A stretch of DNA of 64,000 nucleotides from Cetorhinus maximus. Taxonomy: Eukaryota. Shown piece after piece: positions 1 to 64,000 of the stretch. The DNA is taken from assembly GCF_964194155.1 (NCBI RefSeq), contig NC_135907.1:24676001-24740000 (forward strand), in the 5' to 3' direction. The translations under genes and the position numbers were made by a program. How positions within the stretch are numbered: position 1 is the stretch's first letter; every line of letters starts with the position of its first letter. The notes below the pieces were generated by a model. That model searched no databases. It had not been told where the DNA came from and saw only the letters and a list, made by a program, of their open reading frames with translations.

Positions 1-50
1 GTTCACGTACATATCTAAGAGGCTTTAAGTACAAATAAATTGCTGCTCAC

Positions 51-184
51 CCGTAAGCTGATGTCTTTTTCAATATGGATGGTGGCTGAGCTCCAGGGAG
101 GGGGATATCCTGAATCATGATGTTTGATGGTGCATGAGGCATGTCTGGCAATGGAATACTCTCCACCTCCACATGCTGAGCATT
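51..184 (-). CDS. WBP11: WBP11 coding exon 5 (NAQHVEVESIPLPDMPHAPSNIMIQDIPLPGAQPPSILKKTSAYG); gene continues past the window start
   Basis: Peptide almost identical to vertebrate WBP11; AG acceptor at 185-186, GTGAG donor at 46-50; 134 nt, in frame with upstream exons. Confidence 0.97.
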
Positions 185-1898
185 CTGTATAAACAAGGAA
201 AATGGCCACATACTTACACCGCACGAATAAACTAACTGTATTTTAAGAACATGTAATTCGATAATACTGATAACTATGGGTCCTTGATACAACCATTTTG
301 GCTTCCTACTGCAATAGGTTCTTCACATAAGAGTTAGTGTCTTTAGTAGATATGTTAGTACAAAGGAGACGAAGGTGAGCATGAACAATCCTGCCAGCAG
401 CTGCATTTGGAATTATAAATATCTGACGGGATCAGAGATCAGAGACTTGTGAATTGCCAAGTTGCATTGCAATTTTTTCCCATCAGAGAGCATTGTGGGT
501 GAAACAGCAAATAGGGTATATGGGCATATGAGCCTGATTTTAGAAAGCTCTCCCAAAACCAGGGGAATGTTAGACACTCTCTAAACACAAGGCAATTTGT
601 TTTAAATAGACACTTGCAAGCCTACTCAACCACTCCTCACATAGAAAGAGCATTTCAGTTCTGGTTTTCTAACGTTAGCTGAAATTCTTCACTCGACTTT
701 AAAAAAAAACACATTTCTGCCCCTTTATCTCACCACCGTTTAAAAGGCTCCCACTTCACATGACTTTTGCTCTCATTTCTCCCTCAGCCTTGAACTGTTT
801 TCACCAGAGCCATTCCACAGAGAGCTGTGAGCTGCATTCATCCCACCAATTCCATTACGGCTCCTTTAAAACACCAAGTCTGTTAATATCTGCCTTGAGC
901 TGAAAGGCTACACAAGAAATAGGAAAGCACTTCAATCTCCAGGATGAAGGTAAAGCTCAAGCAAAAATTTACTTGTGTACCTCCTGCACTTCATTTAATA
1001 CCTCTCCCAAAGAAACATCTGGTAGCAATTGTGACACAGTCTCACTATGGGGTAGGCTCCTTTCACTAATACAGTTCAGCATGAGTCCTTTTTTGGAATC
1101 CTCATCTCCATCTTCAGAACATTATCCCTTATTGCAGAAGATGGTGGAAAAGCTAGTTAACCAGCAGCTTCAAAGGGAGGTCAATGCTATCAACAAAGCA
1201 ACATGAAAGTGTTGTCTCCTGATATTGAGCCTCATTCAGCGCTTCCCTGCAGCTGCTTTGTAAGGGATATTTGGTCCATTAATCATTTGTGTGTAGCAAA
1301 GGGAAAGACAAAGGCAGAAAATTCAGACCACATTCTCCACAACGACTGGGCTCAGTGCTGCACCCTGGGGACTGTCGGCACTCTGTTAGACAGAAAAGTG
1401 ATTATGTACCACTCTGCATCAAGTTTGGAGCAAGGTGAGGGGAGAGGGCCTCCATGAACAGCCACGGCTGCTACAAGGATCGAATCTGCCCCATCGCTTT
1501 CATTCTCCATCACAATCCAGTCATTGAGCCAACTGAGCTCATTGACCCCCCACAAGCAAACAGGCGTCTGGGATTTACAGCCTTCACTATGGGACCATGA
1601 AACCAAGATCAGGTTTTCCATCGATTAACACAAATTAAAATAAAAACAATTTTATCATCAGAACTTTCTTTCCCAATACTCAGAATCATTGAGCTTGCTG
1701 CTGCCCCCATCAGGATTATACAGTTTCTCTCTGCCTGAGACCGATGTTATTTGGACAATGCTCGTGTTATTCAGAAATAGCCCATGAGGAGAAGTGTAAA
1801 TTGGATTGTCACTGGTCATGAGGGGTAGGGACTCCCGGAGTGCTGCAGGATATGTATTGGTCGTTTACAACTTAGCTCGAGTTAAGGGAAGAGGCTGC

Positions 1899-2150
1899 TG
1901 TGCCGGGATCACCGGTCCTGTGCCGGGATCACCGGTCCTGTGCCGGGATCACCGGTCCTGTGCCGGGATCACCGGTCCTGTGCCGGGATCACCGGTCCTG
2001 TGCCGGGATCACCGGTCCTGTGCCGGGATCACCGGTCCTGTGCCGGGATCACCGGTCCTGTGCCGGGATCACCGGTCCTGTGCCGGGATCACCGGTCCTG
2101 TGCCGGGATCACCGGTCCTGTGCCGGGATCACCGGTCCTGTGCCGGGATC
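1899..2150. repeat. Perfect 20-bp minisatellite (TGTGCCGGGATCACCGGTCC), ~12.5 copies
   Basis: Directly visible identical units. Confidence 0.97.
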
Positions 2151-3235
2151 ATCTTCCAAGAATCCTTAGATTCTGAAAAAGTGCCAGAGGATTGGAAAAC
2201 TGTCTATGTAACGCCCTTATTCAAAAAGGGAGACCAAAAAACAGGTAACTATAGGCCAGTTAGCTTAACATCTGTCACTGGGAAAACGTTAGAGTCTATT
2301 ATAAAGGATGTAATAGCAGAGCATTTAGAAATATGTAATCTAATCAAGCAGAGTCAGCATGGCTTCATGAAGGGGAAATCATGCCTGACAAATTCATTAG
2401 AATTCTGTGAAGGGAGCCAGTAGATGTAATATATTTAGATTTCCAAAAGGCGTTCGATAAGGTGCTGCATATAAGGCTACTTAATAAGATAAGCCCATGG
2501 TGTTGGGGGTAGTATATTAGCATAGATAGAGGACTGGCTAACTAAACAGAAGACAGAGAGTTGGGATAAGGGGGGCATTTTCAGGATGGCAACCTGTAAC
2601 TCATGGAGTGCCACAGGGATCAGTGCTGGGGCCTCAATTATTTACAATATATATTAATGACTTAGATGAGGGAAATGAATGTACTATCGCCAAGTTTGCA
2701 GATGACACAAAAGCAGGTGGGAAGGCATGTGGTAAAGATGACACAAGGAGTCTACAGAGGGATATAGACAGATTAAGTGAGTGGGCAAAAACTTGGCAAA
2801 TGGAATGTAATGTGGAAAATGTGAGGTTATGCACTTTGGCAGCAAGAATAGAGGAGCTGAATATTATTTAAATGGAGAAAGACTGTAGAAAGCTGCAGCA
2901 CAGAGAGATTTTGGAGTCCTTGTGCATGAATCCCAAAAAGCTAATATACAAGTTCAGCAGGTAAAAGGGAGGGCAAATGAGATGAAGAGGAATTTCTTCT
3001 CTCAGAGGGTAGTGAATCTGTGGAATTCTTTACTACAGAGGGCTGTAGAGGCTGGGTCGTTAAGTATATTCAAGGCTGAGATGGACAGATTTTTAACCAG
3101 TAAGGGAATCAAGGGTTATGGGGAAAAGGCAAGAAAGTGGAGTTGAGGATTATCAGATCAGCCATGATCTCATTGAATGGCGGAGCAGACTCGATGAGCT
3201 GAATGGCCTACTTCTGCTCCTGTGTCTTATGGTAT
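2151..3235 (+). mobile_element. CR1-type LINE fragment (RT, internal deletion, 3' UTR)
   Basis: NYRPVSLTS, QHGF, PQGSVLGP, KFADDTK motifs with frameshifts; CR1 3' UTR (gaatggcctacttctgctcct). Confidence 0.9.
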
Positions 3236-3779
3236 TAAGATGATCCAGCTGATTACACCAACAATGGGGTATTTACCAGTGTGGCTCAACAGATTTAAAC
3301 AAAATAAATCAATTCAGATACTTCCGTGTTTGAAAAACATGATTATGTGGCTTACGGAGCTGGTGTAAAGTGCAATATTAATCAGTGGTGTTCTTAAACA
3401 TGCAACAATGGGCTTACAAATATGTAATTTGGAAAATGATAACAACAGGGATTGTACACAGATGAATAAGTTGGACACTTGAAGGGAGAGCACTTCATTT
3501 TTAAGATAAAAAAGTTATTTTTCTCTCAGTAACACCAATGTTACCAGATCAGGTGCAGCAGTTAACTGCAGATTTCTGTTTCCTGCCATAACCCTGAACG
3601 AGAGATCCCACTGCACAAGTGCGGCAATTTTCTGAACAGACACCCTATGGTTTTGTGGGCAAGATCAATAATTTAGTAACAAATTTGGTCCAAATCCCCA
3701 ATGCGATTGCATAGAAAGTTGCTGTGGGAAAGGGATGAGGTGTTAGGGATGTTGGAGGAGTGAACCAAGAGGTCACAGA

Positions 3780-4962
3780 GGGAATGATAAGGTGCCACAT
3801 CAAAGGTTATTGTGGGAAATAAAAGCTCATGATGTAGGGGTAACATATTAACCTGGAGAGAAGATTGGCTGGCTGGCAGAAAACAGAGAGTTTGCATAAA
3901 TGGGTCTTTGTCTGATTGGCAGATGTGCCAAATGGAGTCCCACAGGTGTCCATGCTATGGCCTCAGCTTTTTACAATTTACATCAATGACTTGGATGAGG
4001 GGAGCGAAGGCATGGTAGCTAAATTTGCAGACGATACAAAGATAGGTAGGAAAGCATGTTGTGAAGAAGACATAAGGACTTTGCAGATGGATATAGATAA
4101 GTTGATTGAGTGGGCAAAAATTTGGCAGGTGGAGTACAATGTGGGAAAATGTGAAGTTGTTCACTTTGGCAGCAAGGATAAAAAAGCAGAGTATTACTTA
4201 ATCAGAGAACAATGACAGGATTCCAAGGTGCAGAGGGATTTAGGTGGAGTGGGGGGGGGGCGGTTCTCGTGCATGAGTCACAGTTAGTGTGCAGACACAG
4301 CATGTAATCAAGAAGGCTAATGGAATGCTGTCCTTTATTACAGGAGAAATTGAACATAAAAATAAGTATGTTATGCTTCAGTTATACAGGGCATTGGTGA
4401 GACCACACCTCGAATACTGTGTGCAGTTTTGGTCACCTTATTTAAGGAAGGATGTAAATCTGTTGGAGGCAGTTCAGAGGAGGCTTACTAGATGGATACC
4501 TGGAATGAGCGGGTTGTCTTATGAGGATAGGTTGGACAGGCTGATCTTGTTTCTATTGGAATTTTAGAAGAGTGAGGGGTGACTTGCTTGAAGTATATAA
4601 GACCCTGAATGGTCTTGACAAGGTGGACGTGGAGAGGATGTTTCCTCTTGTGGGCGAGTCCAGAACTAGGGGGCACTGTTTTAAAATTAGGGATCGCCCT
4701 TAAAGGACAGAGATGAGGAGAAATTTTTTCTCTGAGGGTTTTGCAACTTTGGAACACTCAGAAGGCGGTGGAGGCAGGGTCACTGAATATTTTTAAGGCA
4801 AAGGTAGATTGATTCCCTTGCCTAACAATAATCTAAGGTTATCGAGGGTAGATGGGAATGTAGACCTTGAAACACAAACAAATCAGCCATGATCTTATTG
4901 AATGGCGCAGCAGGCTCCTGGGGCCGAATTTACTACTTCTGCTTCTATTTCATATGTTCGTA
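3780..4962 (+). mobile_element. CR1-type LINE 3' fragment
   Basis: KFADDTK, LVRPHLEYCVQFWSP motifs and CR1 tail. Confidence 0.9.
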
Positions 4963-4963
4963 A

Positions 4964-5203
4964 TGTTGGAATTGTGCTGCAATAGATTAGATGCTTTAAA
5001 TTGGTAATCCAGAGCAGCTGTCCCCAATTGGGGAGGTATTAGGGCTTCATTACAAGAGTATTAAAATATGTTCACACTGGGTGTTAAAGGGGAATTGGAA
5101 TGGTCTGTGTCTTTACTCTGCAGGCTTGTAAATAAACCTGTCTTAAGGTACAGGCTGGCTTCAGACTCATTCTTTCCTCAACATAAGATTATTAGAATTA
5201 ACA
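4964..5203. mobile_element. Possible short solo LTR
   Basis: TGTT...AACA ends with internal AATAAA; no clear TSD. Confidence 0.35.
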
Positions 5204-5339
5204 CAGTCCCTTCAGATGCAACATAAGACAGAAAAACTAGGAGAATGGAATGGAGTCCTTACAGGAAGCAGGTGTAGTCAAGGTAGCTGTGGAAGTCGGT
5301 AGGCTTGTAACGAATATTGGTAAACAGTCTATCAGATAG

Positions 5340-7892
5340 AATCAGTTTAAGTAGAGATAAGATGTAGCAAAGGTAAGAAGTCTCTTGTGGGAATAGTTTA
5401 TAGGTCCCCTAACAGTAACTACGCTGTAGGAAGGGGTATGTAGAAAGAAATAATAGGGGCTTGTGAGAAAGGTACTGCGATAATCATGGGTGATTTTAAT
5501 CTACACATCGATTGGACAGGTCAGCAAAGGTAGCCTGGAAGATGAGTTCAAAGAGCAGCACCTTCTAGAGCCAGAGAGCATTCTAGGCCTGGTAATGTGC
5601 AATGAGACATAATTAATTAATGACCTCATGGTAAGGGAGGCCCTAGGTAGCAGCGATCATAACATAATTGAGTTTTGTATTCAGTTTGAGGAAGAGTGAG
5701 TCTAAGACTAGTGTTTTCAACTTAAATAAAGGAAATTATAAGGGTATGAGAACAGAGCTGGCTGAAGTGAATTGGGAAATGACGTTCAGGGGTAAGCTGG
5801 TAGAGATGCAGTGGCAAACATTTAAGAAGATATTTCATAACACTCAGCAAAGATACATTCCAGTGAGAAAGAAAGATTCTAGGAAAAGGATGCATCATAC
5901 GTGGCCAACTAAGGACATTAAAGATAGTGTCAAATCAAAAGAAAAAGCGTACTAATCTGTGAAGATTATTGGCAGGTCAGAGGGTGGGATAGGGTATAAA
6001 AATCAGCAAAAAATGACTTAAAAATGAGGAGGGAGAAATTAGAGTATGAAAGAAAGCTACCTAGAAATATAAAAACAGATAGTAAGAGTTTCTACAGGTA
6101 ATTAAAAAGGAAAAGAGTAACTAAAATGAGTGTTGGTCAGCTAGAGAATGAGTTTGGGGAATTAATAATGGGAAATAAGGAAATGGTAGTTGCAATGAAC
6201 AAATATTTTGTGTCTGCCTTCACTGTAAAAGACACAAATAACATTCCAGAAATAATTGTAATTCAAGAGGTGGGAAGAGGAACTTGAAACAATTAGGGAA
6301 ACATCAGGGAAAGAGTACTGGGAAAATTATTAAAACTAAAGGTTAATCCTAGGCATTTAAACGAAGTAGCTGCTGAGATAGTAGATGGACTGGTTTAAAT
6401 TTTCCAAAGTTTCCCAGATTCTGGAAAGGTCTCATCAGATTGGAGAATGGCGAATATAACTTCATTATTCAAGGGGACAGACAGAAAACAGGCCAGCCTA
6501 GCATCTGTCATAAGGATAATGCTGGAATCTATTATTAAGGAGGTTATAGAGGGACACTTAGAAAATCTCAACGCAATCAGGCAAAGTCAACGTGGTTTTG
6601 TGAAAGGGAAATCATGTTTGACTAATTTATTGGAGTTCTTTGAGAAAGTAACAAGCAATGTGGGCAAAAGGGAACCTGTAGCTGTGCTGTATTTGGATTT
6701 CCAAAAGGTATTTGACAAGGTGTCACATCAAAGGTTACATCAAAATAAGAGCTCATGGTGTAAAGGTAACATATTAGCATGAATAGATAGAACATGGCAA
6801 TATGTGACCACTGGAGTGCCACAGGAATCAATGCCAGGGCCTCAACTAATTACAATCTATACAAGTGACTTGGATGAAAGGACCAAATTTTTTTTCATTC
6901 ACGGGATGTGGGCTTCGCTGGCTGAGCCAGCATTTATTGCCCATCCCCAATCGCCCTTGAGAAGGTGGTGGTGTTTTGTTGCTAAATTTGTTGACGACAC
7001 AAAAATAGATAGGAGAGCAAGTTGTGAAGAGGACATAATCTATCTATATCCCTTTGCAGTTTCCTTAAATTAGTGGGCACAAATGTGGCAGGTGGAGTAT
7101 AATGTGGGAAAATGTGAACTTGTCCACTTTGGCAGGAAGAATAGAAAAGCAGTAGGTTATTTAAAGGGAGAGAGACTGCAGAACTCTGAGGTACAGAGGG
7201 ATCTGGGTATCCTGGTACATGAATCACAAAATGTTTGTATGCAGGTACAGCAAGTGGTTAGGAAGGCAAATGGAACGTTGTTTATTACAAGGGGAGTGGA
7301 ATACAAAAGTAGGGATGTTTTGCTATAGTTGCAAAGGGTGCTAGTGAGACCACATCTGCAGTTTTGGTCTCCTTACTCAAGAAAGGATATAAATGCGAAA
7401 CAGTTCAGAGAAGGTTCACTAGGCTGATTCCTGGGATTAAGGGATTATTTTATGAGGAAATGTTGGACAGGCTGGGCCTGTATCCAGTTTATAAGGTTGA
7501 GAGGTGATCTTATTGAAACATACAAGATCCTGAGGGGACTTGACAGGGTGGATGCCAAGGGGATTTTTCCCCTTATGCGAGACTAGAACTAGGGGGGGAC
7601 ATAGTTTAAAAATAAGGTGTCTCCCATCTAAAACAGGGATGAGGAGAATTTTTTTCTCTCTGAGGGCTGTTAGTCAAGTAATTCTCTTCTCCAGAGGGCA
7701 GTGGAGGCAGGGTCACTAAATACTTTTAGAATTAGATAAATTCTTTATTGACAAGGGAGTCAAGGGTTATAAGGGTAGACAGGAAAGTAGAGTTGAGGCC
7801 ACAATCAGATCAGCGTGACCTTATCAAATGGTGGTGCAGGCTCAAGCGGCCAAATGGCCTAACTCCTGCCCCTAATTCATATGTTTGTTCGT
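5340..7892 (+). mobile_element. Decayed CR1 LINE (endonuclease end plus RT) with a small nested HER1-tail fragment (~6890-6975, minus)
   Basis: GDFN and SDHN endonuclease motifs, KGKSCLTNL, KFVDDTK, CR1 tail. Confidence 0.9.
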
Positions 7893-7912
7893 ATATTCAA
7901 CTCATCCCTCAC

Positions 7913-8109
7913 CTTGACAGCATCAAAGAACTGGCAGAGCTGTGATCGTTTCTGTTCATATTCAGTCTCAAGCTTCCGCAACTCCTTATAAAATTCGGTA
8001 TTTTCCTTCTCATATAAACGCAGGATTCGCTCAAACGTCTCTCGTAACTTTTTCCGCTTGTCTTTCAGCACCTTCTCATTAAGTTGTGGCTGCTGCACAG
8101 GATTGAATT
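7913..8109 (-). CDS. WBP11: WBP11 coding exon 4 (EFNPVQQPQLNEKVLKDKRKKLRETFERILRLYEKE...FFDAVK)
   Basis: Recognisable WBP11 N-terminal domain; tttgtgcag acceptor, gtgagg donor; 197 nt, phase 1 to 0. Confidence 0.97.
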
Positions 8110-8663
8110 CTGCACAAAATCGAGGGGGAGGGGGAGTAAACAACAACACAGCATGCAGAACAGGTGTCATTTCAGCTCAGGTTAACAGCACTTAGCACTC
8201 ACTTTGCACATCAAATACAATTTAAAAACTGCTACAGCATTTTAAATACTATTCCCCAAGCCCAGTCTCAATCCCTTGCTCAAAAGTATGACATATCCTT
8301 GGGGTCTCCTTAGAATGAACCAAAATAGAACAGAGTAGATCACATATAAACAATCAGCATTTTGATAATTCCAATTATAAGCAAACAGGAACATTTAAGA
8401 TTCTAAAACAACCAAATATATGAAAGGGACACTGTTCACTGACTGTTCATAATAATGCAGGAATTAGGATTGAACAGTTTAGTGGAAGTGTGGCGATTGG
8501 AACATTGAGTTACATACCAAGACATCAAACCCACAATTCCCCAAGCAACATGACACCTTCTACTGGAAAACAACCATGTTTCAGCACATTTTTTCAATAT
8601 AGTTGTGACTTTAAAAAAAACCACAAAGTTTTATCCTGGAATATTTTAATTCCTGTTCTTTAC

Positions 8664-8757
8664 CCATTTCATCCAGTTTCTCCATGTCTTTGATTATCTG
8701 TTTGGGATCCTTCATCTTGAGCACAGCAGCTCGCACCATCATGCGCTGTTTCTTGTT
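8664..8757 (-). CDS. WBP11: WBP11 coding exon 3 (NKKQRMMVRAAVLKMKDPKQIIKDMEKLDEM)
   Basis: Translated by hand; ctcacag acceptor, gtaaag donor; 94 nt, phase 0 to 1. Confidence 0.97.
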
Positions 8758-9569
8758 CTGTGAGCACAAAGGTTATCCGAATCCATCAATAATTAAAATT
8801 TTCACCAAAGACAATTACATGATTTGAAGTTGATTTAACAAAATATTTGTGGCAGCTTATCTGAAGAAACCGGACACTGCTATGATCAATTCTTCTGTGT
8901 GTTCAAACCAAAACTTATATCTAATCTGACAAGTAATCTTTCCCTCATATCCAATCTTGATATCTCCTTCTCCACTTGCAATTTTTCTGGTCTCTCCTCT
9001 CTCCATACTAGAAAGGCATTGCTCCCATGTAATTCCTTCTCCTGTGTACCAACCTATTAGCTCTTCCTTCTCACTACACAATCCTGAAATCAAGGCTGAC
9101 TGCAATCACTTCTCTTAGAGAGACTGGAAAGCCAGTATCTCAAGGACATTACACTCAAGTCTGATTCTGTCCTCACCCAGCAGCAATCATTGGAATACAA
9201 TCAGGAATGAGAACACTGGCTAAATTTTTTTCACCGTCCAAGTCCAGGGAGCTGAAGGACAGTTATAGGTCTTCAATTGTGCGTGTTCAAATCTACTAAC
9301 TCAGCATAGGTGTGGGAATAAATTTTGAATCTTCTCACTGCAGATGGCTCAGAATTGTGCCAGCTAGCTCACTTACCCTCCAAACTATCAGTGGATATAT
9401 CCAAAGGGAGAGGCACAGACACAAGATTAAATATAAGAGATTTAGAACGGAGGACAGGAGAAACATTTTTACACAAGTTTATTTATGGTGATGGAAAAGG
9501 AGTTGAGAGGATATGGGTGTTGGGTTAGCAGGGAAAATGCTGGCATGGGCTAGTGAGCCGAATGGCCTT

Positions 9570-9932
9570 TTTTTTTCATGGGATGTGGGTGTCACTGGCA
9601 AGGTCAGCATTTGTTGCCCATCCCTAATTGCCCTTCAATTCAGTGGCTTGTTAGGCCTTTTCAGAGGGCAGTCAACCACATTGCTGTGGGTCTGGAGATA
9701 CATGTAGGCCAAACCAGGTAAGGACAGTAGATTTACTTTCCTAAAGAGCATTCGTGAACCAGGTGGGTTTTTACAACAATCCACGATAGTCTCATGGTCA
9801 TCAACACTCAGACTAACTCTATATTCCAGATTTTATTAATTGAATTCAAATTCCACCAGCTGCCGTGGTGGGATTTGAACCCCTGTCCCCAGAGCATTAG
9901 CCTGGGCCTCTAGGTTACTAGTCCAGTGATAT
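9570..9932 (-). mobile_element. HE1-like tRNA-derived SINE
   Basis: Minus strand has B-box ggttcaaatccc and the tail aagggcaattagggatgggc...cacatcccatgaaaa shared with HER1-type LINE. Confidence 0.8.
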
Positions 9933-10227
9933 CTCCCCATGTGTAATGCAAACTACACCCATGTGATATACACTGATATACAGAAATACTTTTGGCACAC
10001 AAACAATGTTCCATCTAATGTTGTTTTTGCAGTGTACAGGCAATATAAGTACACAGCAGTTTAAAGAAGGCAGCTTGTGCACAACCTGCTCAGGGACTTT
10101 CAGGTTGCTGTGCAGCCACACAGCTTTGAGGGAATATTACACACAAACCACCCAAAGATTTGCACTGAAAATGCCCAGACATATTAACCACGAAGGTAGT
10201 AATCAGAAATAAACTCAAGTTCCTCAC

Positions 10228-10259
10228 CTTTTTCAGTTCCCGTTTCCTGGCCTCTTTGC
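10228..10259 (-). CDS. WBP11: WBP11 coding exon 2 (RKEARKRELKK)
   Basis: 32-nt exon, ttattaaccag acceptor, gtgagg donor; completes the conserved DQARKEARKRELKKNKK. Confidence 0.95.
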
Positions 10260-10409
10260 CTGGTTAATAAAAAAGTGAATCAATTAGAATTAGGAAGTAA
10301 GAAAAAAGAATTTACACTTATATAAATCACCTTTCACATCCTCGGAACATTCCAAAGCTTTTTACAGCAAATGAAGTACTCTTTGAATATTGGGGGGGGG
10401 GGGGAGCGC

Positions 10410-11665
10410 TGAGGAGTGGGGCATCATGGATGGGGGGTGGTCTGGGATCTGGTGTGGGGGCAGATCGAGATGTTGGGAGCTGGAGGAACAACCAGGGACC
10501 CAGGGGAAAGAGGAGCGCAGTTGTGCCACTTATATCATGAATAGAATAGGGGGAAGGATCTGAATTAAAGGCAAAATACCCAAAGATCTGCTTTGGCCTG
10601 ACTGAATTTGGTATAAATGAGGCCACCTTGTAATCTCCGATTTTGATCGGATCGGCAGCTTCTGTCCAGCAGCTCCTACTGGTATCTTTATCCTCACAGA
10701 GGGATCCCTGTCACACTCTGACCAGCACATACGAATTAGGAGGGGAGTAAATTATTGGGGCCCTGGAGCCTGCTTCGCCATTTGATAAGATCCTGGCTGA
10801 TCTGATTGTATGTTTCACACCCAGTTTTATGTGGCTGAAAGATTGCCTGTATGCCTTTGTGAGTACCACACTCTCCCCTCTGAGTTGGAAGGTCATAGGT
10901 TCAAGTCCCACTTTAGAGACTTGAGCACAAAATCTAGGCCTGTGTAGTACTGTGGGAATGCTGTGATGTTGGAGTGCTGACTTTTGGACAATAAGTTAAA
11001 CTGTGGCCTCGACTGCCCTCATATGGATGCAAAATATCCCATGGCACCATTTAAAGAAGAGCAGACATGTGCTTGCCAATATTTATCCATTAACAAAGAT
11101 CTAAATCAGATTATCGGCATCTTACTGTTTATGGGATCTTGCTATGCAATAATAGGTCTGAAATGTAGCAGCCAAAGTGTGGTACTCACAAAGGCATACA
11201 AGTAGTCTTTCAGCCACATAAAACTGGGTGCGAAACATACAATCGGATCAGCCAGGATCTTATCAAATGGCGAAGCAGGCTCCAGGGCCCCAATAATTTA
11301 CTCTCCTCCTAATTCGTATGTGCTGGTCAGAGTGTGACAGGGATCCCTCTGTGAGGATAAAGATACCAGTAGGAGCTGTTGGACAGAAGCTGCCGATCTG
11401 ATCAAAATGGGACCCTGCAAGGTGGCCTCATTTTATACCAAATTCAGTCAGACCAAAGCAGATCTTTGGGTATTTTGCTTCTAATTCAGATCCTCCCCCT
11501 ATTCTATTCATGATATAAGTGACACGACTGCGCTCCTCTTTCCCCTGGGTCCCTGTCTGTCCCTCCAGCTCCCAGTTCCCCAATATGCCCCCACCCCTCT
11601 GGTCCCTTTGCCCCCCCACACACCAGATCTCAGACTACCCCACATCCACGATGCCCTGCTCCTCC
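10410..11665. repeat. Inverted duplication: arms ~10410-10872 and 11176-11665 around a SINE 5' half
   Basis: gcctttgtgagtaccacact (to 10872) is the reverse complement of agtgtggtactcacaaaggc (from 11176); the match runs ~460 bp with scattered mismatches. Confidence 0.92.
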
Positions 11666-11899
11666 CCAACACCCCGCCCTGCCCCGACACCCCCTTACCC
11701 CCTCCCCGGTCCTTCCCCACCCCCTCCAAAGCCCCAAGACCTTCCCCTCCATGACCCCAGTCCTAGCCCCCTGATGCCACCCCCCAACTTTCCCACCCAC
11801 ACCCTGATGCCCCCCGCAGCAATACTCCCAGACCCCCTCCCCAGTCCTTCCCCCCACGATGACCCCAGTCCCCCACCCTGATCCTCACTCCCCTCTCTC

Positions 11900-12650
11900 C
11901 CCATGATCCCGGTCCTCCCCCTGGTCCTCCCCCACCTCTCCCAATCACCCCTGGTCCTCCCCCACCCCTCTCCCCATCACCCCTGGTCCTCTCCCCATCA
12001 CCCCTGGTCCTCCCCGCCTCTCCCCATCACCCCTGGTCCTCCCCCCCTCTCCCCATCACCCCTGGTCCTCTCCCCATCACCCCTGGTCCTCCCCCCATCA
12101 CCCCCGGTCCTCTCCCCCTCTCCCCATCACCCCTGGTTCTCCCCCCATCACCCCTGGTCCTCCCCCCCTCTCCCCATCACCCCTGGTCCTCCCCCCCTCT
12201 CCCCATCACCCCTGGTCCTCCCCCCCTCTCCCCATCACCCCTGGTCCTCCCCCCCTCTCCCCATCACCCCTGGTCCTCCCCCCCTCTCCCCATCACCCCT
12301 GGTCCTCCCCCCCTCTCCCCATCACCCCTGGTCCTCCCCCCCTCTCCCCATCACCCCTGGTCCTCCCCCCCTCTCCCCATCACCCCTGGTCCTCCCCCCC
12401 TCTCCCCATCACCCCTGGTCCTCCCCCCCTCTCCCCATCACCCCTGGTCCTCCCCCCCTCTCCCCATCACCCCTGGTCCTCCCCCCCTCTCCCCATCACC
12501 CCTGGTCCTCCCCCCTCTCCCCATCACCCCTGGTCCTCCCCCCCTCTCCCCATCACCCCTGGTCCTCCCCCCCTCTCCCCATCACCCCTGGTCCTCCCCC
12601 CTCTCCCCCACCCCTGGTCCTCCCCCCCTCTCCCCATCACCCCTGGCCTT
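11900..12650. repeat. C-rich ~29-bp minisatellite (CCCCTGGTCCTCCCCCCCTCTCCCCATCA), G-rich on the WBP11 sense strand
   Basis: Directly visible tandem units; the Pro-rich ORFs are artefacts. Confidence 0.95.
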
Positions 12651-12675
12651 CCCCCCGCCCCCTCCCGATACTCAC

Positions 12676-12739
12676 GGGCCTGGTCTGTCGGGTTCATGAA
12701 TTTGCCGCTCTTGGTGGAGCTGGTTGATCGCCGGCCCAT
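12676..12739 (-). CDS. WBP11: WBP11 first coding exon (MGRRSTSSTKSGKFMNPTDQA)
   Basis: Conserved WBP11 N-terminus; ATG at 12739, gtgagt donor at 12675; 64 nt, phase 1. Confidence 0.97.
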
Positions 12740-12827
12740 CTTTGCGGTGTTTTTCTCTCTCACTCTTTCTCCGCTGAAATGAGAGTGAATTTAATCCGCC
12801 GCAATGTCCAAACTCCCCGCTCACAGC

Positions 12828-12892
12828 CCAGCGGCCGCCATCTTGAGCCTAGTAACGACCTTTCACCTGGCCCACTTCCGCTTCCGGTTCCT
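12828..12892 (-). promoter_or_regulatory. WBP11 core promoter: tandem ETS/GABP sites and a YY1 site
   Basis: Minus strand reads aaCCGGAAGCGGAAGTgg then CAAGATGGCGGCcg; CpG-rich patch ~100-150 nt upstream of the ATG. Confidence 0.75.
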
Positions 12893-14605
12893 GCTCCTCA
12901 GGGTCAGGGACAATGAGACAAGTCCCTGGGCAGCAAATACTCTTCATCCAATTCACCCTCAACCAGCCTGTCCTCATCAGCTGCAACATCACATAAAGAT
13001 CTTAGAAATCAGGGGCGTAACCCAACCATAGTTGCATCTTGGTGAAAGGTGTCAGCTTTTGATTCATTTGATGCTTTAAGGTGTATTATGAAAGGGGAAT
13101 AGGAACATTAATATGAAGAGATATCATTTCGTTTTTCGCTGAAGCTTCAGGATGTGTGATTTGCGTTGCTTCACTTAGTTTTTTTTAAGCCACATTATAA
13201 AATCAAATCGTCAAAACATCTGATAGGAATGGGACAGGAGGCAAATAAGCTGGCATCTGTTTCTTGAATGAAATATCTACTTTCTGGGGACAACGCCTGT
13301 CAGTCATAATGGATCAGCAATGATAGCGAGAAATGGTCTCTAAAGATCCTAAGTTTTTCTTGACAAGTTGTAGGAGAGAGTCGGGTTCAAAACAGATCAG
13401 CAGGTTCTTGGCAGGTCTACTTGCCCAAGAATGTCGATTGTGTGAGCTCAGGTTAGGTGTCAATGATCAAATTGTTTAATAAAAACAGAAAATGTTGGAA
13501 AACCTTTATGGTTGATTGCTCATTTCGATTACATAACCTACCTTGTCACATTTTCTACCACCATTTATGAACCTTACCAGCGAGCCCGTACTTTGCTATT
13601 CCTTCCTACATGCTCTGAACTCATTGACATTGTGATCCCACCGCCTCGGCCGTCAGTCCAGTGAATATTCTAGATTCTGGTTTGCTCGCTGGCTCAATGT
13701 GGTCAAGTCAATCCTCAGTTTGAGCGCAATGATTATATCTCTGTTCTTGTCGATAGTGATCGCTGACCATGTCCCTCTGGTGGTCCTGAATCAATTGTAC
13801 CCTCGGGGCTGAAGCTCCCGTCGTTCTACTTTCATGTGAGTGTTGCACATATAAACTGCTATTCATTACCTAATGATCTGAAGATGTCTAAATTAACTCA
13901 GTCCAAATGAGACTAACCATAGACAATCCAACACTCTGAGTAACACGGTAGTATATAGTGAGCGAACTGTAATTATTGAGGATTAATCCTCTTATTTGAC
14001 AATTGCACAGAATAAGATACAATGATACAATAAGTAACAATTTTATTTCACACCATCCACAACAATAATAACATGACACAGCTAAGCATTGAAAATTACA
14101 GTAAGTACTTGAGCTTATATTAATTAGTTAGTTAATTAATTAATTAGTCAACAGTGTCGATCCTCAGGCACAAAACGGAACTCGTTAATTATAACGTCTC
14201 AGTTTTGGACAAGTTATGTTTCATAAAAATATTACAGCTGTTATTGCGTTTCCAATGTTTCTAGTTATTGCCAAGCGAGCAGTTATATTCAAGGTGTTGT
14301 TGACAAGTTAGGAGAGTTGGGTCTTCCTCTGAAATGTAAACACCAAACCTTCCTTTTCGTAGTTTGTCAGCCGTAGCTGGGCTGTTCGCCCTGAAGGACG
14401 GAGTGTCAACATTAACATTAGGACCCATTGTTTCTTAAAATGTCAACCTTCTTACTGTGACCAAACCTTGCAGCGAAGCAACATGTTTCCTAACAATGTT
14501 TTTATGGGTTACTTTACTTCCCTTTGATGGTAAATTATTAAATGCCAGCAATCAAGAATTGTACAAACAGATTTAATGATTTTTTAATTTTTGCTACGTT
14601 CGAAT

Positions 14606-14772
14606 TCAAGGTGATTCAGTTGATTTAGTGAGCTCGGTCATTGGCATGTTGCTCATGGGAATCTTCAGGTGTTCCTTGTTGCCAGGTTTCCAGCACCACA
14701 CGGAGATCACCACTAAGTGAAAGATGAAAACAAAACCCAGACGGATACCCATTGCAATCGGCCAAACCAATC
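14606..14772 (-). CDS. Activating-type Ig receptor: TM plus short cytoplasmic terminal exon (GLVWPIAMGIRLGFVFIFHLVVISVWCWKPGNKEHLKIPMSNMPMTELTKSTESP*)
   Basis: ctttctcatttcctatattag acceptor, phase 1 matches the Ig exon; hydrophobic helix with Arg (IRLG) and His; TGA at 14606-14608; ATTAAA just downstream. Confidence 0.8.
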
Positions 14773-15299
14773 CTAATATAGGAAATGAGAAAGTGATTAC
14801 ATTTCGGCAAAACCCTGAAAATGTTCAAGTTCATGTCCAATTGCCTTTCAAAAGTTCCCATGGAATCTACTCCCACCAAAGTGCATTTCAAATCATCATA
14901 AGTCTCTGGATTCATTTCTCTTCTCTTCCTCTTGTTCTTTTGCTGATGATTTTAAATTGATGACCTTTGGTTAGCTACCAGCTTGTCAAAGGAAACACTT
15001 TCTCTCTGCGCCCCACCTCACAAATCTCGCTCTGTTTTCACAGTTCTGACCATCACCCACCCCCACATACACCTCAAACCCAGCCCACAGCTCCACGCCT
15101 CATTTGCACCGTTCTACGTCCCCCCGCTCACAGCTCTACCCTCCCCTCCCCCCCCCCGCCCCCACGCCTGCTCTCACAGTTCAACCCCCCCGCCCCCAAA
15201 CTCTGCGGTCACGGAAATCTTGAAGCTTCAAAATGGAGTCACAGTGGGATAAATGTTTGGAAAGCACTGCTCTGTTTGCTCCTTCGTTATTGTGAATAC

Positions 15300-16400
15300 C
15301 TCAATTAAATCTCCCTTTAACCTTATCTCCAATCTCTCCAATTAACTGAACTTCTCCATCCCTGGTATCGTTCCAGTGATTCTCCTCTGCACCTTCTGCA
15401 AGGATTTGACATCCTTTCTTAGTGTGGTGCCCAGCATTGTACACAGTACTCCAACTGAAGCCTCACCAATGATTTAAATGTTTAGCATGACTTCCTTGGT
15501 TTTGCATTCAATGGCCCCAACTTACAAAACCAAGTCTCCCACCTTCACTTTATCAACTTGCTCTGTCACCTCAAAGACTTCTGAATATGCACTCCCAGGT
15601 CCCTCTACTCTTGCCCCTCCCCCCAACCTCCACAGAATATTATCATATAATGCCCCTCCATGTTGCTTCTGCCAGAGTAATCTACATTAAACTGTGCCTT
15701 CCACCTGTCTGCCCATTTCACCATCTGTCTCGGCCCTGCCCAAGTCTGTCACTATCCTGTTTACTATTTTCTAAACTTTCTTAAATTTAGTGTCATCCTC
15801 AAACTATGAAATTTTACTCCTTATACCAAAGTCCAGGCCATTTATCTATAAGAAAAGTAATAACAAGGTATTTTTATAGCACATTTAACCTAATAAAACA
15901 GCCCAATGTTCTTCACAGAGGCACTATAACACAAAAATAATCATTGAAACACATCAGGCGATACTAGGTAAGATGACCAAAAGCTTGGTCAAAGGGGTAG
16001 CTTTTATAGATTGTCTTAAAGAAGGAGAGAGCTGGGGAGAGGTTTAGCAAGGGAATTCTGGAGTTTAGGGCTCAGGCAACTGAAAGGCGTGGCCACCAAT
16101 GGTGGAGCGATTAAAATCAGGGATGAGCAAGAGGCCAGAATTAGGAAATTCAGGTATCCCAAAGGGCTGGAGGAGATTACAGAGATGGGAAGGGACGGAG
16201 CACGGAGAGATTTGTTAAAATGAATGAGCATTTTAAAATCGATGTTTAACTGGGAGACAGTGGAGGTGAATCAGGAGAGAGCTGGTGGGGAACAGGCTTT
16301 GGTGCGAGTTAGGACACAGGCAGCAGGATTTTGGGTGACCTCAGGAGGGGGAGGGTTACGGAGGTGGAAATAAGTGATCTTAGTGACAACCTGGATATGT
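15300..16400 (-). mobile_element. Old CR1/L2-type LINE fragments
   Basis: Reverse complement resembles LINE RT 3' region (LVRLQLEYCVQCW-like; FHLRN...QNPAACVLTR; FSCLSPKLQNSL). Confidence 0.6.
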
Positions 16401-16732
16401 GGTTGAAAACTCATCTGGAGTCTTTCGCTGCAGTTTGGAAAACATCCCTTCAGCACTATCCTCTCCCTGCTATCCCTTAGCCAAGTTGGCTCTTTAATAT
16501 CAGGTGAGTTGTTTCCTCCGGTTGGGATTCCGATTGTTTTACACCCGAACTATCTCTAGCCTGAAGGAACGGTCATGACCTGCTCGTCGGCTGGGGTTTT
16601 TGTGGTCAACCTTTAGCTTCCAGTCCTCTGTGCGAGATCCTTCATCAAATTACTGAAATGATCTCGCTTCCCATTCGAAGAGACTTGCCCGCACGGAAGA
16701 ACCAGAATTAGAAACACAAACAGGAACCTCAC

Positions 16733-17014
16733 CTTTCACAGTGAGTTTCACATAATTACTGTAGGCGACCGATGCGAACTGCACAGTGTCGTACACACAG
16801 TAGTAAGTCGCTGCATCTGATGTCTGGGCTTTGAACTCGAAGACACCATGGAAGCTCTTCCCCGATATGTTTATTACTCGCTGCTCGCCTGTTCCTACTT
16901 TATACAGATGTAGCTTGGCGACGGGCCCGGGCCCCGTTACATTGCATGTGAATTTCACACTGTCTCCGCTCGTCACGGAGCCTGACTGGGGGTCGACAGA
17001 CAGCGTCAGGACAC
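16733..17014 (-). CDS. Activating-type Ig receptor: single C2-type Ig exon (VLTLSVDPQSGSVTSGDSVKFTC...LHLYK...DAATYYC...SNYVKLTVK)
   Basis: 282-nt phase 1-1 exon, tgtttgttccag acceptor, gtgagg donor; two Cys, DxxxYxC motif, LYK at the C strand as in LRC/FcR-like domains. Confidence 0.9.
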
Positions 17015-17127
17015 CTGGAACAAACAGATTCGAGAATTAAACGTCCCCCGCTCTAGTTTAGATCCGTTTCTCTTGTGGTCTGCAGGACCGGTTTCAATAA
17101 ATCCATTCTGAAACCCTCTTTATGCTA

Positions 17128-18083
17128 AAAGCAAAAAACTGCGGATGCTGGAAATGCAAAACAAAAACAAAAATACCTGGAAGAACTCAGCAGGTCTGAC
17201 AGCATCTGCAGAGACAGATAACACAGTTAACGTTTCGAGTCCGTATGACTCTTCAACAGAACTAAGGAAAAATAGAAAAGGGGTGAAATATAAACTGGTT
17301 TAAGGGGAGGGTGGGGGGACAGGTAGAGCTGGATAGAGGGCCAGTGATAGGTGGAGATAACCAAAAGATGTCACAGACAAAAGGTCAAAGAGGTGTTGAA
17401 GCTGGTGATATTATCTAAGGAATGTGATAATAAAGGTACAGATAGCCCTAGTGGGGGTGGGGTGGGGGGAAGGGATTGAAATAGGCTAAAAGGCAGAGAT
17501 AAAACAATGGATTGAAATACATTTAAAAATAATGGAAATAGGTGGGAAAAGAAAAATCTATATAAATTATTGGAAAAAAGGGGGATCGGAAAGGGGGTGG
17601 GAATGGAGGAGAGAGTTCATAATCTAAAATTGTTGAACTCAATATTCAGTCCGGAAGGCTGTAAAGTGCCTAGTCGGAAGATGAGGTGCTGTTCCTCCAG
17701 TTTGCGTTGAGCTTCACTGGAACAATGCAACAGGCCAAGGACGGACATGTGGGCATGAGAGCAGAGTGGAGTGTTGAAATGGCAAGCGACAGAGAGGTCT
17801 GGGTCATGCTTGCGGACAGACCGAAGGTGTTCCGCAAAGCGGTCACCCAGTCTGCGTTTGGTCTCTCCAATGTAGAGGAAACCGCATTGGGAGCAGCGAA
17901 TGCAGTAGACTAAATTCAGGGAAGTGCAAGTGAAATGCTGCTTCACTTGAAAGGAGTGTTTGGGCCCTTGGACGGTGAGGAGAGGGGAAGTAAAGGTGCA
18001 GGTGTTGCATCTTCTGCGGTTGCATGGGAAGGTGCCGTGGGAGGGGGTTGAGGTGTAGGGGGTGATGGAGGAGTGGACCACGG
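17128..18083 (-). mobile_element. 5'-truncated Penelope-like element (GIY-YIG endonuclease end plus terminal repeat) with 11-bp TSD
   Basis: VYCIRC...LYIGETKRRL...EH...HFN...LEEQHLI...PSGLN; TCTTTATGCTA at 17117-17127 and 18084-18094. Confidence 0.92.
17226..17262 (-). ncRNA. Minimal hammerhead ribozyme motif of the Penelope element
   Basis: Minus strand CUGUUGA-A-GAGUC-AUACG-GACUC-GAAAC-GUUA: HHR-like core with paired stem II and palindromic stem III. Confidence 0.65.
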
Positions 18084-18821
18084 TCTTTATGCTATCCGAG
18101 CGGACTCTGCCCCATCAGGCCTGATACCCTTCCCAGGCTCTGATGGGAATCTCGGGCATCCCCGGGTGGTGAACCCGCCGGGAGTGTGTCCTGGGTCCCT
18201 GTGTGCTACCCACTCGGAGCAATCGGTTCAGGGAAATCCCTTGCAAACACCGAACAACACATCGGAGACCCGTGATGGGACACAGGGACAGGGAGAGGCC
18301 ATTCAGCCCTTCAGACCAGCTCCTCATTTAATTAGCTCACGGCCGAGCTGTGTCTCAACCCCACTTATAGGCCTTTTCTCCACATCCCTGATCCTTGATC
18401 CTGATCCTTGCCCAATCGAAGTGGCGCTCGCCGGGACACGATTCCTCCTAGTCTATTCTGTTGCTGTAAATCTCTAAGATTTGCACCCTGAATGTGTTCA
18501 CTGCTACTGGGGAGATCTGGCCGGCACTTACTGCCCCATTTCTCCTCGGAATGTGAGGCAAACACCGGAATTTCTCATCCTCCGGAGGAAGTCGGATGTT
18601 GAGAAAATTCTTACTTAGATCACGAAATTCTTTTTTAAAAAAAGCAATCGACCCTCCTCAGCGCGAGCTTCTAAATCCCTTTTGAATAGTTGTTCAATGA
18701 TAATTAAGGACATTTACCCATAATGTGAAATATGAACAAATTCAATGAGAATCGGTGACCGGTTCCATAAACTGATGGCAGGAGCCGCATTTACGGTGCA
18801 GCTTGTTCTCAAGCACCTTAC

Positions 18822-18879
18822 TGTAAAGGACTGTGAGACCAACGAGCGAAGGAACAAGACCCCCATATATATTGGCCAT
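18822..18879 (-). CDS. Activating-type Ig receptor: putative leader exon (MANIYGGLVPSLVGLTVLY)
   Basis: ATG (ctcATGG), hydrophobic stretch, A|gtaagg phase-1 donor compatible with the Ig exon; a second mini leader exon may be missing from the model. Confidence 0.6.
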
Positions 18880-18984
18880 GAGTGGTGCAAGAGAATGGAC
18901 GAGTGAGAAAGAGTGAGAATGACATGTTGCTTCTGGCACTAAACTATTCTGCCCATATCTCCTGGGATCAAATCCCATCAGGAG

Positions 18985-19018
18985 CAGGAAATGACCACGA
19001 AAGGCGTCAGATTGTGGT
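18985..19018. promoter_or_regulatory. ETS and RUNX motifs upstream of the activating-type receptor ATG
   Basis: CAGGAAAT next to GACCAC, plus TGTGGT, ~100-140 nt upstream; short motifs that could occur by chance. Confidence 0.3.
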
Positions 19019-19299
19019 AAATATCCGAACACATCATCCCAGTGTACCAAAATGTACTACCCACCGAGCCTGGGCGACTCCAATCGAATCTCCCCAGGAC
19101 TATCAGCTGCCAATACCCCAAGAACAAATTCGCACATGTACAGAAAATGTTCCACATGGTATCTAACACCATGAGGATAGAATATTCTGATCGTTTCATT
19201 CTGTATCGATATGTCCATGTTTCCGAACATTAGAACGGGGGGGGGGGGGGGGGGGTCAGGCAGAGAGTCCTGGGGCCGGCTTCCTACACTAATAGGGAT

Positions 19300-19555
19300 C
19301 CTCTCCTCCCCTCCGCCGCCCCCACCCCACCTCCCACCCACCCTCCCTCCCCTAACCCCCTCCCCACCTCCCACCCACCCACCCTCCCCTAACCCCCACC
19401 CCACCTCCCACCCACCCTCCCTCTCCTAACCCCCTCCCCACCTCCCACCCACCCTCCCTCCCCTAACCCCCTCCCCACCTCCCACCCACCCACCCTCCCC
19501 TAACCACCTCCCACCCACCCTCCCTCCCCTAAACCCCTCCCCCACCCCCACCCCG
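19300..19555. repeat. C-rich low-complexity tandem repeat
   Basis: Repeated ccccacctcccacccaccctccctcccctaa. Confidence 0.85.
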
Positions 19556-20644
19556 TCTCTGTCCATGATGCTTTTGACATGTCCTAATTTCTAGATGTAA
19601 TATAAATACAACTGTCCCTGTTTTCTCAACCGTATTGAACGTGACATAAAACGTGCAGAGGGTTCGTGTGAATTGCCCGCTATAAATAAACTCAAAACAA
19701 AAAGCGGACTAGATGCTGACTAGTACTGTAAACTGGGTTGTGAAATATCTCTCAGTGACTGAAGTACTTGATGTTGGTGACTCATCCAGTCGAGTTCCCC
19801 CTTTTTGTTTTAGTTTTGGACACGAACCTTCCATTGCGACCTTCACCGAGCCAATCAAATGAGCTGTAAACAGAAAATAATAAATTCAATCATTCAAACC
19901 CAAAGGAATTAAGCCGAGAAAAAGTCAGTATTCAAGTACTTCATCAAATACAGGCTTTGTCCATGAGGTGAGCGCAGATTAAGTTGTGATGCCAAATGCA
20001 GCATTTCTATTTGTGCCCATTTTTCACCAATAACCAGCCCGTTTCTAACAGAATGAGAGTTGTTCTCACAAGAAATCCTCAATTAATTTAAACTGCAACG
20101 TTAACTTCCCGCTTCTCTTCTTCTCAAACAGTGTGATATTATTCCAGAGGGATTTACCAACATAGCGACATTATTCCCTCTCACTGAAAACCTCGATAGA
20201 TTTACTGACTAAACATCCCCCGGCCTTGACCACTAACTGGTAACTTGTTGTGAGGAGAGCATTTGTCAAACATCCCTGCTTGTTTCGAGAATTAAACTTC
20301 CCCCCTAGCAGTCCATGACAGCAAATGGTTTCCAAATAACCATTACCGCTCCATTTACTGCCAGCGAGTTGCATCTATCAATCATTTTCCTGATGTCAGA
20401 AGAAGCTCATTACAGTTTCTCGGGCGCTTTCACGAGTGTTCCTCAGAGCTGGGAGCGTTTCTTCTCCACGGTCTCAGCTCCTGAATGTCCTTCACCAATC
20501 AGCCACGGTCCAACTGAATGGCGGGGTAAGGCTCCAGGGGTCAATTGGCCTCCTCCTCCCGCTCCGACTTCTCGTGTCCCTCTCATGTTAACACCGTTGT
20601 GTCCAACAGGTCGAGGTGATGCGCCTAGTGTAAGGGCGAAGAGG

Positions 20645-20719
20645 ATGAGCACGCTTCTCGCTCTCTATCTGCTGGCTGCTTCTCATTATCTCACTTCCAG
20701 ACATTCCCGCTGGCTACAG
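20645..20719 (+). CDS. Candidate leader exon of the inhibitory-type receptor (MSTLLALYLLAASHYLTSRHSRWLQ)
   Basis: Signal-peptide-like core and a perfect CAG|gtaagt donor, but it ends in phase 0 while the next identified exon needs phase 1. Confidence 0.45.
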
Positions 20720-20735
20720 GTAAGTGAAAGTGTGG

Positions 20736-20948
20736 AACAAAAACAAAGGTACCTGGAAAAACTCAGCAGGTCTGACAGCATCTGCGGAGAGGAATACAGT
20801 TAACATTTCCGGAACTTCTGATGAAGAGTCAGACGGTCTCGAAACGTTAACTCTGTCTCTCTCTCTCCACAGATGCTGTCAGACCTGCTGAGTTTTTCCA
20901 GCATTTTCTGTTTTTATTTCAGATTTCCAGCATCCGCAGTACTTTATT
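20736..20948 (+). mobile_element. Short palindromic Penelope-derived element with a hammerhead core at ~20818-20852
   Basis: Inverted arms ctggaaaaactcagcaggtctgacagcatctg / cagatgctgtcagacctgctgagtttttccag around CTGATGA-AGAGTCAGACGGTCTC-GAAACGTTAAC. Confidence 0.8.
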
Positions 20949-22319
20949 TTTACCATAAAGTTTGCCCAGTGTTGCACGCCGGAGAGGAGACTCCAGTTTC
21001 GCTGGACACAGAGCTAACGTGACATAAATCATCATCTCATCTGCCAGAGAATGTGACAATATTTCAGCGGTAGCTACAGATAGATACAGATGAAGATACA
21101 ACACTCACCAACCACAACAATAACGAAAAACAGCATTTTTACTGGGAATTTTCTTCCATTAAGTTCCGAACTGCTTGGATTCCGCAAGGATAATATCTTT
21201 AGAGAATATGGGGCTGTAATTTGGCAATAACGGAACTGAGCTCATTGGCATTGAAACGTACCACTGACCAGAGGAAGTTCTCTCAATAAGAACGTTTGCC
21301 CTGACGAATTAAGAGAGGGTCATTTCCCGTAAACAATCTTTACTGTTGAAATGTCTTAGAGAATCAGAGCGGTTTACATATCAAAGGGGCCTCAGGCCCT
21401 CTGTCGGAATCATTTCATCGGAGAAAAAGGGTTAGGAGTTAAAAATATAATCCAGTTCTAGTCACAATCCATCCAAAGCCTCCAGTGCACCATCCCCACT
21501 TAGCTGCTGTGTGTCTGAGTCTGGACATTAAGTGTTGGGAAGAAATGGGATTAAGGAGTTGCAGCGTTCTGACCTGTTCTTAGACTGCTCGGTGCTCACT
21601 TCCAGGAATGGATCCGCTTTTGTTTTCGCGAGCTGACAGTTATAAATAAATTCAGAATTTGCACCTTTTGTTTTTGGTGCCAATACTCGTTTCTATTGGG
21701 GAATACAATCCTCTAAGTTTTGGATGGTTGATTCTTAAAAATCTAATGATAGCTTAGTTTTTAATTTGATTTTGTACTTCGATGAATCTGGGAAAAGTGA
21801 TGCTCGAAACACTAACCCCGAGACTGGGGGCTGGGGGTCACAGGCAGACTGGGGGGCAAAATGCTGGCTTCTCCAGTATCTGCGCGCAGTTTCTGAGTTT
21901 TCTAATAAGAAATAAAATCCATGAAGTCATTGTCCACTTTCCGTAATGACTAATAGGAACTTAGCAAAAACAGGACAATGATTGCATCGAATGTTAAAAA
22001 AAAACCACTGGCAGATTCATAGATTCAAAACATTACCAAGACTATATGGGCTTGTGTATCTTTAGTAACTGCACCATATGAACGTCCTTGTTTCCATGTA
22101 CATTAACCCTAATCCTAACGCGATACCTACCCCAACCCTAACTCAAATTTAAACTCTCCGCAAATTTAAAGGAAACCACAAACCAGTGAGGAACAAACGA
22201 GAAATAAGAATAGAAACACAAAAGGGGACAATTGGTTTACCGCCTGCATTCACCGCTCTAACTCGAATCCATACCCACTCAAACTGACCTTGATCTTCCA
22301 TTATTAATATACATACCAT

Positions 22320-24430
22320 CCTGATTTGGAAATGTATCGCCATTCCTTCACTGTCACTGGGTACAAACACAGAATAGATACATTCCAACGAGTAAGAAAA
22401 AGCCCAAGGGACCGACACACCATCCATGGTTAACGAGAAAGGTTAAAGATAGTATCAAACTTGAAGAAAAAGTATATAATTGTGCAAAGACAGATGGAAA
22501 GCCAGAAGATTGGACAGAATATAAAGAACAGGAAAGGATGACTAAATGACTAATAAGGAAGGAAAAATTAGAGTATGAGAGAAAGCTAACCAGAAATATA
22601 AACACAAATAGCAAGAGTTTCTATAAATATTTTAAAAAGAAATGAATTAACAAAGTGAGTTTTGGTCCTATAGAAAGTGAGTTTGGAGAATTGATAATGG
22701 AAAACAGGGAGATGGCAGATGAATTGAACAAGTATTTTGCATCAGTTTTCACTATAGAGGATACAAGTAACATCCCAGAAGTAGCTATAAATCAGGAAAC
22801 GGAAGGTATGGAGGAACTCAGGAAAATTACAATCACGAGAGAAGTGGTACTGAGTAAATTGTTGGAGCTGTTGTCTGACAAGTGCCCGGGTCCTGATGGA
22901 CATCCTAGGGTGTTAAAAGAAGTGGCTAGTGAGATAGTTGATGCATTGGTTTTAATTTTCCAAAACTCCCCAAATTTGGGGAAGGTCCCATTAGATTGGA
23001 AGATAGCAAATGTAACTCCATCATTCAAAAAGGGAGGTAGACAGAAAGCAGGAAATACAGGCCAGTTAGCTTAACATCTCTTAGGCAAAATGTTAGAAGC
23101 TTTTATTAAAGAAACTATAGCTGGGCACGTCGGTAACTTCAAGGTAATCAGGTAGAATCGATGTGGTTTTGTGAAAAGGAACTCATATTTAACCACTTAT
23201 TGGAATTCTTTGAGGAAGTAACACGTGCTGTGGATCAAGGGGAACGGGTGGATGAACTGTACTTATATTTCCAGAAGGCATTTGATAAGGTGCCACATCA
23301 AAGGTTATTGAGGAAAATAAAAGCTCATGGTATAGGGGGTAACATATTGCCATAGAGATTGTCTGGCTAACAGGAAGCAGAGAGTAGGCATAAATGCATC
23401 TTTTTCAGGTTGGCAAAATGTAACGAGTGGTGTGCCACAGGGATCAGTGCTGGGACCTCAACTGTTTACAATTTATATAAATGACTTGGATGAAGGGATG
23501 GATGGGATGGTTGCCAAATTTTCTGATGACACAAAGATAGGCATGAAAGTAAGTTGTGAGATGATATAAGGAGGCTACAAAAAGATATAGATAGGTAAGT
23601 GATGGGCAAAGATCTGGCAAATGGAGAATAATGTGGCAAAAATGTGAAATTGTCCATTTTGGCAGGAAGAATAAAGAGAAGCATATTATCTAAATGGTGA
23701 GAGATTGCAGAGCTCTGAGATGCAGAGGGATCTGGCTGTCTTAGTGCATTAATCACAAAAGGCTAGTCTGCAGGTATAGCAAGTAATTAGGAAAGCTAAT
23801 AGAATGTTACCATTTATTGCAAGGGGAATTGAATACAAAAGTAGGGAGGTTATGCTTCAGTTATACAGAGCACAGTGAGACCACAGCTGGAGTGCTGTGT
23901 ACAGTATTGGTCTCCTTATTTAAGGAAGGTTGTAAATGTGTTGGAAGCAGTTCAGAGAAGGTTTATCAGGCTAATACCTGGAATGGATGGGTTTGGACAG
24001 ACTAGGTTTGTATCCACTGGAGTTTAGAAGAGTAAGAGGTGACTTGATTGAAACATATAATATCCTGAGGGGTCTTGACAGGATGGATGTGGAGACGATG
24101 TTTCCTCTTGTGAGAAAATCTAGAACTAGGGGTCACTGTTTAAAAATAAGGGGTTACCCATTTAAAATGGAGATGAGGTGAAATTTCTTTCTCTCAGAGG
24201 GTCGTGAGTCTTTGGAACTCTCTTCCTGAAAAGGCAGTGGAAGCAGAGTCTGAATATTTTTAAGGCAGAGGTGGATAGATTCTTGGTAAGCAAGGGGGGT
24301 GATTGATTATTGGGGGTAGGCGGGATGCAGATTGGAGGTTACTATCAGATCAGCCATGATCTTATTGAATGGTCGAGCAGGCTCAAGGGGCCAAATGGCC
24401 TACTCCTGCTCCTTGTTTGTATGTTCATAT
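22320..24430 (+). mobile_element. Decayed CR1 LINE ORF2 and 3' UTR
   Basis: LNKYFASVFT, PGPDG, FQKAFDKVPH, RGDLIETY motifs, CR1 tail. Confidence 0.92.
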
Positions 24431-24889
24431 ATTCATAAAATCCTGGAACTCCCAGCCTAACAGCACTATGGGTGTACCTATGTCACATGGACTGCAGCAT
24501 TTCAAGAAAGCAACTCACCACCAGCTTCTCAAGGGCAAGGGCCTAGCCAGCAATGCCCACATCCCATGAGGGAATAGAAAAAATTAAGATCATAGATATA
24601 AAACCATTGTGTTGATACAGCTAGTAAACAATTATAAAACAGTTCTGGGCTGTAAAAAGAATTTCATGTAGAGCAGTTAAACTGCATTTAGAAACAGGAA
24701 ATAGCATAAACTAACCACTGTTACCTCTGTTGGAGATATAATTCTAAATGGGGGGGGCGGGGAATTATGATTTGGCAGCCTAAATTTGACAGCTAGTCTT
24801 CCTAATATTGGCCAAACGCAAAGGTCAGGAATAGCCTATTATCCAAAATTAAAGTCACACAAATGTTCCAAAGAGGAGATATAAAAGCA

Positions 24890-26805
24890 GAATTTAAGAG
24901 CTTATATAATTACGTTGAACAGGAAGAGATTAGCAAAAGTAGCAGGACACTTGGACAGTCATAGTATGATCAGACAGAGTCAACATGGATTGATGAAAGG
25001 GAAATTCAGTTTTTTTTTGAGGAAGTAACGAGCAGGGTCGATAAGGGGGAATGAAAGGATGTCTTGAATTTTGGATTTTGAAAAGGCATTTGACAAGATG
25101 TTACTCAAGATGAGGGTTCATGGGATTGGGGCCAAAAAATTAGCATGATTGGTTGGACAGAAAAAGGGATTACAGGAAGGACGTAATAGCTCTGGAGAGA
25201 GTGCAGAGGAGGTTTACAAGAATGCTGCCAGGGTTAGAAAAGTGTAGCTACGAGGAGAGATTGGATAGGTTGGGGTTATTTTCCTTAGAACAAAGAAGGC
25301 TGAGAGGTGACTTGATTGAGGTGTACAAAATTATGAGGGGATTAGATAGAGTGGACAGGATAAAATTGTTTCCCTTGGTGGAGAATTCTAGAACCAGGGA
25401 ACATAGATTCAAGATAAGTGGCAGAAGGTGTAGGGGGGACATGAGGAAGAACTTTTTTACCTAGAGAGTAGTGGGTGTCTGGAATTCGCTGCCCAAGTTG
25501 GTGGTAGAGGCAGAAACTCTAAACTCTTTTAAAAAGTACCTGGATCTGCACCTTAAGTGCTGTGAGCTGCAGGGCTATGGGCCGGGTGCAGGAAGGTGGG
25601 ATTACAAAGGGCACCTGGGTGTCCTCGGGCTGGCATGGACAAGATGGGCCAAATGGCCTCCTCTGTGCTGTAACTTTTCTATGGTTCTATGGATGCCAGA
25701 CTGAAACTATTGGATTGCCACAAGGATCAGTACTTGGGCCGCACCTATTTACAATCCATATCAGTGAATTAAGTGAGAGGACCAAGTGCTACATGTCTAA
25801 TTTCACTGACAATTCAAAGCTAAATGATAAAGGAAGCTGTGAGGAAGGAACAACGAAATTGCAAAAGTTTTTAGACCAGTTAAATTATTGGAAAAGGAAG
25901 TGACAAATGGAGTGTGATGTGGAGAAGCAAGAAATGATCCACTTTGGTAAGAGAATGGAAAAGTAGATTTTAAAAATCTAGTAAATGTTGGTATGCAAAA
26001 TGATTTGAGTATCCTTGTATATGAGTCAGACAGTTGACATGTAGGTACAGCAAGCAATTAGAAAACCAAATGGAATGTTACCTTTATTACAAAGGATAAT
26101 GGAGTATAAGAGTAACAACATTTTGCTGCAATTATATAAGGCCTTGGTGAAATTACCCCTGGAGTTCTGTTTACAGTTTTGGTTTCCGTATCGAAGGAAT
26201 GATTTACTTGTCTGAGGAACATAGAAACATAGGAAAATGGAAACAGGAGTAGGTCATTCAGCTCTTCGAGCCTGTTCCACCAATCAATGTGATCATGGCT
26301 GATCTTCTAACTCAACACCTTACTCCTGTTCTCTCCCCATACCCCTTGATGCTTTTAGTCTGAGAGGGAATGCCATGGAAGTTCACTAGATTAATTCCTA
26401 GGATGAGAGGACTATCCTATGAGAAAAGAATGAGGGGAAGGGGCCTAAACTCTCTGGTGCTTAGAAGAATCTCATTGATGGCTTGACAGGATAGAGGCTA
26501 TTTCTCTGGCTGGAGAGTCTAAAACTAAGGGTTACAGTCTCAGGGTAAGGGTCAGCCATTTGTACTGAGGTGAGGAGGGACTTCTCCACAGAATGTTGTG
26601 AATCATTGGAATTCTCTCCCCAGAAGATGGTGGGTGCTCAGACAGTGATTATAGTCAAGGCTGAGATTGCTGAAGTTTTGGACACTAAACAAATTAAGGG
26701 GATAGGGCAGGAAGGTGGAGTTGAATTTAGAAGGACAATCATGATCGTTGAATGGGGGAGCTGGCTGAATCGGCCTAATTACCTACTCCTGCTCCTATTT
26801 CTTAT
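24890..26805 (+). mobile_element. Old CR1 LINE with nested younger CR1 3' ends (~25168-25692 plus; ~26217-26360 minus)
   Basis: RT motifs; the nested copy ends in a (TTCTATGG)n tail. Confidence 0.85.
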
Positions 26806-26860
26806 ATACTTACCACCAAAAGCAGACATTTCCTTGATGTTTGTGAAGCATTTCCGTGTT

Positions 26861-29800
26861 GGGAAGGCAATGGCGTAGTGGTATTGTCACTGAACTGAAA
26901 AGCAATCCAGAGAGCCAGGGTAATGCTTGGGGTACCCAGGTTCGAATTTGACCACAGCAGATGGTGAAATTTGAATTCAATAAAAATCTGGAATTAATAG
27001 TCTAATGATGACTATGAAACCATTGTCACAAAAACCCATCTGGTTCACTAATATCCCTTTAGGGAAGGAAGTCTGCCATCTTTACCTGGTCTGGCCTACA
27101 TGTGACTAGATCTACAACAACATGGTTGACTCTTAAATGGCCCAGCAAGCCACCCAGTTGTATGAAACCGCTAAAAAGCCTAGAAGGAATGAAACCAGGT
27201 GGACTACCCGGCATTGACCTAGGCACTGCAAATGACAACAGCAAACTCAGCCCTGTTGACCCTGTAAAGTCATCCTTACTAACATCTGGGGACTAGTAAA
27301 ATTGGGAGAAAGCACTGAGGGTGGCAAGGGCACAGAATATACTCTGGGTGGGGGGACTTCAATGTCCATCAACAAGAGTGGCTCGGTAGCACCACTGTTG
27401 GCTGAGTCAAAAGGACATGGCTGCTAATCTGGGTCTGCAGCAGGTGGTGAGGGAACTAACAAGAGGGAAAAAGATACTTGATCTCATCCTCACCAACCTG
27501 CCTGCCACAGTTGCATCTGTCCATGACAGCATTGATAGGAGTGACCACTGCACAGTCCTTGTGGAGATGAAGTCCCGACTTCACATTAAGGATACCCTCC
27601 ATCGCCTTGTGTACCACCGTGCTAAATGGGATAAATTACAAATAGTTCTAGCAACTCAACACTGGTCAACCATGAGGTGCTGTGGGCCATCAGCAGCAGC
27701 AGAATTGCCCTCAACCACAATCTGTAATCTCATGACCCGGTATATCGCCCACTCTATCATTACCACCAAGCCAGGGGAGCAACCCTGGTTCAATGAAGAG
27801 TGCATGAGGGCATGCCAGGAGCACCACCAGGCATACCAAAAATGAGGCTTCAACCTGGTGAAGCTACAACACAGGACTACTTGCGTGCCAAACAGCATAA
27901 CCAGGAAGTGATAGACAGAGCTAAGCGATCCCACAACCAATGGATCAGATCTAAGCTCTGCAGTCCTGCCACATCCAATCGTGAATGATGGTGGACAATT
28001 AAGCAACTCATTGGAGGAGGAGACTTCACAAATATCCCCATTCTCAATGATGGGGGAGCCCAGCACATCAGTGCAAAGGATAAGGCTGAAGCATTTGCTA
28101 CAATCTTCAGCCAAAAGTGCCGCGTGGATGATCCATTTCAGCCTCCTCCTCCAGAGGTTTCCAGCATCACAGATGCCAGTCTTCAACCAATTCAATTCAC
28201 TCCACGTCATATCAAGAAATGGGCTGAAGACACTGGAAACTGCAAAGGCTATGGGCCCTGACAATATTCTCGCAATGGTACTGAAGACTTGTGCTCCAGA
28301 ACTTGCCATACCCCTAGCCAAGCTGTTCCAGTACAGCTACAACACTGGCATCTACTCAGCAATGTGGAAAATTGCCCAGGTATGTCCTGTACACAAAAAG
28401 CAGGACAAATCCAACCCGGCCAATTACCACCCCATCAGTCTACTCTCGATCATCAGTAAAGTAATGGAAGGGTGAGTAATGAACAGTGCTATGAAGCAGC
28501 ACTTGCTTAGCAATAACCTGCTTACTGACTCCCAGTTTGGGTTCTGCCAGGGTCACTCAGCTCCTGACCTCATTAAAGCCTTGATTCAAACATGGACAAA
28601 AGAGCTGAACTCCCGAGGTGAGGTGAGAGTGACTGCCCTTGACATCAAGGCAGCATTTGACCGAGTGGGGCATCAAGGAGCCCTAGCAAAACTGGAGTCA
28701 ATGGGAATCAGGGGGAAAACTCTCTGCTAGTTGAAGTCATACCTAGCACAAAGGAAGATGGTTGTGGTTGTTGGAGGTCAGTCATCTCAGTTCCAGGACA
28801 TACGAACATACGGATGGGGAGCAGGAGTAGACCATTCAGCCCCTTGAGCCTGCTCCACCTTTTAATAAGATCATGTTTGATCTGACAGTAACCTGAAATT
28901 TGCATCTTGCCGACCCCCGATATCACCCCCTTGCTTACCAAGAATCTATCCACCTCTGCCTTAAAAATATTCAAAGACTCTTGCTTCCACCATCTTTTCA
29001 GGAAAAGAGTTCCAAATACTCACGACCCTCTGAGAGAATAAATTTCACCTCATCTCTGTTTTAAATGGGGGCCCCTTATTTTTAAACAGTGACCCCTAGT
29101 TCTAGATATCACTGCAGGAGTTCCTCAGGGTAGTGTCCTAGGCCCAGCCATCTTCAGCTGCTTCATCAATGACCTTCCTTCCATCATAAGGTCAGAAGTG
29201 GGGATGTTCACTGAGGATTGCACAATATTCAGCACCATTCGCGACTCCTCAGATACTGGAGCAGTCCATATCCAAATGCAGCAAGACCTGGACAATATCC
29301 AGGCTTGGTCAGACAAGTGGCAAGTAACATTTGTGCCACACGAGTGCCAGGCAATGCCCATCTCCAATGAGAGAGAATCCAACCATTGCCCTTTAACATT
29401 CAATGGCATTACCATCACTGAATCTCTCACGATCGACATCCTGGGGGTTATCATTGACCAGGAACTGAACTGGACTAGCCATATAAATACTGTGTCTACA
29501 AGAGCAGGTCAAAGGCTAGGAATCCTGTGACAAGTAAATCACCTGCTGCCTCCCCAAAGCCTGTCCACCATTTACAAGGCACAAGTCAGGAGTGTGATGG
29601 AATTCTCCCCACTTACCTTGATGAGTGCAACTCCCACAACACTCAAGAAGCTTGACAACATCCAGGACAGAGCAGCCCGCTTGATTGGCACCCCTTCCAC
29701 AAACATTCATTCCCTCCACCACCGACACACAGTAGCAGCAATGTGTACCATCTACAAGATGCACTGCAGGAACTCACCAAGGTTCCTTTGACAGCACCTT

Positions 29801-30090
29801 CCAAACCTGTGAGCACTACCACCTAGAAGGACAAGGGCAGCAGACAGATGGCAACCTGCAAGTTCCCCTCCAAGCCACTCACTATCCTGACTTGGAAATA
29901 TATCCTTCATTGTTGCTGGGCCAAAATCCAAGAATTTCCTCCCTAACATCACTACGGGTGTACCTACACCACATGGGCTTCAGCGGTTCAAGAAGGCAGC
30001 TCATCACCACCTTCTCAAGGGCAATTAGGGATGGGCAATAAATGCTGGACCAGCCAGTGAAGCCCACACCCTGTGAATGAGTAAAAAAGA
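26861..30090 (+). mobile_element. HER1-like LINE (EN-RT) with an HE1 SINE-like tRNA head; nested CR1 3' end at ~28798-29105 (minus)
   Basis: A-box tggcgtagtgg and B-box ggttcgaat; GDFN, SDH, NYHPISLLS, DIKAAFDRV, PQGSVLGP motifs; HE1/HER1 tail. Confidence 0.88.
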
Positions 30091-30304
30091 AATGGCCACT
30101 GCTTTGTCTACATAGCCAGAGGTGGTAGCTGTCTATTGGGGCGGACGTAATAGATGTCCAGCACTATTGGAAGAGGATGGAGCTACTCCCACTGTCCTGA
30201 CCCATCATGATGAGTTGCTAAGACACTGGAGCATGTTATCTGCAGGACTGAGCCCACCTTTTGCCACTGTCATTAGGGGAGGAAGGTAAAAAGGGAGCAT
30301 GTTA

Positions 30305-30893
30305 GGAACGTAAGAACATAAGAACTAGGAGCAGGAGTAGGCAATTCAGCCCCTCGAGCCTGCCCCGCCATTCAATACGATCATGGCTGATCTCATCTCA
30401 GCCTCAACTCCAATTTCCCACCCTCTCCCCATAACCTTTCACCCCATTACTAATTAAAAATCTGTCTATCTCCTCCTTAAATTTATTCAGCGTCCCGGCA
30501 TCCACTGCACTCCGAGGTAGTGAATTCCACAGGTTCACGATCCTTTGAGAAAAGTAATTTCTCCTCATCTCTGATTTAAATCTACCACCCCTTAGCCTAA
30601 AACTATGGCCTCTCATTCTAGAATGCCCCACAAGGGGAACCACCCGCTCCATGTCTACTTTGTCTATCCCCTTTAGCATCTTATATACCTCATTTAGATC
30701 CCCTCTCATCCTTCTAAGCTCTAGTGAGTATAGGCCTAAACTGCTCAATCTCTCCTCATAAGACAAGCCCCGCATCTCTGGAATCAATCTAGTGAACTTC
30801 ATCTGAACCGCCTCCAATGCAACTACATCCTTCCTCAAGTAAGGGGACCAAAACTGTGCACAGTACTCCAGGTGTGGTCTCACCAATGCCTTG
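30305..30893 (-). mobile_element. CR1 LINE 3' fragment
   Basis: KALVRPHLEYCAQFWSP...RGDLNEVYK...FSQRIVNLWNSLP; tail at ~30305. Confidence 0.92.
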
Positions 30894-31819
30894 TGTTGAA
30901 AATCATTCGCTGGGGTGTTTGTAATGCAAGCCAATGTTTCCCCATGTACAACTTCTGCATTTGAATTACTTCCTCCTGATGATAGTTCCTGAGCCGAAAT
31001 CTTTCTGTTCAATTTTTCATGATGATTCTGCAATTCCTTCTTTTGGTGGGTGAGTACTCTAGCTCCTACTGTTCTGCATGGGTTCACTTACAGGGAAGCA
31101 ATGATCCAAAGGTTGTGGACAGGTGTCCAGTGCTGGCTGAAAGTGGGGTGCAGCAATGTGACCAAGTGATCCAGTTCTGGGTGAAATCACGAGCCCCTGG
31201 CACTGAACACTGGAGCATCTGCACTGACACATGGGCTGGATTTAACAATGGGGAGTTAGCAACCGAAAGTCTACAGGAATGGGTCAAAAATAAACCACAA
31301 AATGTATGTTTCAAATACATGGAAGGGTGTATGTGCGTTCACTCCTGCAGTTGTTGACAGGAAGGAGAATGGTTCCATTTGTGTCCATTGTCAAGTATTT
31401 AGATGTTTAAATTACTGGAGGAAGTTTCCCCCACCAGGTTCACCGTTTACGCCGCTTTTCCTGGAGTTTCCGCGGCTCTTCCGTCGAAGTTACGACCGAC
31501 AAGTGGGAATTAGCACTTTATTCCAACCATATTATCCACCCACCCCAATGAGATTCGGCCCAACCTCACATCATGAGATCGCGATCGGTCCCCACTGCCT
31601 CCCGGGTGGATGGTCCTGCACTGACATAACACCCGGATTACACCCAGATTGGCATAACAGCAAAGCGGAACTGAAACACAGTAGCCTCTCCATGGTCAGA
31701 GCTCCTGAAACAGCAGAAAGGAGAACAGCTGGGCTCCGCTCTGCACCAGAATCCTCCAGCAAAACTCGGTTACACCGCAGAAACCCCACGCAGTCGCACA
31801 AAGTTCAAATGAGATCCCC

Positions 31820-33492
31820 TGTCAAGAAGATATAATAATTCTCAAAATGTTATTGCTATTTATTAGAAAGTAGAGTAATAATGGGATGTGTCTCTGTGGG
31901 TCTTTGAGGCTTAATTGAATTAGAGGCGGATAATCTGGGTGCTTTGACCTAAGAAGAGAGGTTAGGTTTGAAATGTTAATTTGATAAACATGGGGGACGT
32001 TTAGGAACACAGGTGCCAAGGGAACATTTTGAAATAAAGCAGACTAGATTGTTTTCAAAGGGGTGGGTGGAGGTGGTGTTGCTGGTGAAACGTGTCACCC
32101 AGTCAGGTGAAGTTTAGAAACGGTTTGCTTATTTTTCCCGAAGATTACTGGTAGAATTTAATGCTGCGAGAGCATCTCATCACCCTGACTTTGACATGTC
32201 CTGGAGTTCCAGCACTGCGCCTGGGTGCAACTCCTCCAGGTTGCCCCCAAAACAGTTATGTGGGTCTCAGTGTGCCACATGCTGCGGGTGCAGAACCCAT
32301 CTCTTCACCACCCTCTCAGGGTGACCTCGGCATGGGCAATATCTGCTGGCCAACCTAGTGAAGGACACAGGCCATCAATGATTCAGTGCAGTCTCTACAC
32401 TCAGACTGGGTGGTGGGGGGGAAGCCTACCTGCTGGGTTAAGTGACCAATGCCAACATGGTGCTCACCCTTCCCGAACGCAACAGGTCGTTGAAACGCTT
32501 GCGACACTGGATCCAGGTGCTCCGCACCACATTGCGGGAGCTCACCACCCCCGCCACCTCCTCCCAGGCACGTGTGGTCATGTGGGGAGGGGCCTCCTCC
32601 TCCCATCCTGGGGAACCAGGACCTCCCATGGTGCTGCCACCTCCTCAAGGAGGGCAGCAAGACAATCATCGGAAAAATGAGGGGGGGCACAGTGCCCCCT
32701 TGCCCTACCCTCCTGCCTGACCTGCTCACCAGCAGTGATCTGGGGAGCCCTTCCACTGGCCTTGGAAAGACTGCAGCAATGTTTTAAACCAGGCAGCCGG
32801 GTCACCATTGGACCCGGTGGTCATTGCAGTCCCGCTGCTGCCTGCCCACTCCCGCTGTCCTCAGGAGCCGCGATTCACGTTGGGCGGCGTAAAATGGTGG
32901 CACGGACCTGATCGCGGGCAGCGATCGGGTCTGCGCCCGCCCATGCCCGCTCCCGCTCCAACCCCCCAGCCAGAATATTCAGCCTATAGTGAAACAGTGG
33001 GTATTTGCATTCAAAGAGAAAGATATGTATAAAGAAGAAGCAAGGGCTGTGTGTAAGGCAAAGCATTTTTAAGATCTTACAAGTATGAAAAGCCTTCAGC
33101 ATCAATGCCTCAGGCTGCTGCCTTCAAAGGACTGAAGTTAAGAAAACTCACTTGGAATTCGACTTGTTCAGGGTCATGTTTCTTTGCCTGGGTCTTTTAA
33201 AATCGATGTGTCTTACTGTTGCCTTGACGAAATTGTAACTGGGAGTTACATTGATTACAGGATTTAGAAATTATCATTGTAGCAATTTGTCGATCTATGT
33301 ATGTATTTAAAGTCATTTCCTCTGTTAGTAAATGATTACTCTAGTTTTGTAAAAACCTATAAGATTTGGTGGTCTTATTACCACAGGGCATCTCAAAGTT
33401 TATACAAATTGCAGAACAAGTTGTGGCAGTTGTTTCAAGTTTCCCTTTGGGATTTGAACAACTCAGCATTTACCATCGGCTGTGCCATAACA
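31820..33492 (+). mobile_element. Solo LTR related to the Gmr1-type LTR at 48354-55927, interrupted by a Harbinger fragment
   Basis: TGTCA...TAACA ends with CCCC TSD (31816-31819 and 33493-33496); 3' end gttgtttcaagtttccctttgggattt...ccataaca resembles the reverse complement of the Gypsy LTR. Confidence 0.75.
32175..32983 (-). mobile_element. PIF/Harbinger fragment encoding a decayed Myb/SANT-like protein
   Basis: PHFSDDCLAALLEEV... and WEEVAGVVSSRNVVRSTWIQCRKRFNDL; TIR-like end aatattcagcc. Confidence 0.75.
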
Positions 33493-33657
33493 CCCCTGGA
33501 GATCTAAATGTTCAGCAGGGATTGGGTTTCTAACCATTTTAATGAACAAGCACAATAAACTTTCCAGAGTAATCCTCTGATAAAGAGCTGATCTATTTGG
33601 TTGGATTTTTATAGCGATAATTAATTGTATTAATCATGCACTTTTTCTCTGTTACAG

Positions 33658-33687
33658 TTCAAGTTATTGGAAATTGGTCTGTAGCAG
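33658..33687 (+). CDS. Inhibitory-type receptor: 30-nt second leader mini-exon (xQVIGNWSVA)
   Basis: Strong ctttttctctgttacag acceptor, CAG|gttagt donor, open in phase 1-1; split leaders are typical of LRC/FcR genes. Confidence 0.65.
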
Positions 33688-33989
33688 GTTAGTGTTATTA
33701 ATCAGATTGTTAATTAATCCAATTGAAAGTAGTTTGAGTATGGAAAGAGCGAAGTCCAAACTGACCAACAGGAATATTCTGTCCCCCTGGCCTCCTAGAA
33801 GGTGTACACGTTAGTAGGGGACATTGGGAGGCCTTGTGGTGCAGAGGTAGCATCCTTACCTCTGGGTCAGAGCTCCAGGTTCAGTCAGGACTTGGTAGCC
33901 AGAGAAGGCGCGCTCATAATGTGTCAAACAGGTTGATCACCAGCCTGGGAATGCTTATCTGTGCTTCAGCAGTATAAAGAAGAGAGGTT

Positions 33990-36045
33990 AAGTGCCTGGG
34001 CCGCAGCTATTCACAATATATGTCAATGATTTGGATGAGGGAACCAAATGTGATATTTCCAAGTTTGCCGATGACACGAAGCTTGGTGGGAATGTGAGCG
34101 ATGAGGAGGGTGTTAAGAGACTTCTGGGCAATTTAGACAGATTGAGTGAGTGGGTAAATACATGGCAGATGCAGTATAACATGGTTAAGTGTGAAGTTAT
34201 CCACTTCGGTAGGAAAAACAGAATGGCAGAGCATTATTTAAATAGTGATAGATTGGGAAATGTTGATGTACAAAGGGACCTGGGTGTCCTTGTACACCAA
34301 TCACTGAAAGCAAGCATGCAGGTGCAGCAAGCAGTTAAGGAGGTAAATGGTATATTGGCCTTCATTGCGAGAGGACTTGAATACAGGAGCAAGGATGATT
34401 TACTGCAGCTGTACAGGCCCTTGGTGAGACCACACCTGGAGTATTGTGTGCAGTTTTGGTCTCCTTACCTAAGAAAGGATATACTTGCCATAGAGGGAGT
34501 GCAGCGAAGGTTCACCAGACTGATTCCTGGGATGGCAGGATTGTTGTATGAGGAGAGATTGGGTCGGCTAGGTTTGTATTCACTGGAGTTTAGTAAAATG
34601 AGAGGAGATCTCATTGAAACATATAAAATTCTGCCATGGATGGACAGGCTGGATGCAGGGATGATGTTTCCTCTGGCTGGGAGGTCTAGAACAAGGGGTC
34701 ACAGTCTAAGTTACAGGGTAGACCATTTAGGACTGAGGTGAGGAGAGACTGCTTCACTCAGAGGGTGATGAACCTGTTGAATTCTCTACCACAGAGGCTG
34801 TGGAGGCCAAGTCACTGAATATATTTAAGAAGGAAATAGATAGATTTCTGGACTCAAGGTGACAAGGGGTATGGGGAGAGAGTGGGAGTACGGCATTGAG
34901 ATAGAGGATCAGCCATGATCATATTGAATTTGGAGCAGCTCGAAGGGCCGAATGACCTACTCCTGCTCCTAGTTCCTATTTTTATATGTCCCCGCAAAGA
35001 AAAAGGGTGGTACTGCCAAATCTAGAACCTCCTGGTTATGAAGAAGAATATAGGGTAAGATAAAACAGAAAAAGAAAGCTTATGGCAGTCACAAAAAGGT
35101 TAATACTGTAGAAAGGTTAGAGAAGCATAGAAAGTACACGGTAAAGTAAACTGGAAAATTAGGAAAGCAAAGAGAGGATATGAAAAAATATTCGCAGGTA
35201 AAATCAAAGAAAACCCAAAGATGTTTTACCAGTACATTAAAAGCAAGAGAATAACTAAGGAAAGAGTAGGGCCTCTCAGAGATGTAAGTTGTGCATTGAT
35301 GCAGAAGATGTGGGCAGGGTTCTCAATGAGTACTTTGTCTCTGATTTCACTAAGGAGAGGGACGATGCAGACAATCTAGTTAAAGAGTGTGAAGTTTTGG
35401 ATACAATAAGCATAGTGAGAGAGGAAGTACTGGAGGGACTGGCATCCTTGAAGGTGGATAAATCACCAGGGCCGGATGGATTGTATCCCAGGCTGTTAAA
35501 GGAAGCCAGGGAGGAAATAACAGATGCTCTGAGGATCATTTTCCAATCCTCACTAGATACAGGCGAGGTACCAGGGGATTGGAAGTCAGCAAATGTTGTA
35601 CCATTATTTGAAAAGGATGCGAGTGATAGGCCAGAAAATTATAAGCCGGTCAGTCTGACTTCGGTAGTGGGCAAATTATTGAAAACAATCCCAAGAGACA
35701 GGATAAACCGTCACTTAGAAAGGCACAGATTGATCAGAGATAGTCAGCATGGTTTTGTTAGAGGAAGATCGTATCTTACTAACTTTATTGAGGAAGTAAC
35801 AAGGAGGATTGATGAGGGTAGTGTAGTAGATGTTGTCTACGTGGATTTCAGTAAGGCATTTGGCAAGGTCCACATGGCAGACTGGTCAGAAAAGTGAAAT
35901 CCCATGGGATAGAGGGGAAGTTGGCAAGTTGCATCCAAAATTGGCTCGGTGACAGGAAACAAAGGGTAATGGTCTATGGATGTTTTTGTGGATGTAGATG
36001 GATGAATGGCCTCTTTCTGTGCCGTAACTTTTCTATGGTTCTGTG
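33990..36045 (+). mobile_element. Two adjacent CR1 LINE fragments (33990-34985 and 34990-36045)
   Basis: 249-aa and 202-aa RT-like ORFs; CR1 tails. Confidence 0.92.
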
Positions 36046-36405
36046 GTTCCAATATGCCTGATGACAGGCAGTAGGAGTAGGGCAGCAGAAGGGAACTGCT
36101 AATCACTGGAGTATTTTGCCAGACAGAATCTTGGACCAATGGAAGTTCATGGTCGCCAAAACTCTCTTAGGGTTTGTTACAAAGAGGAGGGAACATTATG
36201 CTCCTCTCAATAAGGCTGAGGTTATACTGGGTTACTGCACAGAATTTACAGCACGGAACCTCCCAGCTGTGTTACTGCAGAGACAGCTGCTCCTGGAATG
36301 CAGGTATACTATGGGCTTTCACAGGGAACCAGCTCTGGGTAACACTTCTCTCTTGGCGCAAAGTGAAGATGTGCAGTAGGGTAGGATCCTCGGAGGTAGA
36401 AATTT

Positions 36406-36733
36406 GGGCAGAATCTTCCCGGTCTCACTGAGTCGGCTTTGAAGTGGGGGCATCAGGTCAGTGCCCCTCATGAGTTCCCACCTCCAGCCAATCTTCCCAA
36501 TGCAGATTTAAATATGTAAGCGCCCAGTTTGGGAAGATTGTGGACTCTGCTGAGGTGGCTGGTAGGGGAATGGGTGGGGGAGGGTGGAGAAAATCCTCCT
36601 ATACTTCCATTCTTCACTGGATGGTGGACAGGGAGGCGGCCAATTACGATCACGTCGGCTGGTGCAGTGACGAGTTGGGACCTGAAAATGATCCTCACCA
36701 GTGTTTGTTTTTAAAGCGAGGGAGATTCCACCC
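36406..36733. mobile_element. Probable Harbinger-type MITE
   Basis: Imperfect TIRs gggcagaatcttccc / gggagattccaccc, similar to the MITE at 50992. Confidence 0.5.
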
Positions 36734-36756
36734 TGGTGGCTCAAAGAAAGCAGTGC

Positions 36757-38190
36757 CAGATCCACTGCCCACTATACACAGATCCACTGCCCATTATACA
36801 CAGATCCACTGCCCATTACACACAGATCCACTGCCCGTTATACACAGATCCACTGCCCACTATACACAGATCCACTGCCCACTATACACAGATCCACTGC
36901 CCGTTATACACAGATCCACTGCCCACTATACACAGATCCACTGCCCATTATACACAGATCCACTGCCCATTATACACAGATCCACTGCCCACTATACACA
37001 GATCCACTGCCCGTTATACACAGATCCACTGCCCATTATACACAGATCCACTGCCCATTATACACAGATCCACTGCCCGTTATACACAGATCCACTGCCT
37101 GTTATACACAGATCCACTGCCCACTATACACAGATCCACTGCCCGTTATACACAGATCCACTGCCCACTATACACAGATCCACTGCCCGTTATACACAGA
37201 TCCACTGCCCACTATACACAGATCCACTGTCCATTATACACAGATCCACTGCCCATTATACACAGATCCACTGCCCATTATACACAGATCCACTGTCCGT
37301 TATACACAGATCCACTGCCCGTTATACACAGATCCACTGCCCGTTATACACAGATCCACTGCCCGTTATACACAGATCCACTGCCCATTATACACAGATC
37401 CACTGCCCATTATACACAGATCCACTGCCCATTATACACAGATCCACTGCCCACTATACACAGATCCACTGCCCACTATACACAGATCCACTGCCCAATA
37501 TACACAGATCCACTGCCCGTTATACACAGATCCGCTGCCCACTATACACAGATCCACTGCCCGTTATACACAGATCCGCTGCCCGTTATACACAGATCCG
37601 CTGCCCACTATACACAGATCCACTGCCCGTTATACACAGATCCACTGTCCGTTATACACTGATCCACTGCCCGTTACACACAGATCCACTGCCCATTATA
37701 CACAGATCCACTGCCCATTATACACAGATCCACTGCCCATTATACACAGATCCACTGCCCGTTATACACAGATCCACTGCCCACTATACACAGATCCACT
37801 GCCCATTACACACAGATCCACTGCCCGTTATACACAGATCCACTGCCCACTATACACAGATCCACTGCCCATTATACACAGATCCACTGCCCATTATACA
37901 CAGATCCACTGCCCACTATACACAGATCCACTGCCCACTATACACAGATCCACTGCCCAATATACACAGATCCACTGCCCACTATACTCAGATCCACTGC
38001 CCACTATACACAGATCCACTGCCCGTTATACACAGATCCACTGCCCATTATACACAGATCCACTGCCCACTATACACAGATCCACTGCCCACTATACACA
38101 GATCCACTGCCCACTATACACAGATCCACTGCCCGTTATACACAGATCCACTGCCCGTTATACACTGATCCACTGCCCGTTATACACAGC
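36757..38190. repeat. 21-bp minisatellite (CAGATCCACTGCCCRYTATACA-like), ~65-70 copies
   Basis: Directly visible; the 500-aa ORFs are repeat artefacts. Confidence 0.97.
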
Positions 38191-39168
38191 GCCCAAAATT
38201 CAGTTCCATTGAAGTGAATGGAGTTAAATGCCAGGTCCTGCCAATATCACCCTTCATGCCATCCCTCAAGACCAATTTCTACCCACTCGTCTCCAATTGC
38301 ATCTCCGCCTGGGTAAGCGTCTCAGGTTGAAACTGAATGAAGTTGCCTGTTTGATCCTACATTGGGCCTTAATCCCCAGAAATTTTCATCAAAACCGCCT
38401 ATTTCCAATCATAAAACATTGTTCATCTCCACTTAATTCGACTGTAACCCGCTGCTGAAACCTTTTCCTGTACATTCGCTTTCAAACTCCATCAAATGTT
38501 CAAAGTTCATCTGAAATCCACCGCCGACATTTTAACCCACTCGCTGATAACATTCTCCTCCGTGAACTGTTTTACATCCCCTATCCTCATTAAGTTCCTT
38601 CATGTTGCAGTCAATTCAAAATCACTGCCCTCACTTACCAGAGGAAAATGCCGCTGGCAATATGAATTTTTATTTGCAAAAAACAGAAAATATTGGAAAT
38701 AATCAGCAAGTCTGGCCACACATGCGGAGAGAGAAACAGAGTTAATGTTTCAGGTCAATGACCTTTCATTAGAACAGGAACCTTCCTCTCCCCTAACCTA
38801 CCCTAACCTAACCTTCCCTTCCCTACCCTGCCCTCCCTCTCCTCACCCTCCCCCTACCTAACACTCGCCTCCCCCCAACTAGCCCCCTTGTACCCTCCCC
38901 TATTGCACTCAATCATTCCATGTCTGGCCCCGGTCAGTGGATCAGGCTGAGCGCTTTGTGTGTCATGACAGGTTTGGTTCTGACAGACTGCAGTTATACT
39001 GCACTTTGCGTGAACCAGGAGGCTCCAGGGTGCCCTGACAGCCCTGAACACTCTGTTATTACAGCTAAGTCAAATCTCCCAATGTCCAAAGTGTTATTTG
39101 TTATTTGTGAATGTTTTATTTAGTCCAATGTTTAAGATTTGAATTAACTGGTTTCCTGTTCACTACAG

Positions 39169-39450
39169 CAAGTCCACGAAAACCTCGCATTTTCTCATCG
39201 TGTGTTAATTGCACCGAAGGAGATGACATTTTGTTCTCCTGCATTCCTCCAAAGAGAGGCAGCAACTATAGTTTTTACAAAGATGGAGAACTTCTCAAAG
39301 TCATCAAAGGAGAAGGAACATACGGGATTTTGAAGATTGGAGGAGTGACTGCATCAGATCAGGGAAAGTACAGCTGTGAAAACAAGATAAATGAGACTAA
39401 TGGAATGTCTGGACAGAGCAAGTCATTGCTTGTGTACGTCCAGCTGAAAG
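39169..39450 (+). CDS. Inhibitory-type receptor: single C2-type Ig exon (SPRKPRIFSSCVNCTEGDDILFSC...SFYKDG...DQGKYSC...SGQSKSLLVYVQLK)
   Basis: 282-nt phase 1-1 exon; ttcactacag acceptor, AAG|gtgaga donor; KP start, FYKDG, DxGxYxC. Confidence 0.92.
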
Positions 39451-39579
39451 GTGAGATATTGGACACAGAGTGGAAATCAGTGATATGACACTGACCTTCT
39501 GTCCATAAATCTCACTAACTTGCACCTAATTCTGAAGCAATTGGTGATGATTATTTTACTGTTATTACATCATTATCAT

Positions 39580-40075
39580 TGCACCAGAGAGGGTACAGAG
39601 GAGATTTACGAGTATGTTGTGAGGACTGGAAAGCTGCAGCTGTGAGGAAAGATTGGATAGGCTGGGGTTGTTTTATTTGGAACGTGGAAAGCTGAGGAGA
39701 GATTTGATTGAGGTGTACAAGGCTGTGAGGGGCCTGGATAGAGCGGATGGGAAGGACCTATCTCCCTTAGCAGACAGATCAATGACTAGGGGACATAGAT
39801 TTAAAGTGATTGGTGAAAGGATTAGAGAGGGGATGAAGAAAATTATTTTTACCCAGAGGGTGGTAGGGGTCTGGACCTCGATGCCTGAAAGGGTAGTAGA
39901 GACAGAAACCCTCAACTCATATTCACCCAAAGTCCCGCAACCTCCAGGGCTATGCTTCAACTGCTGGGGAAGGGGATTAGACTGGGTGAATTGCTCTTAG
40001 AAGAGCCAGCATGGACATGATGGGCTGAATGGCCTTCTTCTGTGCTATAACGATTCTATGCTTCTATTCTATTCT
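39580..40075 (+). mobile_element. CR1 LINE 3' fragment
   Basis: RRDLIEVYK, FTQRVVGVW, (TTCTA)n tail. Confidence 0.88.
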
Positions 40076-40319
40076 AGTCAGGTACAAGGTCTGCTGTAAA
40101 AAAACAGAAAATGCTGGAAGCACTCAGCAAGTCTGGAAGCGCCTGTGGAGAGAGAAACGGAATTAACATTTCAGATGAAATTTGGACAGTTTGTGTCAGA
40201 GGTTTAAACTCATTTCACTTAGTATAGGGATAATTTTGACAGGGTGATATCAGATCAGTTGCCTAATATACACCCCTCCTCTCCCAATTTAAACAACTCC
40301 CCTATTTATAAATCTCCCT

Positions 40320-41200
40320 GCGTTTATACACCCCTCCCCATTTACACAGCCCCTCCATTTATACACCCTTCCCCATTTACACAGCCCCTCCATTTATACA
40401 CCCCTCCCCATTTACACAGCCCCTCCATTTATACACCCCTCCCCATTTACACAGCCCCTCCATTTATACACCCCTCCCCATTTACACAGCCCCTCCATTT
40501 ATACACCCTTCCCCATTTACACAGCCCCTCCATTTATACACCCCTCCCCATTTACACAGCCCCTCCATTTATACACCCCTCCCCATTTACACAGCCCCTC
40601 CATTTATACACCCTTCCCCATTTACACAGCCCCTCCATTTATACACCCCTCCCCATTTACACAGCCCCTCCATTTATACACCCTTCCCCATTTACACAGC
40701 CCCTCCATTTATACACCCTTCCCCATTTACACAGCCCCTCCATTTATACACCCCTCCCCATTTACACAGCCCCTCCATTTATACACCCCTCCCCATTTAC
40801 ACAGCCCTTCCATTTATACACCCCTCCCCATTTACACAGCCCCTCCATTTATACACCCCTCCCCATTTACACAGCCCTTCCATTTATACACCCCTCCCCA
40901 TTTACACAGCCCCTCCATTTATACACCCCTCCCCATTTACACAGCCCCTCCATTTATACACCCCTCCCCATTTACACAGCCCCTCCATTTATACACCCTT
41001 CCCCATTTACACAGCCCCTCCATTTATACACCCCTCCCCATTTACACAGCCCCTCCATTTATACACCCCTCCCCATTTACACAGCCCCTCCATTTATACA
41101 CCCCTCCCCATTTACACAGCCCCTCCATTTATACACCCTTCCCCATTTACACAGCCCCTCCATTTATACACCTTCTCCAATTTATACTCCCTCATTTATA
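40320..41200. repeat. 35-bp minisatellite (CATTTATACACCCCTCCCCATTTACACAGCCCCTC), ~24 copies; degenerate continuation at ~42790-42870
   Basis: Directly visible; the array is split by a CR1 insertion. Confidence 0.95.
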
Positions 41201-41202
41201 CA

Positions 41203-42790
41203 CCAGGAGGGTGTGACCATGAGTGAAGAGGGTGTGGGGTATGCAGTAGGTAGCAATGGTACAGCCTTGGACTTTGCAATTGTCCAACAGGTTCGAGGTT
41301 CTTGCAATTTGTATGGACGAGAGGAGAGACTATAGGAAAGATGAACAAACTGACCGCAGCACCATGGTGGAGGGAGCCATTCAAGCTGGGGGAATAAAAA
41401 GGAATGTAGTTGTTGTCAGGGACAGCACAGTTAGGGGGATATATACTATTCTCTGCAGCTAGTGGCTTGAATCCCAAAGCCTGTGTTGCCTGCCTGATGC
41501 CAGGCTTCGGGACCCCTGCTCAGACTGGAGAGGAAGTTGGACTGGGAGGGGTTGGCACGGTCCACATAGATACCAATGACATGGGTGGGACTAAGAAAGA
41601 GATTCTGTTGAGGGAGTATGAGCAACTAGGGACTAAATTAAAAAGCAGAATCATAAAGATAATCATTTCTGGATCACTACCTGTGTCACAAACAAATTGT
41701 CATAGGGTGAATAAGATTAAAGAGTTGAATGTGTGGCTCACAGGTTGATGTGGGAGAAATGGGTTTCAATTCATGGGGCACTGGCACCTGTATTGGGGAA
41801 ATGGGGAGCTGTACCATGGGGATGGTCTTCACCTGAACCATGCTGGGACCAGTGTCTGGGTGAATGGTATAACTAGGGCTGTAGACAGAGGACTTTAAAC
41901 TAAATAGTTGGGGGAGAGAGTTCACATGAGAGGCAACGTAATAGTACAGGATAGTGATGTGGGTAATCATAACCAGAGTGTGACAGGAAGGGACAGAGTG
42001 TACAAACATAAGGGTGCACCAGCAAATAGGGTCAAGAGTGGGGAAAAATGGTCAAAAGACAGAATTAAAGGCTCTTTATGAATACTGAACGGATATGGTA
42101 AATAGAAATAAATGAGCAAGATCATTAGATCATAGGAAATAGAAGCAAGTGTAGGTTATGCAGCCCATCAAGCCTGCTCCACCACTCGTTAAGGTCATGT
42201 CTGATCTGATTGTGCCCTTAACTCCATTTTCCTGTCTGTCCCCCACAACCTTTGACTCTCTTGTCAATCAAAAATCTGTCTAACTCAGCCTTGAATATAT
42301 TCAATGACACAGTATCCACTGCTCTCTGGGGAAGACAATTCCAAAGATTAATGACCCTCTGAGAGAAGAAATTTCCCCCTTATCTCCATCTTATTGGAGT
42401 TTAGAAGACTGAGAAACAATCTTTTTGAAACATACAAGATTCCGAGGGGCCTTGACAGGGTGGATGCTGGGAGGATGTTTTCCCTTATGGAGGAATCTAG
42501 AACTAGGGGGGCACAGTTTAAAAATAAGGGCTCATCCATTTAAGAAGGAGATGAGGGGGAATTTCTTCTCTCCGAGGGTCGTTAGTCTTTGGAATTCTCT
42601 TCCATAGAGAGCAGTGGAGGTTGGGTCACTGAATATATTCAAGGCTGAGTTAGACAGATGTTTGATTGACAAGGGAGAGCAGGCAGGAAAGTGGAGTTAA
42701 GGCCACAACCAGATCAGACATGATCTTATTGAATAGCAGAGCAAGCTTGATGGGCCGAATGGCATGGTCCTGCCCCTATTTCTTATGATC
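41203..42790 (+). mobile_element. CR1 composite: ORF1 esterase-like region plus opposed 3' ends (42130-42390 minus, 42395-42790 plus)
   Basis: LSNRFEVL, IIISGSLP, ELNVWL, DGLHLNHAG of CR1 ORF1; CR1 tails in both orientations. Confidence 0.8.
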
Positions 42791-43040
42791 CCTCCTTATT
42801 TATACACTTCTCCCATATAACCCCTCGCCTTATATACACCCCTGCCCATTAATACATCCTCCCATTTAATTCCACTGGCTTCAACCATTGTTTCTCAATA
42901 CTTACATGGATAGATGTATATGACCAAGGATTTCTTTCAAAGGCCAAGGTACACTCATATTATGTCATAAATATCTATCTGAGGGGCAGTGGAGTTCGTC
43001 AGTCTCATGTTGAACCTGTTTGTTATTGCCTTCGGCCTAG

Positions 43041-43148
43041 ATGCTCACTCCAGGTACAGTGCCCTGGCCATAATGGGGATCTGCTTTGTCATCCTTTCGA
43101 TTCTCTTCATTCTGGGCTTCAGTTTATACTTCTGTTTCACCAAAAAAG
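43041..43148 (+). CDS. Inhibitory-type receptor: TM exon (DAHSRYSALAIMGICFVILSILFILGFSLYFCFTKK)
   Basis: 108-nt phase 1-1 exon, AAG|gtgagt donor; uncharged hydrophobic helix followed by KK. Confidence 0.9.
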
Positions 43149-43908
43149 GTGAGTGGAAAATCCATCTGTTTGGGAGATCTAAACATTTAGAATAGGCAGT
43201 ACACAGTGCCACATGGGAATTGTCCAATCAGCTGTTCTGATTCAGATCACACTCACTCAGCATGACCTTCACAGCTCCTCAATGCATCTTCTCCCCTTTA
43301 ATCTTCTCACACCTTCTGCTCCACAGACTGACATTTGCTGTTTCCCTCTGTCAGCAAACATCAGCTGACTCAGTGGTAATACTCTTGCCGCTGAATCAGC
43401 AACTTTCTTCCAATATTTTGACATTTTCTCCTGTAAATTGTATCCCCTCTTGGACAGGGGGTAAACACTCTTCCTGCAGACTTTTCAAATCATGTGTCCG
43501 ACATGTGGCGGCCTCTTGTCTTTATTTTGGGTGATGGAATTCAGAGAAGACCAGATGTGGCTTTACTTGGATAATTTTCTCATGACAAATAACTTAGCAA
43601 GTCCCAGTGATCACTGTGTGCGCTTAGACTGGGGCAGAGCTGAGTACCTGTTGGCTGCAGTGGAACCAGTCAGTGGGGTGGAAGATACAGAAAATGATCT
43701 ATAAGACAATATAAGCTCGTTGGGCTGTAACCCAGGGACTGCACCTGATGCTGATTATACTCCAAATACATGAATTAGTTGCAAAATGGTCCAACTGACT
43801 TGAATGAAAAGTAAAGGGAGGCCATGCAGAACCTGTTTGATTCATGTATGTACTGTTACGCAGTGCCCTCAGGTCTGATACCCTTTCCCTCTCTTTTTCT
43901 CTATTTAG

Positions 43909-43939
43909 CAAGAGTTATTAAAAGGCAGGGAGAAGAACG
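43909..43939 (+). CDS. Inhibitory-type receptor: cytoplasmic exon 1 (ARVIKRQGEE)
   Basis: ctctttttctctatttag acceptor, gtaaga donor; 31 nt, phase 1 to 2. Confidence 0.8.
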
Positions 43940-44384
43940 GTAAGATTGAAATCCTTCCCATTTTCCCCCTTTTGTTCCATCAGTGTGACTTTGTTTCTGT
44001 CTTAAATAGAATATCCTACACAGAAAAAGGCCAATTGACAAACTGCTCCATGCTGGTGTTTGTGAGGTCCTAGGAGTACCAGACCTCTTGTCAATTAGTG
44101 ATTCTTTGCATGTGAGTTTTGACAGCTATTTGACTCACAGGGGCACCACATCTCACCCTGACCCTGTTTTTCTCCAGCAGTCAGTCATTGCTAGATGCAG
44201 AGTGGTGATAATAGAGAGTGAGCTTTGGCTGAGGGTTCTCCTCCCTCCACCACCAGTGCTCAGGCCAGTTGTAGAATCCTGACTGTCAATCTGACTGAGA
44301 TCTGGTTGGGAATTCCTGAGTCTTGACTCAGTGATAATGAAGAATGATGAGCCCAGGCCCCAGCAGCAGGAACTGAATGTTTTC

Positions 44385-44720
44385 CTTTATTCTTTCATGG
44401 AATGTGCGTGTCACTAGCAAAGTATTTGTGCCCACCCCTAATTGCCCTTGAACTGAACACTTCAGAGGGCAACTAAGAGTAAACCACATTGCTGTGGGTC
44501 TGGAGTCACATGTAGGCCAGACCAGGTAAGGACAGCAGGTTTTCTTCCAAAACCAGATGGGTTTTTACGACAATCAGTGAGAGATGCCATGGTCACCATG
44601 ACTGAGACTAGCTTCACATTCCAGGTTTATTAATTGAATTTAAATTCCACCCATGTCCCCAGATATTAGCCTGGGCCTCAGGACTACTAGTCCAGTGACA
44701 TTACCACCATGCCACCATCT
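44385..44720 (-). mobile_element. HE1-like SINE
   Basis: Collinear with the 9570-9932 copy. Confidence 0.8.
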
Positions 44721-44847
44721 CTGCCAAAATCCAGTGCCACTTTGAGGAGAGGAGTAAAAATGGGACAAAGTACAAATCATTGCTTGGGGTAGGGGGAAGT
44801 TCTCAGCAATAAATGTTTGTACATCAAAGTTTCTCTTTGGTTTTCAG

Positions 44848-44888
44848 AGCAAACGAGAACGAAGAATGGTCCAACTCCATCACAATCT
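44848..44888 (+). CDS. Inhibitory-type receptor: cytoplasmic exon 2 (RANENEEWSNSITI)
   Basis: ttctctttggttttcag acceptor, gtaagt donor; 41 nt, phase 2 to 1. Confidence 0.8.
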
Positions 44889-45559
44889 GTAAGTCTGGTA
44901 TTGTAGTGTTGTGGTTCTGTTATTGGATAATAATGAGTGGTGTGGGAGGCCTGCCCACACTCTGGACCGCTGGAAGCCCCTTTACTGAGGCAAAAAGAGG
45001 ACCCCGAGGATGCCCCAAAATGGAGGTGTCCTGTGACACCAGCAGAGAATTTTAAAATGGAGGAGAGAGGATACCCTGCACAGGATAAATTGTAGCTCAG
45101 GCTGTTGCCTTTTGATCCTTGTGGCTCCTTCACTGGGGCATTAACCGGAGGTCCTGATGGTGCGGGGCTCAGAGGGCAGTGTGACCAATACCACAATGCC
45201 AGTGGGTTCTGAAAATTACCCCAAAGTGGGGCACTAATTGGACTAATTGGCCGCCTGCCTCTGTGGAGTGGGTTGCCGATTCCGATGGCAGTCCTGCCCT
45301 GGGAAACTCGCCCGGAGGTGGAACATCATCAGGGAGCTGTCTTGATGTGGAACCATCTGAATTCCCCTGCTCCCTGTCTCTGGGCTAGGAAAATTCCACC
45401 CACTCACCGTGAAAAATCATTTGAGTGTCTTTCCAGATATTTTTACAGAGAATAAGTGTTGGCCATTTGAAAATTCACAAGTAAATCGAGCATTGATTTA
45501 TTCTTCATATTCTTTACGAATAGTCCATGTTCTAAAGCTGGATTTTTTTTGTTTTTCAG

Positions 45560-45597
45560 ATGACTTACTGAGGCTTCCACACCGCATAACTCCACAA
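45560..45597 (+). CDS. Inhibitory-type receptor: cytoplasmic exon 3 (YDLLRLPHRITPQ)
   Basis: ttttttgtttttcag acceptor, gtatgt donor; 38 nt, phase 1 to 0; the junction creates TIYDLL. Confidence 0.8.
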
Positions 45598-46468
45598 GTA
45601 TGTTCTCACTCTCATTGCTCCTGAACACACAGTAACCAGTGCAGCCCTGGGCATCTCTTGTCCAATTAATCATTCACTCTGTAACTGATCATTAGGTTGT
45701 GTCTGAAGCAGTGCAGGCTTTCACCCGCAGATAAGCACACCACTCCCCCACTATCCCTCACTTCACATTGCTGCTCCTAATAATAATATATATAAGACTT
45801 AACAGCAGAGTTTCACCTGATCAGTTGGTTACTCTAATAAGCATTTCCTTACAGAGCAGCAGGATTTTGTAACCAAACTATTTTGTATTTGGTAAGGACC
45901 TTACTGAGGTCTTTTTATCCAGTATCAAAAAAGATCAGCAATTTGAAAAAGATTATGGCTGTCACAAGACTTAGAATCTAACCTGCAGTGCTTTGAAAAG
46001 TTCCAGAAAGTCTGCTGCTGTAGCCAAGTTCAGGACTGTTAGTTTCTGATAAATCTCAAAGTCTTTGTATGTGAGAGAGACAGGGGAAGTGTGTGTCTGT
46101 GTGTGTGTCTGTGTGTACACCTTTTGTCTTCTCTCTCTTTAAACAGGTAGTGCAGCCAGCTATAGCATATGGCATTGGTTAACTAGAGGTCATTACTACT
46201 TCTTCAGTTCTTTACCCAGAGGCGGGTCTAACCCACAACCTCCACCATGGGTAGGGCAAGGAGGCAGGTCCTGAATCCAACCCGGCCAGAACGGAGATTG
46301 AACCCTATGCTGCTGATCCACACAGACCATCCAGCCAACTGTGCCCCTCAGGAACTACTCTCCGCTTCCTGTCCCTTAATTAGTTTCATACCCAATAGAT
46401 ATCGCTGAATCCTGGGCATCACCACAGGCGTTAGTACAGCTGGGATAACAATGTTTTCTTGTTTTCAG

Positions 46469-46600
46469 GAAAGTGATCACCATGATGAGCAAGGCAGTTC
46501 CCCTGTTAACACATATGCCAATCTCTATGCAACAGCTTTGTACAGAGTGGAGCTGCCAGACACAAAGGAGGAAGGACTTTACTCTGTGATACAGGCTTAA
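46469..46600 (+). CDS. Inhibitory-type receptor: last coding exon (ESDHHDEQGSSPVNTYANLYATALYRVELPDTKEEGLYSVIQA*)
   Basis: ttttcttgttttcag acceptor, open in phase 0 to TAA; Tyr motifs NTYANL and GLYSVI; AATAAA at 47135. Confidence 0.85.
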   Translation, partial: ESDHHDEQGSSPVNTYANLYATALYRVELPDTKEEGLYSVIQA

Positions 46601-47569
46601 GTCAAGGACCTGCAAACTGGGTGCAGACTGACTTAAGGATGGTCCCACCAAATCTCTGAACCAGCTGTCTTCCATGTGGAGCTCCAGCTCCCATTCTGTT
46701 TGTAGCTGCCGCACTAATATTTTCCTAATATTTTGCTTCAGCCTCGGATTGTAAATTTCTTGGGAATTTGTTCATTAATTCTGTGTGAGAAAGATGCTCC
46801 ATGAGAGTTGCAGCATTTACCCTCTTCCTGTGGACCCATAGCAGCAAAACCCAGATCACCTGACAAATAACAACAGCAAAACTGAGAGAGACTGAGTCAG
46901 TCAAAAGTAAAAAAAAGTTTCATTTCATTACAGTTCATTCCATTGAAATTTGGATCTGACATGTGTTGTTTAGGGGGTTTAACATACATGGAACAGGAAG
47001 AAGACATTTGAAGTACTTTGATATTTGATGTTGAGTTTAGATAGTACGGAGAAGCCAGTGTGAGTTAGCGCTGGATTATGTGAACTGGCATCTGTTGAGC
47101 ATATGGCTAGCAAATAGGAATAACTATATAAGAAAATAAATCCATCATATTAAACAAGGCAGTGAATGATTATTCAGTTAAATAATTGATGAAAAGAGGC
47201 TTTGGGAGGAAGAAAGGAGAAAAAGCAACTCTAAATTCTATTTTTTTTAATTTAAATTTTCATAAACAGGTCAAGATTAAAAACAGAAATTTGTCCCCTG
47301 CGTGAGTTGTGTTTGGGTCAGTGCACCCAAAGATTAAATGACAGAGATGCCATGGAACTAAAAGCAAAGGGAGTAGTAATAATAGTTTTAAGGAAAGAAA
47401 GGATTTGTCCAGAGTAGGTGTGAATAGCAGAATAAAGGTCAACTGAAAGCAAAAACATGAGGACAAGATACAGACTGACTCTAGGGGAAGATGTCAAAAG
47501 AAAGGACATTTTCAACTCATTGTTGAGTCCAGAAAGCAGTAAAATGACAAAGCAGAAGATGCTCCCTGG

Positions 47570-48353
47570 AGCATGTGTCTAATTGTGTGCCTAGTGTGTG
47601 CTGTATTTGCTACAGTGTGTCCAGTTTGCACTCAGTGCGTCTGTGTTTGTGTCAGTGTCCAGTGTGTTGTGTTTCAGTGTGTCCAGTGTGTGTTGTGTTT
47701 GGGTCAGTGTGTTCAGTGTGTGTTGTGTTTGGGTCAGTGTGTTCAGTGTGTGTTGTGTCTGGGTCAGTGTGTCCCTTGTGCGTTGTGTTTGGGTCAGTGT
47801 GTCCCTTGTGCGTTGTGTTTGGGTCAGTGTGCCCAGTGAATGTTGTGTTTGGGTCAGTGTGTCCCTTGTGCATTGTGTTTGGGTCAGTGTGTTCAGTGTG
47901 TGTTGTGTTTGGGTCAGTGTGTTCAGTGTGTGTTGTGTTTGGGTCAATGTGTCCAGTATGTGTTGCTTGGGTCAGTGTGTCCAGTATGTGCTGTATTTGG
48001 ATTAGTGTCCAGTGTGTATTGTTTAGGTCAGTGTGTGCTGTGTTGGTGTCAGTGTGTCCAGTATATGTTGTGTTTCAGTCAGTGTGTCCATTGTGTTCTG
48101 TGTTTGGATCAGTGTGCAGTGTGGTTTGTTTGGGTCAATGTGTCCAGTGTGTGTTGCGTTTGGTCAGTGTCCAGTGTGTGTTGTGTTTGGGTCAGTGTGT
48201 CCAGTGTGTGTTGTGTTTGGGTCAGTGTGTCCAGTGTGTGTTGTGTTTGGGTCAGTGTGTCCAGTGTGTGTTGCGTTTTGTCAGTGTCCAGTGTGTGTTG
48301 TGTTTGGGTCAGTGTGTCCAGTGTGTGTTGTGTTTGGGTCAGTGTGTTCAGTG
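47570..48353. repeat. 30-bp GT-rich minisatellite, left part (GGGTCAGTGTGTCCAGTGTGTGTTGTGTTT)
   Basis: Tandem units; the array resumes at 55928. Confidence 0.92.
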
Positions 48354-48428
48354 TGTTATGTCTGATACAATTGGTAAAGCTGAGTTATTTAAAAATCCCA
48401 GAGGGAAAGTTTAAACAACTGTCATAAC

Positions 48429-48995
48429 ATTGGTGAGGCCAACTTTGGAGTATTGTGTGCAGTTCTGGTCGCCTAACTACAGGAAGGATATCAGTAAGAT
48501 TGAAAGAGTGCAGAGAAGATTTACTAGGATGTTGCCGGGTCTTCAGGAGTTGAGTTACAGAGATATATTAAACAGGCTAGGACTTTGTTCCTTGGAGCGT
48601 AGAAGAATGAGGGGAGATTTGATAGAAGTTTACAAAATTATGAGGGGTATAGACAGAATAAATGTGAGTAGGCTCTTTCCACTTAGATTAGGAGAGATAA
48701 ACACGAGAGGACATGGCTTTAGGGTGAAAGGGGAAAGGTTTAGGGGGAACATTAGGGGGAACTTCTTCACTCAGAGAGTGGTGAGAGTGTGGAACGAGCT
48801 GCCATCTGATGTGGTAAATGCGGGCTCACTCTTAAGTTTTAAGAATAAATTGGATAGGTACATGGATAGGAGAGGTCTGGAGGGTTATGGACTAGTTGCA
48901 GGTCAATGGGACTAGCAGAATAATATTTTGGCACAGGCTAGAAGGGCCGAATGGCCTGTTTTTCTGTGCTGTAGTGTTCTATGGTTCTATGGTTC
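48429..48995 (+). mobile_element. CR1 3' fragment nested in the 3' LTR (TAAC TSD)
   Basis: 161-aa RT C-terminus, (TTCTATGG)n tail; absent from the other LTR. Confidence 0.92.
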
Positions 48996-50991
48996 TAACC
49001 TATAATTTTAGGTGTTATGTTTGTGACTCTAAATTCAGGAAACAGACCACCAGATCTTGAGGCTTTACATTAAACTAAATGAAACATTTTATTAATTTTG
49101 CGCAGGTTAAAAATATATATATATATAGACATGGCTTCAAATTACTATCATAACTTTTAACAAATTCACAAACTAATCTCCATTAAGGTAACAGCAACCC
49201 ATAGACTTAACCAAACACCAGGCAAAGCATTTTCACCTCACAAATTCAAAATGTGGTTCTTGTCACTGGTTCCTATGGAGCCAGTTGGAGGCTTACAGCT
49301 GCCTTTTGACCTTACATTGCCTCTGCCCTGTATACCCGAAAACTACTGAAGTTATACCTACCAGCCTCATTGAATGTTAATTTTCATTGTATCAACAACC
49401 TCTGAACTAAACCTTTCTAACAATAAAACCCCTTTCATAGTACCAACTTTATTAGCAATATAAACATATGGCTTGGTAGCTGCTGGAAAGGCATCAGTTT
49501 TCACCCCACTTCTTGAATGCTCTATTCAAAAAATGCAAATGAATGCTATCTCGCTTACATATTAAACCTAGTACACATCAGAGCACCCAGACTAGCTGGC
49601 TTTAATCCAATTAAGACACACCCACAGACTAAACCTCTATTTTAAAAGAAAAATATTTTCCAAAATATTATCTACATTAATAGCTTCATGATATCCCTGC
49701 CTTAGCAGAAAATGAACCATCATAATTGTAAAAGACGGCTTCATTTTAATAACCCATCTCACACTATCTCTTATACTTATTACACTATTACATTACCAGA
49801 TGCATGCATTAACAAAACTATATATATAAACAAGTCCTTGGTATCAACAGAAATCACTCCAGTTCAGTGTCCAGGTTTTTTTTTAAATGCCCCTATTTCC
49901 TTTAAGCTTCAAACTCTTGATAATGCATCTTTCTCTTCCAGCAATATGTATAATACGTAGATTAAATGGTTGTAATAACAAACTTCATCTGAAAAGCCTT
50001 GCACTTTTGTCTCGAAACTTGTCCAGAAACTTCAAAGAATTATGGTCTGTATAAACGATTGTTTCTGATGAATTGTTTGTAAACATAAATTTCAAAATGC
50101 TGCAATCCTAACACCGAACCCAGTCTCTTTTTTGATCGTTGAATATCTTCTCTGTTCTACATTCAGCTTCCGTGAAAAATACGCTATTGGTTTTTCAATT
50201 CCAGTTCATCTTCTTGTAACAATATAGCCCCAGTGCCTATATCACTTGCCTCAACGGACAACTTGAGTTGCTTGGCATAATTGGGTACTGCCAAAACCAG
50301 TGTCGTAGTTAATACAGTTTTTAAACTATCGAATGACTTCTGACACTCCAGTGTCCATTGAAACTTCTTGTTCTTATTAATAGTTCAGTCAGTGGAGCAA
50401 CCACTTGGCTAAAATTTGGTACAAATTTCCAGTAAAACCCACTCATGCCCAGAGATCTCAAAACTTATCAATTTGTTGTAGGTGCTGGGAAATTCACGAT
50501 AGCCTTGACTTTTGCATCTCTCAGAGCCATCTTGCCTTGTCCGTGGTATGGCCTAGGTATGTAACTTGCGCTTTTGCAAGTTCACTTTTAGCCAAGTTCA
50601 TCACCAAATTAGCTTCTTGCACTCGAGTAAATAATTCTTCCAGATGCTGTAAATGCTCCTCCCACATCTGACTGAAAACAATTGGATCATCAAAATAAAC
50701 CGCACAATTGCTTAGACCTGCATTAATTTGTCTGTCAGTCATTGAAATGTCGCAGGTGCATTCTTCATACCTAATGGTATGACTTTAAACTGATATAGTC
50801 CATTTGGCATTACGAAAGCTGATATCTCCTTTGCCCTCTCTGACAATGGTACCTGTCAATATCCTTTTAACGAGTCAATCTTTGTGATAAATTTTGATTG
50901 TCCCACTTTCTCAATACAATCCTCCAACCTTAGTATGGGATATGAATCCACTTTTGTCACTGCATTCACCTTTCGATAGTCCACACACAGT

Positions 50992-51108
50992 GGGTGAAAT
51001 TTTACAGCAGTGGGATTTTACGTTCTCGCCGAAGCCAATGAGGTTTAGAATGTCTCGCCACACTTTACAGCCTCGTCCCAACCGAAACGGGGCTGTAAAA
51101 TTCTGCCC
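50992..51108. mobile_element. 117-bp Harbinger-type MITE inserted in the Gypsy RT
   Basis: TIRs gggtgaaattttacagc / gctgtaaaattctgccc, AGT 3-bp TSD; removing it restores KPDGTHRLCVDYRKVN. Confidence 0.9.
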
Positions 51109-54100
51109 AGTCTGTGTGTTCCATCTGGTTTTGGCACCTGTACAATAGGCGAAATCCAGTTACTGCAACTGGATTCAATTATATCATTTTGAAACACGGA
51201 ATCAATTTCTTTTTGTAATTGTGATAACTTTGCCAGATTTAATCTATAAGGTTGTTGCCTTATCGAAGATGATATTTTTATACATACATCATGTAAAGCT
51301 AAATGTGTCTTTCCCAACTTATTTCCACAAATAGGTTTGTGTGACTGCAATAGCTTTTGCAAATCGTTTTGACACTTGCTTGGAAGCTAACTCAATATTT
51401 CATTTAAATTTTCAAGCACCCCCTCATTGTCCAATTTGATTGGAGGAAAATCAATTTCAGAGTCCCGCACTTCTACCTCTTTCTCATTATCCATTATCAT
51501 TGACACCTCTTTTTGTTCCTCTCCCCGTCAAAGTACTTTTTAAACATACTTACATGACACACCCTCTGCTTTTTTCTTTTAACTGGAGTACTTATTAAAT
51601 AATTTACTTCACTCAATTTCTTTTCAACCCTGTAAGGCCCACTAAATCTTGCATTTAATGAATCCCCTAATACTGGTAACAAAACTAGTACTTTCTCTCC
51701 AGAAACAAAACTGCAAATTTTAGCCTTCTTATCTGCTTTCATTTTCATCACTTGCTGTGATATCTTTAAATGTTCCATAGTCAACTCACACTCTCTGTTC
51801 AATCTTTCCCCGAAGTTTGATACGTAATCCAGGAGAGTAGTTTCTGAATTTTGACCCACCAACTTGTCATGAATCAATTTCAGTGGTCCCCTTACCTCAT
51901 GACCATAAACTAGTTCAAAAGGGCTAAAACCAGCAGATGCATTAGGAGCGTCTCTAATAACAAATAACAGGAATGGAATTCCTGTATCCCAATCCTGTGC
52001 ATAATCATGTGACTCCGGATGATAAGCTATTGACTTAATCTGTTTTGTCCCCAAACTATTCATTACTTCATTAAACAGCTGTGACATGAAATTTGACCCC
52101 TGATCTGACTGTATTTCCTTAGGTAAACTAAAGCTTGTAAAAATTTAATTATCTCCTCCACAATCTTCTTCGTTGTAATATTTCTTAAAGGCATTGCTTC
52201 AGGAAACCTGGTAGACACATCCATTATTGTCAATAAATACTGATTTCCACTTTTAGTCTGAGGGACGTGTTGTACACGATCAATCATGACCCTAGTAAAA
52301 GGTTCTTCAAATGCTGTTATTGAGATCAAAGGCACTGGCTTAATCACTGCTTGTGGTTTTCCTGTTATTTGACATATATGACAGGTTCTACAGAATTTGA
52401 CTACATCCTTACGCAATCCTGGCCAAACAAAATACCTCTGTATCTTTTCCTGTGTTTTCCTAGTTCCTAAATGTGCCCCCATTGGAATTTCATGAGCAAT
52501 CCTCAGAATCTCATTAGAGAATCCTACCTCTAATAGGATAACAACCTGATGCACCTCTCTCCAGCTTTCATTTGTTGAGACGTAAACCGACTTCCATTGT
52601 CTCATTAAAATACCTTGCCAAAGATAACAACATACTGGAATACATTTTGCTTTGGTTTCTGATATAACTGTTTTAATTGCAAATCATTTTTCTGTAACTC
52701 CATTAACCCCTTTGAACACTTCAATTGAACTGTCCTGCATTCCTTCCTCCTGAACAATGTTATCGAACACAGTGCCAGCTAATTGGATTTCGACACCTTC
52801 TTCTTGCCTTTGAACTGCCTACTTATCTTGTTTATTCTGTTCTTCCCTATGGGCCTTTGATCTCATTATAAAACAATCAGGAAGCAATCCAGGATGTTCC
52901 TTCTGTAGCACTTCTGTTGAAAACACTTCTACAGGCTATTCAACTACCACAGACATCACCCATATTTGTGATCCAGCTATATCATTACCCAGAATAAATT
53001 GAACCCCTGCAATGGGCAATTTTTCCACCACTCCAATTATAACTTCACTCGGCTTCCATCTGCTCTTTAAATTTACCTTCCACAACGGAATACATTTAGC
53101 ATCTCCATGAACCCCAATTATTATTACCTTCTCCTGCAACACTCACTCTGAACAAAACACTCGCTCTGAACAACAAATATTATTATCCCACAACATTAAG
53201 GATTGACTAGCCCCTGTGTCTCTTAAAATTTTAACATCTTTACCCACTCCACCCTGTACACATGGAAAGATTTTCCCTTCACATACAAAGTCTTTAAACA
53301 TTTCTGCGACCTGCTCCTCAGAATTCTCTTGAGTAAACTGTGAACACCATCCCACCTCTTTACTTTTCACTGATTCTCCCTGTTTCACCTGTACACAAAC
53401 CATTGGTTTCTCCTCTGTCCGAACCTCAGAACCCACAGTACTTTTACTTCCAGAGCTTTTCTGTACCCCTACAATTCCCACAAGTTTTTCCTGCAATCTC
53501 CCAACACACTGATTTTGTGTGCCCCACTTTATTACAATGAAAACACCTCAATTTTCGAATGTCACTTCTACCTTCAGCACCTTCATTTTAATTCTGAGAA
53601 AAAACTTCCTGGGAACTTCCAGCTACTCTTTCTCTTCCCTGACTACCCACCTTCCTTTCGCCTTCCCACTTTTTACCCTTTTCCAATTTGAAAGGGTAAC
53701 AGAAAAAAAGGTTTAGCTCTATGAACTAATTCATAATCGCCAGCTATCTCTGCTGCCTGGTCTTACAGAACCAACCCTCTGTACCTCCACATGGGTGCTC
53801 ACTACTGAATCTTTGAATTTCTTCCAAAAAAATCCCTAAGAGCTGCATAGGTTGTCTCTATTTTTAACGCCTGTATCCACCAGCCAAAATTACTTTGTTT
53901 TACTCTTTCAGACTCAATACAAGTTTGTCCAGACTGTTTTCTCATATTCCTATATTTCTGCCTGTATGCTTCAGGAATCAACTCATATGCACTCAGAATA
54001 GCTTTTATCACCACACCATAATTCACCGACATTTCTTCTGAAAGTGAAGCATATACCTCAAGTGCCCTACCTAACAACTTAGACTGTAATAATAATGACC

Positions 54101-55493
54101 AGTTTTCCTGTGGCCATTTCATCTGTTTAGCTAGCTTCTCAAATGAAATAAAGAATTCTTCAATATCTGTTTCCTCAAACTCTGGAAGAGCTTGTACAAA
54201 TTTAAACATATCCCCACTGGGTTATACTCTAGAGATAAATCCTTCCTCACCTACTGACATCTTTTTCTAACTTCCAACATTTTCAGTTGAAATTCTCTTT
54301 CTCTTTCCTCCTTCTTCACCTTCACAATTTCTAATTTCCTCGCTTGTTCAAATTCAAGCTTCTTCATTTGCAACTGAAGTCTTGCAACCTCCAGCTGTGA
54401 CTCGCTAGTGTCAGGTTTCACTTCCAACTGTAGATGCTGTGCTATATGTTTAACTATATCTGATTTCCTAGCCCCCTCGGGTAACCCCAATTTTAACTTA
54501 TCTGCCAACTCTGTTAACTTTCTTATGGTTATTCTCTCCAACCCAACCTGAGTTATCTCTTCTATTCCCAGACAAGTCTTGGCAATTGCCAAAGCCATCT
54601 CGCAGTCTCACCACTTCTAAAATACCTCACCAACTCCTGAATTCAAAGTGCCTGTCATACTCGTTATCTCAAGTTTCACCAATCCCTAACCAATCGAGGA
54701 ATCAGAAATACAATTTATCCCAGCACAGCCCCCAAGTGTTATGACCAATGCAATTGGTAAAACGGAGTTATTTAAAAATCCCAGAGGGAAAGTTAAAACA
54801 ACTGTCATAACCTATAATTTTAAGTGTTATGTTTGTGACTCTAAATTCAGGAATCAGACCACCAGTTCGCGAGGCTTTACATTAAACTAAATGAAACATT
54901 TTATTAATTTTACACAGGTTAAAATATATATATATATATACATGGCTTCAAATTACTACTAACATAACTTTTAACAAATTCACAAACTAATCTCCATTAG
55001 GCAACAGCAACCCATAGACTTAACCAGACACCAGGCAAAGCATTTTCACCTCACAAATTCAAAATGAGGTTCTTGTCACTGATTCCTGTGGAGCCAGTTG
55101 GAGGCTTACAGCTGCCTTTTGATCTTACATTGCCTCTGCCCTGTATATCCGAAAACTACTGAAGTTATACCTACCAGCCCCATTGAATGTTAATTCTCAT
55201 TGTATCATTAACCTCTGAACTAAACCTCTCTAAAAATAAAACCCCTTTCATAGTACCAAATTTATTAGTAATATAAACACATTGGGATAAATTCTAATTC
55301 TAATTCCTTGATTGGTTAGGAATTGGTGAATCTTAAGCTTACGAGTACGAGAGGCACTTTGAATTCAGGAGTTGGTGAGGTATTTTAGAAGTGGTGAGAC
55401 AGCAAGATGGCTTTGGCAATTGCTAAGACTTGCTGCTAGAGAGGCATCAGTTTTCTCCCGACTTCTTGAATGCTCTATTCAAAAAATGCAAAT

Positions 55494-55772
55494 AGAAACA
55501 TAGAAACTAGGAGCAGGTGTAGACCATTCAGCCCTTCGAGCCTGCTCTGCCATTCATTATGATCATGGCTGATCATCCAACTCAAAAGCCTGCTCCCGCT
55601 TTCTCCCCATATCCTTTGATCCCTTTCACCCCAAGAGCTATGTCTAACTCCTTGAAAACATACAATGTTTTGGCCTCAACTACTTTCTGTGGTGGCGAAT
55701 TCCACAGGTTCACCACTCTCTGGGTGAAGAAATTTCTCCTCATCTCAGTCCTAAATGATCTACCCCGTATCC
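55494..55772 (-). mobile_element. CR1 3' end nested in the 5' LTR
   Basis: CR1 tail in reverse orientation; absent from the other LTR. Confidence 0.85.
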
Positions 55773-55927
55773 ACAGACACTATCTCTCTTATATATCAAA
55801 ACTAGTACACATCAAAGCACCCTGACTATCTGACTTTAATCCAATTAAGACACACCCACTGACTAAACCTCTATTTTAAAAGAAAAATATTTTCCAAAAT
55901 ATAATCTACATTAATAACTTCATGACA

Positions 55928-56140
55928 AGTGTGTGTTGTGTTTGGATCAGTGCCCAGTGTGTGTTGTTTGGGTCAGTGTATCCAATGTGTGCTGTGTTTG
56001 GGTTAGTGTGTCCAGTGTGTGTTGTGTTTGGGTCAGTGTGTCCAGTGTGTGTTGTGTTTGGGTCAGTGTATCCAATGTGTGCTGTGATTGGGTTAGTGTG
56101 TCCAGTGTGTGTTGTGTTTGGGTCAGTGTGTCCAGTGTGT
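55928..56140. repeat. 30-bp GT-rich minisatellite, right part
   Basis: Same unit as 47570-48353. Confidence 0.92.
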
Positions 56141-56149
56141 AATGAAAAC

Positions 56150-59100
56150 AGAAAGGTCCAGGGAACATCTTCCGATTAGGCTCTCTGGTTAGCTGCTCTA
56201 AGGACCTGTCCCAAAAGGACCCTATGAACTCATTGTTCAGGCTCCCTTTGCCAATCTAATTTGTCCAATCTATATGTAGATTAAAATCACCCCCGATCAT
56301 CACCGTACTTTTCTCACAAGCCCCCATTACATCTTCTTCTATACCCCATCCTAAAATGTAGTTACTGTTAAGGGGCCTATAAACCAATCCTACAAGTGAC
56401 TTCTTACCTTTACTATCTCTCATCACTACCCAAACTTATTCCACATCTTGATGTCCAGAACTAAGATCATCTCTCTCTGTATTGTACAGATGTCATCATT
56501 AATTAATAGACCTACCCCTCCACCTTTTCCTAGCTTCCTGTCCTTCTGAAATATCACGTACCCTTGAATATTCAGGTCCCAGGCTTTGTCATCCCACAGC
56601 CAAGTCTCTGTAATGGCTATCAGATCATATATGTTTGTTTCTATTTATATTGTCAATCCATCTGTTTTGTTATGAATGTTACGTGCATTCAGACACAGAG
56701 CCTTTAGTTCTGTCTTTTTACTCTTTTTGGAACCTCTAGCCCAGGCTTGTGCAACCTTTTTTTTTTAAGTTCCATATTTGCATATTTTCTCACTGCGGGT
56801 GAGCAGATTTCCGAAAGATAAGGTTTGGCACAATAACAAACTGGATTTCAAAAAAAAATGTTGAGGTTTTAAGGAAAGAAACAATTGCTGAGCAAATATA
56901 AAACAATGTCATAGCAATAAATTGTTAAGTTGAAAAAGAGTAATTAATAAAAATGACCAGAGTGTGAGGGTCAGTGTGTGTGTGTGTGTGTGTGTGTGTC
57001 TGGCTCATTCCCAGTCTCATGGTGCTCGCTCACTAACCCTCACCCCCTGGGAGTGCCTGTGTGTGTATGTGTTGGTGTGTGGTGGTGAGAATGAGTGAGA
57101 AACCTGAGACTGGGAGTAAGGCAGAGTCACACTCACCATGACACACTACTCGGTCTCTCGCATTCACTGTCAGTCTCTCACGCTCACCCTCACTCACTCA
57201 CTCCCCCCACACACTTAGTCATTCACACTCACTACCCCACCCCCACACACACCCAGTCACTCACTCTCACTCCCACACACACGCTTACAGACACATTCTC
57301 TCACTCCCACACACAGACACACTCTCTCACTCCCACACACAGACACACTCTCTCACTCCCACACACAGACACACTCTCTCACTCCCACACACACACTCTC
57401 TCACTCCCACACACACACACACTCTCTCATCCCACACACAGACACACTCTCTCACTCCACACACAGACACACTCTCTCACTCCCACACACAGACACACTC
57501 TCTCATCCCACACACAGACACACTCTCTCACTCCCACACGCAGACACACTCTCTCACTCCCACACACAGACACACTCTCTCACTCCCACACGCAAACACA
57601 CTCTCTCACTCCCACACACAGACACACTCTCTCACTCCCACACGCAGACACACTCTCTCACTCCCACACGCAGACACACTCTCTCACTCCCACACGCAGA
57701 CACACTCTCTCACTCCCACACGAAGACACACTCTCTCACTCCCACACACAGACACACTCTCTCACTCCCACACACAGACACACTCTCTCACTCCCACACA
57801 CAGACACACTCTCTCATCCCACACACAGACACACTCTCTCACTCCACACACAGACACACTCTCTCACTCCCACACACAGACACACTCTCTCACTCCCACA
57901 CACAGACACACTCTCTCACTCCCACACACAGACACACTCTCTCACTCCCACACACAGACACACTCTCTCATCCCACACACAGACACACTCTCTCACTCCC
58001 ACACGCAGACACACTCTCTCACTCCCACACACAGACACACTCTCTCACTCCCACATGCTCGCCACAGCACCGTCTCCACCCCGGGCCTGCTGAAACTTCG
58101 CCCTCCCCAGGCCCGCCGTTGTTTGCCTCCGTGGGCTCCAGTCCTACCTTTGCTTCCCTTGACCGAGCAGCCCTCAGCACCCTCACCAACGCCGATGTTC
58201 ACTGCTCCTCCAATTCCAGGCCATTTCTCTCCATTTCTCTCCCAATCAGCAGCAAATGCGGGAGAGAAGCAGCCTGTGATTGGAGGACCAGCTCCATGCA
58301 GAATCTTCCACTGAAATTCACCTGTTTGACTGGAATTTTTAAAACCGGCTCCGGGGGCTGCACACAGAGACTTCACAGGCCACATCCAGCCCATGGGCCA
58401 TACGTAGAACAAGCCTTATCTGCTGGTGCACTCTTAGGCTTGCACACTCTGTCCCTTCCTGCTGTGCTCTGTTCATAATTTCCCTTATTAATATCTTGCT
58501 ATTTTGCCTTATCTTCTCTATTTAATTTATTGCACTTTCGCAAACTTGATCCATTGCCCCCACTATTTAGTTTAAAGCCCTCTCTATCACCCTGGCCATA
58601 TGACTCGTCAGATCACTCATCCCAGCACGGTTCAGGTATAGACCACCCCAACGGTACAGCTCCCACTTTCCCCAATACTGGTGCCAGTGTCCCATGAATT
58701 GAAACCCATTTCTCCCACACCAATCTTTGAACCACGCAGTTAACTCTCCAATCTGATTTGCCCTAAGCCAACTTGATTATTACTCATGTAGTAATCCACA
58801 GATTATTACCTTTGAGGTTCTGCTTTTTAATTTACCCCCTAGCTATTCATTCTCCCTCAGCAGAATCTCTTTCATAATTCTACCTATAACATTGGTAGAT
58901 GGATATCATGGACCATGACCACTGGATCATTCCCCTCCCACTGCAAGTTCTTCTCCATCCTAGAGCAGATGTCCTGAAACCTGGCATTGGGCAGACGACA
59001 TAACCATCTGGACTCTCACCCTCTGCTGCAGAGGGCTGTATCTACCCACCCCTGACCATGCTGTTCCCAACTACCATTACATTCCAATTAACTCCCCCCT

Positions 59101-59580
59101 ATTGAATGGCTTCCTGTACCATGGTGCCATGGTCAGTTTGTTCATCCACCCTGCAGCCCCCACTCTCATCCATACAGGTACCAGAAGCTCAAACCTGTTG
59201 GACAATTGCAAAGGCTGAGGCTCCTCCACTTCTACCTTCTGGGTCCCCATACATGCATTACTCGCAGTCACTCTGGTGGCCAGGAATCCCAATATTCTGC
59301 AGTTGCAACATGACACATCACTTTCCCTGTCATCTTTGTTATGTGACCAAGTCAGAAGACCCTACCCTAAGGGGTGTGGCTGCCTCCTGATACAAAGTGT
59401 CCAAGTAACTTTTGCCTCCATGATGCTTTGCAGTGTCTGCAGCTCGGCCTCCAGCTCAAAGACTCTGAACCAAAGCTCCTCAAGCCGCAGACACTTACTG
59501 CAGACGTGTTTGCCCTGGATCAGCCCGGTGTCCAGGAACTCCCACATTCTGCAGTAGCAAAACATCACCTGCCCTGCCAT
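56150..59580 (-). mobile_element. CR1 5' half (ORF1 zinc-finger/esterase and endonuclease start), split by a DNA transposon
   Basis: MAGQVMFCYCRMWE...CSKC, LSNRFELL, GDFN on the minus strand. Confidence 0.8.
56742..58416. mobile_element. Non-autonomous hAT-like element carrying a 26-bp CA-rich minisatellite (~57290-58055)
   Basis: Imperfect TIRs caggcttgtgcaac / gtagaacaagcct; interrupts the CR1; unit CACTCCCACACACAGACACACTCTCT. Confidence 0.6.
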
Positions 59581-59677
59581 CTTTATAATGTGTTAATTCA
59601 CTTATGCTTAATTAATTTATAATTAATGAACACTGCTATGCCCAATAACCTTTATAGCTGCTACTAAACTTTTGAAG

Positions 59678-59755
59678 ATTGGATTGGATTGGCCTGGACT
59701 AGATTGGATTGGCTGGACTGGACTGGACTGGACTGGACTGGACTGGACTGGACTG
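59678..59755. repeat. (GGATT/GGACT)n pentanucleotide microsatellite
   Basis: Directly visible. Confidence 0.9.
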
Positions 59756-60459
59756 CTCTTCAAGGTGCTCTTTTACCAGGAGGCAGTCAGCACTGCCCCT
59801 GGAACAGCTGTAAACACATCCTTGTTGATAACAAGTGTAACCTCCTGTTTGCTCAAGAGGAGCGTGAGGGAGGCAACATAAGTTTGTGAACAGATAGAAA
59901 AATGAAGTCAGTGGGTCAGGGGGTCAGTAAGATTCTACCTGCTGGTGAGACCCTCTCTCTGTTGAGACCCTCTTCAACTTGAGGGGTCTGGATGTTGTGT
60001 TGGTGTGTTGAACAAAGTTGCCATTCACAAAATCCTACAGAGTGAGAAGACAGTAATTGGCTGACCGTTAACATGAATGATCCTCCACCTGTGCAGCACA
60101 TGTCCAAATGTTTCTCATCTAAACGTATATATATATCACACAGAGCCTGTAAAGAGAAGACTATATAATTCATCTACAAATTCACTCAATAAAGCCAGGA
60201 ATTTGGACCTAATCAATACCATCTGTTCTCAACAACATCTGGGAACATTTTCCATCCTCTGCTGCAGCATTTCAGCCTTCACTAGAACTTACAATGCCCA
60301 GTTCAACAGTTGTCCATAGTGTGAAATGGGCAGTATCAATTCGGATATGAAGTCAATGAAGAAGTTAATAATGGGTGGGTATGTAAATGGGTGGGGAAGA
60401 GCTCCCCATGTTACTGAGAATCAATAACCACCTCCCCACCCACCACGCCCAACCTGTAC

Positions 60460-61800
60460 AATGCTGAGGGAGTGCTGTATTGTTGGGTAGTCAGTACTGA
60501 GGGAGTGTTGCACTGTCGAAGGGTCAGTACTGAGGGAGTACTGCACTGTCAGAGGGTCAGTACTGAGGGAGTGCTGCACTGCCCGAGGGTCGGTACTGAG
60601 GGAGTGCTGCACTGTTGAAGGGGCAGTACTGAGGGAGTGTTGCACTGTCAAAAGGGCAGTACTGAGGGAGTGCTGCACTGTCAGAGGGTCAGTACTTGGG
60701 GAGTGCTGCACTGTTGGAGGGTCAGTACTGAGGGAGTGCTTCTCTATCAGAGGGACAGTACTGAGGGAGTGTTGCACTGTCAAAAGGGCAGTACTGAGGG
60801 AGTGCTGCACTGTCAGAAGGTCAGTACTTGGGGAGTGCTGCACTGTTGGAGGGTCAGTACTGAGGGAGTGCTGCACTGTCAGAGGGTCAGTACTTGGGGA
60901 GTGCTGCACTGTTGGAGGGTCAGTACTGAGGGAGTGCTGCACTGTCAGAGGGTCAGTACTTGGGGAGTGCTGCACTGTTGGAGGGTCAGTACTGAGGGAG
61001 TGCTTCTCTATCAGAGGGACAGTACTGAGGGAGTGTTACACTGTCAAAAGGGCAGTACTGAGGGAGTGCTGCACTGTTGAAGGGGCAGTACTGAGGGAGT
61101 GTTGCACTGTCAAAAGGGCAGTACTGAGGGAGTGCTGCACTGTCAGAGGGTCAGTACTTGGGGAGTGCTGCACTATTGGAGGGTCAGTACTGAGGGAGTG
61201 CTTCTCTATCAGAGGGACAGTACTGAGGGAGTGCTGCACTGTCTAAAGGGCTGTACTGAGGGAGTGCTGTACTGTCGGAGGGTCAGTACTGAGGGAGTGC
61301 TGCGCTGTCGGAGGGTCAGTACTGAGGGAGTGCTGCACTGTCAAAGGGACGGTATTGAGGGAGTGCTGCTCTATCAGAGGGACAGTACTGAGGGAGTGCT
61401 GCACTTTCGGAGGGTCAGTACTGAGGGAGTGCCACACTGTCAGAGGGGCAGTACTGAGAGAGTGCTGCACTGTTGAAGGTGTCATCTTTTGGATGAGATA
61501 TTACACCGAGGCCCCATCTGCCCTCTCAACTGGATGTAAAAATCCCCATGGCATTCTTGGATAAAGAGAAAGAGACTCTTCCCCTGTGTCCTGGGGCTAA
61601 TATTTATCCCTCAATCAACATCACCAACAAAAAAGGACAAATTGTCACAAATGGTCATAATTATATGTGAGATCTTGCAGTGTGCAACATGACTTCCGCA
61701 CTTCCTACATTACAACAGTAACCACATTTCAAGAGTACATCATTGGCTGTATAGTGTCTTGGGACAGTGTGAGGTAGTGAAACGCACGTTCGAAATGTGT
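60460..61800 (+). repeat. 33-bp minisatellite (GTACTGAGGGAGTGCTGCACTGTCAGAGGGTCA, ~30 copies) running into the body of a DeuSINE-like SINE
   Basis: The array ends at ~61480 and continues as SINE core (ggatgagata...ccgaggcccc...aatatttatccctcaa). Confidence 0.9.
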
Positions 61801-62464
61801 TATGTTTATTGCAAATAGGGCTCTGAAATAACTGCAAGTTAAGAACTAATAGAGAGGAAGTTGTCCCAATTCTCCTCACTGTGTGTAAACAACATCTGTC
61901 CTGTCTACTTAGCACATTGATGTTTCTTGATCCTGTTCTTCGCAGACTGCCTGTTTGCAATTTGTAATAATATATCCAAAAGTATAAAAATAACACAATT
62001 CCATCCAAACTGGCTAAAATGACTCTGTGATGAGGCAACCTCCTGGCATCTCTTCACTTGTTTGTTAATCTGAACATTTATTGCTGGACACAAGGGCTCA
62101 TGCTACAGAAAGGGCCGGATGAGTAAACTGCACTGTCCAGGTGGGGGGAGCTGAGCACTTTAAAAACCTCCAGCTTTGACTCCTGGGCTGTTCTGACACC
62201 CACCCAGCCAAGTTCACAATCGCCCACCACCCCCCCCACCCTGGGTCAAGAAGATAATCAAGCAATCATTCCTTCTGAACACTTACTGTACAGAAATTTC
62301 AGCTTGAATAGACACCAGGTGAGAATAGAATCAGCTGGTGATCTGTCCATCGGGCCCTTGTCCGCTGACATTTGCAGCTCAGCGCTGGACAGACCCTTTA
62401 GGAAGTTAGCTGAGGAGAGCCAATGTCTGTGGAGTTGTGCTCCAACATTCAGCACCTTTACTGG

Positions 62465-63022
62465 CTGGGGGGCTGGGGGCTGGGGGGGCTGGGGGCTGGG
62501 GGCTGGGGGGGCTGGGGGGCTGGGGGTGGGGGGTTGGGGGCTGGGGACTGGGGGGCTGGGGGCTGGGGGGCTGGGGAGCTGGGGGGATGGGGGCTGGGGG
62601 GCTGGGGGTGGGGGGCTGGGGGTGGGGGGCTGGGGGGCTGGGGGTGGGGGGTTGGGGGCTGGGGACTGGGGGGCTGGGGGCTGGGGGGCTGGGGAGCTGG
62701 GGGTGGGGGGCTGGGGACTGGGGGGCTGGGGGCTGGGGGGCTGGGGAGCTGGGGGTGGGGGGCTGGGGACTGGGGGGCTGGGGGCTGGGGGGCTGGGGAC
62801 TGGGGGGCTGGGGGCTGGGGGGCTGGGGGTGGGGGGCTGGGGGTGGGGGGCTGGGGGGCTGGGGGCTGGGGACTGGGGGGCTGGGGGTGGGGGGCTGGGG
62901 GTGGGGGGTTGGGAGTGGGGGGTTGGGGGCCGGGGGGCTGGGGGCTGGGGACTGGGGGGCTGGGGGTGGGGGGCTGGGGGTGGGGGGTTGGGAGTGGGGG
63001 GTTGGGGGCTGGGGGTGGGGGG
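62465..63022. repeat. G-rich (GGGGGCT)n-type low-complexity array
   Basis: Directly visible; the Gly/Pro-rich ORFs are artefacts. Confidence 0.95.
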
Positions 63023-64000
63023 TAATGTCGAGACAGGAAGAATGAACAGAAAGGGAGAGACATGGTGCACAGAGACCTTGCAGCCACAGTGTTCTGTCCC
63101 ACTCCGCCCCAGTCTTCTTATCCTTGCCAATGTTCTCTGAATCACTTTAGGCTCTGAATATTTTTTTTTAAAAAAGCTTCCAATTAATGGGCTTTTGTAT
63201 AACAGGGGGTCAGACAGACTCGAAACGTTAACTCTGTTACTCTCTCCGCCGATGCTGCCAGACCCGCTGAGTTTTTCCAGGTAATTCTGTTTTTGTTTTG
63301 GAGACACGATGGGCTGAATGGCCTCCTCCTGCGCTGTAACAACTCTGTGAACCTTTAACAGTTTATCGGGGGGCCATGGGGGAGTGGGGTTTGGGGGCGA
63401 TGGGGTCTGTGAGGCTCTGTGAGGGGGGGGCAGACATGGGAATGTGGTTGGGAGATAGTGTTTGCGAAAAGTGCCACTCAGTGCGAAGCTCTGGTTGTAA
63501 ATTCAGATTATTTAGCTCGCGGTGATAGATTAGTTTCTAAATTATTGATGGCATAATTCCTACAGGATATCACATAACTGAAAGGCAGGCTAATCGATGG
63601 CTCTGCTCCTAAAGGGACCCCCTGCTCTCGCCCCATGTGGATACAGTGGGAAAGGTACAGGTTCAATTAACGACACAACATTAAGTGAGATATATACCGA
63701 TGGAAATGTTAATATAAAATACCCTACTCTTCAAATAATGCTGGGATCTAAACACCTGCTGGAATCTGTTTGCTTGAAATTCATTTCACTGTTCAGCTGC
63801 CTTTAACACTCACATCCTTTTACCATCTGGAGTTTAAAGACTGCTTCGCACGTCACTCAGTTAAAAAAAAAAGTGGAGGAACTTTGATCAAACTGGCAGC
63901 AAAAATTCTAGCGATGAGAAAGCGGAGAGAGAACGAGAAATAAAACTAGGGAAAGAGACACGTCCGTCTGGGGACAACTGGAATCGACTTTTCATCTCAG

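Follow-up and report, generated by a model that had tools for sequence, protein, structure and literature searches.

Several described receptor systems resemble the locus reported here. LAIR-1 and VSTM1 consist of one C2-type Ig domain, a neutral transmembrane (TM) segment and a tail encoded on several small exons, and the second leader exon of LRC genes is 36 nt long. Activating LRC receptors include LILRA, PIR-A, NKp46/NCR1, OSCAR, TARM1, GPVI, FcalphaRI and chicken CHIR-AB1. KIR3DX carries its leader on two exons (PMC8562567). The NxxR motif is carried by all FcR-gamma-coupled LRC receptors except KIRs, and activating KIRs use a TM lysine (PMC6557307) and pair with DAP12 (PMC2413239). In the activating class of Xenopus XFL genes the TM and tail share one exon, and in the inhibitory class the tail is on separate exons with one to three YxxL/I/V motifs; leader exons of 30 and 21 nt are the rule of the FcR family, to which only a fraction of XFL genes conform (PMC2413239). 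Strict paired receptors have very similar extracellular domains (PMC3533184), and opposite-strand start sites less than 1 kb apart define a bidirectional-promoter pair (PMC2077898). A 2014 survey detected no LRC-type C2-only receptors, FCRL or FcR-gamma chain in sharks, and assigned the origin of such receptors to bony fish (PMC4016189).

The locus is found in a 64,000 nt stretch of the basking shark genome (Cetorhinus maximus, NC_135907.1, positions 24,676,001 to 24,740,000), termed here the window. As a first-pass annotation of the window had proposed, there are two divergently transcribed genes, each with a single 282-nt phase 1-1 Ig exon. The spliced-model translations are identical to RefSeq proteins, i.e. 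LOC144669462 (gene A, minus strand, 170 aa) and LOC144669525 (gene B, plus strand, 230 aa), and both Ig exons match Pfam Ig_2/Ig_3 (Table 1). The exon structure, the split leaders, the TM charges and the tail tyrosines are observed features of both genes. The two appear to be single-copy, head-to-head receptor genes of one Ig domain each, their start codons lying 9.9 kb from one another and their promoters likely separate. Gene A likely encodes an activating LRC/FcR-like receptor and gene B likely encodes an inhibitory receptor, and the two probably recognise different ligands. A rough probability of 0.62 is assigned to this reading.

Table 1. Features of the gene A/gene B locus (positions in the window)
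Feature	Position	Strand	Basis or remark
Gene A exon 1, 5′ UTR and leader S1	21109..21390	-	RefSeq N-terminus and RNA-like contig
Gene A leader mini-exon S2, 36 nt, phase 1-1	19828..19863	-	RefSeq model
Minus exon 1 of the first-pass annotation	18822..18879	-	Inside gene A intron 2; probably unused
Gene A C2-type Ig exon, 282 nt, phase 1-1; LRC/FcRL-like predicted fold	16733..17014	-	Pfam Ig_2/Ig_3, profile, fold
Gene A TM and Tyr-free tail, one exon	14606..14772	-	Arg126, His134, WPxAx[GS]x[RK]L...H motif
Plus exon 1 of the first-pass annotation	20645..20719	+	Phase 0, strong donor; antisense inside gene A intron 1
Intergenic stretch between 5′ ends	21400..30950	.	Repeats; very high RNA-like read depth
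Gene B leader S1, 31 coding nt, phase 1	31019..31049	+	RefSeq; ATG 31019/31022
Gene B leader mini-exon S2, 30 nt, phase 1-1	33658..33687	+	RefSeq model
Gene B C2-type Ig exon, 282 nt, phase 1-1, three N-glycosylation sequons	39169..39450	+	Pfam Ig_2/Ig_3
Gene B uncharged TM exon, 108 nt	43041..43148	+	RefSeq model
Gene B tail exon 1, 31 nt, phase 1-2	43909..43939	+	RefSeq model
Gene B tail exon 2, 41 nt, phase 2-1; first base of Tyr175 codon	44848..44888	+	
Gene B tail exon 3, 38 nt, phase 1-0; completes Tyr175 motif TIYDLL	45560..45597	+	
Gene B last coding exon, 132 nt; Tyr203 (NTYANL), Tyr207, Tyr212, Tyr225 (GLYSVI), stop	46469..46600	+	

Gene B resembles LAIR-1, VSTM1/SIRL-1 and allergin-1/HIDE1 in its one C2 Ig domain, neutral TM and multi-exon tail with tyrosine motifs. 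The neutral TM, the four tail exons of consistent phase and the five tyrosines noted in the first pass are all present in the RefSeq model. Three of the five tyrosines (Tyr175, Tyr203, Tyr225) lie in YxxL/I motifs, and none of the five lies in a strict ITIM (I/V/L/S-x-Y-x-x-I/L/V) or a strict ITSM (T-x-Y-x-x-V/I). Gene B differs from these receptors in this respect, and also in that neither profile nor tree assigns its Ig domain to the LRC. Signalling by gene B is predicted from its sequence to be inhibitory: Src-family kinases would phosphorylate Tyr175, Tyr203 and Tyr225, and the phosphotyrosines would recruit SHP-1/SHP-2/SHIP-type phosphatases. The Carcharodon orthologue keeps all five tyrosines and differs at 2 of 81 tail positions and 9 of 94 Ig positions, a difference in divergence that is not significant (Fisher p = 0.065).

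The family to which gene B belongs bears on this interpretation. It is possible, at less than even odds, that gene B represents another C2-Ig lineage (allergin-1/FCRL/PECAM/CEACAM-like) which neighbors gene A by chance, and that its TxYxxL is perhaps a switch motif for SAP/EAT-2- or Grb2-type adaptors, i.e. not purely inhibitory. The lack of a canonical ITIM is in accord with this, as are the ESM atlas neighbors of gene B, which are allergin-1, FCRL5/2 and PECAM. The gene B profile gives CEA first and PirB second among PDB matches with weak scores, and the CEACAM identity suggested by a single-sequence PDB search was set aside as misleading or weak. When the 8,000 best candidates were scored, no shark homologue beyond Carcharodon was found, and the only non-shark matches were three frog proteins, two of them named FcR-like. 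One tree groups gene B with frog FcR domains with weak support (53/73), but gene B sits on a long branch that no tree places firmly. Against a separate lineage, gene B shares with gene A the plan of a split leader and a 282-nt Ig exon. In addition, a Callorhinchus receptor that groups with the gene A family (94/86) also resembles gene B over 192 aa (E-value = 1e-15), and its tail and that of gene B both carry an NSI-x-x-YD motif. One-clade tests reject neither gene A plus gene B (p = 0.19 and 0.44) nor gene B plus the Callorhinchus receptor (p = 0.46 and 0.50). The LRC-like and the inhibitory character proposed in the first pass are both unproven for gene B; for gene A the LRC-like character stands by profile, by fold and by the nearby CNOT3 gene.

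The best single-domain PDB match of the gene A-family profile is chicken CHIR-AB1 (E-value = 1e-12, 50.9 bits). The top matches are mostly FCRL5, PirB, LILRs, NKp46, OSCAR and KIR3DL1, with FCRL5 the top whole-chain match, and LAIR-1 is also among the best sequence and fold matches. The ESM atlas neighbors are HIDE1, KIR and TARM1. SIRP and TCR, found by a single-sequence PDB search, were rejected as misleading or weak. An AlphaFold model of gene A, based on an alignment consisting mostly of Ig domains from another contig (C39), has a pLDDT of 87.9; an earlier run on two sequences gave a pLDDT of 53 and was discarded. Foldseek ranks 1–11 are all LRC proteins, the highest listed TM-score being 0.85 with CHIR-AB1, and the VIA Z-scores are 13.9 for PirB, 13.7 for CHIR-AB1 and 13.6 for LILRB4 (rmsd 1.7–1.8, 88–89 aligned). 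The margin is thin, however, as PECAM-1 and CD22 show Z-scores of 12.9 and 12.5 and the Foldseek E-values of TCR, CD22 and PECAM are within about four-fold of the top match. Thus the modelled Ig domain of gene A shows an LRC/FcRL-type fold, with a small margin over FCRL, PECAM-1 and CD22. The 28 + 36 nt leader of gene A fits the two-exon LRC leader with its 36-nt second exon; neither it nor the 31 + 30 nt leader of gene B follows the 30/21-nt FcR rule.

Gene A is like the activating LRC receptors in its C2 Ig domain, two-exon leader, basic residue near the TM start and short Tyr-free tail. It differs in having one Ig domain, in lying as a single copy outside a tandem cluster next to a neighbor that is not its sister, and in its TM helix. 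The first-pass annotation correctly described an arginine-containing TM (Arg126) with a Tyr-free tail and overlooked His134. The sequence at Arg126 is M-G-I-R, and NxxR is found in none of eight family TMs. A motif with Arg or Lys and His, WPxAx[GS]x[RK]L...H, takes its place. Of 21 proteins examined, 8 carry this motif, and they come from three sharks, Mobula, Callorhinchus and one further assembly. Gene A and its catshark homologue differ at 5 of 29 TM positions and 32 of 94 Ig positions; the TM is therefore the best-kept part of the protein, which argues for a membrane partner.

Lacking a signalling tail of its own, gene A would associate with an ITAM adaptor within the membrane. The most likely candidate is the FcR-gamma-like chain of this genome, contacted through Arg126 with His134 as a possible second polar contact, and the complex would signal through Syk-type kinases; the activating role is thus a prediction. 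A TM exon on contig C356 has FceRI-gamma as its best PDB match (9e-12, versus 7e-8 for CD3-zeta), and a separate zeta-like locus is present on contig C16. A complex prediction with the gene A TM and two copies of the FcR-gamma-like TM scored 0.07 and was counted neither way. It is considered unlikely that the partner of gene A is instead DAP12/DAP10, CD3-zeta or a co-receptor, or that gene A serves in adhesion or does not signal at all. The absence of NxxR and of an acidic residue at the TM end would fit such a role, and the chimaera homologue has in place of the arginine a lysine, the residue used by DAP12-paired activating KIRs. However, receptors coupled to FcR-gamma likewise have their basic residue at the N-terminal helix end, the FcR-gamma-coupled XFL class likewise encodes TM and tail on a single exon, and the TM is the segment best conserved relative to catshark.

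The spacing of the two genes differs from that first proposed, where ATGs at 18879 and 20645, about 1.8 kb apart, were taken to share a bidirectional promoter. Both RefSeq proteins begin elsewhere and include an extra leader mini-exon. The gene A ATG is at 21136, in a leader exon of 28 coding nt ending in phase 1, and leaders of gene A homologues agree with this exon. An RNA-like contig (run X2, depth 87) covers exon 1 and ends exactly at the S1 donor; the real 5′ end may be further out than 21390. As a start, 18879 was rejected: its leader has an 8-residue hydropathy of 2.24 versus 3.84 for the 21136 leader, its donor scores 2.0 versus 4.5, and the exon is not found in homologues. The gene B protein begins at 31019 and its Carcharodon orthologue at the second Met (31022 equivalent), not at 20645. 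Position 20645 is intronic and antisense because gene A exon 1 reaches at least 21390, and RNA-like depth over 20348–20632 is 3.6, the intronic level (3.4), versus 87 at gene A exon 1. Spliced straight to the gene B Ig exon, the 20645 exon, which ends in phase 0, is out of frame; it is at most a putative alternative first exon joined through a candidate acceptor at 30986, just upstream of S1. RNA-like contigs were mapped over 19600–36700, a segment that excludes the Ig and TM exons, and are swamped by repeats; they are unlabelled and come from sources none of which is recorded as RNA. No joint of either gene is among the 15 joints listed out of about 2,830, a sample uninformative on absence.

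ATG to ATG, the distance is thus 9,883 bp, mostly repeat DNA. Of the intergenic stretch, 81% recurs elsewhere in the 664 kb examined, with LINE-like fragments recognized by eye. About 9.5 kb separates the outermost base seen at the 5′ end of gene A from the first coding exon of gene B, beyond the 1 kb of a bidirectional pair as judged on the coding start of gene B. The first-pass annotation had itself named a plus-gene start distant from 20.6 kb as contrary to its proposal, and this is what the coding start shows. The promoters are likely separate. It is improbable that A and B arose by a single tandem duplication as a true activating/inhibitory pair and are co-expressed under a common bidirectional promoter, with the gene B start near 20.6 kb, its 5′ end overlapping exon 1 of gene A and a splice from 20719 to 30986. 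The 20719 donor is strong (score 8.7), the join is in frame and open, CpG o/e is elevated across 16–22 kb and the AU test does not reject A and B as one clade, but the protein starts, the antisense position and the intronic read depth given above all oppose it, and the ectodomains are sisters in no ML tree.

The two Ig domains are only weakly similar, as noted in the first pass, with 22 of 99 aligned columns identical, a blastp E-value of 0.004 and an hhalign probability of 3.9%. The genes are adjacent and have opposite signalling layouts, one a charged TM with a short tail and the other a tail with tyrosine motifs, and to this extent the paired-receptor proposal stands. They are not paired receptors in the strict sense because the ectodomains are only 22% identical. 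In two-class exon logic and YxxL/I/V tails, A and B are also like Xenopus XFL/FCRL and teleost LITR, and frog FcR-like proteins are the nearest non-shark relatives of gene B; they differ from these in lacking an NxxR TM and in having one Ig domain.

CNOT3, an LRC-flank gene, is situated about 125 kb to the left of gene A, the one of five markers searched (CNOT3, PRPF31, NDUFA3, TMC4, TTYH1) that is on this contig. PRPF31 and the likeliest copies of TTYH1, NDUFA3 and TMC4 are on small unplaced contigs. Other neighbors are DDX47, a class C GPCR and WBP11; in catshark a gene A homologue is modelled upstream of WBP11, and in the chimaera the A-like and B-like proteins are on different contigs. No additional Ig exons were found in 664 kb around the window, and the TM/tail exon of gene A is single copy in the genome. 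Contig C39 has a much larger cluster of related Ig domains, with no gene A-type TM in a 190-kb sample. A and B resemble conserved orphans of a family that has expanded mainly on C39.

Related models are present in databases as LOC121271791 (Carcharodon), "protogenin B-like" (Scyliorhinus torazame), "IGSF1-like" (Callorhinchus) and "FCRL1" (Pristiophorus). In the searches made, these and the RefSeq models are labelled "uncharacterized" or by best match, without functional description. No literature description of the two genes or of a shark LRC was found in a search made largely outside subscription journals; a 2024 bamboo-shark single-cell paper already applies fcrl labels (PMC11372145). These existing models and labels limit the value of the finding, as does the predicted nature of the signalling roles.

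Evidence against the absence from sharks and the bony-fish origin given in the 2014 survey (PMC4016189) comes from the A/B locus, the shark, ray and chimaera homologues, the C39 cluster and the FcR-gamma-like exon. Tentatively, and with less than even confidence, gene A may represent a chondrichthyan-wide LRC-type activating class that uses FcR-gamma through an undescribed Arg/Lys + His helix. Together with gene B, the FcR-gamma-like adaptor and C39, it may point to an LRC-style system in the jawed-vertebrate ancestor, with CNOT3-WBP11-DDX47 a relic of LRC-type/12p13-NKC-type linkage. Gene A is single-copy and conserved, and is therefore an easy handle for testing when adaptor-coupled Ig receptors originated and whether TM pairing with adaptors follows a second code.

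The Cetorhinus maximus RefSeq genes LOC144669462 (gene A, 170 aa protein P0001) and LOC144669525 (gene B, 230 aa protein P0004) show a 100% match to the two Ig exons. Splice sites of the internal exons are all GT-AG with consistent phases, and the spliced models with split leaders translate to P0001 and P0004 with no difference. The Ig, transmembrane (TM) and tail exons of the first-pass annotation are correct. Its start codons, at 18879 and 20645 around a shared promoter of ~1.8 kb, are contradicted by the RefSeq models, which start at 21136 and 31019. This puts 9,883 bp between the two ATGs; of positions 21400–30950, 81% recurs elsewhere within the 664 kb examined.

The 21136 leader exon can be aligned to homologue leaders from catshark, bamboo shark, sawshark, ray and chimaera. 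A 370 nt contig from run X2 (RNA by guess, from a related organism) spans 21109–21390 at a depth of 87, compared with 3.4–3.6 for contigs from introns close by, and ends precisely at the predicted gene A donor, with extra letters past it. The exon at 20645–20719 ends in phase 0 and is ruled out as a direct partner of the Ig exon, as the join shifts the frame. It is a leader-like ATG exon, antisense within gene A intron 1, with a short repeat after its strong donor; the 20719 donor scores above those of true exons. A candidate splice from 20719 to an acceptor at 30986 is open and in frame with gene B, and could count against the RefSeq start. An ETS-type octamer, ACTTCCTC, is found immediately upstream of both true start codons, at 21278 (minus) and 30968 (plus).

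Features of the two genes, their surroundings and the C39 cluster (window positions unless a contig is named)
Feature	Position	Strand	Remarks
Gene A leader exon	21136-21109	minus	mapped from RefSeq N-terminus
Gene A leader mini-exon	19863-19828	minus	36 nt, mapped from RefSeq N-terminus
Gene A Ig exon	17014-16733	minus	282 nt, phase 1-1
Gene A TM + tail	14772-14606	minus	single exon
Gene B leader exon	31019-31049	plus	mapped from RefSeq N-terminus
Gene B leader mini-exon	33658-33687	plus	30 nt, mapped from RefSeq N-terminus
Gene B Ig exon	39169-39450	plus	282 nt
Gene B TM exon	43041-43148	plus	
Gene B tail exons		plus	four: 31, 41, 38, 132 nt
WBP11 5' exons	50-12790	minus	start near 12.7 kb, ~2 kb beyond gene A stop codon
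Minisatellite arrays	11918-12656, 36757-38189, 40316-41172, 47674-48356, 57287-58055, 60464-61473, 62463-63022		periods 7-35
C39 Ig cluster	G000:C39 about 0-5.3 Mb		loci L002, L071-L079, L082-L110

The gene A TM carries Arg126 and His134, and the tail is Tyr-free. Between basking shark and catshark the TM is best conserved (5/29 differences vs 32/94 in the Ig domain), and the TM exon is single copy in the genome (next match E = 0.37). Searching 1.84 billion representatives with a profile yielded 250 matches at E ≤0.001, three of them at 1e-30; 150 were listed and 20 of those named. Among the matches listed, the nearest named relatives include Pristiophorus, Chiloscyllium, Mobula and Callorhinchus, and the remoter ones are multi-Ig proteins of mixed origin, bacterial ones included. 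The TM pattern of gene A, WPxAx[GS]x[RK]L...H, is displayed by 8 of the 21 proteins examined; NxxR is found in none of these eight TMs. NxxR is given as a conserved hallmark of FcR-gamma-coupled LRC receptors in the available text of PMC6557307. Domain number varies within the family: sawshark P0009 and chimaera P0013 have two Ig domains, and the single Ig of basking shark and catshark resembles the first sawshark domain, that of Mobula P0015 the second.

The A-family profile, from an alignment that included Callorhinchus P0050, places FCRL5, PirB and LILRB1/2 at the top in whole-chain ranking; with one-domain entries CHIR-AB1 is first, then LILRA2, NKp46, OSCAR and KIR3DL1. An AlphaFold model from 19 sequences (pLDDT 87.9) matches LAIR-1, LILRB4, LILRA5 and GPVI at Foldseek ranks 1–11, and VIA places PirB, CHIR-AB1, LILRB4 and KIR3DL1 on top (Z 13.9–13.1), with PECAM-1 at 12.9.

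Gene B has a TM without charge and five tail tyrosines: Tyr175 (TIYDLL), whose codon is interrupted by an intron, Tyr203 (NTYANL), Tyr207, Tyr212 and Tyr225 (GLYSVI). Three of the five are in YxxL/I; none forms a strict ITIM or ITSM. The Carcharodon orthologue shows 93% identity with all five tyrosines conserved, and differences number 2/81 in the tail vs 9/94 in the Ig domain (p 0.065). Its candidate relatives differ from method to method: allergin-1/FCRL/PECAM by ESM features, CEACAM and then PirB by PDB profile, and frog FcR-like proteins by HMMER. Callorhinchus P0050 is similar to gene B across 192 aa and shares an NSI-x-x-YD motif; in the tree its position is closer to the A family.

The activating/inhibitory pair proposed at first pass holds in that the genes are adjacent with opposite signalling layouts, and their exon logic is like that described for Xenopus XFL in the accessible part of PMC2413239. 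It does not hold for the ectodomains, which PMC3533184, in the portion available, defines as very similar in paired receptors: 22/99 columns are identical, in line with the weakly similar Ig domains described at first pass, and A and B are not sisters in the 81-domain tree (at most four domains kept per protein) or its 34-domain counterpart (a hand-picked subset), both built without named mammalian or chicken LRC domains. The AU test does not reject their sisterhood (p-AU 0.44, 0.19).

For both genes the analysis establishes the structure, charges and motifs, and for A the predicted fold class; the signalling roles draw on known LILRA/FcalphaRI/XFL and ITIM-like receptor behaviour. By this analogy, and with a probability of roughly 0.6, A would be activating, signalling through Arg126 via an ITAM adaptor, likely FcR-gamma, with His134 as a possible second contact, and B would bring in SH2 phosphatases to dampen activation; their ligands would likely differ. 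A candidate FcR-gamma-like gene is known from its TM exon at G000:C356:1999-2079 (L028, L091), separate from a zeta-like locus at 69.02 Mb on contig C16. A 2014 survey (PMC4016189), in the sections available, reports no FcR-gamma in sharks.

The window occupies 24,676,001–24,740,000 of contig G000:C30. To the left of the pair on C30 are WBP11, a CCDC96-family gene, CNOT3 (~24.53–24.57 Mb), a class C GPCR, a TRIM-NHL gene and DDX47. WBP11, DDX47 and GPRC5 are on human 12p. Exons on the right resemble what we take to be FMC1 and an RBFOX gene; Pfam gave no match for them. The catshark model P0003 combines A, WBP11 and the CCDC96-family gene in the same order, a fusion that is likely a prediction error. 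No further Ig exons of A or B type are found in the 664 kb examined. Downstream, gene B adjoins a minus-strand LTR-retrotransposon-like element (~48360–55900, from the ORF list and sequence) with sequences alike near its two ends and broken gag/pol/integrase-like frames. The longest open frames of the window come from long minisatellite arrays and are not genes.

CNOT3 flanks the LRC in mammals. At G000:C30:24.41-24.57 Mb (L031, L035-L039, L063-L066) it lies amid DDX47, the class C GPCR and the TRIM-NHL gene, not next to PRPF31. None of the four other LRC-flank markers searched (PRPF31, TTYH1, NDUFA3, TMC4) is on C30: PRPF31 is on unplaced contig C2928; for TTYH1, NDUFA3 and TMC4, elimination alone points to C526, C1008 and C4482, respectively, as the likeliest locations. 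NDUFA3-like copies without introns on C7, C4, C20, C8 and C5 are probably processed pseudogenes. An LRC-NKC linkage is less likely, since PMC8302630, as far as its available text goes, traces the two to different ancestral chromosomes.

New in this work are the TM motif, the range across cartilaginous fishes and the link with CNOT3, within a signalling logic that was known before. A literature search, with subscription journals mostly outside it, found no paper on either gene. The available sections of PMC4016189 describe sharks as without LRC C2-only homologues, and those of PMC11372145 already apply fcrl labels in bamboo shark; RefSeq names the relatives IGSF1-like or A1BG-like.

Related C2-type Ig exons are numerous on contig C39 (5.4 Mb) and some 30 unplaced contigs of small size, C914, C957, C1019 and C1020 among them, with 63 and 83 matches, each from 150 scored candidates. 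A 190-kb sample of C39 holds 34 profile matches, some fragmentary, and three neutral TMs. The cluster displays several Ig subfamilies and multi-domain genes, and some exons are broken. C39 with the small contigs could be the principal LRC/FcRL-like complex of the shark, and its importance may exceed that of the A/B pair.

What the first reader, a model, noticed from the sequence alone, without database searches (positions are those of the whole stretch)
14606..18879. Activating-type receptor with an FcR-gamma-docking-like 'IRLG' TM motif
The predicted ~168-aa protein has the TM AMGIRLGFVFIFHLVVISVWCW. An Arg near the outer end of the TM in an I/L-R-x-G context is how LILRA, GPVI, FCAR, OSCAR and NKp46 pair with FcR-gamma/CD3-zeta. 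There is also a mid-TM His. Having only one Ig domain and almost no stalk is unusual for this class. The TM exon is in a frame the ORF track does not show.
Basis: partly seen in the sequence, partly recalled or inferred. Interest (0 to 1): 0.7.

Follow-up and report, generated by a model that had tools for sequence, protein, structure and literature searches.

The report
Shark activating-type immune receptor, unusual anchor
This is a real, expressed shark gene for a small immune-type receptor whose membrane anchor carries an arginine and a strictly kept histidine, a design shared across sharks, rays and chimaeras and unlike the usual docking motif of mammalian activating receptors.

Summary
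It has four exons on the minus strand (21136-21109, 19863-19828 or -19768, 17014-16733, 14772-14606) and matches RefSeq XP_078388039.1 (Cetorhinus maximus, 170 aa). One contig carries the upstream splices; Ig-to-TM splicing fits contig lengths in two studies. The Ig domain is LILR/LAIR/CHIR-type, and the tail has no tyrosine.

The TM exon type is kept in sharks, rays and chimaera. His134 is invariant (8 of 8); Arg126 is not (6 of 8: Lys in chimaera, Gln in a stingray). None has the NxxR motif that defines LILRA/GPVI/FCAR/OSCAR/NKp46 TMs. In chimaera, a near-identical ectodomain (201/206) also occurs with a neutral TM and ITIM/ITSM tail, so this is a paired-receptor family. The single Ig is derived: three sharks kept domain 1 of a two-domain form, rays kept domain 2. 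The gene sits beside WBP11 here and in a catshark.

Best reading: the activating arm of a cartilaginous-fish LRC-like paired family, docking an ITAM adaptor (CD3-zeta/FcR-gamma type, about 45%) through an Arg-plus-His helix face. Adaptor, ligand and LRC orthology are untested.

The parts
21109..21136 (-). Leader exon 1, coding part (28 nt, ATG at 21136); transcribed from at least 21239
   Evidence: maps to RefSeq P0001 residues 1-9; GT donor; X5 contig 19 covers 21109-21239
19828..19863 (-). Leader exon 2, 36-nt mini-exon of the RefSeq model
   Evidence: AG/GT boundaries; this short form was not among the listed contigs
19768..19863 (-). Longer in-frame form of exon 2 (96 nt, later GT donor), adding 20 hydrophilic residues before the Ig domain (190-aa product)
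   Evidence: X5 contig 19 piece 19766-19863, with a 2-nt GT ambiguity at the joint; frame open
16733..17014 (-). Single C2-type Ig exon of LILR/LAIR/CHIR type (Cys45-Cys94; N-glycan sequons at 46 and 70); corresponds to domain 1 of the two-domain family form
14606..14772 (-). TM and tail exon: predicted helix 119-143 with Arg126 (14743-14741) and His134 (14719-14717); 27-residue tail without tyrosine; stop 14608-14606
14028..14605 (-). 3' UTR; AATAAA at 14047; X5 contig 17 ends at 14028, X1 contig 1 at 14056
18822..18879 (-).
   Evidence: contig 19 joins across it

Best explanation
A type I surface receptor, the activating arm of a cartilaginous-fish family of paired LRC-like Ig receptors. SHOWN: spliced transcript, LRC-type Ig domain set directly on a conserved TM exon, tail with no tyrosine, and an inhibitory twin in chimaera. 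INFERRED: having no signalling motif, it assembles in the membrane with a dimeric ITAM adaptor of the CD3-zeta/FcR-gamma type. Arg126 in the outer third of the helix pairs with the adaptor's aspartates. His134, two turns deeper on the other edge of the same conserved helix face, gives a second polar contact that fixes the register and may let Lys or Gln be tolerated at 126. Ligand binding by the Ig domain would then trigger ITAM phosphorylation and Syk/ZAP70 signalling in leukocytes. Ligand and cell type are unknown.
For: (1) Arg126 lies 18 residues before the first charged C-side residue, as does the Arg of a catfish NxxR TM (P0071; counted by hand). Fc-gamma partners carry an Arg in the N-terminal TM segment, DAP12 partners a central Lys (PMC1440944). 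(2) A basic residue stands at 126 in 7 of 8 members, across chimaera, sawshark, three galeomorph sharks and rays. (3) TM identity to P0001 exceeds Ig identity in 7 of 7 relatives, e.g. 73% vs 40% for sawshark. Conserved TM columns cluster on one face centred 41 degrees from Arg126, with His134 at 80 degrees (shuffle p 0.03). (4) No YxxL/I/V/M in 7 of 8 tails. (5) Callorhinchus P0007 (Lys/His TM) and P0126 (neutral TM) share 201/206 ectodomain residues; P0168, in P0126's cluster, has ITIM- and ITSM-type motifs. (6) Foldseek ranks 1-10 are LAIR1, LILRA5 and LILRB4, with GPVI, OSCAR and NKp46 further down. CHIR-AB1 scores 43.6 bits as a single-domain chain; the best FCRL5 domain scores 18.6. (7) NKp30 shows that one Ig plus a TM Arg can couple to CD3-zeta/FcR-gamma, and CD247 is expressed in shark.
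Against: No NxxR in 8 of 8. Arg is Lys in chimaera and Gln in Hemitrygon, and in human FcalphaRI even R-to-K sharply cuts Fc-gamma assembly. The Hemitrygon copy also has Arg at an otherwise hydrophobic Ig-core position, so it may be decaying; that is inference. A 10-residue mostly hydrophobic run precedes Arg126, so it may sit at TM position 6-8 rather than 3. A 2014 survey found no FcR-gamma in shark genomes. One unnamed ray-like member has a YxxV at its tail end. The close inhibitory twin was found only in chimaera; the neutral-TM neighbour in this window is distant (17/54 identical). No binding was measured or modelled with any adaptor.
Confidence: 0.45

Rival explanations
1. His-centred activating receptor. 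His134 is the main docking residue for an adaptor or co-receptor with a mid-membrane acidic residue (shark DAP12/DAP10 or an unknown partner), and Arg126 only reaches to the lipid head groups.
For: His134 is invariant in 8 of 8 while Arg126 is 6 of 8. If the TM starts at Gly124, His134 is at position 11, within the 7-12 range of DAP12 partners. Some chicken CHIRAB TMs carry His.
Against: KIR K-to-H completely abolished DAP12 assembly (PMC1440944). All type I human DAP12 partners use Lys. A basic residue is still kept at 126 in 7 of 8.
Confidence: 0.22
2. Two-site receptor that engages two partners at once, as TCR alpha does with its two basic TM residues (recalled): a zeta-type dimer at Arg126 and a second dimer or co-receptor at His134.
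For: Two ionisable residues 8 apart and 80 degrees apart, flanking a conserved face. The TM exon was kept while either Ig domain could be lost.
Against: 80 degrees leaves little room for two separate dimers. His is a poor substitute for Lys. No second partner is known.
Confidence: 0.1
3. Adaptor-independent, non-signalling molecule. The polar TM residues drive self-association, trafficking or pairing with an inhibitory family member, so it acts as a decoy, ligand or modulator.
For: NxxR is absent and the Arg is not invariant. In galeomorph sharks the gene looks like one conserved locus beside WBP11 rather than an expanding cluster.
Against: A charged TM with a short tail, opposite a neutral TM with ITIM tail on a 97.6% identical ectodomain, is the standard paired-receptor pattern.
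Confidence: 0.2
4. Artefact or pseudogene: a chance TM-like frame after a stray Ig exon.
Against: Spliced contigs from two studies, an intact RefSeq model, and 14 full TM-profile matches among 174 fetched proteins at 49.9 bits or more, against 1.5 for the best unrelated one.
Confidence: 0.03

Closest known systems
Activating LRC receptors with NxxR TM (LILRA, GPVI, FCAR, OSCAR, NKp46, TARM1; Xenopus ILR/XFL TM1; ggFcR)
   Same: C2 Ig of the same fold class; two-exon leader; outer-TM Arg; short tail; paired with inhibitory forms
   Different: No Asn at Arg-3 and no DYT-like lead-in (features); invariant mid-TM His; no stalk; neighbour is WBP11, not the LRC flanking genes named
Chicken CHIR-A / CHIR-AB1
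   Same: One or two C2 Ig domains; TM Arg, sometimes Lys or His in CHIRAB; 43.6-bit profile hit to the single-domain CHIR-AB1 chain
   Different: Arg and His together in one TM; no ITIM; no evidence of Ig-Fc binding; orthology not shown
NKp30 (NCR3)
   Same: Single Ig, TM Arg, couples to CD3-zeta/FcR-gamma
   Different: NKp30 is IgV and CD28-like; this domain is C2/LRC-type (Pfam V-set below cut-off)
LAIR1 and HIDE1 (C19orf38), single-Ig LRC-like receptors
   Same: Top Foldseek hit LAIR1; top Atlas clusters HIDE1, 0.96; chimaera and sawshark relatives hit PF17737
   Different: P0001 does not hit PF17737; LAIR1 and HIDE1 have uncharged TMs and tyrosine-bearing tails (recalled)
RefSeq-annotated chondrichthyan relatives (IGSF1-like, FCRL-like, 'protogenin B-like', uncharacterised)
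   Same: Same family and TM exon
   Different: Automatic names only; my searches found no paper describing them as a family

Membership tests
LRC-type activating receptors (LILRA/GPVI/FCAR/OSCAR/NKp46) | C2 Ig domain most like LILR/KIR/LAIR/CHIR | tested here: met
   Foldseek ranks 1-10 are LAIR1, LILRA5, LILRB4; CHIR-AB1 43.6 bits, PIR-B domain 32, FCRL5 best domain 18.6. Identity is only 20-27% and antibody, nanobody and TCR V domains follow closely.
LRC-type activating receptors (LILRA/GPVI/FCAR/OSCAR/NKp46) | NxxR motif at the TM N-terminus (PMC2413239, PMC6557307) | tested here: not met
   Arg-3 is Met, Val or Ile in 8 of 8; the same scan did find NxxR in a catfish protein, P0071
LRC-type activating receptors (LILRA/GPVI/FCAR/OSCAR/NKp46) | [quoted passage not shown] | tested here: met
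   Arg126 in the AlphaFold helix 119-143, 18 before Lys144; 6 of 8 family members have Arg
LRC-type activating receptors (LILRA/GPVI/FCAR/OSCAR/NKp46) | Leader split over two exons, second of 36 nt (the 36-nt rule is recalled) | tested here: inconclusive
   RefSeq model 28+36 nt; the one spliced contig has 28+96; no paper passage for the rule found
LRC-type activating receptors (LILRA/GPVI/FCAR/OSCAR/NKp46) | Common descent: one clade with mammalian LRC domains | tested here: inconclusive
   Tree of 58 domains: deep forks open, bootstrap not settled; TARM1 was the only named mammalian LRC member included
LRC-type activating receptors (LILRA/GPVI/FCAR/OSCAR/NKp46) | Synteny with LRC flanking genes (TTYH1, LENG8, RPS9, CNOT3 and others) | tested here: inconclusive
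   Only 64 kb visible and no genome held; the neighbours seen are WBP11 and a second Ig receptor
LRC-type activating receptors (LILRA/GPVI/FCAR/OSCAR/NKp46) | Association with FcR-gamma or CD3-zeta | not testable with these tools
Paired Ig-like receptor family | Activating and inhibitory forms with near-identical ectodomains | tested here: met
   Callorhinchus P0007 vs P0126, 201/206 identical, longest contig of the same length; ITIM/ITSM-type motifs in P0168. Met in chimaera; no close twin found for the shark gene itself.
Classical activating FcR / FCRL | TM motif (M/L)Fxx(D/N)TxL and 30/21-nt leader exons | tested here: not met
   No Asp or Asn in the TM; leader exons are 28 and 36 or 96 nt
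DAP12-coupled type I receptors (KIR2DS, TREM, CD300, SIRP-beta) | Central TM lysine | tested here: not met
   The central residue is His in 8 of 8; K-to-H abolishes human KIR-DAP12 assembly
NKp30 / CD28-like | Single IgV domain | tested here: not met
   V-set 14.5 bits against cut-off 26; Ig_2 32.1 against 27
HIDE1 (C19orf38) | Pfam Ig_C19orf38 (PF17737) | tested here: not met
   No hit for P0001 at E 0.05; hits in P0002, P0007, P0126, P0053, P0134

The most novel reading that the evidence does not exclude
Cartilaginous fish have their own paired LRC-like receptor family whose activating arm uses a distinct adaptor-docking TM class (basic residue, 7 residues, invariant His, 6 residues, Trp). 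It would be older than or parallel to the NxxR (FcR-gamma) and central-Lys (DAP12) classes, with His as a required contact, and could show how Ig receptors first coupled to ITAM adaptors in jawed vertebrates.
Probability: 0.3. Interest if true: 0.75.

Novelty: new variant of a known kind. Interest (0 to 1): 0.5.

Why it matters
A 2014 survey concluded that C2-only LRC-like receptors and FcR-gamma first appear in bony fish (PMC4016189). This family places LRC-fold paired receptors, with a charged-TM arm and an ITIM arm, in chimaeras, sharks and rays, so before the split from bony fish. It gives a concrete shark receptor on which to test which ITAM adaptor the oldest living jawed vertebrates use. 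Chimaera Lys and stingray Gln are natural variants of the Arg, and the invariant His does not fit the Arg/Fc-gamma versus Lys/DAP12 rule worked out in mammals. The general kind, a paired Ig receptor with a charged TM, is well known, which limits the surprise.

Tried and rejected
Whole genome: none held, so paralogs, adaptor genes and wider synteny could not be checked.

Its zero depth in X1 and X5 is not counted as evidence.

Run search listed no holder on record as RNA. X1 is a guess and X5 is unlabelled; I treat X5 as RNA because its contig is spliced.

Remnant of a second Ig exon in introns or flanks: none (best -1.8 bits; positive control 54.8). Other copies of the TM exon in the window: none. 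Alternative TM acceptor at 14712: no contig support seen.

Single-sequence PDB search gave only weak generic Ig hits. PDB search with the TM gave one chance hit, E 1.7. Atlas search with the TM gave one lead at 0.79. Profile comparison with catfish P0071 aligned only the Ig part.

Homodimer model of residues 23-147: verdict 'no answer', score 0.01, no evidence either way.

Chiloscyllium P0003 was in the first alignment but left out of the 8-sequence alignment, because its model has no TM. P0007, P0010, P0122 and P0164-P0166 were left out as near-duplicates or isoforms. A leader mini-exon for the neighbouring + strand gene was not found.

Earlier scan notes: nothing. Paper searches listed no paper describing this family; the library lacks most subscription journals. 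Term look-ups in the elephant shark genome paper and its one held supplement gave 0 hits.
Full report
1. The gene. A search with the Ig found 1 protein among 2 candidates, 100% identical: XP_078388039.1, LOC144669462, Cetorhinus maximus, 170 aa. Its leader maps not to 18879 but to exons at 21136-21109 and 19863-19828. These four exons have AG/GT ends and translate to the RefSeq protein exactly.

2. Expression. The run search listed 5 holders from 2 studies, none on record as RNA; 3 were laid. X5 contig 19 (537 nt) lies in adjacent pieces on 16732-17012, 19766-19863 and 21109-21239, plus 27 unplaced letters. With a 96-nt exon 2 and 28 letters of TM exon the lengths sum to 537. X5 contig 17 covers the TM exon and 3' UTR to 14028, just past AATAAA at 14047; contig 18 runs on from the TM exon into the intron. 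In X1, the other study, contig 2 has 32 letters beyond the Ig exon, which accounts for the depth seen in the TM-exon bin. The only exon 2 form among listed contigs is the 96-nt one; the 36-nt form rests on RefSeq.

3. The family. A search of 1.84 billion representatives gave 121 hits. Two profile searches gave 18 and 25 hits, each from 8000 scored candidates. A TM profile run on all 174 fetched proteins gave 14 full matches at 49.9-67 bits, one truncated match (P0147, 9.9), and 1.5 bits for the next best. The named matches are Cetorhinus, Scyliorhinus, Mustelus, Pristiophorus, Mobula, Hemitrygon and Callorhinchus; two are unnamed and group with rays. No bony-vertebrate protein among those fetched has this TM, but these searches were driven mainly by the Ig domain. 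In the 8-sequence alignment the invariant TM columns are Ala122, Leu127, His134, Val136 and Trp141. Position 126 is Arg in 6, Lys in 1 and Gln in 1; Arg-3 is never Asn. TM identity exceeds Ig identity in 7 of 7 comparisons. Conservation is one-sided on the helix, centred between Arg126 and His134 (p 0.03 in 10,000 shuffles; the eight sequences are related, so this is modest). Seven of 8 tails lack YxxL/I/V/M.

4. Why one Ig and no stalk. Sawshark and chimaera members have two Ig domains directly on the same TM type. In the tree the Cetorhinus, Scyliorhinus, Mustelus and Chiloscyllium domains group with sawshark domain 1 (100/95), and the ray-type single domains group with sawshark domain 2 (97/95) (bootstrap not settled). 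Pairwise identity agrees: Cetorhinus 53% to D1 and 42% to D2; Mobula 32% and 52%. No D2 remnant lies in the introns or flanks. The simplest reading is two separate losses from a two-domain form, with the TM exon kept; the tree has no tested root, so the direction is inferred.

5. Pairing and neighbours. In Callorhinchus, P0007 (Lys/His TM, short tail) and P0126 (neutral TM) are 201/206 identical outside the cell, and P0168 of the P0126 cluster carries ITIM- and ITSM-type motifs. In this window a second single-Ig receptor lies head-to-head on the + strand, with a neutral TM and a tyrosine-rich tail, but its Ig is distant (17/54) and its motifs are not canonical. WBP11 follows about 1.3 kb after the 3' end (first coding exon 12773-12676). 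A Scyliorhinus gene model fuses the ortholog to a PF09429 protein (the name Wbp11 is recalled), which implies the same order and strand.

6. Fold. The AlphaFold model (pLDDT 75) has a leader helix, one Ig sandwich and a TM helix at 119-143. Foldseek ranks LAIR1, LILRA5 and LILRB4 first, with GPVI, OSCAR and NKp46 lower, at 20-27% identity; V domains follow closely. The family profile scores CHIR-AB1 at 43.6 bits and a PIR-B domain at 32, while FCRL5 leads overall only by summing nine weak domains (best 18.6). The Atlas lists HIDE1, KIR, allergin-1, TARM1, FCRLA and IGSF1 clusters at 0.94-0.96.

7. Mechanism. A short tyrosine-free tail, a charged TM and an ITIM twin point to an adaptor-coupled activating receptor (about 75% over all adaptor readings). 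For a zeta-family adaptor: the Arg lies in the outer TM, in the register of a catfish NxxR Arg, and Fc-gamma partners use an N-terminal Arg. Against a plain LILRA-like fit: NxxR is absent, Lys and Gln occur at 126 although R-to-K impairs FcalphaRI assembly, and FcR-gamma was not found in sharks in 2014, though CD247 is expressed there. His134 lies at DAP12 depth, but K-to-H abolishes KIR-DAP12 assembly. I therefore favour Arg docking to CD3-zeta or FcR-gamma with His as a second contact (0.45), over His-centred docking (0.22), a non-signalling role (0.20), two-site docking (0.10) and artefact (0.03). All of this section is inference; no adaptor was tested.

8. Membership and novelty. It works like an activating LRC receptor but fails the NxxR test, and orthology to the LRC is unresolved, so I do not file it as a LILRA/GPVI-class member. 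It is a new variant: a chondrichthyan LRC-like paired family with its own TM class. RefSeq already predicts the genes under generic names. Ten library searches listed no description of the family, but most subscription immunology journals are not held, so prior description cannot be excluded.

9. Papers seen. Matching passages only: PMC2413239, PMC4536121, PMC6557307, PMC4016189, PMC11372145, PMC10751288, PMC1440944, PMC10764270, PMC6514059, PMC4701786 (nothing on sharks). Term look-ups with no hits: PMC3964593 text and one supplement (53, 66), PMC5290243. Figures with TM alignments, and supplements other than that one, were not seen and may bear on the motif comparison. Recalled, from no call: the 36-nt LRC leader exon, the two basic residues of TCR alpha, LAIR1/HIDE1 TM and tail features, and the name of PF09429.

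Noticed in passing
window 31019-46600 (+): Second single-Ig receptor gene, head-to-head with the finding. Candidate leader exon 31019/31022-31049, Ig 39169-39450, neutral TM 43041-43148, small tail exons 43909-43939, 44848-44888, 45560-45597 (or 45855-45891), last exon 46469-46600. The tail has several tyrosine motifs, ITIM/ITSM-like but not canonical; its Ig is a long branch in the tree. No reads were laid on it.
   Followed up: partly
window 12773-50 (-): WBP11-like gene just downstream: coding exons at 12773-12676 (ATG about 12739), 10259-10228, from 8757 to a donor at 8664, within 8176-7880, and 187-50, running off the window. Same neighbour in Scyliorhinus model P0147.
   Followed up: partly
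window 13000-22500: Most of the receptor gene lies in a CpG-undepleted stretch (o/e mostly 0.4-0.9 per 500 nt, two low bins), against 0.0-0.33 from 22500 to 31000. It may be a low-methylation domain.
   Followed up: no
window 19768-19863 (-): Alternative 5' donor lengthens leader exon 2 from 36 to 96 nt in frame, adding a 20-residue N-terminal extension with one Cys; this is the form in the spliced contig.
   Followed up: partly
window 17617-18114 (-): High-copy repeat in intron 2 with an ORF that looks like a GIY-YIG/Penelope-type endonuclease fragment (label recalled); very high DNA contig depth.
   Followed up: no
window 51000-54610 (-): Decayed gypsy-like LTR retroelement ORFs (gag-, RT- and integrase-like pieces, labels recalled); many CR1/L2-type LINE fragments and simple tandem repeats elsewhere.
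   Followed up: no
P0143, P0154 (Pelodiscus): Turtle multi-Ig receptors with another unusual TM: outer Arg-Glu and a mid-TM Asn, in a different register from this family.
   Followed up: no
P0128 (Hemitrygon): Stingray copy has Gln for the TM Arg and also Arg at a hydrophobic Ig-core position; it may be a decaying gene or a natural test of the Arg.
   Followed up: no
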